Below are positions 1 through 64,000 of a DNA stretch of 64,000 nt, in pieces. The stretch covers positions 13,390,543-13,454,542 of the forward strand of contig NC_057749.1 in assembly GCF_004010195.1 (NCBI RefSeq), in the 5' to 3' direction. The DNA is from Chiloscyllium plagiosum. Taxonomy: Eukaryota. The notes under the pieces were generated by a model. The model saw nothing but the letters and a program-made list of their open reading frames with translations, was not told the origin of the DNA and ran no database searches. The translations under genes were made by a program, and so were the position numbers. Each line of letters begins with the position of its first letter. Positions within the stretch are counted from its first letter, which is position 1.

Positions 1-725
1 GAGATGTCAACCAAAGCAGAGGAAGCAGACCATACGATAAACAAGGCTCCTTAGACAGTACCTTCAAAACCCCAAAAGCTCTCACACAAGAGTGGCAGAT
101 ACAAGGGAACACCACCAAATGTAAGTTTCCCTCCAAGCCACACACCATCCTGACTTGGAAATATATCACAGTTCCTTCAGTCAAAGGAACTAGGTCAAAT
201 TCTTGGAACTCCATATCAGCATTATGTAACTACTTACACCTGATGTACTTCAGTGGTTCAAGAAGGCAGCTCACCATCACCTTCTCCAGGGCAATTAGGG
301 ATAGGTAATAAATGCAGATCAGCGACGCCCAGATCCCATGAATGGATATTTTAAAAATCAGCAATGGTCAAGGGACGTGATTTATTTGGATGGTGAAAGT
401 TGGTTAGGATGCAAGGAGCACTTCATCTCTGAAGGTCAGTGCTTCCCACAATGCAGCATTCCCTCAGTACTGTTTTGGAAAGCCACTTTAAATTCCAAGG
501 GTCATCTTTGATTTGTGCAGTGCCTGCAACTTTAAGGAAGCTTGCATCTGTTGTGCTATTTTATAGTTTGTCCATGCATAATTTACAGTGTTGGCAAAAT
601 TAGTATTTGATTGGGTTATTTTATACCACTCACATAATAAATACATATAAAGGTTATTAAATGGCTGTTCTGATTAGATCCTTTGGCTCTGATTAAACCT
701 TGAGACTATAATCACTTTGCCATGA

Positions 726-985
726 GGGCCCTCCTGTGGTACAATAGTTGTGTCCCTACCACTGGACTGGGAGAACCAGAAGGCCTGGGTTCAAATACCA
801 CTTGCTCCAGAGGTGTACAATAATCTCTGAATAGGTTAAAAAAGATTACTTCACCATAAGGGCCCTGTTGTGGCGCAGAGGTAGTGGTCCCTATCCTTGG
901 ACTGGGAGGCCCAAGTTCAACCACCCCTGCTCAGGAGGTGTGTAATAATATCTCTGAACAGATTGATTAGAAAAATAGGTTAAAA
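726..985 (+). repeat. Two tandem diverged copies (about 130 bp) of a short tRNA-like SINE
   Basis: both begin agggccct..tgtgg and contain gtcccta, gttcaa and atctctgaa; relatives at about 1950-2080 (+) and 60235-60335 (-). Confidence 0.55.
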
Positions 986-1125
986 TAACCACTTTGCTTA
1001 TTCATACAACAGCAAGCTACATTAGCACAAATCAACGGCCATGTAGAAAACAGCCGGAACGCCCTCCCATTCACCATTTGATCTTGACTTATTAAAGGGA
1101 GGCAGCATTGCCTCCAAACCTTTCC

Positions 1126-1202
1126 AGATTAGTGGTGCTGGAAGAGCACAGCAGTTCAGGCAGCATCCGAGGAGCAGTAAAATTGACGTTTCGGGCAAAA
1201 GC
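1126..1202 (-). mobile_element. Penelope-like terminal-repeat fragment, truncated in hammerhead stem II, with 15-bp TSD
   Basis: cctccaaacctttcc at 1111-1125 and 1203-1217; minus strand reads gcccGAAACGTCaattttactgctcctcggatgctgcctg. Confidence 0.8.
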
Positions 1203-4200
1203 CCTCCAAACCTTTCCTGTCTGCTTCACAGCCCTCTGCACTCAAACTGCTGTATGCCATACTCTCTCTCCCAGCAACACGTTGCAACTCATAGAATGAA
1301 CATCACCCAGGGCAATCCCCACTCCAAGTGTTAAATGTCACAGCAGGTTTGAATATTTCACTTTCAAATATAGCCCCCCAGGAAATCTGACAGAATTCAA
1401 TCTTCTGCTGGGGTAGTAGGATTGGCGACTTACAATCTTATCTCTGTCATCTGACTCATTCTATGTGCTTGATGTGTGGATGCCAGTCACCCCTTGGTAT
1501 CTCACCCAATGAAATGTGTGTTGACCTTAAGAGAATGGAGGAGGTGAGCTGGTCCAACATGGGCACTGATTCTGCCCTTGGCTGATGTCCACACGCAGGC
1601 CCCTATGGAGGTGTTACTGATGATTCAATTGTGGGAGCCACATGCTCCTTAATCCGAGACCAACTCACTCAGCATCCAACAGTGATCAAACCTGGCCTGT
1701 ATGACTCAGACTCACACCAGCTGCCATTCAGTATCATTGTTGTGGTATTTTGTGCAAAACATGCTACAGCTCTATCTAGGTAGTGTAATTACTAGGCAGC
1801 ACCTCTACCTTGTTAGTTATTACACTTTGTGGAATTGCTTTGAGCTTCTGTCATTCATTGCTGTAATGTTTCTTGTATTTATCAAGCAAATACACACCTT
1901 TCCAAAGCTACATAATGTCCAACCCATCCAAATGACTAATTACTTCCTTTGTGGCTGTGGGCAGTGTCCCTATCTCTGAGCCAGAAGGTCCAGGCTCAAG
2001 TCTCACTCCAGGACTGAATGGCCAAAGAGAGGTGCATTAACAATGCGGCCAAACAGATTGAGAATCAACTTGTAAATCCTTCTGATACAAGTAGCAGGAG
2101 AGCTCTTCCTCAGCCAGAACCATGTGGTAGCTGCAGTGCAACAGCCTCCCCCACATGAAAAGACTCCATCCACAGATACTTGCCAGGGGCCACGTGCTGT
2201 GGCAAGTGTTCTCCTTGCTTTGAGTGGCTGCCAGTAAGAGAGAAACTTTCCTGAGGCATCCTAAAGAATAAAGCTTAACTTTTCATTAATTTCCAAATAC
2301 ACTTCCATTAATATCTGCATTTGCTCCATAGCACGATAAGCTGAAAGAACAAGCAATCCAAAAGTGGATTTATCCCACCTAGTTTCTCATCCAAACACTT
2401 CAGCCTTGTATCTCTGATGAAAAATGTGCAATCTTCCCATCAACTCAGTTGCACTTTCTCAACATAAGAAATAGGAATGGGCCATTTAGCCCCTCAAGCC
2501 TGTTCCACCATTCAAGATGGATCATGGCCTCAACTCTGCTTGTGTGGCGATCCCTACCCAACATTTGGTTCTTTTAGAGATCATGACTCTTGAATATATT
2601 CAATTACCTAAACTCTACTGCTCCCTGAGGCAGAGAATTCCAAAATCCTCCTCATCTCTGTTTTAAACACAAAGATTCCTTAAAGGGAAGGAGAGTGAGT
2701 GGAGATTTGACAAAGTTGGACAAGATCGCAACAGTTTTAGTTAAAGTAAGACAACATGACAACAACAGTGGAACAAAAACCGGCAAACACCAATTTAAGA
2801 TTTTGCATGAGGGATGCAGGAGGAATGTGGAGAAGAATCTTTTTTACACAGCAAGTGCTAATGAGCAATGATCGTACTGAAAGACAGGGCAGTTTCAATG
2901 GGCTGAATGGCCTGCCCCTGTTCCCATGGGCTGTCCATGAGGGTGGTGGAAGCAGAGACAGTGAATGAGTTCAAAAGGAAACTGGATGGCCTCAAGAGGA
3001 AAATGAACTGGCAGAGTTATGGAGATAGGGAGGGGAGATGAAACTGACTGGAATGGTCTACAGAGGGCTAGAATGAACTCAATGGGCAGAGTGATGGCCT
3101 CCAGCTCTGCTGTAATGACTTGGTGTTCTCTGAAAGCCTCACAATGCTTCACAGCCTTTGATGTACTTTCCTGAAATGTGGTTGCTCTTGTAAAGTCGGA
3201 AATGTGAATGTTCTGTTTGTGCATAGCAAGATCCCACAGCAACACTATGTTAATGGCCAGCCACCCAGCCTTAATGATATTAATTCATGGACGAATACTG
3301 GCCCAGACAAAAACTCCCCAACCTTTCTATGATACGGTACTGTAGAAGCTTTCTTATCAACCCTGGAGGCCTGACAGATCTCCATTTATTATCGCATCTG
3401 TAACAGCACCTCACATAGTGTAGCAATCTCTCAATACTGCTCTGGGTGTGGAGGAGAGTGGGATTGTTCGCATTTCTCTGCTAACAATGTAAAGAAGGTT
3501 GGTTACACAGTACTGTGTGTAGTTTCAATCTCCTTATCTCTAGAAAAATATCATTGCCATGCTTGGGAGCGCAACAGAAGTTAATCAGACTTGATCCCGG
3601 GTGGTGGAACTGTCCTAAGAAGAGAGATCAGGCAACCTGAGCCTGTATTCTCTAGTGTTTTGAAGAATGAGAGCTGATCTCATTGACACTTACAAAACAC
3701 TTAAAGGGATTGACTGGGTAAATGTGGGTAAAATGTTTCCCCTAGCTGGGGTAGTAGAGAACTGGGGGGGCACAGCTTAAAAACAAGGGGGTGCCACTTA
3801 GATCGTACACTTTGGGAATTCTCTACCAACTGTTTAGGCTCAGCCTTTGAGTTGAATTGAATTAGATTTATTGTCACTGCTTGAGGTAGAGATTGATAGG
3901 TTTCTGATTAGCAGTAGCATACAGGGTTAGATTCCCTACATTATGGGAACAGGCCCTTCGGCCCAACAAGTCCACCTGGCCAGCCAAAGAGTAATCCACC
4001 CAAACCCATTCCCCTAACCTATATTTTCCCCGACTAATTCGCTAGGCACTAGGGGCAATTCACCTAACCTGCACATCTTTGAATTGTTGGAGGAAACCGG
4101 AGCCCTCTGAGGAAACCTGTGCAGACACGGGAGAAAGTGCAAACTCCACCCAGACAGTCACCCAAGGTTGGAATTGAACCTGGGTCCCTGGCACTGTAAG

Positions 4201-4965
4201 GCAGTAGTGGTAACCACTGAGCCACCGTGCCACCTGCTAAAGGCATTAAAGTGTTCAATCAGCCATGATTGTATAGAATAGCAGGACAAGCTGAACAGAC
4301 TGAATGACCCAGTTCTGTTTCTATGTTCCTAACTTCCTGAGGTGGGATTTGGGCTACAGCCTTTCTGACATAGAGTCACATGTGGGTACCACTAACAATT
4401 CCAAGACCCCTCTCTCCCTGATGATAATCAGCCCAACTTCTTTTCTCCTCCTGCTTGACGCCTGCCTGGAACAAAAGCTTTGCAAAGCAAATGTCTCAGT
4501 TTTTAATTGAAACTTCCTTTGTGTCACAAACGCAACACGCATGGTAAGTGTTTGTTAGGGGAGGAAAAGAAATCAACTAGAGCCAAGACAAGTGACAAGG
4601 ACCAAGAATTTGCATAATTGTGAATATAACAATGAATTAATTATGCTGACAGTCCTTTCTCTTTGTGTGTGTTTGTGAAATTTTTCTGTCACCAGTGGGT
4701 GATGTTATAATTGGTATTTGTTTAAGGAACTAACCTGCATAAATAGGCTTTTAGTTCTATTTCATCGGTGGCTAAGCGAGATGGGACATTTGCCTCTCAA
4801 ACTGAAACATTGCAGAGTTACTGGTGAAGGGGTTTGAAAGTGTTTGTTTGTGTTGAGAAATCCAGGTTCAAGATGTGTGTTGCAAATGATCGCTCTGGCT
4901 GAAAATGGACTAGGTTGCTTAAAAATCTGAGACACCCTTAAAAATTGCTGAAACGCTGCCAAATC

Positions 4966-5275
4966 TAGATTAGATTAGATTCCCTACAGTGTGGAAACAG
5001 GCCCTTCGGCCCAACAAGTCCACACCGACCCTCCAAAGAGTAACCCGCCCAGACCCATTTCCCTCTGACTAATGCACCTAACACTATGGGCAGTTTAGCA
5101 TGGCCAATCTACCTAACCTGCACATCTTTGGACTGTGGGAGGAAACTGGAGCACCCAGAGGAAACCCACGCAGACACAGGGAGAATGTGCAAACTCCGCA
5201 CAGACCATTGCCCGAGGCTGGAATCGAACCCTGCTGTGAGGCTGCAGTGCTAACCACTGAGCCACCATGCTGCCC
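4966..5275 (-). mobile_element. HE1-type SINE
   Basis: (tagat)n tail, conserved core. Further minus-strand copies at about 3927-4233, 7095-7410, 8853-9117, 36540-36866, 37009-37228, 53448-53748. Confidence 0.9.
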
Positions 5276-8200
5276 TGTCAATGGATGAATCAAGAACTAG
5301 TTGCCACGGGAGTTCAACTTGAAAAACCTGGGGGTCTGTGGAAGAAAAATGGATGCATGCAGTGGGCTAGAACAGACTGCAACACCATCACAGTGAATGG
5401 TCCCAAAGATGTGCAGGTTAGGTGAATTGGCCATGTTAAATTGCCCATAGTGTTAGGTGAAGGGGTAAATGTAGGGAAATGGGTCTGGGTGGGTTGCTCT
5501 TCGGAGGGTTGGTGTGGACTTGTTGGGCCAAAGGGCCTGTTTCCACACTGTAAGTAATCTAATGTAATCATTATACCCCATGTCATTGGCACCTTATATA
5601 TTCATAGAGGTCTGCAGCGTGGAAACAGGCCCTTCAGCCTGTCTTGCCCATGCTGCCCAGTTTTCACAATTTAAACTAGTCCGATTTGTCTGTGCTTGGT
5701 CCACATCCCTTCATACCTATCATATCCATGTACCCGTCTAAATGTTTCTAAAATGACAAAATTATACTCACCTCCGCCACTACCTCTGGCAGCCCATTCC
5801 AGACCCTCACCACCCTCATTGTGAAAAGACTGCCCCTCTGGACCTAGTTGTATCTCTTCCCTCTCTCCTTAAACCTATGCCCTCTAGTTTTAGACTCCCC
5901 TACCATAGGGAAAAGCTGTCAGCTGTCTACCTTATCAATGTCTCTCATGATTTTATAAACCTCTATCAGGTCACTCCTCAGTCTCCCATGCTCCAGGTGA
6001 AAAGAGTCCCAGACAATCCAGCCTCTCCTTAAGACACAAACCTTCCAGTCAAAGTAACATGCTAATAATTCTTTTCTGTATTCTTTTTAGTCTAATGATA
6101 TCCTCCTCCTTTTTTTCCTTTGTGAGAAGCACTCACCCTTTCTAGGAAACCTTTCCTTACCTCCCTCTGAGACAAGCTATCTTAAACCCTCTGGAAATAT
6201 TCCAACGGGTATCAAGTCCCGTTCACCTGTCACCCCTGGTCTACATGATCTCCCTTTCCCACAAGATCTCATTACTGAAGTTCTCATCATTCTTTCCACA
6301 TTCTTGCTTGGCCTCACCATTCCATATCGTTTTACTCTCCTGCTGCCCGACACATCTGCCAGATCTCTGCACTTCTCCAATTCTAGATTCCTGACATATC
6401 CCTGATTTTAATCTTGGTCTTCAGCTGACTATGCTCAATGCTCTGTAATTCACTCCCTGAAACTTTCCTTCACTCTTTGTCTTCCTTTAACCTTTTTCCT
6501 GCCATCATGTCCCCTCATTTGACCCACGTCAAAATTCTGTTGGATACTAATGTCCTGTAGGGAGCAAAACTGCCATCCCTACTTGGTCCTGCCTACGTGT
6601 GACACCAGACCCACAACAATGGGGTCAACATTTAACTGCCCTCTAGGCAAATAGGGATGGGCAATAAATGCTGGCCTAGCCAGCGATGCCCTGATCTGAT
6701 AAATTAATGAAAAAAAAGCTAACCCTGACCTGGAGCATCTTGAGGCATTTTTACTAGGTTAAGCAGGTTATATAAATGAAAATTGTGCCAGTTTTACAGA
6801 AGGCAACTATTACATCATGATGTAAACTCAGTGCAAATCCAGGTATGTGGCAAGCTCAGAGGAGTATATCTGAAGCTGAGAAGGGAAAAGGGAGACAGAG
6901 ACATTTCTGAACAGAAGTTTCTCTGATAGTACTTACAGAATACTGTAACAAAAAAAGACATGTACCAATGGTGAAGTAAGGCTGGAAAGTCCATCCACTG
7001 TAGTCACCTTTGATATGAAAGAAATGTGAGAGACCTTGAGTGTGCCTTTCAATCAGGTTTCTCAATTTAAGTGATTTTTGTATCCAGAATTATAACATTC
7101 CTACAGTGTGGAAGCAGGCCATTCAGCCCATCGAGTCCACACTGACCCTCCAAAAAGCAGCCCACCCAGCCCCACATTTCCCATGGCTAATTAAGCCTAG
7201 TCTGCACATTCCTGGACAATTACCAATGGCCAATCCACCTAACCTGCACATCTTTGGACTGTGGGAGGAATCTGGAGGACACAGTGGAAGTCCACGCAGA
7301 CACAGGGAGAATGTGCAATCTCCACACAGACAGTCACCCGGGGCTGGAATTGAACCTGCATCCCTGGCACTAAAAGGCAGCAGTACTAACTACTGAGCCA
7401 CTGTCTGCCCAGATTGTATCAGGTCTCTCCATGGGCATTTGTGTAGCTTGTCCAAAACCAATGCTAATAGGAGTACACTTGTATCTTTGAAAGAAGCTTT
7501 GCTTCTGTTTGCCGTGAATGGGATGCAGAGGTTTGTTGGTTTTGGGTGCACAGCCAGTGTGATAGCACAGACAGAATGCCAATAACAAGCTCCAGAGACT
7601 CCACAGTCACAGCTTTCCCTCTCACTGCAGTTTCATTATGAACTCTGATAGGGCTCAGCAGTTACTCTTTCACAGCTGCTGCAAGTGTTTTAAGGCACGT
7701 AATGCTAATCAGTTTTCGCACACACACAAAAATAAATTCTAATTTGGTTGGTTTGGCTAGATTAGTCATTCTGGCTATTAACAAGACAACAGCATATGTG
7801 ACTATTGAACAATTTCACAATATTAATGATACATGTTAAAGTACAGACAATGAATGATGTAAGTTTTCAAATTGGGAATCCCAGATGCTAGCAAGTCCAG
7901 TTGAGGAGCCCAGTAGTTTTGCAATGTCTTGCTTCTATCCAACTATCAAAGATCTCCCCACTTCTTGACTTGCAATTTCCTTGATGCTTTATATTAATGA
8001 AGTGAGTGTTTTCTACAATGAAAACCTTCTGCAACTAAAACTTTCTTTTAGAAGTTGGGCAAATTATTTGCCCTGAGATATAACAAGGTGTGACAGAGTG
8101 GGTAGAGGAAGGGTGTTGCTGCACAAGCAATTAGTCCCTGGCATTGTTTCAGCACTGCAAGAGCTTTTCCCCCACACAGGTTGGGAACCCCACTTAAAAG

Positions 8201-9401
8201 AGTCCGTAAAACTATTAATGCATTCAGATGTTTAATTCACTTTGGGCGCATCATATGATTCAGTCAAGGTTAATTGAGTAGTTCTCTGCTTCTGAATCAC
8301 AGGGTTATGCATTATGCCCCAGGACTAGAGAACATCTGGCACTCCAGTGCAGTGACCAGGGAGTGCTGTACTGTTAGAGGTGTTGTGCTTCAGATGAATA
8401 AGCTAGGGTCCATTTACCGATTAGGGTGAACATAAAAGATCCTATGGGGCTATTTTGAAGAGCAGGAAGGATTGTTATCGCTCAACCAACATTGATGATA
8501 AAAAGATATTGTGGTCATCATCACATTGCCATTTGTAGGGGCCTGCTGTGTGAACCAGGGTTGCTGCATTTTCTACATTACAACCATGAGTGCACTTCAA
8601 AAGCAGTCCATTGGCTATAAAGCACTTTAATGTGTAGCAGCTGTGAAAAGTGCTATGCAAATGTAAGTCTTTATTTTTATTTCTGCTGGAAAATGGGATT
8701 AGAATTATTAGGTACTAGTCTTTGACCAGTGCAGAATTGATGGACTGAAGGTCCTTTTCTTGTGCTGTAGACTGCTATGACTCTATAACTATGACACGAT
8801 CAATCTTGAGATTTACTCTCTCACTCAAAATGGGGAAATTCACAGCATTGAGATCATAGAATCATAATGTTCCTACCATGTGGAAACAGGCCACACCAAC
8901 CCTCCGAAGTACATCCCATCCAGACTCAACCCTATCCCTGTAACCCTGCATTTCCCATGGCCAATTCACCGAATCTGCACATCTTTGGACTGTGGGAGGA
9001 AACCCACGCAGACACAGGGAGAATGTGCAAGCTCTTTAGTCAGTCACCCAAGGATGGAATCTAACCCAGGTTTGGTTCTGTGAGGCAGCAGTGCTAACCA
9101 CTGAGCCACCGTGCCATGCCAGATCTAGCAGAGTAATTGTAGAGAAGATGTAAGTGTGCCTTGAAGGAGGGTTAGCTAGAAGCTTTCAGACTTATCCACA
9201 ACAATGGTTTCTTCTGTACAGTCTCGACCTATTCTAAGTGAATGTAATGGTTCCTCTGAGGCAAAAGGTAGTGGACTCAAGTTATGCTCTTCATTAGCAG
9301 CCAGCTGGCTGGGTATGAATGGATTCAGTCAGAGTTCTGACTGGTTTCTATGAGTCAGTTCGATATCCGGTAGTCCGCTTTTTAAACCAAAGATTTACTA
9401 T

Positions 9402-9436
9402 AGTCCTGATGAAGCGTTATGCCTGAAACGTTGACT
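9402..9436 (+). ncRNA. Minimal type I hammerhead ribozyme motif
   Basis: stem I agtc/gact, CUGAUGA core, imperfect stem II, GAAAC, palindromic ACGU stem III, GUU cleavage triplet. Confidence 0.6.
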
Positions 9437-9521
9437 CTGTTGCTCCTGACGTGCTGTGCATTTTCCAACGCCACACTTTATCGATCCTGACTCTCCAGCA
9501 TGTGTGGTCCTCACTAGCTCC
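9402..9521 (+). mobile_element. PLE terminal repeat with hammerhead motif
   Basis: same family as 34966/44758/51918; begins with agtcCTGATGA...GAAACGTTgact. Confidence 0.75.
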
Positions 9522-9884
9522 TATTTATTATAATTCCAATCAAGTGTATTTATTTCTATTTCAGATTACCAGTAGATTCATGAAGATAAGTGCTTAAATG
9601 ATGCACCATAAAGAATAAAATGTCACTGTGACACCCCCAATAATATCTATTGAAGTAGAGAATAAAATGAAGAACTGGTATTAATATACTGCCTTCATGA
9701 CCTCAAAGTTCATTGCAATTAATTATTCACTTTAGAAATTTAGTCATTGTCGTAATGTAAAAAAAGGCAATTGCCAATTTGCATACAGTAAGCTCCCAAA
9801 GACAAATAAGTGACTGGATAATCTGTGTTAGTGGTGTTGCTCAGCACTAATAGTCACCCAGGGAACTAAGAAGAAAAGACATGC

Positions 9885-9980
9885 AAACAGAAATCACTGG
9901 AAAAGTTCAGCAAGTCTGGCAGCGTCAGTGGAGAGAAATCACAGTTAAGGTTTCGGATCTAGTGACCCTTCTTCAGAACT
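9885..9980 (-). mobile_element. PLE terminal repeat (second family) with hammerhead core
   Basis: minus strand agttCTGAAGAagggtcactagatccGAAACcttaact. Related copies at about 13365-13493 (+), 15955-16055 (-), 29650-29747 (-), 35430-35550 (-), 38320-38429 (-), 40015-40119 (-), 49830-49947 (-). Confidence 0.7.
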
Positions 9981-12099
9981 TAGCAAAATGTCCCCCTCTT
10001 CAAAACAAATCCACAGAATTTTATTATCTCCACATAGGCGCACAGGCAGAGCTTCAGTTTTATAACTCAAAGGCTAGCTGTGCCCCCACTCCCCTCCCCC
10101 AGCAATGTAACATTCCCTCAGCATCGCACTGCAGCACCAGTTTTCATTTCTGTGCTCAAGTCTCTGGACTGGAAGTGGGATGGTAAACTTGAAATCACAA
10201 CCTCCAATATACGAGAAAACACAGCTCTGAACTAAGGCACAGCCAAGAGCAAGGTAAAAAGAAGACACACATCAACACCGAGTCTATTTAATTAGCAAAT
10301 ATCTACTTATATATTCCATTATTGATTGCTGGTGAGCTACTGCCCAGAGTAGTGCTTTCCAACTGCATCAAGGAAACCTACATTTAAAATTCAAGTGCCT
10401 TTCCCTTGAGAGAGATTTAAACACAGAACAAAATACTGTTGAACTGGCTCACTGGACCATTGCTTATTTGTTACTGGCAGATTTCCTGCGGCACTGCTCA
10501 TGATCCAATGGACGAAACTCTGCTTTAGGACGGTCGGGGCATCATAACAAATACTTATCTACCTGATTATCTTCTGCTGATTACTTTACTGTTAATATGA
10601 AATCTCATCAAATCTCCAGCTTCTTTCCTCTCCATCAAAAGTAATTCTGGAAACAAAATTATACCCAGTGTCCTCAATCACAGGGTGAATGAATTGTACA
10701 GCACAGAAGGAGGCCATTCAGCCCATCTTTGAGAAAGCCACTGCCCAATTCTTTCCCAATAGCCCAACATCTTTCCCCTGCAGGTCCACATTGAATAGAT
10801 GCTTTGAAAGTTCACTAAACAACCTGCTCCAATCATCCCTTCAGCTAGTGGCATTTGGATGGGTATATGAATAGAAAGGGTTTGGAGGGCTATGGGCTGG
10901 GTGCTGGCAGGTGGGACTAGATTGGGTTGGGATACCTGGTCGGCATGGACAGGTTGGACCGAAGGTCTGTTTCCATGCTGTACATCTCTATGACTCTATG
11001 ACTCCTGAGGTTCCCCTCCAAGCCACACACCATTCTGACTTGGAATTATATCAACAATTCATTCACTGTCACTGGTTGAAAACCCTGCAACCCTCTCCCT
11101 ACAGTGGACATTCCTACCCTCCCTGGACTGCAGCAGTTCAGGAAGGCAGTTCACTCACCTTCTCTGGGGCAGTTTGGAATGAGCAATAAATGCTGACCAC
11201 ACTAGCAATACCCACATCCTATGAATGCATAAAGAAAACTCATTGTTCATAAAAAAATACTCATAATTTCCTCTCTAGTTCTTTAGCCGATTACTTTTAA
11301 TCTGTGCCCTCTGGTTATCAATCTTCCTGCCAGTGGAAAGATTTTGTCTTTACTTTAACAAAACCCTGAGTTACTGCCAATGCCTCTATTAAATTGACTT
11401 TCCCATTTAACTCTGTTCACTTGACCATCTATTCCCTACTCCCTCATATGTTTATCTAGGCTTCCCTTACGTGTGTCATTCACTTAAACCACTTTTTACG
11501 ATCATGACTTTTTAAATTCTCACGATGCTATAGATGAGAATATTTATCCAGAATTCAAAAATTTTCTTTTTATTATTTAATTATTATATTTTTATTATTT
11601 ATATTAACTTATATTCAAGTTAAATAGTAATTATTAATCACAGACTGAGGAAGTAAGTCAAGAGCAGATCTTATCCTGTACCAATACACCCAACTCCATC
11701 TCCCAACCTCAATCCCACCCTTGCTCTCCCCTTCTGCTGAATCTTCTGTAACCGACTATTGGTCTCAGAAGGTATTTGATGTGTGAGTGGGGCTGTCAGA
11801 AAATTCAGATTGTTTAATGAATGACAGACTTTCTCACAAAGCAGCTGCTTTCAATCCCTGAGATATTTGCTGATGGTACCTTTAGAAGCTATCAAAATGA
11901 TCAACAGTTAAGACAGGACTTGAGTGAAATAATCTAGTGTAGGAGCAGTAGCATAGTGGCAATGCTATGGACTCATAATACAGTGGTTTTGAGTCATAAA
12001 TTCAATTCTCACCAATCCACCTAATGGCTTTTTTTAAATTCAATATCTCTGGACATCGGAGTGCATCTAAGAAAAATTAACAAACAGCGAAATTACCTT

Positions 12100-12455
12100 A
12101 CAGAGATTTATAAAATCATGAGGGGCATGGATAGGATAAATAGACAAGGTCCTTTCTCTGGGGTGGGGGAGTCCAGAACTAGAGGGCATAGGTTTAGAGT
12201 GAAAGAGGAAAAATTTAAAAGGGAACTAAGGGGCAACTTTTTCACACAGAGGGTGAGTGTATGGAATCAGCTGCCAGAGGGAGTGGTGGATGCTGGTACA
12301 ATTACAGCATTTAAAAGGCAACTGGATGGGTACATGATCAGGAAGTGTTTGGAGGGATATGGGCCAAGTGCTGGCAAATGGGACTAGATCATTTTAGGGT
12401 ATCTGGTTGGCATGGACGAGTTGCACCAAAGGACCTGTTTCCGTGACTCTATGAC
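12100..12455 (+). mobile_element. CR1 LINE 3' end
   Basis: EIYKIMRG...TRGHRF...FFTQRV; gactctatga tail. Similar fragments at about 2790-3120 (+), 3500-3925 (+), 5600-6100 (-), 10855-11003 (+), 34260-34880 (-), 40540-41000 (+), 46345-46580 (+), 51590-51850 (-), 51860-52490 (+), 57020-57240 (+). Confidence 0.8.
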
Positions 12456-13737
12456 AGTATGATATGGGCATCGCTGGGTAGGTCAGCATTTATTAGCCAT
12501 CCCTAATTGCCCAGAGGGCAGTTAAGCATCAACCACATTGCTGTGATTACGGAGTCACACACAGGCCAGACCAGGTAGGAATGGCAGTTTCCTTCCCTAA
12601 AGGACATTAGTGAACCAGACGGGTTTTTCCGACAGTCGTTAATGGTTTTTTTGTGGTCACCATTAGATTCCTAATTCCTGATTTTTAACAATTGAATTCA
12701 CATTTGACCATCTGCCATGGCAGCATTCAAACCCAGGTCTGTCTCTGGATTAAATAGTCTAGCGATAATATCACCATGTCATTGCTGTTTGGTCATGCAG
12801 AATTTCAGTGCTGCTATAAAATAACACATTTTGTTGACGTTTTTCATCTTGCACCCATTAGGATAATTTAAAGAATGCCAACGTGAAGGTTTATTCCTTA
12901 AGGTAATGCCTTGACTAATCAGAGTCAATCTGCCTGGTTTAAATTTAATTAAAGCTTGACAGTTAGGTGGAGGTGATGGCTTCATGATATTATTGCTAGA
13001 CTACTTATCCAGCGATTCAGGTAATATTCTGGTGAACCAAGGTTTAAATCATATTACAATAGAACAAAGAATTTGAATTCAATAAAAATCTGGGTTTCAG
13101 GGTCTAATGATGATCATTGCCCCTTTCTCCTGGGGAAAATCCTGATTCATTAATGTCTTATAGGAAATATAACTGCTGTCTTTACCTGGTCTGCATCCAG
13201 CCCCAGAACAATGCAACTGTCTGTTAACTACCCTCTGGGCAATAAGGAATGAGCAGTAAATGCTTGCCTTGCTAGTGATGCCCATATTCCATAAATGAAT
13301 TAATTACTAATTGTCAGCTATCATCTGACTGATACATTCCTCATGGCAAAGCATCTGACAAACAGTGTTCTGAGGAAGGCTCACTAGATCTGAAACGTTA
13401 ACTCTGATTTCTCTCCTCAGGTGCTGCCAGACCTGCTGAGCTTTCCTAGCAATTTATGTTTTTGTTTCTGATTTCCAGCATCCTCAGTTCTTTCAGCTTT
13501 AATCAATCAGAGCCCATTTGCCAACAAATGACCATGCTCTTCTCATACACTACAAAGATCTTGTTCCCCTTTACATTGCTATTCTTGCGAATTGTCCTGA
13601 TGAGTGCAAAATGGAATGCTTTCATAAAATGTGCCTTTGTTCAGTAATAATGAATCTAAAATAAAATGCTGGCCTTATTAATGATGATCATGAAATTACC
13701 AGATTATTGTGTAAACAAAGACATCTGGTTCACTGAG

Positions 13738-13894
13738 CAGAAAAATAAACCAAAAAACTGCGGATGTCAGAAGTTTCTAAACTGAAACAAAAACACAACT
13801 GTTCTTAAGAAGAGTCACTGGACCTGAAATGTTCTTCACCACAGATGTTGCCAGATCTGCTGAGTTTCTACAGCAATTTCTGTTTTTGTTTCAG
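13738..13894. mobile_element. Degenerate fold-back PLE cassette with TSD of at least 11 bp
   Basis: catctggttca at 13722-13732 and 13895-13905; inverted ctgaaacaaaaac / gtttttgtttcag. Confidence 0.6.
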
Positions 13895-14823
13895 CATCTG
13901 GTTCAATTAAGTTCTTTAGGGACATTCTTAACCCAACGCTGTCTGGCCTACATGCAAGCACAGACGCACAGCAATGCAATTGACTCTTAATTGACCTCTG
14001 AAATGACCTATCAAGCTACTCAGTTGTATTAATCAGTACATTGAAAGCACTGTGAGTAGACAATGGGCTCACTATGACCTTCCCAAGGGCACTTAGGTTT
14101 GGGAAACAAATGCTGGCTCCTGCCAGTAGTGCTTACATCCCAAAAATGAATATGAAACAAATATGATAGGGCACACTGTCCCCTTGTCAAGTAATACCCA
14201 ATACTAGCTGTTACATACTGAGGTACAACTGAAGCATATTTATTAAGAGTTTTTCAGAAAGTAATCTATTTATGGTGAATTTTGATACCTCAGTTTTTAG
14301 AAATAAGTATGTTTCATCAAATCTCATCACTATCTCCTGCAATCTATTTGTTCCCAAATTCAAAGCTTGCTATCAGTTGAGAGTTACCTCTCTCCAGATC
14401 ATTTCATCTTTGATCTGCAAAATGAGCCCTAGGCTTCCTAATAACAGAAAAACAGAAATGAAAGACTTGTACTTACATAATGTTCTTCATAACTTCAAGA
14501 GATTGCAAACCTTACTTCTTCTTGAACTCCCAAAATAGAGTTACTGTTGCAGAGTGGCAACTGTTTTGTGCACAGCAAGATCCCACAAACTGCAGAGTGA
14601 TAAGGACCAGACAATGTGTTTAATTGATCCTGGTTGAGGACTGGGTTGCTCTGAACTTTTTATTTCTCAGTCTTCTGATTTATTCCTGTGATCGGTATTG
14701 CTGGTTCTTATTTCTTTATTTTTCTAATTCTTTATCCTAAGAACTTGTACTGAAGAATCTGTACCTAGGTACCTTGTTCCTAAGATGGCACCGGAAGTGG
14801 CAACTTCTAAAGTTTTCACTGCA

Positions 14824-15043
14824 CAGTCAGTTCTGCTATAACACATTAGTTCTGTTCTCGTGCAATCTCATGTATAAGAAAATCATGTAACAGCAGTACC
14901 ATTTAAACTAATGGGACCGGGAAATCATGTTATAACCAATACACACTTTAAAATTTTGCACTTTAGAAACAGTGTCCCCAATTAATCAATTGTGTTATAG
15001 TGAAATTGTGTTAACAAAATGCGCATTATAGCAGAATGGCCTG
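14824..15043. mobile_element. Tc1/mariner-Tigger-like MITE inserted in a LINE 3' UTR
   Basis: imperfect TIRs cagtcagttctgctataa / ttatagcagaatggcctg followed by TA; the host tail ttttcactg|...actcatttgagcacatgtgacaataaa resumes after it. Confidence 0.65.
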
Positions 15044-15344
15044 TACTCATTTGAGCACATGTGACAATAAAGCTAATTTAGTGTTAAAACTATTGATGGG
15101 ACATTGGGGAGAACTCACCTACCTTTCTTGGATATAGCTGCATAGAGTCAATTACTTCTACCAGACAGTGCAAACAGGACATTAGGTTAACATTTCATCT
15201 GAAAAATAACACATCTGATGGTACAGAGCACCCTTAGCACTGAATTGGAGTGTTAGTGTATTTAATGCGCATTTGATGATGATCGTTACGATGATTAATG
15301 CAAGTGTCAATCAGTCCTGGATCAGGACTAGAACCAAAGTTAAG

Positions 15345-15920
15345 ATACTTTAGTTAAAACTTTAGTTAGGCCGCATTTGAAATATTGCATGCAGTTCTGA
15401 TCACCACACTACCAGAAGGATGCCAATGCTTTTGAGAGGGTGCAGAGCAGGTTTATCTGGATGTTGCCTGGTCTGGAGGGTTTTTGTTATGAGGAGAGGT
15501 TGGATAAACTCCGACTGTTTTTTCTGAAAAGACAGAGGCTGTTGGGTGACCTGATAAAAGTCTACAAAATTATGAGAGGCACAGATAGGGTGGATAGTCA
15601 AAGGTTTTCTTTTCCCCAGAGTGGAAAGGTCAACTACAAGAAGGCACAAGTTCAAGGTGAGAGGGGAAAAGTTTAGGGGAGAAATGTGGGGAAAATGTTT
15701 CACCCAGAAGGTGGTGGGGTCCTGGAACACACTGTTAGTGGAGGTGGTGGATGCAGGCATGTTAGCAACATTTAAAGTGTATCTTGATAGACACATGAAG
15801 GGGAGGTGAACAGAAGGATAGAAACCACGCATATGCAATAAGTAGCAGATCTAAATAAGGGTTAGGAATCAGCACAGGCTTGGTGGGCCGAAGAGCCTGT
15901 GCCTATGCTGTGTTGTATTG
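15345..15920 (+). mobile_element. CR1 LINE 3' fragment
   Basis: YEERLDKL, GDLIKVYKIM, FTQKVVGSWN; tail-to-tail with the 16170 copy. Confidence 0.85.
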
Positions 15921-16169
15921 CAGTGTGTATTGTATTGGATGTACTGCAGTCTGAGATAAATACAGAAAGTGCTGGAGAAAATTATCAGGTGTGGCAGTAT
16001 CTGTGAAGTAAGAGAAACAGAGTTGATGGTTCCAGTCCAGTATGACTCTTCACAGAATGGTTACAGTACAGAATAATATCATTTAGCCTATTGTTTCTGG
16101 GCCAGCTCTCCAAATCAGCAAGCCCGCTGTAAGTGTTGAAGGTTTGCAGCTTTTATGGTGGGTCTGAGA

Positions 16170-17820
16170 GGAACATAGAACACAGACAGTACAACTCAGG
16201 AATTGGTCTTTCGGCCCACCATAACTATTACGATCATGATGCCATTCTAAACTAATCCCATGTGCCTACACAGGGTCTGAATCCCTCAGTTCCCTGCCTA
16301 TTCATGTGTCTGTATAAATGCCTCTTAAATGTTGCTATTGTATCTGATTCTACCACCTCCCCCAGCAGCATGTTCCAGGCATTTACCACCCGCTGTGTAA
16401 AATACTTACCTCGTACATTTCTCCCTCTCATCCTTAAAACTATGCCCCCTGGTATTTGACATTTCCATCCTGGGAAAAAGACTCCGACTATTCATTCTAT
16501 CCAAGCCTCATAACTTGGATCAGGTCACCCCTCAGTTTTCAGTGCTGTCACAAAAGCAAACTAAATTTGTCCAACCATTCCTTATAGGTAATACACTCCA
16601 ATCCAGACATCATCCAGGTAGACCTCTTTTTGCACCGTCTCCATGGCCTCCTCATTCTTCCTATAGTCTGGCAGCCAGAACTGTGCACAATACTCCAAAT
16701 GTGGCATAACTAAAGTTGTATACAGCTGCAACATAATTTGCCAACTTTTATACTCAATGTCCCGACCGATGAAGGCAAGCATGCTGTATACCTTTTTTAC
16801 CATTTGTACCACCTTATCCATTTGTGTTGCCACTTTTGTAGAGCTATGGATTTGCATCCCAAGATCCCTCTGTATATCAATGCTCCTAAGGATTCTGCCA
16901 TTTACTGTGTAGTTACCTCTTGCTTTTGACCTCCCAAGTTGTATCATCTCACACTTGTCCAGGTTATCTCCATCCGCCATGTCTCTGCCCAACTTTCCAA
17001 CTGATCTAACTTCTGCTGTATCCTATGACAAACTTCCTCACTATCCACAACTCCACCAATCTTTGTGATGTCTTCAAACTTATTAATCCAAATAATTGAT
17101 ATGTATTACAAAAAACAGAGGTCCCAGCACTGATCCTTGTGAAACACCATTGGTTACAGACTTTCAATTGGAAAACAACCCCTCCACAACTACCCTCTGT
17201 CTGCTTTGACCCAGCCAATTTTGTATCCAACTTGCCAAGTAATCATGGATCCCAAACAACTTAATCTTCTGAACCGGCCTCCCATGAGGGACCTTGTCAA
17301 GTGCTTTATTAAAGTCCATGTAGAATATATCCAAAGCCCTACTGTCATCATCTCATCACTTCCTCAAAGAAACGCAATCTAATTTGTGAGACAAGATCTC
17401 TCTCCACAAAGTCTATCCCTAATACATCCATTTTTTTCTAAATGTGAGTAAATCCTGTCCCTAAGAATCTTCTTCAATAATTTCCCTACCACTGAGGTGA
17501 GGTTCACTGGCCTATAACTATTTGGATTATGCCTGTTCTCCTTCATCCACAAAGGAACAACATTGGCAATTCTCCAGTCTTCTGAGACATCTCCTGTAGC
17601 TAAAGAGGATACAAAGGTCTCTGTCAAAGTTCCAGCAATCTCCTCCCTTGCCTCCCTCAGTATCATGAGACAGATCCCATCAGATTTTGGGGACTTATCT
17701 AGAGTCATATAGTCATACAGCACAGAAATCGATCCTTTGGTCCAACCAGTCCATGCTGAACATAATCCCAAGCTAAACTAGTCCCACCTGCCTGCTCCTG
17801 TCCCATATCCCTCCAAAACT
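16170..17820 (-). mobile_element. Degenerate CR1 LINE fragment (with a short nested CR1 3' end at about 17700-17817)
   Basis: YRPVNLTSVVGKLL, PHLEYCAQFW in broken frames; 3' tail gaacatagaac. Confidence 0.88.
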
Positions 17821-18864
17821 TACTTTAATGTTTTTCATTACCAGTTGTTTGCACTAATCTTAAAATAAAGAAGGGGAAGGTTTAGGGTTATCAGGGTGAA
17901 CAGACAAATGAGATACCCTTTTATCCAGTAGGGCAAAGTATCCTTTCACACAAGCAATTAGTGAAACTGGATAGGAAAAGGAAAGATGTGGAGAAAGTGG
18001 GGAGAAGTTGGGATTGGAATAGATACCCCAATGCCTCGTGCCCACATCGGGTAAACAAAATGGCCCCCTTCTGGAACAGAAATTTCTCCAGTTCTGGGAA
18101 ATTACCGCGTTGGACCTAACTCAGGGACAATGCTCCCCTGTCACAGTTTCCTGGTCCAGAGGTCGCATATTGGGTCCACCAGAAAAAACATCTCTTTGGC
18201 AAGAGGAATCTTTCAAGTAAGCACAGGTCCAACCAGACTAACCACCCTATCTGATTAAAGAATGGAATTGGATGTTGAATTTCAAAATGACAGAGGGGAA
18301 AATCAATATTAAGTGGAATTTCATCCTAATTAATGATTCTATTGATTATGAAAGCAATGGGTCATGTAATAATGACTTTCCGCCTTTAGGTGAAGCTAAT
18401 GATTTTATCAATATTAATCAGCCTGGAATATTTATAATCACATGCTTGTGACCTCTAGAGGCAGGATAAGACTGTTGATGAATCTCTCCACTCTTTCGGA
18501 CACTATAGTTATTGACCTACCCATTCCCTTGTGCGCTATTTTAACACAGTCATTAACCCAGTCAAAACAAATAACAGAAAAACCTGCATTCATATAGCAT
18601 CCTTCAAAACCTCATGACATGACTAAGCATTTTACAGGAAATGAAGTACTTTTGAAATTTGTCATTGATCGCATGCAGGAAATGCAGCAGCCAATTTGTG
18701 CACTGAAAGATCCCATAAACAGGCATGAGATAATGACTAAATTATTTATTTCAGGCATATCAGTAAAGGGATAAATGTAAGCCAGGAGATGGGGAGAACT
18801 CCCTTGCTTTTCTTTGAAATAGTGCACTAGTATATTTCATACCCCCCTGATAGGACCGACCCTT

Positions 18865-19572
18865 GGTCTGAAGGTGGCAGATTCAAGGACTTGAGCACAT
18901 CATTGAGGCTGATGGTCCAGTGCAGTACTGAAGGAGTGCAGCACTGCCAGAGGGTCAGTCCTGAGGGAGTGCTGCACTGTCAGAGGGTCAGTATTGAGGG
19001 AGTGTCGCACTGTTGAAGGGTCAATACTGAGGGAGCGCCGCACTGTGAGAAGGTCAGTACTGAGCCAGTGCAGCACTGTCAGATGGTCAGCGCTGAGGAA
19101 ATTCCGCACTGTCCAAGAGTCAGTACTGAGCGAGTGTTGCGCTGCCAGAGGGTAAGTGCTGAGGGAATGCAGCACTATCAGAGGGTCAATATTGAGAGAG
19201 TGTTGCACTGTCGAAGGGTCAGTGCTGAGGGAGTGCAGCACCATTGGAGGGTCAATACTGAATGAATGCAGCAATGTCAGCGGGTCAGTACTGAGTGGAT
19301 GCAGCACTGTCGGAGGGTCAATACTGAGGGAGTGCAGCACTGTCAGAGGGTCAGTGCTGAGGGAGTGCAGCACTGTCAGAGGGTCTTTCAGATGTCACAC
19401 CTCTCAAATGGCCGTAATAATATTGCAACACTGTTCAAAGAGGAGATTCCCTCCATCTAGCCCTGGCCATTATTTATTCCTCGACCAAAGTAGATTATCC
19501 AGTCATTATCACTTTGCTGTCTATGGAAGCTTGCTATGCACAAATTGACTTGTGTTTCATACATAACAACAG
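18865..19572 (+). mobile_element. Old Deu-domain-like SINE hosting an expanded minisatellite
   Basis: head ggacttgagcac...cagtgcagtactg, tail ttgctgtctatggaagcttgctatgcacaaattg. Unexpanded relatives at about 8265-8670 (+), 48715-49120 (+), 34000-34200 (-). Confidence 0.6.
18923..19384. repeat. 33-bp minisatellite, 14 units
   Basis: consensus cagtactgagggagtgcagcactgtcagagggt; units start every 33 bp from 18923 to 19352 with no indels. Confidence 0.97.
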
Positions 19573-20200
19573 CATCGAGAGGCAGCATGGTGGCTCATAG
19601 CACCAAGTACCTGGGTTCAATTCCACCCTCGGGCAATCCTCTGGGTGGTGTTTGCACATTCTCTCCCTGTGTCTACATGGGTTTCCTCCGGGTACTCCAG
19701 TTTTCTCCCACAGTCTAAAAATGTGTATGTTTGGTGGATTGGCAATGGGAAATTACCTGTAGTGTCAAAACATGTGCAGGCTAGTTGAGTTAGCCATGAG
19801 AAATGTAGGGTGATAGGGTTGGTCTGGGTGGAACGCTTTTCCGAGAGTCAGTGTGGACTCAATGGGCTGAATGGCCTGCTTCAACATTGTAGGGATTCTA
19901 TGATTCTTACTAAGCTTCAAAAAGTTGCTGCAAAGCACTATGAGATGTGCTGTGAAAGGTGCTATGGAAATGCAATTTTTCTTTCTCAATCGCTTTAGTG
20001 TGGTGATGGTGAGAAGGATCCGCACAGTCAGTGGGTGAGTTTGCAATTGTAAATCTATTTTATGAAATTGAGACCTTTCTTGCTACTGATTTACATGTCT
20101 GAAGCTGCTGGTATAAAATCATTGCAGCATTCTCATATTGATTTGGCCACTTCATCCTACTCTACCCCCTCTCGACTCGCTACCCCCCCTACCCCTCCAG

Positions 20201-20291
20201 TCAGACAGCAGCAGCATTGAGAACAGCTTTTTCCAGGTCTCTGTGCATTGAGGTTCCAACTGGGAAGAGCAGAGAGTTGGAGAAAGAACAA
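20201..20291 (+). other. Candidate non-coding exon
   Basis: long C-rich pyrimidine tract ending ctccag| and aa|gtgagt donor in unique-looking sequence. Confidence 0.25.
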
Positions 20292-21783
20292 GTGAGTGAA
20301 GATTAAGAGGCCTGGAGCTATCAGAGTTCAGCCTGTAGCCTACTGGCCCCATCGCATTAGTCATTTGATTAGAACTTCCTTTGGAGATCTGAAAGAGTTT
20401 TGTTGCTCAGAGGGGAAGAAAAAATACATTGCATTCAGAGGGAGAGAGCCTTTCATAACATCAGGGCATTCTAGAGCACTTTACATCCAGGAAGGTACAT
20501 CTTATTAGAACTGCAGTCACTTTTACAGCATAGAGAAGCCAGCAATGTGTGCACAGCGAGATCCCACAGCAGAAAAAAAAAGAATATTTATGTGGGATAG
20601 TTACTGTGTATTTAGGTAAATCCACACTAGTCCCATCCCGGCATAAGAGAGAGACAACTAGCAGTTGTTTAACCTGAGGAACACCACACCTCAGGCAAGG
20701 GGAGAGGGAGAGGTTGGGAAGGTGGGACCCTTGTGGTAATCCAAAGTTAGTGCAGAACCTGCACAGTTATCATCACGCTGCATTGCAATCCAGCTGTCCA
20801 GCCAACTGAGCAAACCAACCCCTACCACATGGTTACTCTTGCATGGGATGTTGAGGGGTACATCACTGGCAAGGGCAGCATTTATTTCCCTTCCTTAAAT
20901 TGCCCTTAAACTGAGTGGCTTGTCGCTCAGCCGTTTCAGAGGTTAGTTAACCACATTGCTAGGCCAGACCAGGTAAGGGTGGAGATTTCTGTTCTTAAAG
21001 GGCATTAGTGAAGCAGACACAGTTTTAACAACAAGCAAAGACAGTTTCATCGTCACTGTCACTAGCTTTCAATTCCAGATATAATCGCATTTAAGTTTCA
21101 CCAACTGCTGTAGTTCATTGCTCAGACCATTGAGTACAGGAATTGGGACATTGTGTTACAGCTGTACAAGACATCTCTAAGGCCACATTTGGAGTACTGC
21201 ATACAATTCTGTTCACCCTGCTACAGGAATGATGTTATTAAATTGGAAAGGGTGCAAAAAGATTTACAAGGATGCTGCTGGGACTGGAGGGTTTGAGTTA
21301 TAAGGAAGGGCTGGATAGGTTCGGACACTTTCCTCTGGAGCGTAGGAGGCTGAGGGATGACTTTATAGAGGTTTAGAACATAGAACATAGAACATAACAG
21401 TGCAGTACAGGCCCTTCAGCCCTCGATGTTGCACCGACCTGTCATACCAATCTGAAGCCCATCTAACCTACACTATTCCATGTATGTCCATATGCTTGTC
21501 CAATGATGACTTAAATGTATTTAAAGTTGGCGAATCTACTACTGTTGCAGGCAAAGCATTCCATACCCTTACTACTCTCTGAGTAAAGAAACTCCCTCTG
21601 ACATCTGTCCTGTATCTATCACCCCTCAATTTAAAGCTATGCCTCCTCGTGTTCGCCGTCACCGTACTTGAAAAAAGGCTCTCCCTGTCCACCCTATCTA
21701 ACCCTCTGATTTTCTTGTATGTCTCTATTAAGTCACCTCTCAACCTTCTTCTCTCTAATGAAAACAGCCTCAAGTCCCTCAGC

Positions 21784-21847
21784 NNNNNNNNNNNNNNNNN
21801 NNNNNNNNNNNNNNNNNNNNNNNNNNNNNNNNNNNNNNNNNNNNNNN
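21784..21847. other. Assembly gap (64 N)
   Basis: N run. Confidence 1.
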
Positions 21848-23112
21848 TCCATTTGCCACCTCTCAGCCCAGCTCTGCAGCTTATCTATGTCTCTGTAACC
21901 TACAACATCCTTCACCACTATCCACAACTCCACTGACCTTAGTGTCGTCTGCAAATTTACTAATCCACCCTTCTACACCTTCATCCAGGTCGTTTATAAA
22001 AATGACAAACAACAGTGGACTCAACACTGACCCTTGCTGTACACCACTGGTAACTGGACTCCAGAATGAACATTTCCCATCAACCACCACCCTCTGTCTT
22101 CTTTCAGTAAGGCAATTACTGATCCAAACTGCTATATCTCCCACAATCCCATTCCCCGCATTTTGTAGAATGCCTTGCTGAAATCTATAAATACCACATC
22201 AACCGGCTTACTCTCATCTACCTGTTTGGTCACCTTCTCAAAGAACTCAACAAGGTTTGTGAGGCACGAACTACCCTTCACAAAACCGTGCTGACTATCC
22301 CTAATCAAATTATTATTTTCTAGATGATTGTAAATCCTATCTCTTATAACCTTTTCCAACACTTTACCAACAACTGAAGTAAGGCTCACTGGTCTATAAC
22401 TACCAGGATTGGCTCTACTCCCCTTCTTAAACAGGGGAACCACATTTGCTATCCTCCAGTCTTCTGTCACTATTCCTGTAGAAAATGACGATTTAAAGAT
22501 CAAAGCCAAAGTCTCGGCAATCTCCTCCCTGGCTTCTCAGAGGATCCTAGGATAAATCCCATCCGGCCCAGGGGACTTATCTATTTTCACACTCTGCAGG
22601 ATTTCTAATACCTCTTCCGTGTGAACCTCAATCCCACCCAGTCTAATAGCCTGTATCTCAGTATCCTCCTCGACAACATTATCGTTTCCTAGAGTGAATA
22701 CTGTCGAAAATGTTCAGTTAGTGCTTCCCATATCTCCTCTGACTCCACACACTACTTCCCACTACTATCCTTGATTGGTCCTAATCTTACTCTTGTCATT
22801 CTTTTATTCCTTAAATACCTATAGAAAGCCTTAGGGTTTACCCTGATCCTATCCGCCAACAACTTCTCATGTCTCCTCCTGGCTCTTCTGAGCTCTCTCT
22901 TTAGGTCTCCTGGCTACCTTGTCACCCTCAAGCGCCCTAACTGAGCCTTCAAATCTCATCCTAACAAACCTTCTTCCTCCACTTGACCAGAGATTCCACT
23001 TTGTAAACCACGACTCCCGCGCTGTACAGCTTCCTCCCTGCCTGATAGGTATATACTTATCGAGGACACACAGTAGCCTTACCTTGAATAAGCTCCACAT
23101 TTCTAATGTGCC

Positions 23113-23500
23113 NNNNNNNNNNNNNNNNNNNNNNNNNNNNNNNNNNNNNNNNNNNNNNNNNNNNNNNNNNNNNNNNNNNNNNNNNNNNNNNNNNNNNNNN
23201 NNNNNNNNNNNNNNNNNNNNNNNNNNNNNNNNNNNNNNNNNNNNNNNNNNNNNNNNNNNNNNNNNNNNNNNNNNNNNNNNNNNNNNNNNNNNNNNNNNNN
23301 NNNNNNNNNNNNNNNNNNNNNNNNNNNNNNNNNNNNNNNNNNNNNNNNNNNNNNNNNNNNNNNNNNNNNNNNNNNNNNNNNNNNNNNNNNNNNNNNNNNN
23401 NNNNNNNNNNNNNNNNNNNNNNNNNNNNNNNNNNNNNNNNNNNNNNNNNNNNNNNNNNNNNNNNNNNNNNNNNNNNNNNNNNNNNNNNNNNNNNNNNNNN
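23113..23500. other. Assembly gap (388 N)
   Basis: N run. Confidence 1.
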
Positions 23501-26500
23501 ATCTCATCCTAACATAAGCCTTCTTCTTCCTCTTGACCAGAGATTCGTAAACCATGGCTCCCGCGCTCTTCGTAAACCTCCCTGCCTGACAGGTACATAC
23601 TTATCTAGGACACACAGGAGCTTTTCCTTGAATAAGCTCCACATTTCTAATGTGCCTATCCCCTGCAGTTTCCTTCCCCATCCTATGCTTCCTAAATCTT
23701 GCCTAATCATATCATAATTGCCTTTCCCCCAGCTGTAACTCTTGCCCAGTGGTATACTCCTATCCCTACTCCTATCACTAAAGTAAACATAATAGAATTG
23801 TGATCGCTATCAAAGTACTCACCTATTTCCAAGTCTAACACCTGGCTGAGGTCATTACCCAGTACCAAATTTAATGTGGCTTTGCCCCTTGTTGGCCTGT
23901 CTACATACTGTGTCAGGAAGCTCTCCTGCACACACTGGACAAAAACTGACCCATCTATAGTACTCGTACTATAGTGTTCCCAGTCAATATTTGAAGTCCC
24001 CCATGACAACTACCCTGTCTCTCTCACTCCTATCGAGAATCATCTTTGCTATCTTTTCCTCTACATCTCTGGAACTATTTAGAGGCCTATAAAAAACTCC
24101 CAACAGGATGACCTCTCCTTTCCTGTTTCTAACTTCAGCCCATACTACCTCAGTTGACGAGTCCCCTAACATCCTTTCTGCAACTGTAATACTGTCCTTG
24201 ACCAACAATGCCACACCTCCCCCTCTTTTACCATCTTCTCTGTTCTTATAAAATCAAGAGAGGCTTAGATAAGGTGAATAGCCAAGATCTTTTTCCAGGG
24301 GAGTCCAAAGCTAGAGGGTATAAGTTTAAGTTGAGAGGGGAAAGATTTAAAAGGGATGTTGAGGGCAACATTTTCACACCAGAGGATGGTTGTGTATATG
24401 GATTGGGCTGCCAGAGGAAGTGGTAGAGATGGGTACAATTACATCATTTAAAAGATATTTGGACAGGTACATGGATAGAAAGGATTTAGTTGGATATGGG
24501 CCAAACGCAGGCAAATGAGACTAGTTTAGTTTGAAAACCTGGTCAGTATGAATGAGTTGGACCGAAGGGTCTGTTTCCATGCTGTAAGACTCTGTGATTC
24601 TAGTGGGATTTGAACCTGTTGCCCCCAGCATATTTATCTAAATCACTGAGTTGCTAAGTTGATCAATACTATCATGACACCATCCTCTCTCTGACAAACA
24701 GAGGCAGCAGTGTGTACCATCAAGATCCACTACAGAGACTTACCATGGCATCTTCCAAACCTGCGATCTCAACCATCCTGAAAGACTAGAGCAGCAAACT
24801 CAAGGGACACCACCAAGTTCCCCTCTGAGCCACACACAGCCCTGACTTATAAATATAATCACTATTCCTTTGTCGTCACTGGGTCAGAATCCTGGAATTC
24901 CCTTCCTAACTGCTACATGAACTGCAGCAGTTCAAAAAAAGCAGCTCACTATTGCCTCCTCCAGGGCAATTAGGAATAGGCAATAAATGTTGGCCCAACC
25001 ACCTATATCCTCCCGGTAAAAAGATGAATTTAAAAAAGTGTTAGTACTCTGTAGTATAGTCACTTATTTTTTAAAAATGGTTGGGAAGAAGAAATGCTGG
25101 AATTCAGAGAAAGCAGTGTGTCCTTGTTCAGAATCACTGGAAGGTCAATGTAGAGATATAGAAAATATTTAGGAAAGTAAATGGCATTTATATCAAGGGA
25201 CTTTTCACGTCCAGGCTTTGAATACCTTTGATGGAGATATTCAAACAGTATTACCTCTACTCGGTCATCCAATTTTCAACTGAGTTGGTAGGATTTTTTT
25301 CCCTGGTTGATGAGGAGGGTGCAATCACAATAAATAGTCAGTCACTGAACACTGTGGTGTGCAGAAATAAGTCAATGGATCTTTGGGATTCACCATCCCC
25401 GTGGATGCTCCGTCATTGAGCATGCTCAAGACTTGGAAGACGATGAACTCAGTTGACTGATTTGCTATGTAGAGTGATACCAAAAGTGTGGATTCAGCTC
25501 CCACACTGACTGAGGTTGACATGAATCTTTATCCTTCTCAATCTTTATCTTCACCTGACCCTCAGGTTAAACTCACCACTGGTTCTCTCTCTCTGATGAG
25601 AGAGTGGGACTATGGAAACTTTACAGTTTTTATATGCAAGACAGAGATCGATACATTATTGGACACTAATGAATGGGAATTGTGTGGGAAATTGGAGTAA
25701 AGGTGAAAATATTTGATCTAAGCAAAGGGAGGAGCACGCAATGTGATTTTTTTCTTATGTTTTTAAATACAGAACTAGACAATCTGTGTTTTTCTTTTAG
25801 TGATGTTGGTTAGTGATGTTGGTCCAAATTCTGGGCCAGTGCTGGAACAGGCATCTTAGAGACTGGGAACAGTCCCATGACTAAGCAGGAGGTGAGGACT
25901 GCGCAGCAAGGGATATTCGGAGCCACAGATGGTACAATGTGGCCGTGGGTTCTGAACATTTGGCGCTATCTTTGGAAGGCTGCCTCAGCCAGAGGAACTG
26001 CTCGCTCATTGCTAAATTTAAATGTTCAGAATCCCAGCTGCAGACTTTGTGCTGAGTTCAGAACAACAGAGAAACTTCAGCGGCTCAATGGGCAACAAAA
26101 GAAAACTGCATTTACGTAGCACCGTCAGCAGAGCCGAACATCCCAAAGCACTTTGCACGCAGGAAATATCGAGTCAAATTCGACATGGGGCCATGAAGAG
26201 ATATCGGCACCCAGAATCTTGGTCCAATGAGAAATTGTTAAGAAGCATCTTTATAAAGTTCTGGAATGTAAGACTTAGGAGCAGGAGTAGGCCCTTCAAC
26301 CTACAGCTTGCACTGCTGTTCAGCAAGATCGAGTCAAGCTGCTGCCTTCCACTTTTCTGTTTGCTCTTCAAATCCCTAGATTCCCTTGCCCATCAAAAAA
26401 ATCTCAGCTTTGAATAAATTCAACGCCCAAGTCTCCATTGCTTTCTGAAAAAGTGAAATCCACAAAGTTATGAGCCTCATCGTCCTCCATCCTTAAAGGG

Positions 26501-27418
26501 TGACCACTTATTCTGAAACTGTGTCCCCTCATTTTCATCTCCCTCCCCATCTACCTTGTCAAATCCCTTCAGAATCTGCTAGGCTTCAATGAGATCACCT
26601 CTCATTGTTCTCCAGTCCAATGGAAAAAGCCCAACTTGTTCTCATGAGATAAGCACCTACATCCCAAGGGAGTGTAGAAGGTTCAAGGTTCAAAAGGCAG
26701 AAGGCATGGCTGCAAAAGAACAGAATTTGTGGGAATGTTGAGATCTTGGAGAATTGCAAGGGCAGGAAGAAGTTATAGAAATAGAGATAGGGGAAGAGAC
26801 CACATGAAACTAAACGCAAGATGAGCACTTAAAACCTATTGATGATGCTGGACCAGGAACCATCAGCTTAGTGAGCACAGGAGCGATAGGTAAGGTATGG
26901 ACCACAGAGGTTTAGATGAGCTGCAGGTTATGAAAAGCATGGAGGTCAGCAGACCATTCAGTAGAGCATTGACATAGTCAACACTGGAGATGACAAAAGC
27001 AAGGATAATGCTCCATCACAGGGGAATCATAAAGATGGGGTGTAAAGCATCCCAGAAAGAATCAATGAGTTTTCAATGTGATTAGCTGAGGCTTGTAGGT
27101 TTGATTTCCCATCTATGCTGAGGTTACTGATCCCAATTGATGTGTCATTGGGGTCACTAAATTGCCTTCAAAGCTCTCCTGTCCTAATTAACCCCTGCTC
27201 TCGTTCTCACTATTGGATATTTCACTCAATCTCTAAACATCTCTTTCTCTCACACACTTACATTGTTTGTTAACCGATCTCTCTCTTGCACCCTCTCTCT
27301 CTTCCACTCAGTCTCCCACTCTTTCTCTCTCATCTTTTCCAACAAATAGAGCTAAGGGAGCTGATGTCATTTAGAGACAGTGACCAATTTACGTGGTGTT
27401 CTCATTATTTCCAAATAG

Positions 27419-27473
27419 ACTAAAATCTGCAGTGTCTAGCACACCTCCAGGAACCAGGTACAAAGAACATATG
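27419..27473 (+). other. Candidate upstream (5' UTR or start) exon of TMEM266
   Basis: ttatttccaaatag| acceptor-like site and ATG|gtgagta consensus donor, in apparently repeat-free DNA after a CT-rich tract; no homology support. Confidence 0.3.
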
Positions 27474-27819
27474 GTGAGTAAGAACATAGCAACTACTGTA
27501 CTTGGACAATTATCAGCTAAATAATTTTGAACTAATAATTGATAGTAAAACACACTAGTAATAATAAAATAATTACCGTTATTATTACAGCTAATTAATA
27601 ATAGCCGAGTGAACAGTCTCACTATTATTAAAAAAAACACTTTAAGGTTTTGTCTTTGGCTCAGTGGGACAATGTGGACGACAGTGTGAGAGACTGAGCC
27701 ATGAAGTTCTAGGGATGTCCTAAATGCAATTCCCAAGTTAGCTAATCTCAATCAGAGTGGCAGTGATGCTCCAGTTGATCTTGCTGAGTTATAGAGGGCA
27801 AAAGTCAAAGGATATTCGC

Positions 27820-28802
27820 CACCAGGATCTGTTTTGGGACCACTGCTGTTTGTCATTTTTATAAATGACTTAGACGCAGGCATAGGTGGATGGGTTAGTA
27901 AGTTTGCAGATGACACTAAAGTCGGTGGAATAGTGGACAGTGTGGAAAAATGTTGCAGGTTGCAGAGGGACTTAGATAAACTGCAGAATTGGGCTGAAAG
28001 GTGGCAAATGGAGTTCAATGCAGCTAAATGTGAGGTGATTCACTTTGGGAAGAATAACAGGAAGGTAGAGTACTGGGTCAATGGAAAGATTCTTGATAGT
28101 GTGGATGCGCAGAGGGATCTTGGAGTCCATGTACATAGATCACTGAAAGTTGCAACCCAGGATGATAGTGCTGTTAAGAAGGCATATGGTGTGTCAGGTT
28201 TTAATGGTAGAGGGATTGAGCTCCAGAGCTGTGATGTCATGCTGCAACTATACAAAACACTAGTGTGGCCGCACTTGGAATATTGCGTACAGTTCTGGTC
28301 GCCCCATTACAAGAAGGATATGGAAGCATTGGAAAAGGTGTAGAGGAGATTTACCAGGATGTTGCCTGGTCTGGAGGAAAGGTCTTATGAGGAAAGGCTG
28401 AGAGACTTGGGTCTGTTCTGATTGGAAAGAAGAAGGTTAAGAGGGGATTTAATAGAGACCTATAAGATGATCAGAGGATTAGATAGGGTAGACAATGAAA
28501 ATCTTTTTCCTAGGATGATGACGTCAGCATGTATGAGGGGGCATAGCTACAAATTGAGGGGTGATAGATTTAAGACAGATGTCAGGGGCAGGTTCTTTAC
28601 GCAGAGAGTGGTAAGGGCGTGGAATGTCCTACCTGCCAAAGTAGTTAACTCAGCCACTTTAGGGAGATTTAAACAATCCTTGGATAAGCTAATGGATGAT
28701 GATGGGATAGTGTAGGAGGATGGGCTTAGATTAGTTCACAGCTTGGCGTAACATCGAGGGCCAAAGGACCTGTTCTGCGCTGTGTTGTTCTATGTTCTAT
28801 GA
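27820..28802 (+). mobile_element. CR1/HER1 LINE 3' fragment (RT C-terminal half and 3' UTR)
   Basis: [13 protein letters not shown]...FADDTK...LEYCVQFWSP, in-frame stop, tgttctatgttctatg tail. Confidence 0.92.
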
Positions 28803-29027
28803 TATGGTGGTACATTGGTTACAGTACAGTCTGAAGAATGTGAGTTGCAGCCTTCCGTGGTGTTTTGACAGTTTGAATTTGATTAAAACAAAAAGTCTGT
28901 AAGTAAAAGGTCGGGAGCATTAACCACAAACCTGTTGATAAAAATTGATTAACATTCTTTAAAGAATTGGAAAGAATCTTGAAAACTCTGCTGACTCTGA
29001 ACAGAAACCAGTGGTAGTTAACTCTCA

Positions 29028-29179
29028 GACAGTAAGGACTGCGGATGCTGGAAGTCAGAGTCAATAGATGTGAAGCTGGAAAAGCACAGCAAGTCAGACA
29101 GCATCCGAGGAGCAGAAAAGTCAACAGTTTGGGTCAAAACGTTGACCTTCCTGCTCCTCAGATGCTGTCTGACCCGCTA
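29028..29179. mobile_element. Fold-back PLE cassette with collapsed centre, 13-bp TSD (1 mismatch)
   Basis: tagttaactctca 29015-29027 / taggtaactctca 29180-29192; inverted arms gtcagacagcatc... / ...gatgctgtctgac. Confidence 0.7.
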
Positions 29180-29826
29180 TAGGTAACTCTCAACTGACTT
29201 CTGAGGTGGTCTATTGTTGGGTCAATCGCTTTCTGTCCTGCCTGTTGGGTCTCTGAAGCCCTATTCACTGTCTGATGCATCTCCAGGGTGTCTATACATG
29301 TGCTGTGCTCCCCACTGAACCAATTTGCATCCAAGGAGGTCTCAGCATCACCGTCTCAGGGCAAATCAGGCTGGTCAATAAATATCGATGAATAGACCTC
29401 CTGACAATGAATATTAGACAAAATATTCAGTCACATTGCCAACATCTCAGTTTGTTCTTCAGAGGATGCATGATGAATTTTGGCCTGTTGATACACAGGC
29501 TGTCAATCATTGTTGGATCGAAAGCTTGAAGAATTGGAACATTTCTACCATTCAATGAGATTCTGGCTGATCTGTATTTGAACTGCATCCACCATCATCC
29601 ATAATCCATTGTCTAACAAAGCTCTGTCCATCGCTGATTTTGAATCATACAAAATCAGAAATTGCTGGAGAAACTCACCAGGCCCAGCAGCATCTGTGAA
29701 GAGAAAACAGAGCTAACGTTTTGAGTCCAGTGACCCTTTTTCAGAACACTGGCTTAGAATGGTTAATTGAGTCAGCATCCACTGCTCTTTGCAGGAAGTT
29801 GCTTGTTAACTTCTCTCCCTGAATGA

Positions 29827-30043
29827 TGTAGAGATGTTGGTGTTGAACTGAGGTGGACAAAGTCAGAAGTCACACCGCACCAGGTTATGGTCCAATAGGT
29901 TTACTTGAAATCACAAACTTTCGGAGCACTGCTCCTTCCTCAGGTGAAGCCATTTTACCTGACAAGGGGGCAACACTCCGAAAGATTGTGATTTCAAATA
30001 AATCCTATTGAACTACAACCTGGTGTCGTGTGACTTCTGACAA
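29827..30043. mobile_element. Fold-back PLE cassette (third family, older copy)
   Basis: arms about 29862-29946 and 29955-30041, degenerate hammerhead cores on both strands, degenerate TSD tctc(c/t)tgaatga; same family as 48279. Confidence 0.75.
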
Positions 30044-30644
30044 TCTCTTGAATGACCTTGCTCTGTTTTGAGGCTACATCCCTTTTGTCCTAGACTCCCA
30101 TCATCAGTGCAAATACCAGAGCTCAGCTGAATCTATGTCGGTGTGTGGTTTGGAAGGGTACTTGGATGTGATGCACCTGCTACCCTCTGTTGCATTCTTA
30201 TTTATCACAAACATACAATTATATTACAAAGCTTGGAAAAATAATTTTATGGGGATTTTTATTTGAAGATAAGACAACATAGATATTATGATATCTAACA
30301 TAGCGGAGACATATTCAACCTCTATGATTTCTATTCTTTTATGACTCAGAATCACGGGAATAATACATCACATCCTGTCTCAAGGTAGTGATTGGCATCA
30401 GTTTAAGGGGGCACCATCTCTCAATCACATCAGAACCCTCTGGTCCTTCTAGCTATTGGAGGCTGTGTGCTTAGGAGTTTCTGTCAATGGCAGTGTTAAG
30501 GGTGTAGCACACTGCATCTTGTAAATGATACTCACTACATCCATGGACTGCCAGAGAGTAATCATATCAGGTGGTGGATGGAAGCCCATCCAACAGGCTA
30601 CTTGTCATGGATGGTGTCAAGTTCCTTGACTGTTGTTGCAACAT

Positions 30645-30958
30645 CGTCGAGAATGTAGCACTGGAAAAGCACAGCATGTCAGGCAGCATCTGAGGAGCAG
30701 GAGAATCGACGTTTCGGGCATAAGCCCTTCATTAGGAATGAGGCTTGTGGGCTGGGGGGCTGAGAGATAAATGGGAGGAGGGTGGGGTTGGGGGGGAGAT
30801 AGCTGATAAAGCGATAGGTAGATGAAGTTGAGGGAGAAGGTGATTGGTCGGGGAGGGTGGAGCAGATAGATGGGAAAAGTGATGGGCAGGTCAGGAGGGC
30901 GATGCCCATGAGGTGTTCTTCCTCCAGGCATCGGGGTCACCCATCCAGGCAAGTGGAG
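30645..30958 (-). mobile_element. Penelope-like element 3' fragment (GIY-YIG C-terminal remnant, 3' UTR, hammerhead-bearing repeat)
   Basis: minus strand cctggaggaagaacacctc (LEEEHL, typical of the PLE endonuclease C-terminus), C-rich UTR, then cCTAATGAagggcttatgcccGAAACGTC. Confidence 0.7.
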
Positions 30959-31567
30959 AATGTTCTGGACTTGGGCAGTTTAGGTGGGGAGAAATTTTGG
31001 GTATTCAGCCCTCAGCACAGAGTACTCAGACTCTGAAATATCCTCATAGCCATGGCATTTATATGGCTGGACCAGTGGTATTTATTGTCAGTGACAACCC
31101 TCAGGAAGCTGATGATCTGGGAGCTGGTGATGCTCATGCTATTGAGTGCCTGAGCTAGTCAGAAGCAGTTAACACAGGGCAATTCAAGGATAGTGAACCT
31201 TGGCTGATCAGTAAGTGTGAGCACAGGCTAAATGGGAAAAGAAAGCACAGGCTACTCAGGGAGAGGGAGACTGGAGTAAGCAGAGACAGATTTACAAAAG
31301 ATTTTGTTTAACAATTTGAATTTTCTGAGCAGCACATGTAGACAAACAGAATGCAACAGATTATGTAATGTATTGATTGTCAGAAGACATTATTAAGACA
31401 CAAAATTGGCAATTTAAATTATAACAACCCCACAGGGAATTGAAATCAAGCACAGGCTTCTCTCTTGAGCCCTATTACTTTCTTGCAATTTATCAAAGAA
31501 AATATAAATGAGCCTCTTCAGATCATTGAGATCTACATAGCGCTTTGTCCCCTGACACCCCCCACGC

Positions 31568-31570
<3 letters not shown>

Positions 31571-31601
<31 letters not shown>
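31571..31601. repeat. (CA)n microsatellite
   Basis: direct reading. Confidence 0.95.
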
Positions 31602-31603
<2 letters not shown>

Positions 31604-33354
31604 CATTTGCAAACAGAAGAGGAACATCACGTCAGCTACAGCACAAACATGGTCAGGGGCACATGGAACTCACCTCAAGTTGTGGGTTCAAGTCCCACTG
31701 CTTTGACCTGAATATGAAGTCAAGGCCAGCAGAGGTTTATTTCTAACTTGTTCATAGCAAGTAGACATCACTGCCCAAGGTTAGCATTTTTTTGCCAATC
31801 ATTCATTGCCCTTGAACTGACTGGTTTGCTATGGCCATTTCAGAGGGCAGGAAGAGTCATATTGCTATGGGTCTGGAGTCACACATAAACTACACGAGGG
31901 AAAGATTTCTTTCCTTGGAGGATGTTAGTGAATCAGATGGATTTCTAAAACCATCAGCAATGATTACATGGTCACTATTACACCAGCTTTTAATTCTGGA
32001 TTTTGTTAAATTCAAACTTCACCATCTATCCTGGTGGGATTTGGATCAACACCAACCTTGACCCTAGCCTAGGCTTCTGGATGATTTAACTGAGTGATAT
32101 TTCCACTACACCACCACCTTCCTACTGCTGTGCTGTGGGACAGAGCTGTCTTTTGGCTGAGATCTTAAATCCAGCGCTCTTGGGTTGGTGTAAAAGATCC
32201 CAGGGGGTTATTCTAAAGGAGAGCCAGGGAGTCCTCCCTAGTTTTCTTGCGAATGTTATCCCTCAATGAACATCACTCAAAACAGATTGCCCAGGAATTT
32301 ACTGTGCACAAATGTAACTGTTGTGCTTTCTGCATACAGCAGTGACCATATTTCAAAAGTACATCGTTAGCTGTAAACTGCCTTTTCTTTCCTTGTACCT
32401 TGTTCAGAGTGGGGTATCCATACAAGCTCTGCTCCCCTATTGCCCAACTCTGCTGAAGATTTAGACAGAATTGCAAGTTGCAGGATTAAACTGCTGAAAG
32501 GGTCGAAATTGCACATTGTGCTTAGTGCTGAGCTGCCCACTACTGTCAGCTTCCTGCTGGTGGGGCTGGCTCCTAACAGCTGCTGGGTACATCTCGGCTT
32601 GAGCCAAACGATTAACTTTATAATTAAATATTTCACTAAGTGTGGAAATGCTTTTAAGCAATAAGAGACAGGCAGGAGTGTAGCAGGTTGGTAATTGATT
32701 TTTATGCAGCTTGTCATCCATTATAACCCATGACAGCACTGCAAATCTGCTACTGCGATTGAGTCAGATCTTCTAGACTTCACAGTCGCAGTTCCAGGGT
32801 TTAGACCAGCAATTCTCAAAGTTTTGCAGCAACGGTGCATTTCACGAGCACGTATCATTGTTTATAAAAGTGGAAGGAAGTTGCATGTATAAAGCACCTT
32901 TCAGGGCCTCAGTTCATCCCAGATTGTTTTCCAGGCAAGAAGACAGGAGTCAGTCAGTTTGTGTAGAGCTAGCTTTCAAAATCAACAATGCAAAGCCCCT
33001 AAGACAGCACCTTCCAAACCCACAACCACAACTACTCTCGAAGGACAAGGGCAGCAGATATGTGGCAACACTGACATCTGCAAGCCACACAATATCCTAA
33101 GTTTTTTTAAAAATTTGTTCCTGAGTTGTGGTATTGCTGTCTGACTTAGCATTTATTGCCTAGCCCTAATTGTCTATTGACTGGCTGGCTAAGGCCAGAG
33201 AGCAGTTAAGAATCAACCACATTGCTGTGTGTCACATGTATGACAGACTGGGTAAAGCTGACAGATTTATTTCCTTCAAGGATAAGTGTCTCCAAAGAGG
33301 TGGGCTTGAGAGGAGGAGAGAGAGGTGGAGAGGATGCTATTTCATTCAGTAATG

Positions 33355-33560
33355 CCCAGGTGGGGGTTAGTTGGCTCAGTCAGCTGGTTTGTGATAAAAT
33401 TTGATGCCAGCAGCATGGATTCAATAGCCAGACAGGCTGAGTTTACCATGAAGGGTTCTCCTTCTCAACCTCTCCCCTCACCTGAAGTATGGTCAGCCTC
33501 AAATTAAACCACCACCAGTTGTCTTTCAAGAGAGAGCAGTCCTATGGTCTGGCAAGACAA
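33355..33560 (+). mobile_element. Unclassified short tRNA-like SINE
   Basis: ttagttggctcag head, ctcaggttaaaccaccacc-like core. Copies at about 20650-20825 (-), 25480-25625 (+), 44330-44462 (-). Confidence 0.55.
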
Positions 33561-34965
33561 TCAGCAGTGATTTCATGGTTGCCATTTGGCTAACCTTTTA
33601 ATTCAAATTTTCCTTTATTGAATTCAAATTTCATCATCTGCTACAATGAGGTTAGAACCCATGTTCCTAAAACATCAATCTGGGTTTCTGGATTACTAGT
33701 CCAGTGATATTACCACTGCTCCACTCCTTCCCATAGCTTCCCCTGACTTGGAAATATATCACTGTTCCTTCATTGTTGCTGGGTCAAACTTCTGCGATTC
33801 CTTTCCTGCAGCATTGTGGGTCTACTGACACCAAATGGACTGCAGTGAATCAGGAAAGGAGCTCACCATCACCTTCTCAAGACATTTAGGGATGGACAAT
33901 GAATGTTGGTCCAGCCAGTCCCCTAAGATTAATAAAAATGATACTGACCAGATACTTGCATCTTTTTAACAGCAATGTTCATTGAAGGATAATTATTAAC
34001 TCATGATACTGGAGGAGAGATTACTCTCCTCTGTTTTCAAATAGTGCCACGGAATCTTTCATAAACTCAGTTTAGCATTTCATTTGACAGATAGCCCCTC
34101 AAACTGTGCAGCTGTCCTTCAGAACTGCATGGAGTGTCAGCCTTGAATTTGTGACAAGATCTCTGAAGTGAGACTTGAGTCTACAACTACCTCAGAGAGG
34201 AGAGAGCCATACCAATTACTAGAGCTAACTTATAACCCGTGTTTGCTTATAGACATTCCTACATGCTAACAAATGAATCAGAAACAGGAAAGAGGCCATT
34301 CGGCCCCTCAAGCATGCATTGCCTTTCAATAAACCACACCTGATCAGATTGTGCCTTCAACTTTACTTTCCTGTCTGTCCTCCAGTACCTACTGACTTCC
34401 TTGTTAGTCCAGAGTCCATATATCTCAGCATTAAAAATATTCCATGACTCAGCCTCCACTGCTCTCTTGGAAAACGAAAATATATTCTCCTCATCCCATC
34501 TTCAGTGGGAGATCCCTTATTTTAATACTGTGTCCTTTGGTTCTAGTCTCTCCCACAAGGCAAAACATCCTCTCAGCATCCATCCTGTCATGTCTTCACA
34601 GGATCTAACTTGTTTCAATGAGATTGCCTCTTATTCTTCAATATCCAATGGATACATTCAGTCCTACCTTCACTTAAGAGCTAAACCCTTCATCTCAGGA
34701 AAAAGTCAAGTGAGCGTTTTCTGAACAGTTTCTAATACAATTATTCTCTTTCTGAAATAATGAGATCAAAAACTGCACGCAGTACTCTAGATGTGTTCTC
34801 AGCAATGCCCTGTACAACAGCCATATTTTTATATTCCATTCCCCCTGTAATAAATGACAACATTCCATTTGTCATTCCCAATTTTCATCACCTGACTATT
34901 AATAGCTATATCTCTGGTCTTTGGGTCCTAAAGTGTGGAAGTTCCCAATAACTACCTACCAAAAT

Positions 34966-35190
34966 GTCAAGAGTGTGGTGCTGGAAGAGCACAGCAGATC
35001 AGGTAGCATCCGAGGAGCAGGAGAATCAACATTCTGGGAATGAGCCCTTCATCAGAAACTTGTCCTGAAGAAGGGCTTATGCCCAAAACGTCAATTCTCC
35101 TGCTCCTTGGATGCTGCCTGACCTGCTGTGCTTTTCCAGCACCACACTCTTGACTCTGACCTCCAGCATCTGCAGTCCTCACATTCTCCT
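34966..35190. mobile_element. Fold-back PLE cassette, 90-bp arms, hammerhead cores on both strands
   Basis: arms 34966-35055 and 35065-35154, then a 36-nt unpaired tail; TSD unclear. Confidence 0.8.
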
Positions 35191-35717
35191 AGTCCTTAAA
35201 ATGGGCCTCTTTGACCCAGCTTTTAACTACTGACACTAATACTTCTGTACATGGCCCAGTGTCTTACTCTGTTTGATAAATCTCCTGTTAACTGTGTCAT
35301 CTGACTATGTTAAAGATGTTATATAAATGCAAACCCTTTTTGACACTGTGGGAAACATCATAAAGTGGCATCCCGAATACTGAATGTTTTTGTACAACTG
35401 AGGCAAGTGAATAAATGAAAGATTTTGCAAAAATAAAAGAACTGCAGGTGCTGGAAATCAGAGACAAAATCAGAAATTCCTGAAAAAGACTCAGCAGGTC
35501 TGGCAGTATTTGAGCAGAGAAAGTAGAGTTAACATTTCGGGTCCAGTGATTTGTGCTTTTATGAAAGACTTTACAGAAGCTGGAAATGGTCTGCACTGAA
35601 TAATGGCTGTTTTTGAGATCCATCCTTATGGCTGAAACAAAGGTAGCTTATAGCTCCAGTAAAGCACTGTGGGGATTTGTCACGCACTGTGTTGACATGC
35701 AATCTTGTCTTTGGTAG

Positions 35718-35906
35718 GCTTGGTCAGGAAGGGACTGTGTCAGACCTTGAGATCATCTCGCAGCAGGTGGAGGAGGAGAGCCAGTGCATCGCCCCTGTGC
35801 AACTTGTCAGCTTCGGCTATCGTGACCTGCCCCTGGCTGCACTTGACCTCTCGTTGGCCGGGTCACAGCTACTTTCCAACATGGATGACGACGATCAAAG
35901 AGAGAG
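35718..35906 (+). CDS. TMEM266: TMEM266 coding exon (N-terminal cytoplasmic region), 189 nt, phase 2/2
   Basis: ttggtag|g acceptor and ag|gtgagc donor; translates LGQEGTVSDLEIISQQVEEESQCIAPVQLVSFGYRDLPLAALDLSLAGSQLLSNMDDDDQRE, matching my recollection of vertebrate TMEM266 (EIISQQVDEE...IAPVQLVNFAYRDLPLAA). Confidence 0.93.
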
Positions 35907-36269
35907 GTGAGCAGGTCATCAGATATTTCGGCTCTTTTTTTTTATCTTTGGGAAAAGAAAGCTCTTTAATTTGATATCTTCCTACTGGTCTCAACACTTA
36001 TAGTTGTTCAGTAGAACAGAACTTGAGTATTGCTGGTAGAAAGAGAAATGCTGTTTTCATCAGGACAGATGCAAGAATGCCAAATTTCAAAGGGAGCAAT
36101 AATTTAGACTGCATGAAATAAGGGTGCTGATTATTCCTGGTTACTAATCCACCATCATGCAGCTATCTCTGAGCACAGCTTGCATGGGTCAGTCATGCCT
36201 CTGGCTGAGTTTAGCCTAAAGGTCCCCCCTTCTTAATCCTGACCCTCGACCGAGCTGTAGTGAGTTGAG

Positions 36270-37345
36270 TCAGCACACAAGTAAACCTTCCATCCATCTA
36301 TACTTTTCCCTGCCTCGGGAAGGCAGCCAATATCATCAAAGACCCCTCCCAAACCCGGTTCCAATCTCTTCAAATCTCTTCCATCAGGTAGGAGATTAAA
36401 AACTGTAAACATGTGTACCGACAAATTCAAGAGCAGCCTCTTCCCCACTATTATCAGATTTCTGAATGGACCTCTCAGATTTTAAATTTAAATGTTGATG
36501 TTGCTGTCTGTGCACCTCCTCAGCAGCCATCTTTTTTTAAATAGAAACCCTACAGTGTGGAAACAGGCCATTCAGCCCTACAAGTCCACACCGACGCTCC
36601 AAAGCTTAACCCACCCAGACCCATTTCCCCTACTACTCTACATTTGCCCCTAACTAATGCACCTAACCAACACATCCCTGGACACTATGTGCAATTTTAT
36701 CATAGCCAATTCACCTAACCTGCACATCTTTGGATTGTGGGAGGAAACCGGAGCACCCGGAGGAAACCCGCACAGACACGGGGAGAATGTGCAAACTTCA
36801 CACAGACAGTCACGCGAAGCTGGGATTGAACTTGGATCCCTAGCATTGTGGGCCACCATGCTGCCCAGTCCATGTCAACTATAATCCCAGACAAAACTAG
36901 TCCCACCTGCCTGTGTTTGCCCCATATTGCTCCAACGTTCCTTATCCAAATGTCTTTTAAATGTTCTAAGTGTACCTGCACTTCCCCGGAAGTTCATCCC
37001 ACAGACATCCCCTAACTAATGCACCTAACCAACACATCCCTGGACACTATGTGCAATTTTATCATAGCCAATTCACCTAACCTGCACATCTTTGGATTGT
37101 GGGAGGAAACCGGAGCACCCGGAGGAAACCCGCACAGACACGGGGAGAATGTGCAAACTTCACACAGACAGTCACGCGAAGCTGGGATTGAACTTGGATC
37201 CCTAGCATTGTGGGCCACCATGCTGCCCTAATATTGTATTCCTCACTCTGTTTATTACCCTAATACACTTTGGTCTGGTCTGCCTGTACTAAACACAAAA
37301 CAGATCTTTTCACCGTACCTAGGTACATGTGATAATAATAATCAA
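36270..37345 (+). mobile_element. LINE 3' fragment (Rex1/L2-like) interrupted by an HE1 SINE and a duplication
   Basis: LPSGRRLK...KFKSSLFP C-terminal motif; tail acatgtgataataat. Confidence 0.55.
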
Positions 37346-38615
37346 ATTTAAAAAAACACCAGTTGTCTATCTCACTTTAATGGGAGAGCAGCCCTATGGT
37401 CTGGTAAGATTGTGGTGACTTCACCATGTCATTATTGAACAGTGAAAGATGCTTCAAGGACTGTGTAGTTCTACTCCTAATTCCCATGTTCATTAAAGCA
37501 AAATAGCTCAGAAGATATCCCTGGCTTCTGTTTATTGAAATTAAAGAGGATAACTTCTATTCTCCAAACTACAGGCAGTAATCCAGCTATTATTCTGAGA
37601 CAAATTATGATTTGATTAATTGCAATTTAAATTGTTGTTGCACTATTACATCTGTGATTAATATTTAACAAGGTGCCACCACGTTGACAATCAATTTTCC
37701 CATGAACAGCAAAGCCCAATGAAGGTTTCCTTCCTTCTGCTAGTTACTGAGCATTGCCTGGAAGTGATTAATACAAAATTACTTTGTACCAAAAGTGATT
37801 GAAATAATATCAATTGATTACCTTGAATATTGGATGAGAGCACGATAATTTATTGCAGCTCATGTTTTTACCAAAGATGTCAAAGCAGGTGAAACCTTTT
37901 CAGAAAGTGTCCCAAGTGATCAGGTTGAAAGGAAAGTATTTTGCATTAACATAGCACCCGCCACCTCCCCAGGCTCTCTCAAAACTCCTCACAGCCAATT
38001 GATTTGATACTGAATTTGAAGTAAAGTTGCTGTTATAATGTGGGCAAATGAGGCAGAGATACAGTCAGAGTCATAGAGTCATACAGCACAGAAACAGACC
38101 CTTTGGTCCAACCAGTCCGTGTCAACTATAATCCCAGACAAAACTAGTCCCACCTGCCTGTGTTTGCCCCATATTGCTCCAACGTTCCTTATCCAACTGT
38201 CTTTTAAATGTTCTAAGTGTACCTGCACTTCCCCGGAAGTTCATCCCACAGTCATTTTGTTTCACAGACAGCAAGATTCCACAAATAGTGGTGAGACAGA
38301 TGATGTTATCATCTATTTAAGTGGGGTAGATGCCAGGAAATGCTGGGAAATATTCAATAGGTTAGAAAGCAGCTATGTGAGGGAATGATGTCAGATTTAA
38401 AGTTTCAGGTCAATGACCTTTCATCAGAAGAAGGACATGTCAAAGATGATCAATTTTTAAGAAAATATTCAGGGCCAGAGAGACAAGAGGGACTGAACAT
38501 GGATATAGAGGTCTGTGTTTGGATGGAGAGCAGCAGAGGTTGATTGTTAATAGGGACAATAGTAAAATGCAAAAAAGGAGGTGACAATGAGACAAGAACA
38601 AAAGAGGTTTTTAAG

Positions 38616-39010
38616 GTTTTTGTGAAGATCTGGAGCTTGGGTTGTGGATGAGGTAGTTGATTAGCTCACCAAGCTGCTGGTTTATCATGCAGACGTTTCA
38701 TTACCGCGCTAGGTAACATCATCAGGGTGAAGCACTGTCATTCTGTTCTGCTTGGTTTTTATGGAGTCTGGTCTGGTGGGCTGAGTGTCACTTTCCAAAG
38801 TATGACAAAGTAACCATTCTAGGACAAGCTAACCAGACACATGCCGAAGAGTTCTTGGAAACCTGGTTTTCAACCAAAAAGACCATCAACAAACACATAG
38901 AGATAGACCCAGTGTACAAACTGCTGCAGAGAAGACCCGGAATTGAGCACGGTAATGAAACATCTACACGATAACCCAGCAGCTCGGTGAGCTAACCAAC
39001 TACCTCAACC
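38616..39010. mobile_element. Poseidon-type PLE fragment with inverted termini, GIY-YIG C-terminal remnant and hammerhead
   Basis: 38801-38946 (+) reads YDKVTILGQANQTHAEEFLETWFSTKKTINKHIEIDPVYKLL; inverted arms about 38649-38710 and 38946-39007. Confidence 0.75.
38688..38728 (-). ncRNA. Minimal hammerhead ribozyme motif
   Basis: minus strand CUGAUGA-u-guuacc(uagcgc)gguaau-GAAAC-GUC; stem I weak. Confidence 0.6.
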
Positions 39011-40123
39011 AGGCAGAGGCAGGAATGGTTACAACGGAATGTCAAAGGTTATTTTGACTAAGGACTGGAGACTGGGTATAACTCAAAGTAAAGTCAAAGT
39101 ACTATGGATTCTGGAGGTTTGAAAGACAAACAGAAAGGTTTCATTGGGTAAGCAATGGTCTAGTGATTTTAGATTTGGGAATCCAGAGACACAAGTAATG
39201 TTGTGCGGATCTAGGTTCATAATCCAGATGGTGAAATTTGAATTCAATAAAAATCTGGAACCATAAATCTAATGGTGACTGTGAAATTGTTGTCAATTTT
39301 TAAATTCTTTGATGGGATGAGGATGTCATTGGCTGGGCCAGCATTTATTGCCCATCCCAAATTGTCCAGAGGGCAGTTAAGAGTCAATCACATTGCTGTG
39401 GGTCTGGAGTCACATCTAGGCCAGACTGGGTAAGGTCAGCAGTTTCCTTCCCTGAAGGACATCAGTGGGCCAAATGGGTTTTTCCAACAATTGTCATTAA
39501 AAACCCATCTGATTCACTAATGCTCTTTAAGGAAGGAAAAACTGTGGTCCTTACTTGGCCTACGTGTGACTCCACACCAACAGCAAGGAGCCTAACTCTT
39601 AACTGCCCCCTGAAATGGCCAAGCAAACCACTGAGTTGTCTCAACCACTACAAAGTCTCAAAATAGGAATGAAAGCAGATGGATCAGCTGATGTCAAATA
39701 GGCAACAGAAAAAATAAAAGGCAAATGCACCCTTGTCAATTATTAAAGCCCACCTTACTGGGGACTAGTGCCAAAATTGGGAGTGCTCGCTTACAGAATA
39801 TTCAAGTAGCAATGTGACATTTGTCCAGAGGAGTGTAAGTTGAAAAGCCTCAACAACAAAACTCTCTTTTCAACTATATTCTGCATTTATGAATGGCTGT
39901 ACATATGAAGGAAAGCCAACATCAGTTTATTAAATATAGCATACTCCAGCTAATATGTACAACGTGGTTAATATAGCACATATAATGCAGTCCCATGTAT
40001 CCAATGCAACAATACAAAATGAAACAACAGAAATTGCTGGAAAAACCCAGCAGGTCTGGCAGCATGTGTTGAGAGAAATCAGAGTTAACGTTTTGGTTCC
40101 AATTACCCATCTTCAGAACGATA

Positions 40124-40428
40124 TTAGATTAATTACAGAGTGGAAACAGGCCCTTCGGCCCAACAAGTCCAAACCGCCCCGCTGAAGCGCAACCCACCCA
40201 TACTCCTACATCTACCCCTTACCTAACACTACGGGCAATTTAGCATGGCCAATTCACCTAACCTGCACATCTTTGGACTGTGGGAGGAAACCGGAGCACC
40301 CGGAGGAAACCCACACAGACACGGGGAGAACGTGCAAACTCCACACAGTCAGTCGCCTGAGGCGGGAATTGAACCCGGGTCTCTGGCACTGTGAGGCAGC
40401 AGTGCTAACCGCTGTGCCACCGTGCCAC
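40124..40428 (-). mobile_element. HE1-type SINE, young full-length copy
   Basis: close reverse complement of 61088-61402. Confidence 0.9.
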
Positions 40429-41002
40429 CTGTAACTTTATTTCTATGAAATAGAAATAAAGTTACAGGTACAAAATGAATGTTTGGGCAAGACTTTAATC
40501 TTCACTTTATCTGGTAGGAGGATTATCCTCCTCACCACGTTGAAAGGGTCCAGAAAGGATTGACAAGGATGTTGCCAGGGTTGGCCTTCAGCTATAGGGA
40601 GAGGCTGAATAGGGTGGGAGCATTTTTCCTGGTGTGTCGGAGGCTGAGGGGTGGCCTTATAAAATCATGAGAGACATGGATAGCATGAATAGCCAAGGTC
40701 TTTTTCCCAGAGTAGGGGAGTCCAAAACAAGGGGGCATAGGTTTAGGGTAAGAGGGGAAAGATATAAAAAAAAGACCTAAAGGGTAGGTTTTACATACAG
40801 ATGGTGTTGCATGATGGAATGAGCTGCCAGAGGAAGTGGTGGAGGCTGATACAATTACAGCATTTAAAAGGTATCTGGATGGATACAAAAATAGGAAAGG
40901 ATAAGAGGGATATGGGCCAAATGCTGACAAATGGAACTAGGTGAATTTAGGATATCTGGTCGGCATGGACGAGTTGGACCAAAGATCTGTTTCATTGCAA
41001 TA

Positions 41003-41315
41003 TGGGCAGTACAGTGGCTCAGTGGTTAGCATTGTTGTCTCACAGCACTAGGGACCTGGGTTCAATTCCAGTCTAGGCTGACTGTCTGTGTGGAGTTTGC
41101 ACATTCTCCCTGTGTCTGTGTGGGTTTCCTCCCACAATCCAAAGATGTACAGGTTAGGTGAATTGCCCATCACATTCAGGGATGTGTAGGTTAGATGCAT
41201 TAGTTAGGGGTAAACGTAGAGTAATAGGGGAATGGGTTTGGGTGGGTTACTCTTTGGAGGATTGGTGTGGTCTTGTAGGGCCGTAGGGCCTGTTTCTACA
41301 CTGTATGGTTTCTAA
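41003..41315 (+). mobile_element. HE1-type SINE
   Basis: A/B boxes and core. Further plus-strand copies at about 5401-5562, 19578-19905, 43742-44010, 45614-45953, 51095-51345, 58500-58848, 61874-62166. Confidence 0.88.
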
Positions 41316-42496
41316 TTCAACACTATGATGCTATACGCAACTCTAACAGTTTGTGTTTTGCAGTGTGAGTTACCCGTTCTGTCTGTGTGTCTCTATGTAT
41401 AAAGCTTCAATGTATCGCTGTGTGATTATCTTGGGAAGTATTGTCAGAGGGTATGAATATTTATGAAGTTTAGACAATAATTGACTTCTCCTTGCAGGTT
41501 TGCAAAAAGGAAAAGTAATAACAGTCCCTGCCTCAGGCCTACATCGTGGTTTTACAGACTGATTTCAACTCACTGTTGAACACTGACAGGCTGATTCCAG
41601 AAAAATCAATGTGCTTGCCTTGCTGCCTCATTGTTATATACTGAATAGAAATGACTTACAGAGAAAAGTGAAGATGATTATCTTCACTGATAATAGAAGA
41701 GACCTTACTCAAAGGAAATAGAAAGGAGTGGAAAAGACATGAGGGTAGGAAGTTTAAAGGCAGAGAGTATCTTGCGAGTGCTGAAGAGACACACATATGC
41801 GCATACACACACAGAATACAAAGCTCCTTTTCTGTGTATTGCCTCTCTGGGGACTAGAGAGGAAGCAGGCAGCAGTTCCTGCTTATTTAATTAGTGTGCA
41901 GTGTAACTTATCTTGAAGGAGCACCCAGGAGAGGCCTACAGGGCATCTTACTATCTAACAGGTCACGCACTCCCGTCTACTGCAGGGAATGCTTATTGCA
42001 GCAGGAGCTCAGGCACCTCCACTTAATTCACTTCTTTCAGGATTTGATTTAATAGCTTGAAAATTGTGATGGTGTGTTGCTTGGGTGGTTTTTCATTTTC
42101 TCTGTCCAGTCCACAACTGCAGAATTAATGGCCGCAGGCATCTTCAGTATTGAATAATTGGTTGCTTATTTTTAATCCTCCTGATTTCTCCCCTTTTCCC
42201 TGTTTTCTGGAGCACTCAATAGGCGTTGGTGTTCTGTCTGGCATTGTGAACAATACACTCAATGTGTTGAATGTAGCATAGTCACATATGAAACATCATC
42301 AGTACATTGAATGTATCACAATCAGTCCATCCAACATGTATCCCTCACACAATATCATTAAAGGAGATGATTTGTTCATAACCAGATTTCATGTCTGTGG
42401 GTTCTTGCTATGTGCAGAATTGGCTACTGCGTTTTCTAGGGTGCAACAGGTCATCCTGCTGCGTTGCAACTGCAGTGACTGGACTGAGCTAGTTGG

Positions 42497-43146
42497 TGTT
42501 ATGGACCAGGCCATAGCCCCTAAAAACATTTCAAGAAAGTAGCCCAGACCCTAACTTTGCTAGTTGTTTCAGCTGGTGTAATATGGATATTCCAGGAGGG
42601 ATGCAGCTGGTCAAACTACTTAGATTTAAACAAAACAATTTATTTACAAGATTACCAGATGAAATACAAGCAAAAGAGAACAGAATACCAAATAACTTAA
42701 CCCATCCGAAAACTCAACAGATCGTCCCAACTTAATGATGCTGTTCCAGATACTTGTGACAATCCTCATAAAGAACTCTTGGTACAAAAGGTAAAATCAA
42801 ACCCAGGGTCTTACGGGAGAGATTTCAGAGAGAGAGGAGGATCAGCATGGACCTGCTTCTTTGGGTCCAGCAGTTTCAAAACTGCCTGACTGCTTTTAGT
42901 GAATAGCCAGACTGCCCAAAACCAAACCAAACCAGAGAAAAGCTGAGCTGGGAGAACTGGCCACTTCCCTTTCATTACACAAGTTTTTTTTAACTTGAAA
43001 GCCTTTTTTCTGAGTTTGTTAGCTATAATCAAACTGGCCCTAAAACCTATTGAACTTAAACTTTTCAGAGTCTGTGTCTTCTACAACTTCTCTGGGAAAA
43101 AAATCCAAGGACAGCATTAGCTTGTTAAAGGAGCAGCATCATCACA
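42497..43146 (-). mobile_element. Solo LTR (650 bp, TG...CA)
   Basis: tgttatggaccagg...catcatcaca; partial copy in the opposite orientation at about 55735-56198 and a diverged relative split at 57643-57894 / 58957-59400. Confidence 0.7.
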
Positions 43147-44757
43147 CTGGTTAGAGTCCATGTACCATCCATGTGTCAATAAAGCATAACTTGGTGACAG
43201 GATATCAGCCTCTATGGAGTTATCTCACAACAGCTCACCCCTGTGCTTTCCCAATGTCTCATGAAATGGAACCATCGACCATAATGGATTTTGATCTCAT
43301 CTTCCAGAGCATTCAAGCCCTCTCCTCCTTCAGCACACTTCACCACTCCCGCCCCTCTACCCAATGCCTCATGTTCACTCTGGGGTTGTCAAATGGGGTC
43401 CCCCACACCTCAGCATGGTTGCTGAAGTGACCAAATGATTGGCCTGTTCATTGTGAAACCTCGACTGATTGTGCTCCTGGCAAACACCTTGAGGCACATT
43501 ACAGGCAGGGAGGACTAATGTAAGTGCAAGTCATCATTGCTGGTGCCAAATGCCTCTAGCAGTTACCTAAGCTGAAACAAAGCTCTAGGTGGATCTCATG
43601 GGGTCTGGGTTCACTGGTTAAGAATGGCACTAGATTTGTGGACAACACAACAATAGATGGTGAGGATGGCACAAAGAATCCATAGAGGGATATAGACAGA
43701 TTAAGTGAGTGGGCAAAAACCTGACAGATGGAATATAATGTGGGTGGCATGGTGGCTCAGGGGTTAACACTGCTGCCTTACAGCACCAGGGATCTGGATT
43801 CGATTCTAACCTCAGGCAACTGTCCATGTAGAGTTTGCACATTCTCCCTACGTCTGCATGGGTTTCCTCCAGGTACTCCAATTTCGTCCCGCAATCCAAA
43901 GACGTGTAGGTCAGGTGGATTAGCCATGCTAATTTGCCTGTGGTGTCCGGGGATGTGCAGGCTAGATGGATTAGCCATGGGAAATGTGGGTTAACAGGGT
44001 TGGGATGAGCTGGCTTCTTACTGCTGTTGTTTTTATTGATTTGCTGAGGAGTCAATTTAAAAAGAAATAGCTGACTTCATTCTCAGTGTGGTGTTGCATT
44101 CCAGAAGTGTAAAGTGGAAGCTGATGTTTGTACTTGACTATAGATTTACAATAAAATCTAAGTGTTTTGATGCCTAGTTCACCAGACAAAGGTAAAGTCA
44201 CCATTCTCTTACAGCACCATAGAACTGTTCTCTTAGACAGTCATACAGCACGGAAACAGACTCTTCAGCCTGACCAATCGAAGCCGACCATAATCCCAAA
44301 CTAAACAATCCCACCTGCTTGCTCCTGGACAGAAAGACGATCACCATGCTTTGGGTGAAGGGAGAGTCCTTCATGGTAACCTCAGGCTGTTGAATCCATG
44401 CTGTGGTAACATATTGTATCACAAACCAGCTGTCCAGCCAAGTAAGGCAGCTAACCCCCACCTAGACATCACCTTATGAAATAGCATCCTCTCTATCTCT
44501 CTCTCCTCCTCTCAAGCCCACCACTTTGGAGACACTTCTTCAACTTTTAAAGTCTCATTATGTGGCTCAGTGTAAAATTTTGTTGATAGTCCTCCTGTTT
44601 AACATATTGGGATGTTTCACAATGTTAAATGTTTAAACAAAATGCAAGTTAGTGTTGAACCAGGGCTTGCCAGTTTGGATAGTAAATCCATTCAAGGAGC
44701 TTCTCTATTTGTTAAGCTCTACCCTTTGGACTGCTCAGCTGTGTCCTTTAAACATCC

Positions 44758-44964
44758 TTGAGGAGAAAGTGAGGTCTGCAGATGCTGGAGATCAGAGCTG
44801 AAAATGTGTTGCTGGAAAAGCGCAGCAGGTCAGGCAGCATCCAGGGAACAGGAGAATCGAGTTTTCGGGCATTCCTGAAGAAGGGCTTATGCCCGAAACG
44901 TCAATTCTCCTGTTCCCTGGATGCTGCCTGACCTGCTGCGCTTTTCCAGCAACACATTTTCAGC
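44758..44964. mobile_element. Young fold-back PLE cassette with 14-bp TSD
   Basis: tcctttaaacatcc at 44744-44757 and 44965-44978; arms 44795-44872 and 44889-44966; central CTGAAGAagggcttatgcccGAAACGTC. Confidence 0.85.
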
Positions 44965-46584
44965 TCCTTTAAACATCCCTCCACTGGATTATTTGTATCA
45001 CCGAAAGTATTTGATTATCAACGTCATTCCTGCCCCATTCCCTGATATCTATCCAACTCATTTAGAAAGAGTTAAGTTGTCTCAGACTCCGCTGTTTAGA
45101 CTGCACATCAAATTCATACATAGATTCCTACATTTGAGGTGAGCTAATTATAAACTTACACCTTCCATTTCATAGCATGGGCGAGACACGTTGCAACTGC
45201 ATCATCTGGATCGCTCAACAACTTAATGGCTTCAATCGTGACTGTTCAAAGGTTCAGCAGAAGCAAGTTCTGATTTCATCATAACTTAAAGCCCCAGATC
45301 CACTTGTATCAACCTTCACTACACCCTCCCAAATGCTCAGCCCACTTGGAAGGCCCTTCAAATCAGCAATGCAGCATGCCATTCAGCCCCTCTGGTTTGC
45401 TCTGCCATTCAATAAGATCATGGCGGATCAGATTGTATCGTCAACTGCACCTTCCTGCCGACCACTTTGAATCCCTTGTATGTCAAATATCTATTGGTCT
45501 CTGCCACTCTGGGCAGCACCACAACTGGGTGAAGCAATGAACATTTGTATGTTGCAGTACAATGTCACTACAGCTGCCTATATTAAAAATGGCATTGCCA
45601 CTCTTAATGATGCTGGGCAGCATGATGGCTTAGTGGTTAGCACTGCTGCCTCACAGTTCTAGGGACCTGGGTTTGATTCCAGGCTCGGGCGTCTGTTTGT
45701 TGGAGTTTGCACATTCTCCCCGTGTCTGCGTGGGTGCTCTGGCTTCTCTTACAGTCCAAAGATGTACAGGTCAGGTGGATTGGCCTTGCTAAATTGACCG
45801 TATTGCCCTTGGATGTGAGGGCTAAGTGGGTTAGCCATGAGAAATGCAGGTATACAGGGAAAGAGGAGGGTCTGGTGGATGCTGTACAGAGGGTCTGTGT
45901 CAACATCAATGGGTCTAATGACCTGTTTCTAAACTGTAGGGTTTCTATGATTCTACCCATCTTAAAGATGGCACCATTCACATGCCACAGGCTGAAAATG
46001 AGCTCCGAGGTATTACCAGAAAACTAGGACACATTTGGTTTTCCACTGAGATCCTATTTTGTTTGTTACTGAGTCCTACCTGATGCTCCTTGTTTTAGTG
46101 CAAGATTCCTATGATCATTAAGATATGGTGTTAAATGAGGATATTGGGAAAAGCAACAGATGAAATAAGTGAATACAATATTTCATTGCTTGAGGCCTAC
46201 ACTGAAATCCAGTCCTAACTCTAGTGAGGCTCAGAACAGTTCTGTCTGTCATCACACATTTCCACATCAAACTATATGGATGCAGTGATCTTGAATTTCA
46301 GCCCGCATTGGACAGATGCACACCAGAAAAGTAATCACATGGAAAATGTAAGGTAATTCAGAATAGTCAGCATGGATTTGTTAAGGGAAAATCATGTTGA
46401 ACTAACTTGCTGGAGGTTTTTGAACAGGTAACCGAGAGAGTTGATGAGAGCAGTGCTGTTGATGCGATGTACATGAATTTTCAAAAGACATACAGTACTG
46501 TGCCATATAATAGACTTGCAAGGAAAGTGATAGGTCATGGAATAAAAGGGATAGTAGCAATGTGGATACAAAATTGACCACTTT

Positions 46585-48165
46585 TAGAACATAGAATATA
46601 GAACAGTACAGCACAGTACAGGCTCTTTGGTCCTCGATGCTTTGTCAACATTTTATCCTGCTCTAAAATCAAACTAACCTATATTTTACTATCATCAATG
46701 TGCCTATCCAAAAATCGCTTAAATGTACCAAATGTATCTGACTCTTCCACCACTGCTGGCAGTACATTCCAGGCACCCACCACTCTCTGTGTAAATAACC
46801 TACTTCTGTCATCTCCCTTAAATATTCCTGCAATCACCTTAAAATTATACCCCCTTATGATAGTCATTTCTGTCCTGGGAAAAAGTCTCTGGCTATCCAC
46901 TCAACCTATGTCTCTCATCATCTTGTACACCCCAATCAAGTCACCTCTCATCCTTCTTCTCTCAAATGAAAAAGCCTTATCTCCCCCAACCTTTCTTCAT
47001 AAGACATGCCCTCCAGTCCAGGCAGCATCCTGGTAAATCTCCTCTGCACCCTCTCCAAAGTTTCCACATCCTTACTATAATGAGGTGACCAGAACTGAAC
47101 ACAATATTCCAACTGTGGTCGAACCAGGGCTTTATAGAGCTGCAACATAACCTCGCAGCTTTTAAACTCAATCCCCTACTAATGAAAGCCAACACACCAT
47201 ACACCGCCTTATCAATCCTATCAACTTGGGTGGAAACTTTCAGGGATCTATGGATGTGAACCCTAAGATCCCTCTGTTTCTCCACACTGCCAAGAATCCT
47301 GCCTTCAACCCTGTATTCTGCATTCACATTCGACCTTTCAAAATAAATCACTTCACACTTTCTCAGGTTGAACTCCATCAGCCGCTTCTCAGCCCAGCTC
47401 TGCATCCTGTCAATGTCCCATTGCAACCTACAACAGTCCTCCACACTATCCGCAACTTCACCAACCTTCGTGCCATCGGCAAACTTACTAACGCACCCTC
47501 CCACTTCCTCATCCAAGTCATTTATAAAAATCACAAAGAGCAGTGGTCCCAGAACAGATTTCTGTGGAACACCACTGGCCACCGAGCTCCAGACAGAGTA
47601 CTTTCCATCTATCACTACCCTCTGTCTTCTATGGGCCAGCCAATTATGTATCCAGACTTTCAAATTTCCCTGTATCCCATGCTTCCTTACTTTCTGAATG
47701 AGCCTACCATGGGGAACCTTATCAAACACCTTGCTAAAATCCATATACACCACATCCATTGCTCTATCTTCATCAAAGTGTTTTATCACATCCTCAAAGA
47801 ATTCAATGAGGCTTGCGAGGCATGACCTGCCTCTCACAAAGCCATGGTGACTATTTCTAATCAAGCTATGCTTTTCCAAATAATCATAAATCCTGTCTCT
47901 CAGAATCCTCTCCAATAATTTGCTCAGCACTGACTTAAGACTGATTGGTCTCTAATTCCCAGGGTTATCCTTATTCTCTTTCTTGAACAAGGGAATAACA
48001 TTTGCCACCCTCCAATCATCTGGTACTACTTCAGTGGACAGTGAGGATACAAAGATCATCGCCAAAGGCACAGCAATCTCTTCACTCACTTTCCATAGAA
48101 ACCTTGGGTATATCCCATCTGGCCCAGGGGCCTTATCTATTCTTATGTTTTTCAAAATTTCAAGC
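46585..48165 (-). mobile_element. CR1/HER1 LINE fragment containing the RT domain
   Basis: 317-aa ORF 46977-47930 with YMDFSKVFDKVPH, GVPQKSVLGP, FADGTK; frameshifted at both ends; agaacatagaat tail. Confidence 0.93.
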
Positions 48166-48278
48166 ATATTCTTACCAACTTCTTCAGAGATGTTATTACA
48201 ACTGGAGCAGGTGGGATTTGAACCCAGGCCGTCGAGCTCCAAAGTAGCAGCATTACTGCAGTGATTGTAAGAATGTCA

Positions 48279-48482
48279 TTAAAAATCACACAACACCAGG
48301 TTATAGTCCAACAGGTTTAATTGGAAGCACACTAGCTTTCGGAGCGACGCTCCTTATCACCTGATGAAGGAGCGTCGCTCCGAAAGTTAGTGTGCTTCCA
48401 ATTAAACCTGTTGGACTATAACCTGATGTTGTGTGATTTTTAACTTTGTACACCCCAGTCCAACACCGGCATCTCCAAATCA
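48279..48482. mobile_element. Young fold-back PLE cassette with 13-bp TSD
   Basis: tgtaagaatgtca at 48266-48278 and 48483-48495; 77-bp arms 48279-48355 and 48367-48443 with 2 mismatches. Confidence 0.88.
48358..48392 (+). ncRNA. Minimal type I hammerhead ribozyme motif
   Basis: cac-CUGAUGA-a-ggagc(guc)gcucc-GAAAG-UUA-gug; the opposite arm preserves the probable ancestral GAAAGCUA (palindromic AGCU stem III). Confidence 0.65.
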
Positions 48483-48670
48483 TGTAAGAATGTCAGCCAG
48501 GTAGACCTCATAGAATATGAGTTCACTGAATGGGGCTATTAATCTGGTCCAATCAGGGAGCCCTGGCTGACAGATATAAAGAGGAATGTCAGAGGTTCAG
48601 TTCACTCTGAGAGCTGGCTTCATATGCAAATAAAGGGTGACTTGATCACAGGATACCGGCCTCTGTGATG
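48483..48670 (+). mobile_element. Short LTR-like element, target of the 48279 cassette
   Basis: starts tgtaag, contains ccaat, gatataaa and aataaa; similar 3' end at about 43175-43230. Confidence 0.5.
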
Positions 48671-50138
48671 CACTAGCCCTGGCTGGTTTTATATTCTTCC
48701 TGCAACATAGATACTCTAATTCAGACTCAGGTTCAAGCTGCACTCCAGAGAGTTGAGAACAAAATCTACACTAACCTTCCAGTGCCCAAACTGAGGGGTT
48801 GCTGCACCACCAGAGCTGCCGTCTCTGAACAAGGTGTTAAACCAAAGGCCCTTTGCCCTCTTGGATGGGCATAAATATATCACGGTACAGTTTGGAGTAA
48901 GTGCATTCTCCTCAGCATCACAGTCAACACTTACCTCTTAGTCAGCATCACAAAAACAGATGATCTGGCCTTTATTGCTGTTTCTGGGATCTTTCTGTGC
49001 ACAAATGGTATGCACCACTTCATAATTACAACTACACCATCAAAAATGACTTAGTTAGCTGCAAAGGGATTTAGGACATCCTAAGGCTGTAATAAAAAAA
49101 AATGAAGGCAAATCTTTCTTTTTACAATGTGCAACGTTGCACACAATAAGTTTAATTTTGACCAAAGGACCTCACCTATAGGTCACCTTAACTGCGAAAA
49201 ATGGGATAGCACGGATGGCAGAGCACCTCATGAATGTCCCGATGCACTTCAGATATAAGGTCTCCAGCAAATGTGAACACAATTGTGGAGGATGGGACAA
49301 CCTACAAGAGGAAGCTTCTGTAGCATGATCCCGTAAGAGAGGTTTCTGAGCTACACTCAAGAGAGTTTCATTGTGAATGGCTCTCGGGGTCTAAAGAAAT
49401 CCTGGTTTGCTGGAGAAAGGCAGACAATGTCCATCCGAAACAACAGATGGCTGTCATCAGTGCCAACATGGTAGGAGAAAGTTACATGGCCCATTTAAAC
49501 ACTGTTAGCATTGTGTTAACACCAACTGAATATTCACTCTGGGATCTCAATGCTGCCCAACCCAGAATCTACCCAGAGCTCTAGGTGTTATTTCCCTTTC
49601 ACTTCTTGCCAGCTCCAACATGATTTATCTCAGCCTTGAAAGAGGACATTCTGCTATTCAACCCATTCTGTCCATTCCGTGAGATAATGCTTTATCTTTA
49701 TTCGAACATGACCCTTACTGCTCTTGCTTACCACCACCTAATAAATGAATCCCAGGACTGAAACTAGACCCAAATCCTTATCTTGGCCATTCTTTTATTT
49801 ACAGAATACACTACAAATTACAGACTAAATAAGAACCAACAGAACTGCAGATGCTGTAAATCCAAATCACAAATAGAAAAGCTCAGCAGGTCTGGCAGCA
49901 TTTGTGGAGAGAAATCAGTTAACGTTTCGGGTCGAGTGACCCTTCCTGCTTTCTACCGGCTATCCCAGTGTGGCAGCAGTTTCTCCTTATGAGAGTTGTA
50001 ATTAAATAATGTCTTCCTCCTGGATATATATAACTAATCTATCATTAAAAAATGTGTTTGTTGTCTTGCAATTAAATGACCGTAAATAGGCATAGTGGCA
50101 CTCACTAACTCTGTGCCCCTCTCTGGCCTGCCTCCCAG

Positions 50139-50293
50139 CTCGAACTGGCTGAAGCCTTGCTGTGGGAGACGGACAGCTGTCTGGCAAGTGGTCCTACTCA
50201 GCGCTGGACTCAACTGCTTCCTGGTAGCGTCCGTGGTCCTGGTTGTCCTCCTGCTAACGCTGGAGCTCCTTATCGATACCAAGTTACTTCAGT
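50139..50293 (+). CDS. TMEM266: TMEM266 coding exon (pre-S1 and S1), 155 nt
   Basis: cctcccag|c acceptor and t|gtgagt donor; SNWLKPCCGRRTAVWQVVLLSAGLNCFLVASVVLVVLLLTLELLIDTKLLQ; phase fits the previous exon (AG+C=Ser). Confidence 0.96.
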
Positions 50294-50393
50294 GTGAGTA
50301 CAGTATGACCTTACCCGCTCAACCTTCCCTTCTCCAATGCGGCCTGTTCAGTCGTTTCTTGGTAGTCATCATCCCTTTTCTCTCTTGTTGAAG

Positions 50394-50467
50394 TTACCAG
50401 TGCATTCCAGTTTGCGGGGATCATTCACTGGATAAGTCTTGTCATCCTCTCTGTTTTCTTCACTGAG
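50394..50467 (+). CDS. TMEM266: TMEM266 coding exon (S2), 74 nt
   Basis: polypyrimidine tract...gaag|tt acceptor and gag|gtaagc donor; FTSAFQFAGIIHWISLVILSVFFTE (T+TT=Phe); absent from the ORF track. Confidence 0.96.
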
Positions 50468-51917
50468 GTAAGCCGTTGCTATTTGTTAAAAAGCGTTTCA
50501 TATTTGCTAATGACTGTGCAATGCTATTTACTATCTCTCCTGTGGCACTACTCATATTAAGATAGCAGATGTACTGATTTGGTACACCATTCATTTGCCA
50601 GTTGAACATACTGGCTTCATCACACGGCTGGAAAGGGACTAAAGGGCCAGTTGCTAAACTGGTTGATGATAGAACAATAGGAAAGTAAATTGTGGGGAGG
50701 ATGTAAAAAGGCTATAAACGAATGTAAATAAGTTAAGGGAGGGGCATTGCTCAATTGCCACTCAACCACCACATCCCACTATAATGTACGATTAATTGAA
50801 CTCTACCAGTATACATTGATGCTTACTCTACTGTTAGCTGGCCAATCTCTAAATGTATGCCAATGTTACCCTCCTACATCATGAACTTTAATCTTCTATA
50901 ACAATCTTTAATGTGGCTCCTTACCAAATGCCATCTGGAAATCTAAGTACAATATATCTACCAGCTCACCTTTATCCACAGCATAAGTCTATCTCAAAGA
51001 ACTGCAATAAATTGGTTGAAATATGATTTCTTTTATAAAGTCCACGTTGACTTTTCCTGATTACCTTGAACTTTTCTTAGTCTCCATCTACAACGCTGGT
51101 GGCTCACCTCTGCCTCACAATGCCAGGGACCCGGGTTTGATTCCACCCTTGGGTGACTGTGTGGAATTTGCACATTCTCACAGTGTATGCATGGGTTCTC
51201 TCTCGGTGCTCTCATTCTTCCCACAGTGCAAAAGAGTGCAGGTTAGGCAGATTGGCCATGGCAAATGTGGGTCTGAGTGGAATGCTTTTCAGAGGGTCAG
51301 TGTGGACTTGAATGGCCTGCTTCCAAACAGCAGGGATACTATGATAACATCTCCATCGTGCTCCTGAGGACAGGTGCCAAATTAACTGGCCTGTTGTTTC
51401 ATGCTTTCTGTCTCCCTCCTTTTTTTGAAGTTTATGAATTCAACCCAAAAATGTCCAAGAAACAGGGAGCAAGCAAAAACCACCCAGCAAAATGAACAAT
51501 TGCCCTCACCAAGTCCAGCTATGCAAGGACATATAAGGTGAACTAAGGAGCTTCATTAAGTTTTGTCCCTTTATCAGGGAATAAGCTTCATAGAAACACA
51601 AAGGTTGGAATGGGACATATAGCCCATTGAGCCTGCTCAATCATTCAGTTAGCTAATGGCTGATCACCTAACAACATCATTGTCTTGCACTATCTTCATA
51701 TCCCTTAATGTTGCGAGATTCCTAAATCTGTCAATCTCTGACTTGAACAGACTCAATGACTAAGCTTCTACAGCCTCTGGAATTGAGAATTCCAAAGACT
51801 CACCCTCCTCTGAGTGAAGAAATTCCTCATCATCTCAGTCCTGAATGGTCTGTAGTCATGAGAGTTTGGAAGGATGAAAGAGGATTAGATCGAAATATAT
51901 CAAATTCTAACAGAGCT

Positions 51918-52137
51918 CGGAGAAAGTGAGGACTATAGTGCTGGAAATCAGAGACAAAGAGTGTGGTTCTGGAAAAGCATAGCTGGTCAGGCAGCATCCA
52001 AGGAGCAGGAGAATCGACATTTTGGACATAATACCGAACGTGTTTCGGGAATTTCTAATGAAGGGCTTATGTCCAAAATGTCGATTCTCCTGCTCCTCAG
52101 ATGCTGCCTGACCAGCTATGCTTTTCCAGCACCACAC
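51918..52137. mobile_element. Fold-back PLE cassette with 12-bp TSD, inserted in a CR1 fragment
   Basis: tctaacagagct at 51906-51917 and 52138-52149; arms share variants not seen in the other copies here (catagctggtc/gaccagctatg). Confidence 0.85.
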
Positions 52138-52994
52138 TCTAACAGAGCTAGACAGACTAGATGCAGGAGAAGTTGTTTCCCATGCTTGGAGAGTCTAGAA
52201 CCAGAGATTGCAGTTTGAGGATACAAAATAGACCATTTCGGACTGAGGTGAGGAAAGATTTCTTCACTTAGACGGTGGTCAACCTGAGGAATTTGCTACC
52301 ACAGGAGGCTGGGTTACTAAGTATATTCAAACAAGAGCTCGATAAATTGTTAGATATTAAAGGCATCAAGAGATTTGGAGAGAAACTGGGAATTGAGCAC
52401 TGAGAGAGAGGATCAGCAATAATCAAATTAAATGGTGGAGGAGCTTTGAAAGGTCAAAGAGCCTACTCCTGCTCCTTTCTATGTTTATAAATAGCTTGTC
52501 CACTCTACATAAGCCAAGATCAGGAGTCTCTATGGAGAATATTTAGGCTCAGTGCCCATCCCAGTGAATTCAGTTTATACACTTTGTATATGGCTGTTGA
52601 TTGGAACTGCAGGATTGAACAAACTTCGGGGTAACTTAGCATTTTCACTCACCCTGCTGGTTGAAAATGGTAATGTCACACCGAGGCCCAGTGGGCCATA
52701 ACAGGCTGAGCTGTACACCACAGCCATCTCTCCCCACACCTGATCGGGAAATGCTTTGGGGTTAAAATCGTTGAACTGCATTGTGGCCTCCTGACACTTA
52801 ACGACCTTGTCATGGAGTAGGCTATTTAACTTCTGGTCAATATGACAGAATTTCCTTTCCTCCCCAGAACATAACTCAGAAAAGTCAGAACGTTTATGTC
52901 AGGGAACTGCTCAAAAAAACAGACAGCGCATGTATGCTGTGTAGGTCATGATGCACGGAAAGGCTAAGTCTCTGTTGTGTTCTCTCTCTATCAG

Positions 52995-53051
52995 ACTGTC
53001 TTCAGGATTGTGGTACTTGGCATTTGGGACTATATTGAGAACAAACTGGAG
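52995..53051 (+). CDS. TMEM266: TMEM266 coding exon (S2-S3 linker), 57 nt
   Basis: tctctctctatcag|act acceptor and gag|gtgagt donor; TVFRIVVLGIWDYIENKLE. Confidence 0.96.
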
Positions 53052-54449
53052 GTGAGTTGTGCATTTACCTCAGTGCACGTTTTTGCATGTGTAGCCATGT
53101 CCAAGGTCTAGAACATCAGAACTAGATCAAATATATTACTCTTCATTGAAATTCTTGCCTCTCAACCTGCACAGAAACCAGTGCTGCGTTGCCTGATCTG
53201 TGAGGAAGGAAAACAGTTCATGAGTTAGCAAAGGGTCTTTTCTGTATCCTCCTTGTACAACAGTTACAAGTGCAGGGAAAGAAACAATTTTATATTGTCA
53301 ACATGCCTATGCTATGGCCATCAGTGGCACCAAAAAATGGAATAAGGTAGGCTATTCAGCCCATCTGATTCATACTGCCACTTGAGTAAACTTTGGCTTA
53401 CCTCTTTGCTCTATATCCTGTTTAAAAACCACCATATGTTTCTTTTTAGATTACTTACAGCGTGGAAACAGGCCCTTTGGCCAAATAAGTCCACACCGAC
53501 CATCCAAAGCACGGACCACCCAGACCCATTTCCCTACACCTAACACTACGGGCAATTTAGCACGGCCAATTCACCTAACGCGCACATTTTTGGAAAGTGG
53601 GAGGAAACCGGAGCACCCAGAGGAAACCCACACAGACACGGGGAGAATGTGCAAACTCCACACACAGAGTCACCTTGAGGTGGGAATTGAACCCGGGTCT
53701 CTGGCACTATGAGGCAGCAGTGCTAACCACTGTGCCACCGTGCTGCCCGTTTTGCTTCAGCTGGAAAATGAGAAAGTCAAACAACTTTTGCTTTCAAGGG
53801 ATTCTTGACTGGGGCAGGGATGGCAGAGAGTATCAGGTTAACATCACAACAAGTAACAACTCACCTGGACCAGTTACAGGAGTTGAGGAGGTTGAAGACA
53901 AATTAATCTGGATGTTTTTATTTTCCCTTTTTGGCCTAGGTTTTTTAAAATACCCTCCTGGGAGATGACATGATAGGTATAAGAAGTGGGAGTGAGTCAT
54001 GAGTACAGTCTATTATCATGGTGTTAGGGCAGGCTCAAAGAGAAAATGGGATCTTTCCCTGTCCATGTATGTACATTTCGCATGTATGTACATTTCATCA
54101 CCAGGTATTTGACCATGTAGCTGGGATTTGACCACTGACCTCAGACTGAGGAAGGTCCCAATCAGAGGTGTAAAGCCAGAGATAGGACTTTGTGCAGATG
54201 GGACTGTTGCATTTTTTGTGTACCACCCCAAACCTTTCACTCACCCAGCAGGAATGGCTAAGTCTAGGATCCAACCCAATCCTGGAACTGATTCCATTGG
54301 AAAAGCAATGTGATTATACATCTCCATTGGGTCGAGCAGCCAATCACGTTTCCATGGAGATGTATGCTGCTGAGTTCTTGCAAGGAAGAACACCATGGAT
54401 ACAAGCAGGAGGAAGGAATAATGACGGAGACGAAGTAACATTTGCCTTT

Positions 54450-54770
54450 ATCACACACGGGAACAGGCATATATACAGAAAAACACACATATGGATTCAC
54501 ATACATACAAGCACACACACAACCATACACACAGGAACAGATATATTCACAGAAAAATGCACACTCACATAAAACACATGCCCAGACTCACACACACATA
54601 TACTCAGAAAAACAACACAGAGGCACAAACGCAAAACTGTATGCATGAAAATGACATACACAGAATCATATAGACTCAGACAAACACACACAAAAGGGCA
54701 GAGATGTACAGATAGAAAAACACGCGTACATGCAAAACACGTGTATAGGAACACACACACACACACACGC
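54450..54770. repeat. CA-rich low-complexity tract ending in (CA)n
   Basis: direct reading. Confidence 0.8.
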
Positions 54771-56657
54771 CTTCCATCCATGTTTGAGTCAAATCTCAAT
54801 CCCATTTCAGAAAGAAAACGATATGATAACGCAGTGTGTTGCCTGTTCTCAAAATAATTCTGTAAGAAATCATTAATAGAAAGCAAGCTATGCTAAGCAG
54901 CCCTGCTGCAATGGTAAATTGGCACTGTGCTCATTAACAATACGTCCAGAGTTACAATTCGTAGTTAACTGAGACTCGCTTGTTGACCCCAGCTTGAAGT
55001 GGTGCATGGGGATAATTATACACCACAGGACATTAAACCGAGTGGCTGTTTCCCTGTTCATTCTTCTCTGCTTAAATGTGTCTCAGTGTAAACACAGCAG
55101 CTTTAACTTAATAATGAAAAGAAAAGCTGCAAAGCCTAGAGATCAGAGTTCAAAACAAGAAAATGCTAGAATTTTTAAAAATTGTTCCTGGGATGTAGGT
55201 GTCACTGTCTGGGCCAGCATTTATTGCCTGCCCCTACTTCCCCTTTAGAAAATCATGTGAGCTGCCTTCTTAAACCGCTACAGTCCATGTGCTGTAGGTA
55301 AATCCATAATACTGCTAGGGAGGGAATTCCAGGATCTTGACCCAGCAACAGTGAAGAAACATTCCCAAGTCAGGATGGTGAGTGGCTTGGAGGGGAATTT
55401 GCAGTAGGTGGCTTTCTCATGTGCCTGCTGCCCTTGTCTTTAACACAAAAGTGGATTGCACATCAGCTTGGGTTTGCTTCCTCTCCCAGCTTGCTTTGTG
55501 GATAGCAGACCATGTAAAAGAAGATGAGCAAAGTATGGGTGTGTCCCTGACTCAGTCTTATACATCTATCCATCCCACGTGTCTATAGCCACCCACTGAC
55601 CCATTTACCCACTCACTCATTTAGGAGGAGGTGGTGGCCTGTTGGTCCAGGTAATTAATATTTTCGGGACCTGGTGTAGATGGAATTTGAATTCACTAAA
55701 AAAATTAGTATCTAATAATGACCATGAGTCCATTGCTCTAGTTTGGTTTGGTTTGGTTTGGTTTTTAGCAGGCTGGCTGTTCACTGAAAGCAGTCATTCA
55801 GTTTGAGGCTGCTGGACCAAGAAACAGCTACTTGGAAGAAAGTTTTCCATGCTGAATCCCTTTGCTGTCCCTCTCTCTCTCTCCCCTGTAAGACTCTGTG
55901 TTTGATTTTTCCTTTTTTGCCAAGGGGTGTTTATGGGAGTTGTTGCAAGCATTTGGAACAGCATCATTAAGTTGAGATAATCTATTGGGTTTTAGGATAG
56001 ACTAAGTTATTTTTTATACTGTTCTCTTTTCGTTCAGTAATCTTGTAAATAAATTCTATTTTATTTAAAACCGAGTGGTTTGACAAACTGCATCACTTCT
56101 GGAATATCCATGCTACACCTGCCTAAAACATCTCGCAAAGTTAGGGTCTGCATTTCTTTCTTGAAATGTTTTGAGGGGGTCTGACCTGATCCATAGCACT
56201 AGCCTACATGTAACTCCATACCCTCAGCAATGTGGTTGACTCTTAAATGCTCTCTGGGCAATTAGGAATGGGCAATAAGTGCTGCCTGGTCAGCAAAGCC
56301 CTCATACCATGAGTGAATACAAAAAAAACCCATGGGCAACCAAACATTCACAATCTCTTTAAAATCCATGGGCATCAATCGCAAGACCCAGGATTTTTTG
56401 CCCATCCTTATTTGCTCTGGAACTGATTGGTTTGTAAGTGCCATTTTAGAGGACAACTAAGATTGCTGAGGGTGTGGAGTCACATGAGGACCAGACCAGG
56501 TAAGAACAGCAGATTTCCTTCTCTAAAGGACATTAGTGAACCAGATGGACTTTTACAACAATTCATCATCATCACCATCATCATCACTGAGACCAGCTGT
56601 CAATTCCAGATTTATAATTTGAATGTCAATTCCACCAGACGCCCTCAGAACATTAAA

Positions 56658-56893
56658 ATAAAAGCAAATTACTACAGATTCTGGTAGTCTGAAAGAAACA
56701 CAGACAATGTTGGAGAAACTCAGCAGGTCTGCTATCATCTGTGAAGGAAGAAGCAGAGTTTTGAATCCGATGTGACTGTTCTTCACAACTGTTCTGAAAG
56801 GGAGTTCATACCAGACTCAGAATATTAACTTTGTTTCTCTCTCCATAGATGCTGCCTGACCTGCTGATTTTCTCCAACATTGTTTGTGTTTGT
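56658..56893. mobile_element. Older fold-back PLE cassette (second family) with 15-bp TSD
   Basis: cctcagaacattaaa at 56643-56657 and 56894-56908; inverted caatgttggagaaa / tttctccaacattg. Confidence 0.75.
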
Positions 56894-57264
56894 CCTCAGA
56901 ACATTAAACTGGGCCTCTGGAATGTGTTGAAAGCCATAGTTAGATTCTGTATTAATACTGTATTTAGGTGCCGCACATTTTGACTCTAGAAATATAGGTG
57001 GGGTCGTCGGTATGTTTCAAAATCATGAGTAGCTGGACTGAGTAGATAGCCAGAAACTATTCATGAAAGGATACAGAATGAAATGGCAAAAATTATTTAA
57101 ATTGGCAAAGGAAATTAAAAAAGGTGTGAGAAAAGTCTTGTTCATGCAGCGAGTGATTAAGGTCTGAAATACACTTCCTGAGAGTGCTGTGGAAGCAGTT
57201 TCTGCTGAAGTATTCAAAAGGAATTAGACTGTCACCTGGAAGGCTCCATAAATGGGAAATCACA

Positions 57265-57278
57265 CCACTAGGTGGCGT
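57265..57278 (+). promoter_or_regulatory. CTCF core motif
   Basis: CCACTAGGTGGCGT fits the CCASYAGRKGGCR consensus. Confidence 0.55.
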
Positions 57279-57894
57279 GTTGCAGTTGTGGGTAGTAATT
57301 CAGTTAGCACAGCTCTTATTGTGAGGTGTAGGTCAAGTCTGCAACAGAGCTGTCCCAAGGGGGACTGGGGATATTGTGCGGTACTTCACTTCTGCCCTGG
57401 GGCAAAATTGCACATATCAGTTAGGGTTGAGGCCAAAACATTGGATGTTTCCAAGAAGGAGTTAGATTTAGTCCTTAGGGTTAAAGTGATTAAGTGGTAG
57501 GGGGATAAAGCAGGAACAGAGGACTTCATCATATTGAATGACAGAGAAGGCTGAAAGGGTTGAATGTCTTACTCATGTGCCTAACTTTTATGTTTCCATA
57601 TTTCTGTATATCTCCAACCCCTATCAACTGACTATGTAATTTATTATGGCTCAGACCATTATCCCCCCAAAATATAGGAAGGAATTGCCTAGGACCTAAC
57701 TTCTTTATTTATTTAAAGGCAAGTATAAGGTGCTATGTTCCAGATATAATTCAACTGGTCCATCACTAAGTTTAAGCAAAACACACTTTATTCCTACAAA
57801 ACAGTTAAAGTACAAACAAAATGAACTGACAGAACTTTTGAAATGCTTAACAAGATAATGTATCATTAAAGCACTAAATATCAATTGTTTCTTG

Positions 57895-58956
57895 ATCCAA
57901 TGGGCTGAGAAGTGGCAGATGGAATTTAACTGAGATAAATGTGAAGTGTTGCATTTTGGTAAGGCAAGTCAGGGCAGGACTTTTCACTTAATGGTGGGGC
58001 CCTAGGGTGTGTTGCTGATAAAAGAGACCTTAGGGTGCAAGTTCATAATTCATTGAAGGTGGAATTGCAGGTAGACGGGGTAGTAAAGAAGGCGTCAGTA
58101 CATTAAGTATAGAATGTAAAACTGCAGCTCTACAGGACATTGGTAGGCCACTTTTGGAACACTGTATTCAGTTTTGACCTTCTTGCTGTAGGAAAGATGT
58201 TAAACTTGAAAGGGATCAGAAAAGATTTACAAGAATGTTGTTGAGGTGGAGGGTTTGAGCTCTAGGTAGAGGGTGAATAAGCTGAGGCTAATTTCCCTAG
58301 AGTACTGGAAGCTGAGGTTAGGTAAGTCCAAAACTAGACGGCATAGGTTTAAGGTGAGAGGGGAAAGATTTAAAAGAGATCACCTGTTCACACAGAGGAT
58401 AGTGCGTGTATGGACTGAGCTGCCAAATGTGATGGAGGCTGGTACAATTACAACATTTAAAAGGCATCTGGATGGGTATATGACTATGAAAGGTTTAGGG
58501 GGGTACGGTGGCTCAGTGGCTAGCATTGCTGTCTCGCAGCACCAGGGACTCTGGTTTGATCCCACCCTCGGGAAACTGTCTGTGTGGAGTTTGCACATTC
58601 TCTCTGTGCTTGTGGGGGTTTCCTCTGGATGTGCTGATTTCCTCCCACTGTCACAAAGATGTGCAGGTTAGAGGTTTTGGCTGTGCTAAATCGCCCATAG
58701 TGTTCAGGGATGTGTAGGTTAGGTGCATTAGTCAGAGGAAATGTGGAGTCATAGGGTAGGGAAATGGGCCAGAGTGGGATACTCTTCAAAGGGTCGATGT
58801 GGACTTGTCAGGCCAAATAGCCTGTTTCCACACTGTAGGGATTCTATGATATGGGCCAAATGTTGCAAAATGGGACTAGATTAATTTAGGATATCTGATC
58901 AGCATGCACAAGTTGGACCGAAGGGTCTGTTTCCGTGCCATGTAACTCTAAGACTG
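57895..58956 (+). mobile_element. CR1 LINE 3' fragment interrupted by an HE1 SINE
   Basis: WAEKWQMEFN-type sequence, TRRHRFKVRGERFK; 3' UTR resumes after 58848. Confidence 0.85.
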
Positions 58957-59660
58957 TATGTTTCAATATAAGCAGCATCTCATAAACACACTCCGGCAAG
59001 GCAATTTAGCAAACCAGTTTTATCCTCATGTGCTTATTGTTTTCCAATTCAACCAAAAGAACGACAAAAAGTCTGCCTGTTTTATCTCTAAGAGGAAAAA
59101 CATCTGTCTAAGTCTTCACCAGCAGCACAGAGAGAGAGCTTTATTGGTTAACTCCAACAGCCAGCTAACATTATCAAAATCAAACTGAAAGCAAAGCCTA
59201 AAGACCCTTGGTTCTGTGTGAACCTGACCCTGTCCACTCCTGTGTCTTTTGTTTAACTTGTAAAAAAAAAACCTAGGGATAACTCAAAAGCTGTTACCAA
59301 CTGTCTGTCAAAAGGAGATTTTCAGCACCACTGTGATAATATCTCTTTACAAGAGAAACAGGACAGAACACATCTCTCTTAAAGGCCCAGTACCATCGCA
59401 AAGTGTGTCTCAAGTCAGGGTGCAATTGAATATGTGCAGATAGATTGCAGTGACCATTTTGCATTTGGAACACACATCGTTCATATCCAAAAAGGAAAAA
59501 TATGAAGTGTTATGGGGTGAAGGCTAGACAATGGCACTAAGCAATCAGTTCATTTGAAAAGCCGTTGTAGTCATGATGGATTGAATGGCTTCCTTTAGTG
59601 CTATAGCAATTCTCTGACACTGTAATGTCTGATTCCCTGTGGGCATTTTGCACATTGCAG

Positions 59661-59799
59661 GTATTTGATGGTGCAGTCATCGTCCTGTCATTGGCTCCCA
59701 TGGTGGCCTCGACTGTAGCAAATGGACCCAGCAGCCCATGGGATGCCATCAGCCTAATCATCACCCTTCGCATTTGGAAGGTCAAACGCATCATTGACG
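59661..59799 (+). CDS. TMEM266: TMEM266 coding exon (S3-S4), 139 nt
   Basis: ttgcag|gta acceptor and g|gtgagt donor; VFDGAVIVLSLAPMVASTVANGPSSPWDAISLIITLRIWKVKRIID with the S4 basic motif. Confidence 0.97.
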
Positions 59800-61087
59800 G
59801 TGAGTGGTTGGCACTAATGGTAACGTTGTGGGTCAATTGGATTTTATTGACAATGTACTTTTTCTCTGTTACCTCGGCAGTGAATGGGAAATGTCTGTGC
59901 AGCATCACTGAAAAATACCTTGTGTTCATATAAACACTTCACAATCACATTGCCTGTGTCTTGAATCAGGAACGTTCAGAGAATTTTAAAAAACACAATT
60001 TTTTTTAACTCATCTTCTAACCATCCAGTTCGATGCATGATACATGCAATAATAGAGCATTGACTAATCACAATCTCAGCCTCATTCATTGGCTTACAGG
60101 CATGGAATGCAGTAAATGCCCATAGAATCTTAATTCCAAGGACAACTGCATTACGTTTTTATCCCAATACATTTGTTCTCAGGATATGACACTCACTAGC
60201 AAGGCCAACATTTCGATAATTTCTCGCCAACCTGTTCAGAGCTTTTATCACACACCTTTGGAGCAGGTTGGACATGAACCTGGGCCTCCCGGCTCAGAGG
60301 TAAGGGCACAACCACTGCATCGCAAGAGCCCTCCAAGGCCAACATTTATTGGCTGTCTGTTATTGCCCTCTGTGTGTTCATTTGGCAATTTCAGAGGACA
60401 ATTAACAGCCAACCATGTTTCTGTGGGTATGTGCTAACATGTTAGCCAGACTAGATAAGGATGGCAGATTTCCTTCCATAAAGGACACTAATAGGCCAAA
60501 TGGGTTTTTACAGCAATGTGGTAGTTTCATGGGTGTAATGAATGAGAGCAGCAGTTTAGCCCAGATTTATTAATTCATTTAATTTAAATAGCACCAAATG
60601 CCATGTTTGGATTTGAACTCAGACTCACAAATATTGATCTAGACCTCTGGATTACTGGTAATCATTAACATTGACTCTGCGTACGATGCTTTAGATTGCT
60701 ATTGTCTGGAGACAATTAATGGAACATCTGGGGTTACATCAGAAAACATTTCTTCATACAAAGGAAATTTCAAATGGCAAAGGTACTGCCGAGGATGCTT
60801 TAGTGTCATGGTAACATCAGTAGACCAGCTAGCTAAAGCCCCTGCTAATGGTCTGGGGATGCTGGTTCAAATCCCAGCAGGACAGCTGGTGGAATTTTAA
60901 ATCAATTAATAAAATCTGCAATTGAAAGTTAGTCTCAGTGGCCAATGAACTGTATTTATTATTATAAGACTCACCTGGTTCACGAATGTTCTATAGGAAA
61001 GGAAATCTGCCTTTCATGGCCTCCATGTGACTCCAGACCAACAGCAAAATAGCTAACTCTTAATTGCCTCTGAAGTGGAGTTCACCG

Positions 61088-61402
61088 TGGGCGGCACGGT
61101 GGCACAGTGTTTAGCACTGTTGCCTCACAGCGCCAGAGACCCGGGTTCAATTCCCGCCTCAGGCGACCGACTGTGTGGAGTTTGCACATTCTCCCCGTGT
61201 CTGCATGGGTTTCCTCCGGGTGCTCCGGTTTCCTCCCACACTCCAAAAATGTGCAGGTTAGGTGAATTGGCCACGCTAAATTGCCTGTAGTGTTAGGTGC
61301 AGGGGTAAATGTAGGGGAATGGGTCTGGGTGGGTGCGCTTCGGCGGGTCGGTGTGGACTTGTTGGGCCGAAGGGCCTGTTTCCACACTGTAAGTAAGTAA
61401 TC
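61088..61402 (+). mobile_element. HE1-type tRNA-derived SINE, young full-length copy
   Basis: gggcggcacggtggcacagtg head with A box and GGTTCAATTCC B box, V-domain-like core tgtggagtttgcacattctcccc, CR1-like 3' end ggccgaagggcctgtttcc. Confidence 0.9.
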
Positions 61403-62564
61403 TAGTAACCAACTCAGTTCATGGGCAATTGGGGGGGAAATGTTGGTACCATTAGTGACACCCATATCCCATGAAAGCATAAGAAATAGCTTCTTTCTGC
61501 ACTGTAGGGATTCTATAATTCTGTAATACTGTGAAATACTACATCTAGAAGCCAATTAAAAATATCAAAGCTGAAATTGATTGACTTTTGCTGAGTAACG
61601 ATTTTGAGAGTTGGAGAAAAATGGTGGGCGGATGGATTAGGAAATAATTCAGCTGTGATGTAATTGAATAGTAGATCTCCTCCCATTCCTATGAAGTGTG
61701 ACATGAGGACGGGCTCATGTAAAACAGTGATGTCCCTGCACTGGAAGAAGCCGACACAGTGGGGCAGGAATTTACAAATGCATTTAAGAGTAGCCACGTT
61801 CCCCAAACACACGCACACACAAAATAGCCTAGTGGTATTATCAGTGGACTGTTAATCCAGAGACCCAGGTAATGGGGTGGCATGGTGGCTCAGTGGTCAG
61901 CACTGCTGCCTCACAGTACCCAGGACCCGGGTTCGATTCCCACCTCGGGTGACTATCTGTGTGGAGTTTGCACATTCTCCCCGTGTCTGTGTGGGTTTCC
62001 TACCACAATCCAAAGCTGTGCAGGCCAGCTGAATTTCCTGTAGTGTTAGGTGCCTTAGTCAGGGGTAAGTATGGGGAAAGGGTCTGGGTGGATAAATCTG
62101 TGGAGGGTCAGTGTGGAGTTATTGGGCTGAAGGGCCTATTTCGATATTGCAGGGAATCTAATCTAATGTAGTGGGACATGGGCTCGAACCCCACCATGGC
62201 AGATGGTGGTATTTGAATTCAATAAATATCTGGAATTAAGAATCTAATGACTACTGTAAATCCATTGCCAATTGTTGGACAAACCCATCTCATTCACTAA
62301 CATCCTTTAGGGAAGGAAACTGCCATCCTAACTTGGGCTGGCGTACGTGTGACTCCAGACCCATAGCAATGTGGTTGACCAATTAGGGATGGGCAATAAA
62401 TGCTGCCTAGCCAACGATGCCCTCATCCTGTTACATAATAAAGAAAAAAAAACACGCACACTGTGACAGCATGCCTTGGATTGGCAACATAACATCATCG
62501 CACCAGTCTCCCAAATTACAAAAGGCAAGTGGGCACTGGAATCAGGATGCCATCTGCCACACGG

Positions 62565-62910
62565 CCAACAGCCTAGTGGTATTTTCACAGGGTTTTTAAT
62601 CTAGAGACCCAGGTAATGTTCTGAGGACAGTGATTCAAATCCTGCCATGGTGGAATTTGAATCTAAGTTTAAAAATCTGTTATTAAGAATCTAATGAGGA
62701 CCATTTTCAATTGTTGGGGAAAACCCATCAGGTTCACCAGTGTCCTTTAGGGAAGGAAACCACCATCCTTTCCTGGTCTGGCCTACATGTGACTCCAGAC
62801 CCACAGCAATGTGGATGACTCTTAACTGCCCTCTGGGAATCCCCACATAAGGATGGGTTGCAAGTGCTACCTTAGTCTGTGATACTCACATCCTGTGAAT
62901 GAATTTAAAA
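62565..62910 (+). mobile_element. Second abundant SINE family (tRNA-like head, L2-like 3' tail)
   Basis: core ctttagggaaggaaac...tgtgactccagacccacagcaatgtgg. Copies at about 6560-6715, 12460-12780 (-), 12965-13300 (+), 31745-32125 (-), 39150-39650, 56380-56920 (-), 60185-60660 (-), 60790-61480 (+), 61825-62440 (+), 63070-63430 (-). Confidence 0.75.
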
Positions 62911-64000
62911 ATTGAAATTGCCAACTAGCAGTTATCAAGGTTGGTGATAATATGTTGCCCACTGCATTTTTCAAGCAGCTGACATGAAGAGGTTTGAAAG
63001 CATAATAATAGGGCAAAAGAATCAGCCTTCTCCCTCAGGACAATGACTGGATTCTGTTCGTTGTTCTGTTATGGGATGTGGATATCATTGGCTGACAGTT
63101 TTCCACACCAAATATCCCTTGAACAGAATGGCTGGCTGGGGCTATTTCAGAGGATGGTTAAACATCGACTATGTTGCTGTGGGTCTGGAGGCATGTATAG
63201 CCAGACTGGGTAAGGATGGCAGATTTCCTTCCTTGAAGCACATCAATGAATAAGATGGGATTTTACTGAAATCGACACAAGTTTCATGGCCACTATCAGT
63301 GGGACAAACTTTCAATTCCAGGTTTCAATAGGTGAATAGAAATTCCACCAGCCACTGCGATGAGATTTGATCCCATGCACCCCAGAACATCAGCTTGATG
63401 TCTACCATACTAGTCCAATAGCATTATCATTATACTACTGTCTGTCTGACAATTGACCCTGTTGACTTGAGTGTATCAGTGCAGCTATGGAATTGACTTT
63501 CATAAGAAAAGAGCAAATTAGCAAACAGAAAAATCCTTTCCCTTGGCTGCTTGCAGCAGACATGAACCTGGCTACAGTCAGTGAGTACATCTGTCCACTG
63601 AAATGCTAAGTTTAGCTCAATTTCAAAAATAGTCTGCAACTATTCCGTTCTGCAAACTAAGAACTCATTCCAGAATTAAACAAATGAAGGAAGTGCAGTG
63701 ACAACAAAATATATTGGGCAGATGTGGCTTTTATCCAGTTTCAATTAAGTGGCAGATTTTCGATATTAAAATTAACAAGCTGTGTGTTTTTTGGACTGGG
63801 GAATCAATTCAACCCGTACAGTTCTTCATTTTTACACTCAGTAATAGTTGCTGTTCTAATTGTGTTCCTGCAAAGAAACATCAGCAATCTACAAGGAGCA
63901 CTTGATAATGGTTAGATGGGGACCTTACTTTTCGTGAATTAGAGATACTGACTGTTGCAGTTATGTGACCCCACAGCACTGACACCTCATCGATGAACAA

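Follow-up and report, generated by a model that had tools for sequence, protein, structure and literature searches.

Short hammerhead-bearing fold-backs in Chiloscyllium plagiosum as probable by-products of Penelope-like element integration

The 64,000-nucleotide stretch of the Chiloscyllium plagiosum genome analysed here (the window) contains nine short cassettes, in most of which a copy of a sequence faces its own inverted copy on or beside a minimal hammerhead motif. A sequence-only reading had described them as non-coding, ribozyme-delimited, MITE-like retro-inserts related to Penelope-like elements (PLEs), and had left two origins side by side: independent mobility as hairpin RNAs, or formation anew at each insertion. 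Which of these origins accounts for the cassettes is the question that the locus raises. We conclude that they are probably ordinary by-products of PLE integration, made anew at each insertion, and not a self-mobile hairpin element.

Architecture of the cassettes and origin of their arms

An inverted-repeat search of the window reported long inverted repeats at eight of the nine sites for which they had been claimed (Table 1); site 13738 gave no long inverted repeat, and consists of a sense copy with an inverted stub of ~60 nt that bears the tail. The right ends of 34966 and 48279, misplaced at first because their tails of ~35 nt were overlooked, are moved here to ~35190 and ~48482. The predicted RNA fold of 44758-44966 has an energy of -165 kcal/mol, against -67 ± 4 for 200 shuffles (z = -22). 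Seven TSDs of 11-15 bp had been noted; the TSD search gave six or seven, of 9-15 bp, and nothing convincing at 34966 and 38616. BLAST of the nine cassettes against the window placed them in four families (29028/34966/44758/51918; 29827/48279; 38616; 13738/56658), in agreement with the at least four families sharing one architecture that had been proposed.

Most cassettes are centred on or beside a minimal hammerhead, as claimed, but a strict scan found the CUGANGA-helix II-GAAA core intact at or beside the centre in only three of nine, at 44875(+), 48361(+) and 29943(-); cassette 38616 has an intact core in its inverted arm, at 38725(-). The central core is point-mutated in 34966, 51918 and 56658, and reduced to a GAAAC-proximal remnant in 29028. 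No hammerhead in the cassettes gave an Rfam match at the gathering score or at E <= 10. The motifs share with the minimal type-I hammerheads of PLEs (Cervera and de la Pena 2014, PMC4209133) the CUGANGA...GAAA core with an unpaired base before helix II, a short helix I, the lack of a real helix III, palindromic positions 15.2-16.2 (CG or GC), which imply action as a dimer, and their massive numbers, while helix II has 4-6 bp here and 7-8 bp in flatworm families. Opposite-strand motif pairs 100-700 bp apart, and motifs in truncated PLEs, were already noted in that work, whereas the pairs described here are 5-30 nt apart or merged.

Table 1. Cassettes and single-arm copies in the window, with positions counted from its first letter; arm lengths and their positions are those of the inverted-repeat search.
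Feature	Position	Strand	Arms	Hammerhead and junction	Tail	TSD
Family D insertion	13733..13895	+	inverted stub ~13733-13803, then sense copy	sense copy begins at decayed hammerhead, 13804-13834; junction at 5' edge of decayed core	in inverted stub	ATCTGGTTCA, 10 bp, perfect; 13723-13732 and 13896-13905
Family A-like fold-back, old	29028..29179	+	44 nt, 84% complementary (29088)	both arms cut at GAAAC-proximal part, junction ~29131-29134; without CUGANGA and helix II	left (inverted) arm	13 bp, 1 mismatch
Family B-like fold-back, old, two-hammerhead type	29827..30046	+	reported at 29900 and 29862	intact core on - strand, 29943 down to 29913; decayed core on + strand, ~29959-29984	left arm	9 bp, 1 mismatch, weak
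Family A-like fold-back, two-hammerhead type	34966..35190	+	90 nt, 88% complementary	sense core 35065-35092, GAAA to AAAA; decayed inverted core ~35036-35056	right (sense) arm, ~35155-35190	none convincing
Family C insertion	38616..39011	+	66 nt, 88% complementary, 235 nt apart (38645); inverted copy joined to longer 5'-truncated sense copy	intact - strand hammerhead in inverted copy, 38725 down to 38692; sense copy holds end of PLE GIY-YIG ORF (38789-38971)	inverted copy; sense copy ends without tail	none convincing
Family A fold-back, young	44758..44964	+	78 nt, 96% complementary (44795)	junction GGGCAT/TC at ~44868-44874; intact minimal hammerhead 44875-44902, predicted cleavage after 44902	left (inverted) arm, 38 nt, 44758-44795; right arm stops at tail-less end point	TCCTTTAAACATCC, 14 bp, perfect
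Family B fold-back, young	48279..48482	+	77 nt, 97% complementary	intact hammerhead 48361-48389; AGUU against the family's palindromic AGCU	right arm, ~48445-48482	TGTAAGAATGTCA, 13 bp, perfect
Family A-like fold-back, compound junction	51918..52137	+	74 nt, 96% complementary (51958)	additional partial inverted hammerhead piece 52033-52054, directly followed by sense core 52055-52082, CUGA to CUAA	left arm	TCTAACAGAGCT, 12 bp, perfect
Family D fold-back, old	56658..56893	+	65 nt, 82% complementary (56696)	decayed hammerheads in both arms, sense one ~56794-56829	left arm	CCTCAGAACATTAAA, 15 bp, perfect
Single-arm family D copy	13366..13492	+		starts at 5' edge of near-intact hammerhead (13370)	present	
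Single-arm family D copy	9885..9979	-		starts at 5' edge of intact core (9976, - strand)		
Single-arm family A-like copy	30646..30740	-		reaches ~10 nt 5' of decayed hammerhead		
Single-arm copy like alpha-type parent	1132..1208	-		cut within hammerhead at helix II		

The arms derive from the 3' terminus of PLEs, the pseudo-LTR part, and not from the terminal inverted repeats of DNA transposons; the PLEs concerned encode RT and GIY-YIG domains in this genome, and at least three of their lineages contribute to the cassettes. Starting at the hammerhead, each arm reaches one or the other of two fixed end points that lie ~35 nt apart, and the stretch between these points is the PLE tail. In the sense part of 38616 the final 61 codons of a PLE endonuclease ORF are present (its C-terminal 61 aa), so that the description of the cassettes as non-coding needs amending for this one, which is not wholly so. 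In its relatives genome-wide (150 scored, out of 46,497 first-look candidates) a GIY-YIG/CCHH motif is followed by the hammerhead and then by ~80 nt that terminate like the outer ends of the 38616 arms.

A second PLE lineage, the alpha type, has a 3' end to which the A-like arms show homology but not identity. Its order is ORF end, ~250 nt of 3' UTR, hammerhead, arm and tail, and longer family A copies (e.g. L068) have a similar 3' UTR upstream of the hammerhead. The visible 187 aa of the alpha C-terminus match GIY-YIG weakly (18.4 bits, cut-off 22.6) and are 47% identical, over 94% of their length, to an 894-aa protein that scores 23.6 bits for GIY-YIG, above the cut-off, and 24.9 bits for RVT_1, under the cut-off of 29.6, RVT_1 being among its precomputed domains; this protein in turn shares 83% identity with one from a bamboo shark that has both domains. 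Genomic fragments score 13-18 bits against Pfam GIY-YIG (curated cut-off 22.6) and the family search of the genome returned one weak match only, RT and EN in one ORF being evidenced through relatives and fragments. At full length the same layout recurs: in locus L038 a tail-bearing inverted 5' copy is paired with a sense copy lacking the tail, within a 16-bp TSD, and L036 has a direct upstream partial copy starting 14 nt 5' of the hammerhead. For family B no autonomous parent was identified, and in L069, the sole longer family B locus read, the two arms share an end point ~170 nt 5' of the hammerhead and enclose a fragment of another PLE; family B may be a non-autonomous unit.

Tails, junctions and copy number

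Every one of the nine window cassettes has exactly one tail. The first 30 genomic places include 13 fold-backs, of which 12 likewise have a single tail and one pair (L065/L066) is unscored. In L001-L008, which have the same junction throughout, the tail is on the left in seven and on the right in one; the arms of their majority sequence are perfectly complementary, with no shared arm-specific substitutions except at CpG sites. Copies of a single arm, again with these ends and with TSDs, are common, and L052 and L063 are inverted stubs consisting of the tail alone (24-31 nt).

These tails bear on a possible snap-back, in which a single cDNA would fold on a palindrome (helix II, or ACGT/AGCT of helix III) and prime itself, and the hairpin strand would be copied, with no second priming at the other target strand required. 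Palindromes at PLE inverted junctions are interpreted as self-priming in the accessible text of PMC3846280, the part of the template that holds the junctions is its most self-complementary one, and two-hammerhead forms with a near-perfect palindrome (CAGGAATTCCTG) are present among the family A junctions. However, snap-back predicts the same outer end on both arms, and one inner and one outer end are found in every window cassette and in the 12 scored genomic fold-backs. Furthermore, the tail-only stubs offer nothing to fold on, junction hot spots fall outside helix II as often as inside it, and both strands were extended in vitro according to the consulted portion of PMC11167929. We therefore regard snap-back as unlikely.

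In the genome, exact matches number 28,555 for the hammerhead 36-mer of family A and 5,376 for the family B 35-mer, with 0 for the reversed-pattern controls, which bears out both the conservation of the hammerhead core and the great abundance of a stereotyped class; a 36-mer of the arm has 25,155 matches, a number not comparable with the hammerhead count, as subfamilies differ in the arm. With exact anchor words and short gaps required, 7,753 head-to-head junctions were matched genome-wide for family A and 758 for family B, and junction types were counted by hand over the first 100 listed places, on contigs 1-8. Among the first 100 of the 7,753 family A rows there are ~68 distinct junction strings. 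The recurrent classes, all of which fit 1-3 nt common to the sense start CATTC-CTGAAGA, are GCATAAGC/ (9), GCATAAGCC/ (4), CCCTTC/ (7), CTTCTTC/ (8), the window type GGGCAT/TC (4 of these 100 listed rows) and two-hammerhead forms (12 rows). Short-gap junctions are dominated by CGACGTTTC/ and CGACGTTC/ (~40 of 100 listed rows), the top family B class (~17 of 100 listed) has the longest microhomology (ATCA), and junctions in general cluster at microhomologies of 2-4 nt. Since the junctions differ from copy to copy, the cassettes are probably made anew at each insertion.

The same junctions speak against the fold-backs being independently mobile, non-autonomous hairpin RNAs (retrozyme- or SINE-like) copied in trans by PLE proteins. 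A mobile unit would agree with the recurrence of the whole 172-bp fold-back 44795-44966, centre included, at at least 40 loci with 97-99% identity, sharp ends and TSDs, with junctions that recur in up to 9 (family A) or ~17 (family B) of 100 listed rows, with the 5' boundary shared by both arms of L069, and with a preprint that, in the part available, derives animal retrozymes from PLE pseudo-LTRs (Li, Clavereau and Pollet 2026, 10.64898/2026.07.22.740005). It is opposed by the heterogeneity of the listed family A junctions, the coincidence of recurrent ones with microhomologies, the rarity of the window type, the tail on either arm of one and the same junction, and the lack of arm-specific substitutions in L001-L008, CpG sites aside. 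Furthermore, the RNA of such a unit is predicted to fold into a stem of ~80 bp burying the hammerhead, a template would, by analogy with the anole element, need sequence 3' of the start sites that the cassettes do not have, and a 3'-biased single-cell library gave no discrete RNA ends. Independent mobility thus appears very unlikely, and of the two origins first proposed, formation anew is favoured.

Like the cassettes, animal non-LTR retrozymes are short, non-coding, hammerhead-bearing derivatives of PLE pseudo-LTRs, and occur in abundance in vertebrates other than birds and mammals, one cartilaginous fish among them, but they are direct tandem repeats yielding circular RNAs, whereas the cassettes are inverted pairs within TSDs (10.64898/2026.07.22.740005, available part). 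The window cassettes show no tandem direct units. Earlier work on animal non-LTR retrozymes is reportedly that of Cervera and de la Pena. That the cassettes are MITEs, deletion derivatives of DNA transposons moved by a transposase recognising terminal inverted repeats, is next to impossible: long terminal inverted repeats, small size, high copy number, flanking duplications and weak Rfam matches to plant MIR hairpins, among which are families with a proposed origin in MITEs, would suit such elements, but TSDs varying from 9 to 16 bp in one family, asymmetric ends with a 35-nt tail on one side, common single-arm copies sharing ends and TSDs, and arms that are the 3' ends of elements with RT/GIY-YIG ORFs already contradict it.

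Template start and a mechanism of integration

In most cases the longer arm ends 0-5 nt 5' of the hammerhead, at times with one additional G. The term ribozyme-delimited is only loosely right, the arms ending at the 5' edge of the hammerhead and not at the cleavage site. Among 27 distinct whole-hammerhead insertions, ~18 start at most 6 nt 5' of CUGAAGA (one at -13) and 9-10 extend into the 3' UTR; a gap of at most 15 nt is found in 19 family A junction rows, and in none of these does the sense part exceed 6 nt. An untemplated G, found in neither arm nor parent, stands directly before ATTC at at least 5 + 2 family A loci and directly before ACAATCAC at at least four family B loci. A capped 5' end would be expected to leave such a pattern, and the 5' stop hints at a capped transcript start. 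In a 3'-biased single-cell library the arms are covered by poly(A) RNA reads, 110 of which continue into parent-type 3' UTR upstream of the hammerhead; the library showed no sites where many RNA molecules begin or end, and no sign of discrete or circular RNA of the cassettes.

We propose that PLE integration would produce the cassettes as follows. A staggered double nick would give TSDs of 9-16 bp, and both target 3' ends would prime reverse transcription (dual priming), each arm being a cDNA with one end at the 5' edge of the pseudo-LTR hammerhead and the other at either of two fixed reverse-transcription start points ~35 nt apart. One arm would stop at the inner and the other at the outer start point, and hence each insertion would have exactly one tail. 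The two like-sense cDNAs would then be joined head to head where 2-4 nt chance to pair. The template would most likely be a capped transcript started in the pseudo-LTR and beginning at the hammerhead, which would be central because it comes first on the template and not because of cleavage. A finished cassette, having no sequence beyond the start points, would probably be dead on arrival.

Dual priming is suggested by analogy with one in-vitro study of a PLE from the anole, a lizard, in which both strands were cut and extended by the purified Poseidon element PAc, and reverse transcription was initiated at two internal sites bounding the tail (Frangieh et al. 2024, PMC11167929). PAc and the cassettes are alike in having two adjacent start points with the tail as the sequence between them, a hammerhead ~100 nt 5' of these points, and a stem-loop at the start region, arm-tail pairing being predicted in four of five family examples folded, with different sequences; cutting and extension of both target strands would yield head-to-head copies. 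They differ in that the PAc ORF starts inside the hammerhead, whereas here that ATG opens a frame of 17 codons, and ~250 nt of 3' UTR precede the hammerhead. Moreover, the PAc data are reaction products, while microhomology joining and the one-tail rule are read here from finished genomic insertions.

LINE-1 twin priming, in which both ends of a staggered break prime, the cDNAs are joined at a microhomology and the 5' part is inverted, resembles the proposed mechanism in all three respects. In LINE-1, however, the second primer anneals within the same RNA, and consequently the inverted and direct parts do not overlap, whereas here both arms span the same stretch from the same start region.

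Place among PLE insertions

The architecture is one already described for PLEs, in which an inverted 5'-truncated copy and a one-sided tail of 30-40 bp are reported in the accessible parts of Craig et al. (2021, PMC8557442) and Arkhipova et al. (2013, PMC3846280). As far as these parts extend, canonical EN-bearing PLE insertions and the cassettes have in common an inverted 5'-truncated copy beside a sense copy, a tail at one end, TSDs of variable length, a pseudo-LTR hammerhead, heavy 5' truncation and self-complementary sequence at the inverted junction. In the cassettes, by contrast, both copies are cut to ~70-135 nt, so that the whole insert is a hairpin of 150-230 bp without an ORF, the truncation is strongly fixed at the 5' edge of the hammerhead, and copies number in the tens of thousands. 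The short form, the junction spectrum and the shark families are not described in the same parts of PMC8557442 and PMC3846280. The cassettes are not the separate MITE-like class that had been suggested, but rather lie at the short extreme of the range of insertion structures known for PLEs, to which the shark families, their abundance and their junction spectrum are added as new details.

Inverted cassettes and their hammerhead motifs

The nine cassettes, named here by their start coordinates in the window, had been described from the sequence as long inverted repeats, and an inverted-repeat search of the window detected this head-to-head, fold-back arrangement at eight of the nine sites, with arms of 44-90 nt that are 80-97% complementary. 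At 13738 there is instead a sense copy joined to a stub of about 60 nt, in which the inverted arm is reduced to its outermost part. The RNA fold of cassette 44758-44966 is a near-perfect stem of -165 kcal/mol, against -67 +/- 4 in 200 shuffles (z = -22). At least four sequence families had been proposed, and four (A-like, B, C and D) were separated by BLAST of the nine cassettes against the window, together with further single-arm copies. Target site duplications (TSDs) of 9-15 bp, some of them degenerate as had been reported, flank seven of the nine cassettes; no convincing TSD was found at 34966 or 38616, and for 34966 and 48279 the right end was placed about 35 nt beyond the coordinate first assigned. 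In loci elsewhere in the C. plagiosum genome (L002-L007 and L038) the TSDs are 13-16 bp, a variable length as for insertions of endonuclease-bearing Penelope-like elements (PLEs).

Features of the window, with two examples from loci elsewhere in the genome (L036, L047)
Feature	Position	Family or type	TSD	Remarks
Cassette	13738	D	10 bp, perfect	
Cassette	29028	A-like	13 bp, one mismatch	
Cassette	29827	B	9 bp, one mismatch (weak)	
Cassette	34966	A-like		
Cassette	38616	C		
Cassette	44758	A-like	14 bp, perfect	
Cassette	48279	B	13 bp, perfect	
Cassette	51918	A-like	12 bp, perfect	
Cassette	56658	D	15 bp, perfect	
Single-arm copies, among others	1132, 9885, 13366, 30646			
Intact hammerhead cores in cassettes	44875 (+), 48361 (+), 29943 (-), 38725 (-)			strict scan
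Intact hammerhead core	38395-38430 (-)	fifth sequence type		helix II AGGUC/GACCU; 190 nt from cassette 38616
Arm-tail pairing examples	L047:1529-1632; L036; 13400-13496; 38616-38691 (-)			predicted folds
Sub-threshold Rfam matches	48272-48453, 51999-52099, 44835-44926, 29078-29189	miRNA precursor families		
LINE RT ORF	46980-48275 (-)	CR1/jockey-type		324 aa; RVT_1 E = 2.9e-22; directly adjoins cassette 48279
ORF fragment	27795-28340 (+)	RVT_1 match		E = 1.6e-09
ORF fragment	22135-22536 (-)	RVT_1 match		E = 3.5e-13
Nested inverted repeats	39367-39612 and 39443-39539	another repeat family		57-nt and 41-nt arms
N runs	21784-21847 and 23113-23500			together 452 bases

The nested inverted repeats do not correspond to a PLE arm by BLAST, and sequence similar to them lies upstream of the element in L038. 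Around cassette 44758 (window 44600-45120), 13-56% of sampled words were found in runs from five organisms, and a contig from one of these organisms crosses the right junction of the cassette into unique flank with zero differences. Consequently, the repeat family is common to related species, and at least one other data set contains the 44758 insertion.

A hammerhead motif had also been claimed for most cassettes. In a strict scan the CUGANGA-helix II-GAAA core was intact in four of them and in two further single-arm copies of the window, and older cassettes carry point-mutated versions; the altered cores of the old copies 34966, 51918, 56658 and 13738 are as expected from decay after insertion. 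The conserved positions C3-U4-G5-A6-N7-G8-A9, G12-A13-A14, A15.1/U16.1 and H17 are present in the sequences of families A, B, C and D and of the alpha type, a PLE lineage homologous to A. Read by eye, helix II is maintained between families through compensatory changes: GGGC/GCCC in A and alpha, GGAGC/GCUCC in B, GUUACC/GGUAAU in C (GUCACC/GGGGAC in loci L022 and L024, a U-A to C-G change) and GGGUC/GAUCC in D. The separate core of the fifth sequence type is probably another PLE 3' fragment. Dimeric PLE hammerheads are reportedly the subject of a 2017 study by Lunse et al. There is no stable helix III in the shark motifs, and 15.2-16.2 is palindromic (A-CG-U in A, alpha, C and D; A-GC-U in B). 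Such a palindrome, with dimer action, is described for minimal PLE hammerheads in PMC4209133, and the shark motifs share the features given there, namely the core and the palindromic 15.2-16.2 together with a short helix I and an unpaired base preceding helix II; the same paper already notes motifs on opposite strands and in truncated PLEs. The cassettes had no match to the Rfam hammerhead families at gathering score or at E <= 10, which is expected if the covariance models require helix III and fits a motif without it.

Penelope-like origin of the arms

We use arm for the sequence from the hammerhead to one of two fixed end points, and tail for the roughly 35 nt between those points. The arms had been attributed to PLEs, and matches to PLE 3' ends in families C and A-like uphold this attribution over the terminal inverted repeats of a DNA transposon. 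The spacer of the family C cassette 38616 encodes the last 61 residues of an ORF. A search of the 3.56-Gb genome with this peptide gave 150 scored matches among 46,497 first-look candidates, and longer family C copies run from a GIY-YIG/CCHH endonuclease motif through the 61-residue peptide and the hammerhead into about 80 nt whose end resembles the outer ends of the arms in 38616. The alpha type (82,323 first-look candidates in the search with its peptide) has the order ORF end, 3' UTR of about 250 nt, hammerhead, arm of about 65 nt and tail of about 35 nt, and is homologous, not identical, to family A. Longer family A copies have a similar 3' UTR 5' of the hammerhead, which in one locus (L068) adjoins a putative element body.

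Genomic fragments 5' of the arms match Pfam GIY-YIG at 13-18 bits, below the curated cut-off, and the alpha C-terminus (187 aa) matches weakly at 18.4 bits against a cut-off of 22.6. The identity of this C-terminus is 47% to an 894-aa protein that carries RVT_1 and GIY-YIG domains (GIY-YIG at 23.6 bits, above the cut-off), and 83% to a protein of a bamboo shark that likewise carries both. Through these relatives and fragments, the evidence points indirectly to PLE parents with a single ORF that would encode RT and, C-terminal to it, a GIY-YIG endonuclease. A genome-wide Pfam search for GIY-YIG gave one weak match only and was not useful for locating PLEs.

For family B, no coding parent was found in one added 1.4-kb locus (L069, contig 1). 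Two inverted B copies in this locus both reach the same point about 170 nt 5' of the hammerhead and are about 830 bp apart, the first 660 bp or so of this interval being a decayed alpha-type PLE ORF fragment; the arrangement may reflect a template switch between RNAs. The ORF at 46980-47951(-) was rejected as parent of the adjoining cassette 48279, since it is of CR1/jockey type and unrelated to the cassette; the best named relatives of this LINE are shark, turtle and bird CR1-like proteins.

Tails, junctions and the 5' stop

Arms end at either of two precise points, and the intervening tail of 30-44 nt is present exactly once in all nine window cassettes. The first 30 genomic places include 13 fold-backs, of which 12 likewise have a single tail, the remaining pair (L065/L066) being unscored. 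An inverted 5'-truncated copy stands at the 5' end of the full-length L038, of eight of the nine cassettes and of 13 of 27 sampled insertions. In L038 this inverted copy bears the tail and is followed by a tail-less sense copy, with a 16-bp TSD. L036 has a direct pseudo-LTR form: a partial copy begins 14 nt 5' of the hammerhead, and its arm and tail lead directly into the element body. Cassettes and long copies match the published structure of PLE insertions, for which PMC8557442 and PMC3846280 describe an inverted 5'-truncated copy and a one-sided tail of 30-40 bp. Furthermore, an in-vitro study of PAc, an anole Poseidon PLE (Frangieh et al. 2024, PMC11167929), describes cutting and extension of both target strands and reverse transcription beginning at two internal sites that bound the tail, which matches the one-tail, two-end-point architecture of the shark insertions.

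Of five family examples folded, those of A, alpha, C and D show predicted pairing between the tail and a stretch of the arm upstream of it, with the inner reverse-transcription end point in the loop that this pairing encloses. The paired sequences differ per family and include GGAUGCUG/CAGCAUC and AGCUUGG/CCAAGCU. The mutated family B copy of the window folded differently, and the arm-tail complementarity of B was read by eye. The predicted pairing resembles the start-site stem-loop of PAc (PMC11167929).

The sequence-only reading had left it undecided whether the fold-backs are independently mobile or arise anew at each insertion. The whole 172-bp fold-back is repeated, 97-99% identical, in at least 40 genomic loci, where its ends are sharp and TSDs flank it, and on its face this recurrence favours a single mobile unit. 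The 36-nt hammerhead of family A has 28,555 exact genomic matches (0 for a reversed-pattern control), and a pattern of inverted-arm anchor and sense hammerhead with 0-30 nt between them gave 7,753 family A junctions. The recurrence of junctions, a check already proposed, was followed by hand counts of the first 100 rows among the matches listed, each row being one head-to-head join, and about 68 distinct strings were counted in the 100 family A rows. Recurrent classes among these rows have inverted arms ending in GCATAAGC (9/100), CTTCTTC (8/100), CCCTTC (7/100) or GCATAAGCC (4/100), 4/100 have the window-type junction of GGGCAT to TC, and 12/100 are two-hammerhead forms. Each recurrent class lies where 1-3 nt (TTC, CAT or CC) are common to the inverted arm and the sense start CATTC-CTGAAGA. 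Inverted arms ending in CGACGTTTC and CGACGTTC dominate the short-gap junctions (280 matches), with about 40 of the 100 rows listed. The pattern is alike in family B (5,376 hammerheads, 758 junctions), where the top class (about 17 of the 100 rows listed) has the longest microhomology, ATCA. Eight loci (L001-L008) share the window junction, with the tail on the opposite arm in one copy, and a search of these loci for private substitutions shared by the two arms found none. Heterogeneous junctions at microhomologies, a tail on either arm and this lack of shared private substitutions all argue against a mobile unit, and we conclude that the junction is formed at each insertion, identical junctions recurring because joining favours a few microhomologies.

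It is very improbable, in our judgement, that a subset of the fold-backs have become self-propagating hairpin retro-elements, a kind of inverted retrozyme that PLE proteins copy in trans; candidates would be the commonest junction classes, or else family B, for which the one locus above shows a fixed 5' boundary about 170 nt from the hammerhead and no coding parent. If there were such a subset, the mobile unit would be an RNA folded into a perfect hairpin of about 80 bp that buries the hammerhead, and it would probably also be a substrate of small-RNA pathways. A non-LTR retrozyme was rejected because TSDs enclose an inverted pair in the window cassettes, with no direct tandem units seen at the nine sites, whereas the vertebrate retrozymes in a 2026 preprint (Li, Clavereau and Pollet, 10.64898/2026.07.22.740005) are tandem forms. 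Against a MITE or DNA transposon stand the TSDs of 9-16 bp within one family, the one-sided tail and the match of the arms to PLE 3' ends. The Rfam matches to miRNA precursors (at most 89 bits against a gathering score of 249) are an effect that any perfect hairpin gives. Automated miRNA finders would probably flag the cassettes. In the literature searched we found no description of the shark cassettes, of a short hairpin as the dominant product, of the junction spectrum or of the shark families; supplements of the 2026 preprint may list cartilaginous-fish families.

Among 27 distinct insertions with a whole hammerhead, about 18 start no more than 6 nt 5' of CUGAAGA and the others extend into the 3' UTR, and in the 19 family A junction rows with a gap of at most 15 nt, among the matches listed, the sense part never exceeds 6 nt. 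Consequently, it is the 5' edge of the hammerhead, not the cleavage site, that forms the end of the longer arm, and the earlier term ribozyme-delimited holds only loosely. Junctions at the predicted cleavage site make up 7/100 rows among the matches listed, a count confounded by TC microhomology. In L035 (contig 6), one partial arm-plus-tail copy (n = 1) upstream of a long element has its start at the predicted cleavage site and is fused to a fragment from the 5' body of that element. A count of arm words as a proxy for copies cut 3' of the hammerhead was discarded, because differences between subfamilies in the arm make such counts non-comparable.

Several junctions have a G, templated by neither arm nor parent, directly 5' of ATTC (family A) or ACAATCAC (family B); an extra G is the trace expected of cap reverse transcription, from LINE-1 studies. 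TCATTC, which we take to resemble the initiator consensus, is preceded in families A and alpha by a TTATCT motif about 30 nt 5' of it. In the scheme we propose, the pseudo-LTR would promote a capped transcript beginning with the hammerhead, and the reverse-transcription start region would lie only about 95-130 nt 3' of the transcript 5' end, so that initiation there would yield a very short cDNA; two short cDNAs, one per target strand, would then be joined head to head. Transcript evidence is weak: in one poly(A) single-cell RNA run, 1,540 of 12.96 million records cover the arms, 99% of them continuing into unlike sequence, and 110 reads extend into parent-type 3' UTR. Hot spots of beginnings or ends are absent from this run and the joints listed are skips; small non-polyadenylated circles would escape such a library.

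Consequences for annotation and for Penelope-like elements

In shark genomes, annotation will label tens of thousands of perfect hairpins of 150-230 bp with TSDs as MITEs, miRNA precursors or unclassified repeats; their proper place is among Penelope-like elements. If the 5' stop is the start of a capped pseudo-LTR transcript, the excess of short cassettes would have a simple explanation, as most transcripts would then have their sole competent start region about 100 nt from the 5' end. To our knowledge, PLE integration is known from one in-vitro study, and the thousands of finished junctions found here fit its features of priming on both strands and two internal start sites. To these features the junctions add the rules of a single tail per insertion, of head-to-head arm joining at microhomology, and of a 5' stop fixed at the edge of the hammerhead, where an extra G is occasionally present. 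The known picture of PLEs is unchanged by these results, and is extended to cartilaginous fish with a data set in which it can be tested.

Follow-up and report, generated by a model that had tools for sequence, protein, structure and literature searches.

Introduction

One published hallmark of Penelope-like elements (PLEs) is a short tail carried by only one of the two inverted pLTRs, and in the available text of the reports it measures 34-37 bp in D. virilis Penelope and 31 bp, together with a 9-bp target-site duplication (TSD), in Adineta Pen2a, and is also found in Naiads (PMC8557442, PMC3846280, PMC2377424, PMC4209133). The origin of the inverted repeats and of the one-sided tail is named an open problem in the accessible part of PMC8557442, which attributes the tail to resolution mediated by the endonuclease, and self-priming has been proposed, in the available portion of PMC3846280, from the head-to-head palindromes of rotifer PLEs. 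In vitro work from 2024 on Poseidon of Anolis carolinensis (PAc) showed that the protein, for which a dimer is predicted, cuts and extends both strands of AT-rich targets, that reverse transcription begins at two sites bounding the tail, with start-site use that does not differ between top and bottom strand, and that ribozyme cleavage is dispensable, while the later insertion steps were left unvalidated (PMC11167929). In L1 twin priming, the two cDNAs anneal through short complementarity (PMC2912911).

Here we describe a group of PLE cassettes whose layout suggests that both cut ends copy the element RNA from two fixed points, which would answer the open question of PLE insertion. Neither the tail nor the palindromes depart from ordinary, already described PLE anatomy, and the short extension past the terminal repeat that a first-pass annotation of this DNA had cited for Penelope elements is the one-sided tail of 30-40 bp given in the available text of those reports. 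What we add to this known anatomy is a plausible and testable mechanistic link.

Results

Penelope-like cassettes in the window

The window, i.e. the whole stretch of DNA analysed, comprises 64,000 nt of Chiloscyllium plagiosum (NC_057749.1, 13,390,543-13,454,542, forward strand) and contains nine head-to-head PLE cassettes that fall into four sequence groups, A, B, N and P (Table 1). All eight cassettes named by the first-pass annotation are present at the positions it gave, and a ninth, at 13733-13894, has a perfect 11-nt TSD and a 49-nt tail; it scored under the threshold of the hairpin scan. The hairpin scan returned 17 peaks, corresponding to eight PLE cassettes, one cross-match between families A and B and eight other repeats that were unmatched by PLE arms in the arm search, and no symmetric PLE palindrome was found in the window. 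The cassettes are ~150-400 bp long, mostly without an ORF, at a density of 9 per 64 kb, and all nine have the inverted, 5'-truncated head-to-head copy that characterizes PLEs (EN+).

Table 1. Positions of the cassettes, solo copies and associated motifs in the window.
Feature	Position	Strand	Parts and remarks
Solo tailless family-A copy	1111..1217	-	copy 1126-1202; own perfect 15-nt TSD
Family-B cassette 13733	13722..13905	.	TSD 13722-13732 / 13895-13905; tail 13733-13781 (49 nt); short tailed arm (~15 nt); tailless arm ~13795-13894
Family-A cassette 29028	29015..29192	.	TSD 29015-29027 / 29180-29192 (12/13); extension 29028-29087 (60 nt); arms 29088-29178
Family-N cassette 29827	29827..30041	.	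weak TSD (8/9); tail 29827-29861 (35 nt); arms 29862-30041; predicted hammerhead motif in both arms (motif scan)
Long solo tailless family-A copy	30646..30936	-	extends ~200 nt upstream of its own predicted hammerhead (30708-30735)
Family-A cassette 35155	34966..35190	.	TSD not significant; arms 34966-35154; tail 35155-35190 (36 nt)
Solo tailed family-B copy	35415..35572	-	copy 35427-35560; 12-nt TSD (11/12)
Family-P cassette 38616	38613..39011	.	no TSD found; tail ~38613-38644; tailless arm ends 39011
Predicted hammerhead of cassette 38616	38692-38725	-	in tailed arm
PLE GIY-YIG endonuclease C-terminus remnant	38780..38941	+	only in tailless arm of cassette 38616
Family-A cassette 44758	44744..44978	.	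TSD 44744-44757 / 44965-44978 (14/14); tail 44758-44794 (37 nt); arms 44795-44966; predicted hammerhead 44875-44902 (+)
Family-N cassette 48444	48266..48495	.	TSD 48266-48278 / 48483-48495 (13/13); tail 48444-48482 (39 nt); arms 48279-48443; predicted hammerhead 48361-48389 (+)
Family-A cassette 51918	51906..52149	.	TSD 51906-51917 / 52138-52149 (12/12); tail 51918-51957 (40 nt); arms 51958-52140; ~19 nt filler at centre
Family-B cassette 56658	56643..56908	.	TSD 56643-56657 / 56894-56908 (15/15; extended 16/17); tail 56658-56695 (38 nt); arms 56696-56891

A motif scan of the window gave 10 hammerhead matches, compared with 0.9 on average over 30 shuffled sequences, and seven of these predicted motifs lie in arms or solo copies of A, B, N and P, in line with the minimal type I hammerhead that PLEs (EN+) carry in their pLTR. 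A search of Rfam did not report hammerheads; its matches, to miRNA models from plants and animals, stayed well under the respective gathering scores and were rejected, as they reflect just the hairpins.

The protein evidence comes from the 54-residue remnant at 38780-38941, which matched 55 proteins in a full HMMER search. Among the 26 of these that were scanned, 11 carry GIY-YIG at E<=0.004, two of them above the Pfam cut-off, and one matched protein, P0030, has RVT_1 followed by GIY-YIG. Two word-index protein searches in all, one of them with the upstream frame of family A, gave no matches, and it was the full HMMER search that produced the family-P matches; judged from sequence, a protein tie to PLEs is therefore supported for family P only. 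No whole PLE ORF was found in the window, and scanning viral and metagenome contigs for patterns gave 0 matches. By resemblance, families A, B and N look Neptune-like and family P looks Poseidon-like; the two clades are told apart by RT phylogeny and by a Zn-finger-like linker between RT and EN, and the window contains neither an RT nor a linker belonging to the four groups. Two long RT frames, 46977-47951 and 27795-28343, lie outside the cassettes, match RVT_1 and presumably belong to elements resembling CR1 LINEs.

A tail on one arm within a single TSD

Measuring the tail from the point where arm pairing stops up to the TSD, we found one tailed and one tailless arm in all nine cassettes (P=0.002 if the arms picked their ends independently). 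The tails are 32-40 nt long in seven of the nine, the other two being that of cassette 13733 and the 60-nt extension of cassette 29028, which had rightly been set apart as an exception (29028-29087) and is long because the tailless arm ends early. The tail end of cassette 35155, whose TSD is not significant, was set by the family reads, and that of cassette 38616, which has no TSD, is uncertain (38613/16-38644, i.e. 29-32 nt). Thus, of the constant asymmetric tail of 33-40 nt that was first proposed, the asymmetry is borne out but the constancy is overstated, since two of the nine tails fall outside 32-40 nt and the internal end varies more than the tail end. A tail of 30-40 bp at one end, with a sharp tail end in the reads, is a further trait shared with PLEs (EN+).

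When compared with 595 random end pairs, TSDs were supported at p<=0.004 in six cassettes, where they are 11-15 nt long, and at p=0.027 in cassette 29827, and a significant TSD was not found at cassettes 35155 and 38616. The TSD, also a PLE (EN+) trait, is therefore clear in six of nine cassettes and in both solo copies tested, and within each single TSD both element 3' ends point to the flanks. As the tailless solo copy (1126-1202) and the tailed one (35427-35560) each have their own TSD, either site can be a primary insertion end. We consider it probable that the cassettes are single PLE insertions, in which two 5'-truncated copies of the terminal repeat lie head to head within one TSD and both ends of the target acted as primers.

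Arm ends, hammerheads and centre junctions

The arms mostly stop close to the predicted ribozyme: 15 of 18 end 7-42 nt upstream of the predicted hammerhead cut, and in 10 of 18 the 5' ends share a zone 30-42 nt upstream of it. None of the 18 ends at the cut itself (cassette 38616 was judged by eye), hence self-cleavage does not set the arm end and was rejected as the 5' stop; among the six loose read ends listed for each raw run, none lies at the predicted cut. The suggestion that the cDNAs ended near the ribozyme holds for their position but not for the cut.

The two arms of a cassette vary separately in their 5' length, the tailless arm reaching clearly further in four cassettes and the tailed arm in two, with three level. 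The extra sequence of the tailless arm is 16-19 nt in cassettes 44758 and 51918 and ~90 nt in 13733, and in 38616 it is the endonuclease remnant. Later deletions at palindrome centres could blur comparisons of arm length. The centre junctions are different in all nine cassettes, and the arms overlap by at least 45 nt in eight of them (usually 45-100 nt), with 13733 being near a classical twin-priming product.

These lengths bear on two other routes to a palindrome. The published one, in which a self-primed hairpin, probably formed on an antisense transcript, inserts and is cut back by the endonuclease, the tail being retained at a single end, was put forward from rotifer PLE palindromes (PMC3846280, available portion), with the tail arising by endonuclease resolution (PMC8557442, accessible part), and it accounts for the strict asymmetry and for arms of a single source. 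However, a cut of fixed polarity predicts a tail that is always on the loop-bearing or copied arm, rather than the mixture seen here (4 versus 2, 3 level), tailed and tailless solo copies both have TSDs, and later in vitro work points to target-primed starts at both tail borders (PMC11167929); we regard this route as unlikely. In the second, a tail-primed cDNA folds back, copies itself and stops ~35 nt short, the loop being reshaped by later central deletions. This snap-back would yield identical arms and short central overlaps, and the tailed arm is indeed longer or level in five of nine cassettes, but a copied arm cannot hold sequence that is missing from the first arm, and its simple form is disfavoured because the tailless arm has 5' sequence absent from the tailed arm in the other four. 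Tailless solo copies with a TSD, moreover, require the internal site as a real start, and we find the snap-back quite improbable.

Raw reads over family A

Reads from two raw runs, X22 and X23, were aligned to one family-A arm, the right arm of cassette 35155. Loose ends accumulate at 35189-35190 (26,389 in X22 and 26,081 in X23, with a flank agreement of 0.33), and across the internal boundary the read depth falls from ~147,000 to ~68,000, although part of this step is alignment clipping since it coincides with the indel-rich, subfamily-variable positions 35145-35154. The tail accounts for ~0.43-0.5 of family-A ends (modelled at 0.43-0.45, probably slightly higher), giving a ratio of tailed to tailless ends of ~1:1 which, taken alone, fits an independent choice of ends equally well. 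Among the reads and contig pieces displayed, none covers a cassette from one end to the other, and the coupling therefore rests on the nine cassettes in the window. Family-A arms appear to number in the order of 100,000 or more in the genome, as estimated from the peak depth of ~147,000 in 1,934 million letters and an assumed genome of a few billion bases, and this number is large enough for coupling, the polarity of the tail side and the rules governing junctions to be examined through counts alone.

The joints are dispersed, with 15 listed and 916 further ones, the commonest being supported by 361 of 179,424 reads. An opposite-strand joint, 35063/35154, is the second commonest among the joints listed in both runs (187 and 215 reads) and matches the layout of cassette 13733, in which the tail plus ~15 nt lie on one side. 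Exact joint positions from reads were set aside, as several adjoin mismatches of the reference copy. A pre-formed palindromic master, copied as a whole unit, as a MITE or SINE would be, with its asymmetry inherited, would suit the very high copy number and short length, the shared 5' end zone of those 10 arms and the commonest read joint, in which both arms extend to 35063 or further. Against it, the centres differ in every cassette and none of more than 900 read joints exceeds ~0.2% of the aligned reads, which makes a master copy highly improbable.

Likeness of the two arms

In three of the seven cassettes compared (38616 and 13733 were left out), the arms are clearly closer to each other than to the best other copy: 96 versus 89% in 44758, 95 versus 91% in 51918 and 97 versus 81% in 48444. 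In the other four they are not clearly closer (87 versus 91% in 35155, 83 versus 83% in 29028, 77 versus 79% in 56658 and 83 versus 81% in 29827), so the comparison suggested by the first-pass annotation came out as it expected in three cassettes and not in four. Its further point, that the arms of young copies share private variants, is true of cassette 44758 within the window, but the four variants, found in no other window copy, are common genome-wide alleles present in 20-39% of reads. The argument from shared variants is weak because subfamily alleles or conversion between arms would give the same picture.

Gene conversion in inverted repeats is established, and arms homogenised after insertion, by conversion or by template switching in the hairpin, would make the sharing uninformative on the template. 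The arms of cassette 51918 fit this, having seven non-majority letters in common and three differences in 70 columns, and its tail departs from the remaining tails at several positions. The arms of older cassettes, by contrast, are only 77-87% alike and no closer than other copies, indicating that conversion is not pervasive, and the variants of cassette 44758 are accounted for as subfamily alleles; as an explanation of the shared variants only, homogenisation seems to us rather doubtful.

Discussion

Proposed mechanism

That both 3'-OH ends of the cut primed reverse transcription, as the first reading had it, fits well with the orientation of the arms, the asymmetry of all nine cassettes, the ~1:1 ratio of ends, the solo copies with TSDs, the separately varying 5' lengths of the arms and the in vitro behaviour of PAc; it is our best, though inferred, explanation, and the two priming events may be coupled in one reaction. 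A PLE protein, probably a dimer, would cut the two strands of AT-rich DNA at positions offset by 11-15 nt, with the stagger and a 3'-overhang polarity deduced from the TSDs and the arm orientation. Reverse transcription would then be primed by one 3'-OH at the site of the tail end and by the other at an internal site ~32-40 nt upstream, a one-to-one assignment of start sites to DNA ends suggested by the nine asymmetric cassettes. Overlapping stretches of uncleaved RNA would be the template for both cDNAs, and each would end independently of the other, in most cases within the hammerhead or a little upstream of it, after which their 3' ends may be joined through a 0-4 nt overlap or short filler and the gaps presumably filled. 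The simplest account of the strict asymmetry would be a single RNA that spans the two active sites and is read two times, with the first cDNA displaced during the second pass; alternatively, two RNAs might sit on an asymmetric dimer.

A stem between tail and arm is present in the predicted folds of several copies, and the pairing has p<0.05 against tail shuffles in four of 12 copies, all of family A, while none of 11 whole-arm folds has a z-score past -2; on these predictions we treat the stem as a lead only. We put forward tentatively, as possible though not the likelier outcome, an obligatorily coupled and programmed form of twin priming, in which one dimer holds one RNA and both 3' overhangs of the break it has made start at two fixed sites flanking the tail-to-arm stem; a single stretch of RNA would serve as template two times, the resulting cDNAs would be joined, and the hammerhead region would be a stop zone and not a cutter. 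If so, palindromic insertions would arise directly from the normal PLE cycle, and self-priming on antisense RNA would no longer have to be invoked.

Comparison with known systems

The cassettes resemble EN+ PLEs, as described in the available text of the published reports, in their head-to-head inverted repeats, one-end tail, TSD and minimal type I hammerhead in the repeat. They differ in their small size, in mostly having no ORF and in forming four sequence groups, and in the accessible reports rotifer PLE TSDs are 8-10 nt, against 11-15 nt here. A MITE or DNA-transposon hairpin, for which we looked for terminal inverted repeats flush at both ends, a short fixed TSD and a common centre, was rejected: one end overhangs by 32-60 nt, the TSDs vary between 11 and 15 nt and the centres differ.

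With PAc, the cassettes would share two reverse transcription starts around the tail, cutting and extension of both strands, AT-rich targets and a dispensable hammerhead cleavage. The main text of PMC11167929, however, does not deal with insertions that are inverted or palindromic, the words 'inverted' and 'twin' being confined to the names of reagents, and assigns no start site to either end of one cut; the equality of top and bottom strand reported there fits a random assignment of start sites and does not show coupling.

In L1 twin priming, both target ends prime on the element RNA, one at its 3' end and one internally, within a single TSD (PMC2912911). Orientation and TSDs likewise join both target ends of the cassettes to probable RNA priming sites in one TSD. 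The second site of L1 is variable and its two pieces barely overlap, whereas the second site of the cassettes hardly varies, lying ~35 nt from the first, and their arms overlap to give a palindrome, so that the cassettes function like twin priming but without the L1 form. If coupled two-site priming is true, PLEs would be unlike R2 and L1 in that both break ends are primers by design.

Cassettes and their tails

The window is vertebrate sequence rich in repeats. Self-comparison recovered all eight cassettes (two head-to-head, 5'-truncated terminal-repeat arms of Penelope-like elements, PLEs) that the first-pass annotation had described as having one extended arm. The window was also searched with the cassette arms and the 13 extra stretches were each inspected; one was a ninth cassette, and the remainder were solo copies or fragments. 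In the ninth, one side is the tail with only ~15 nt of arm and the other a full inverted arm, close to a classical twin-priming product of the L1 type, and a similar joint class, 35063/35154, was seen in 187 and 215 reads of two raw runs. In nine of nine cassettes one arm carries an unpaired extension at the element 3' end (tailed) and the other lacks it (tailless). No symmetric PLE palindrome was among the 17 peaks of a window hairpin scan, which missed the ninth cassette, so that strongly decayed ones may remain. The tails measure 39, 37, 36, 40, 35, 38, ~29-32, 49 and 60 nt; seven lie near 32-40 nt, the last two fall outside this range, and the constant 33-40 nt length originally proposed is an overstatement. 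Target-site duplications (TSDs) of 11-15 nt were clear in six cassettes, weak in one and absent in two, compared with 595 random end pairs. The arms sort into four sequence groups, of which A is related to B.

Other features include a head-to-head palindrome built from another repeat, SINE-like and abundant, that PLE arms do not match, and an AT-rich palindrome directly after a SINE-like repeat. The window SINEs resemble shark SINEs, and the two RVT_1 frames look like CR1 LINE remnants. Open frames across the second assembly gap were rejected as artefacts of the run of N.

Features of the window. 5' extents (tailed / tailless arm) are in nt relative to the predicted ribozyme cut; cassettes are named by position.
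Feature	Position	Strand	5' extent	Remark
Cassette 13733 (group B)	13733-13894		+54 / ~-40	perfect 11-nt TSD; 49-nt tail; found by arm search
Cassette 29028 (A)			~-14 / -7
Cassette 29827 (N)			~-34 / -34	own arm served as reference; approximate
Cassette 35155 (A)			-30 / -31
Cassette 38616 (P)				tailless arm extends into ORF
Cassette 44758 (A)			-14 / -33
Cassette 48444 (N)			-33 / -23
Cassette 51918 (A)			-16 / -32
Cassette 56658 (B)			~-37 / -34
Tail with complementarity	29028-29064
Tail with complementarity	35155-35190
Tail with complementarity	38613-38644
Tail with complementarity	44758-44794
Tail with complementarity	48444-48482
Tailless solo	1126-1202
Tailed solo	35427-35560
Filler, cassette 51918 centre	52032-52050			~19 nt
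Jump, tailless arm of 38616	38930-38950			ORF end to mid-hammerhead
Hammerhead-like motif	38399-38427	-		motif scan
Hammerhead-like motif	~13597-13650	+		by eye
SINE-like palindrome	39367-39612			73% arm identity
AT-rich palindrome	40427-40469			43 nt, near-perfect
Open frame, 324 aa	46977-47951	-		RVT_1 match
Open frame, 182 aa	27795-28343	+		RVT_1 match
Assembly gap (N run)	21784-21847
Assembly gap (N run)	23113-23500

Identity of the arms

The arms carry a minimal hammerhead motif, for which a scan of the window gave ten matches versus 0.9 expected, and a passage of PMC4209133 describes a hammerhead of this kind for PLE repeats. Read in the ribozyme sense, both arms point outward, with the element 3' ends at the flanks and the 5' ends meeting centrally. 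In cassette 38616, the tailless arm has an internal deletion relative to its tailed counterpart and includes the last part of a GIY-YIG endonuclease; this remnant had 55 HMMER matches, GIY-YIG was seen in 11 of the 26 scanned, and reverse transcriptase followed by GIY-YIG in one. A protein search with the group-A upstream frame gave no match, and groups A, B and N are putative PLEs, assigned by anatomy only. Chiloscyllium punctatum and Rhincodon typus are among the named relatives of a window peptide; together with the SINEs, they suggest that the window comes from a shark. Two isolated hammerhead-like motifs probably represent degenerate arms belonging to additional PLE groups.

Arm 5' ends and cassette centres

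Of the 18 cassette arms, 15 stop 7-42 nt upstream of the predicted cut, ten of these at 30-42 nt, and none ends at the cut itself. The claim that the cDNAs ended near the ribozyme is therefore borne out, but not for the cleavage site. Because most arms end upstream of the cut and none at it, the template is uncleaved RNA with a stop zone, spotted post hoc, at the 5' edge of the predicted ribozyme; the 30-42 nt zone may reflect either preferential stopping or a short transcript whose 5' end lies there. By eye, several solo copies (9403, 13370, 29650, 40018, 9890) likewise stop in this 30-42 nt zone, immediately 5' of the ribozyme core.

At the centres the arms overlap by 0-4 nt or are separated by short filler, as expected from end joining, although snap-back from the tailed cDNA would yield overlaps too. 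Snap-back, however, predicts no cassettes with a longer tailless arm unless the centre was later deleted, and the tailless arm is clearly longer in four of nine, the tailed in two, with three level. The occurrence of both kinds also argues against a hairpin trimmed with fixed polarity, which predicts a single kind. The 51918 filler resembles short stretches of the element in both sense and antisense orientation, much like a templated insert produced by end joining.

A run of 7-9 nt in the mid-tail of groups A, N and P could base-pair with sequence lying 30-48 nt upstream of the internal boundary, where tail meets arm, and would thereby place the internal start site in a loop; the complementarity is significant in only 4 of 12 copies.

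Variants common to both arms

Young arms had been said to share variants absent elsewhere. Arms were clearly nearer to each other than to other copies in three of the seven cassettes compared, but four variants of 44758 not found in other window copies stand at 31%, 20%, 30% and 39% of reads and thus mark a subfamily. Three arm-shared variants of 51918 are absent among the 40 read-table rows listed (172 more exist) and may be rare, and post-insertion conversion could equally produce them. The variant evidence shows only that both arms came from one subfamily.

Group A in raw reads

Reads from two raw runs and the sequences of two contig sets were aligned to the group-A tailed arm (35056-35205) at an 80% likeness threshold, giving 179,424 and 174,539 aligned reads for the raw runs. 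The tail ends sharply: each raw run has ~26,000 loose ends at 35189-35190, which continue into unrelated AT-rich flanks, and depth in run X22 fell from a peak of ~147,000 to ~68,000 in the tail. End-points of group A are thus not uniform, uniformity genome-wide being the pattern named beforehand as counting against the proposal. A simple coverage model converts the depth ratio of 0.465 into a tail share of ~0.43-0.45; since clipping at the indel-rich 35145-35154 conceals part of the tailed reads, 0.43-0.5 is a fair range. The joints are dispersed (15 listed and 916 more), and a contig set from a second organism showed a similar pattern. None of the read or contig pieces listed covers a whole cassette, and these data are therefore silent on coupling of two priming events.

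Proposed priming from both ends

If the two ends were chosen independently, a tail share near one half would leave about half of the cassettes symmetric, versus none of nine observed (P ~0.002). A tailless and a tailed solo each have their own TSD, so either end is able to be the primary insertion end. The best reading of the nine cassettes is that both ends of a staggered cut would prime reverse transcription at two fixed RNA sites, which we regard as reasonably probable; the original proposal that both 3'-OH ends primed gains from the strict asymmetry, the 1:1 end ratio, both solo kinds and the separate arm lengths, within the scope of these nine. One RNA read twice would most simply account for the strict asymmetry, and a programmed form of twin priming, with both events coupled on one RNA, is put forward tentatively, as the less probable part of the proposal.

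Comparison with known systems

That inverted PLE repeats carry a tail of 30-40 bp at one end is already in print, the first-pass annotation having noted a short 3' extension of Penelope elements, and the explanations offered in the relevant passages of these papers are resolution by the endonuclease or self-priming on an antisense template (PMC8557442, PMC3846280, PMC2377424). The cassettes are this known PLE anatomy in new, very abundant short members. A term search of a retrozyme preprint (10.64898/2026.07.22.740005, 2026) returned no text dealing with tails, palindromes or priming. Our literature search, with most subscription papers outside it, found no description of two-ended priming for PLE palindromes or of the shark cassettes, and the idea may already be in print, e.g. 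in older PLE reviews. The nearest mechanism is L1 twin priming, but there the second site is variable, according to the section concerned in PMC2912911. As described in PMC11167929, the anole PLE protein, a predicted dimer, cuts and extends both strands and uses two RNA start sites, the interval between them being the tail, and ribozyme cleavage is unnecessary; inverted insertions are not treated there. Two-ended priming is a reasonable step beyond these 2024 in vitro data.
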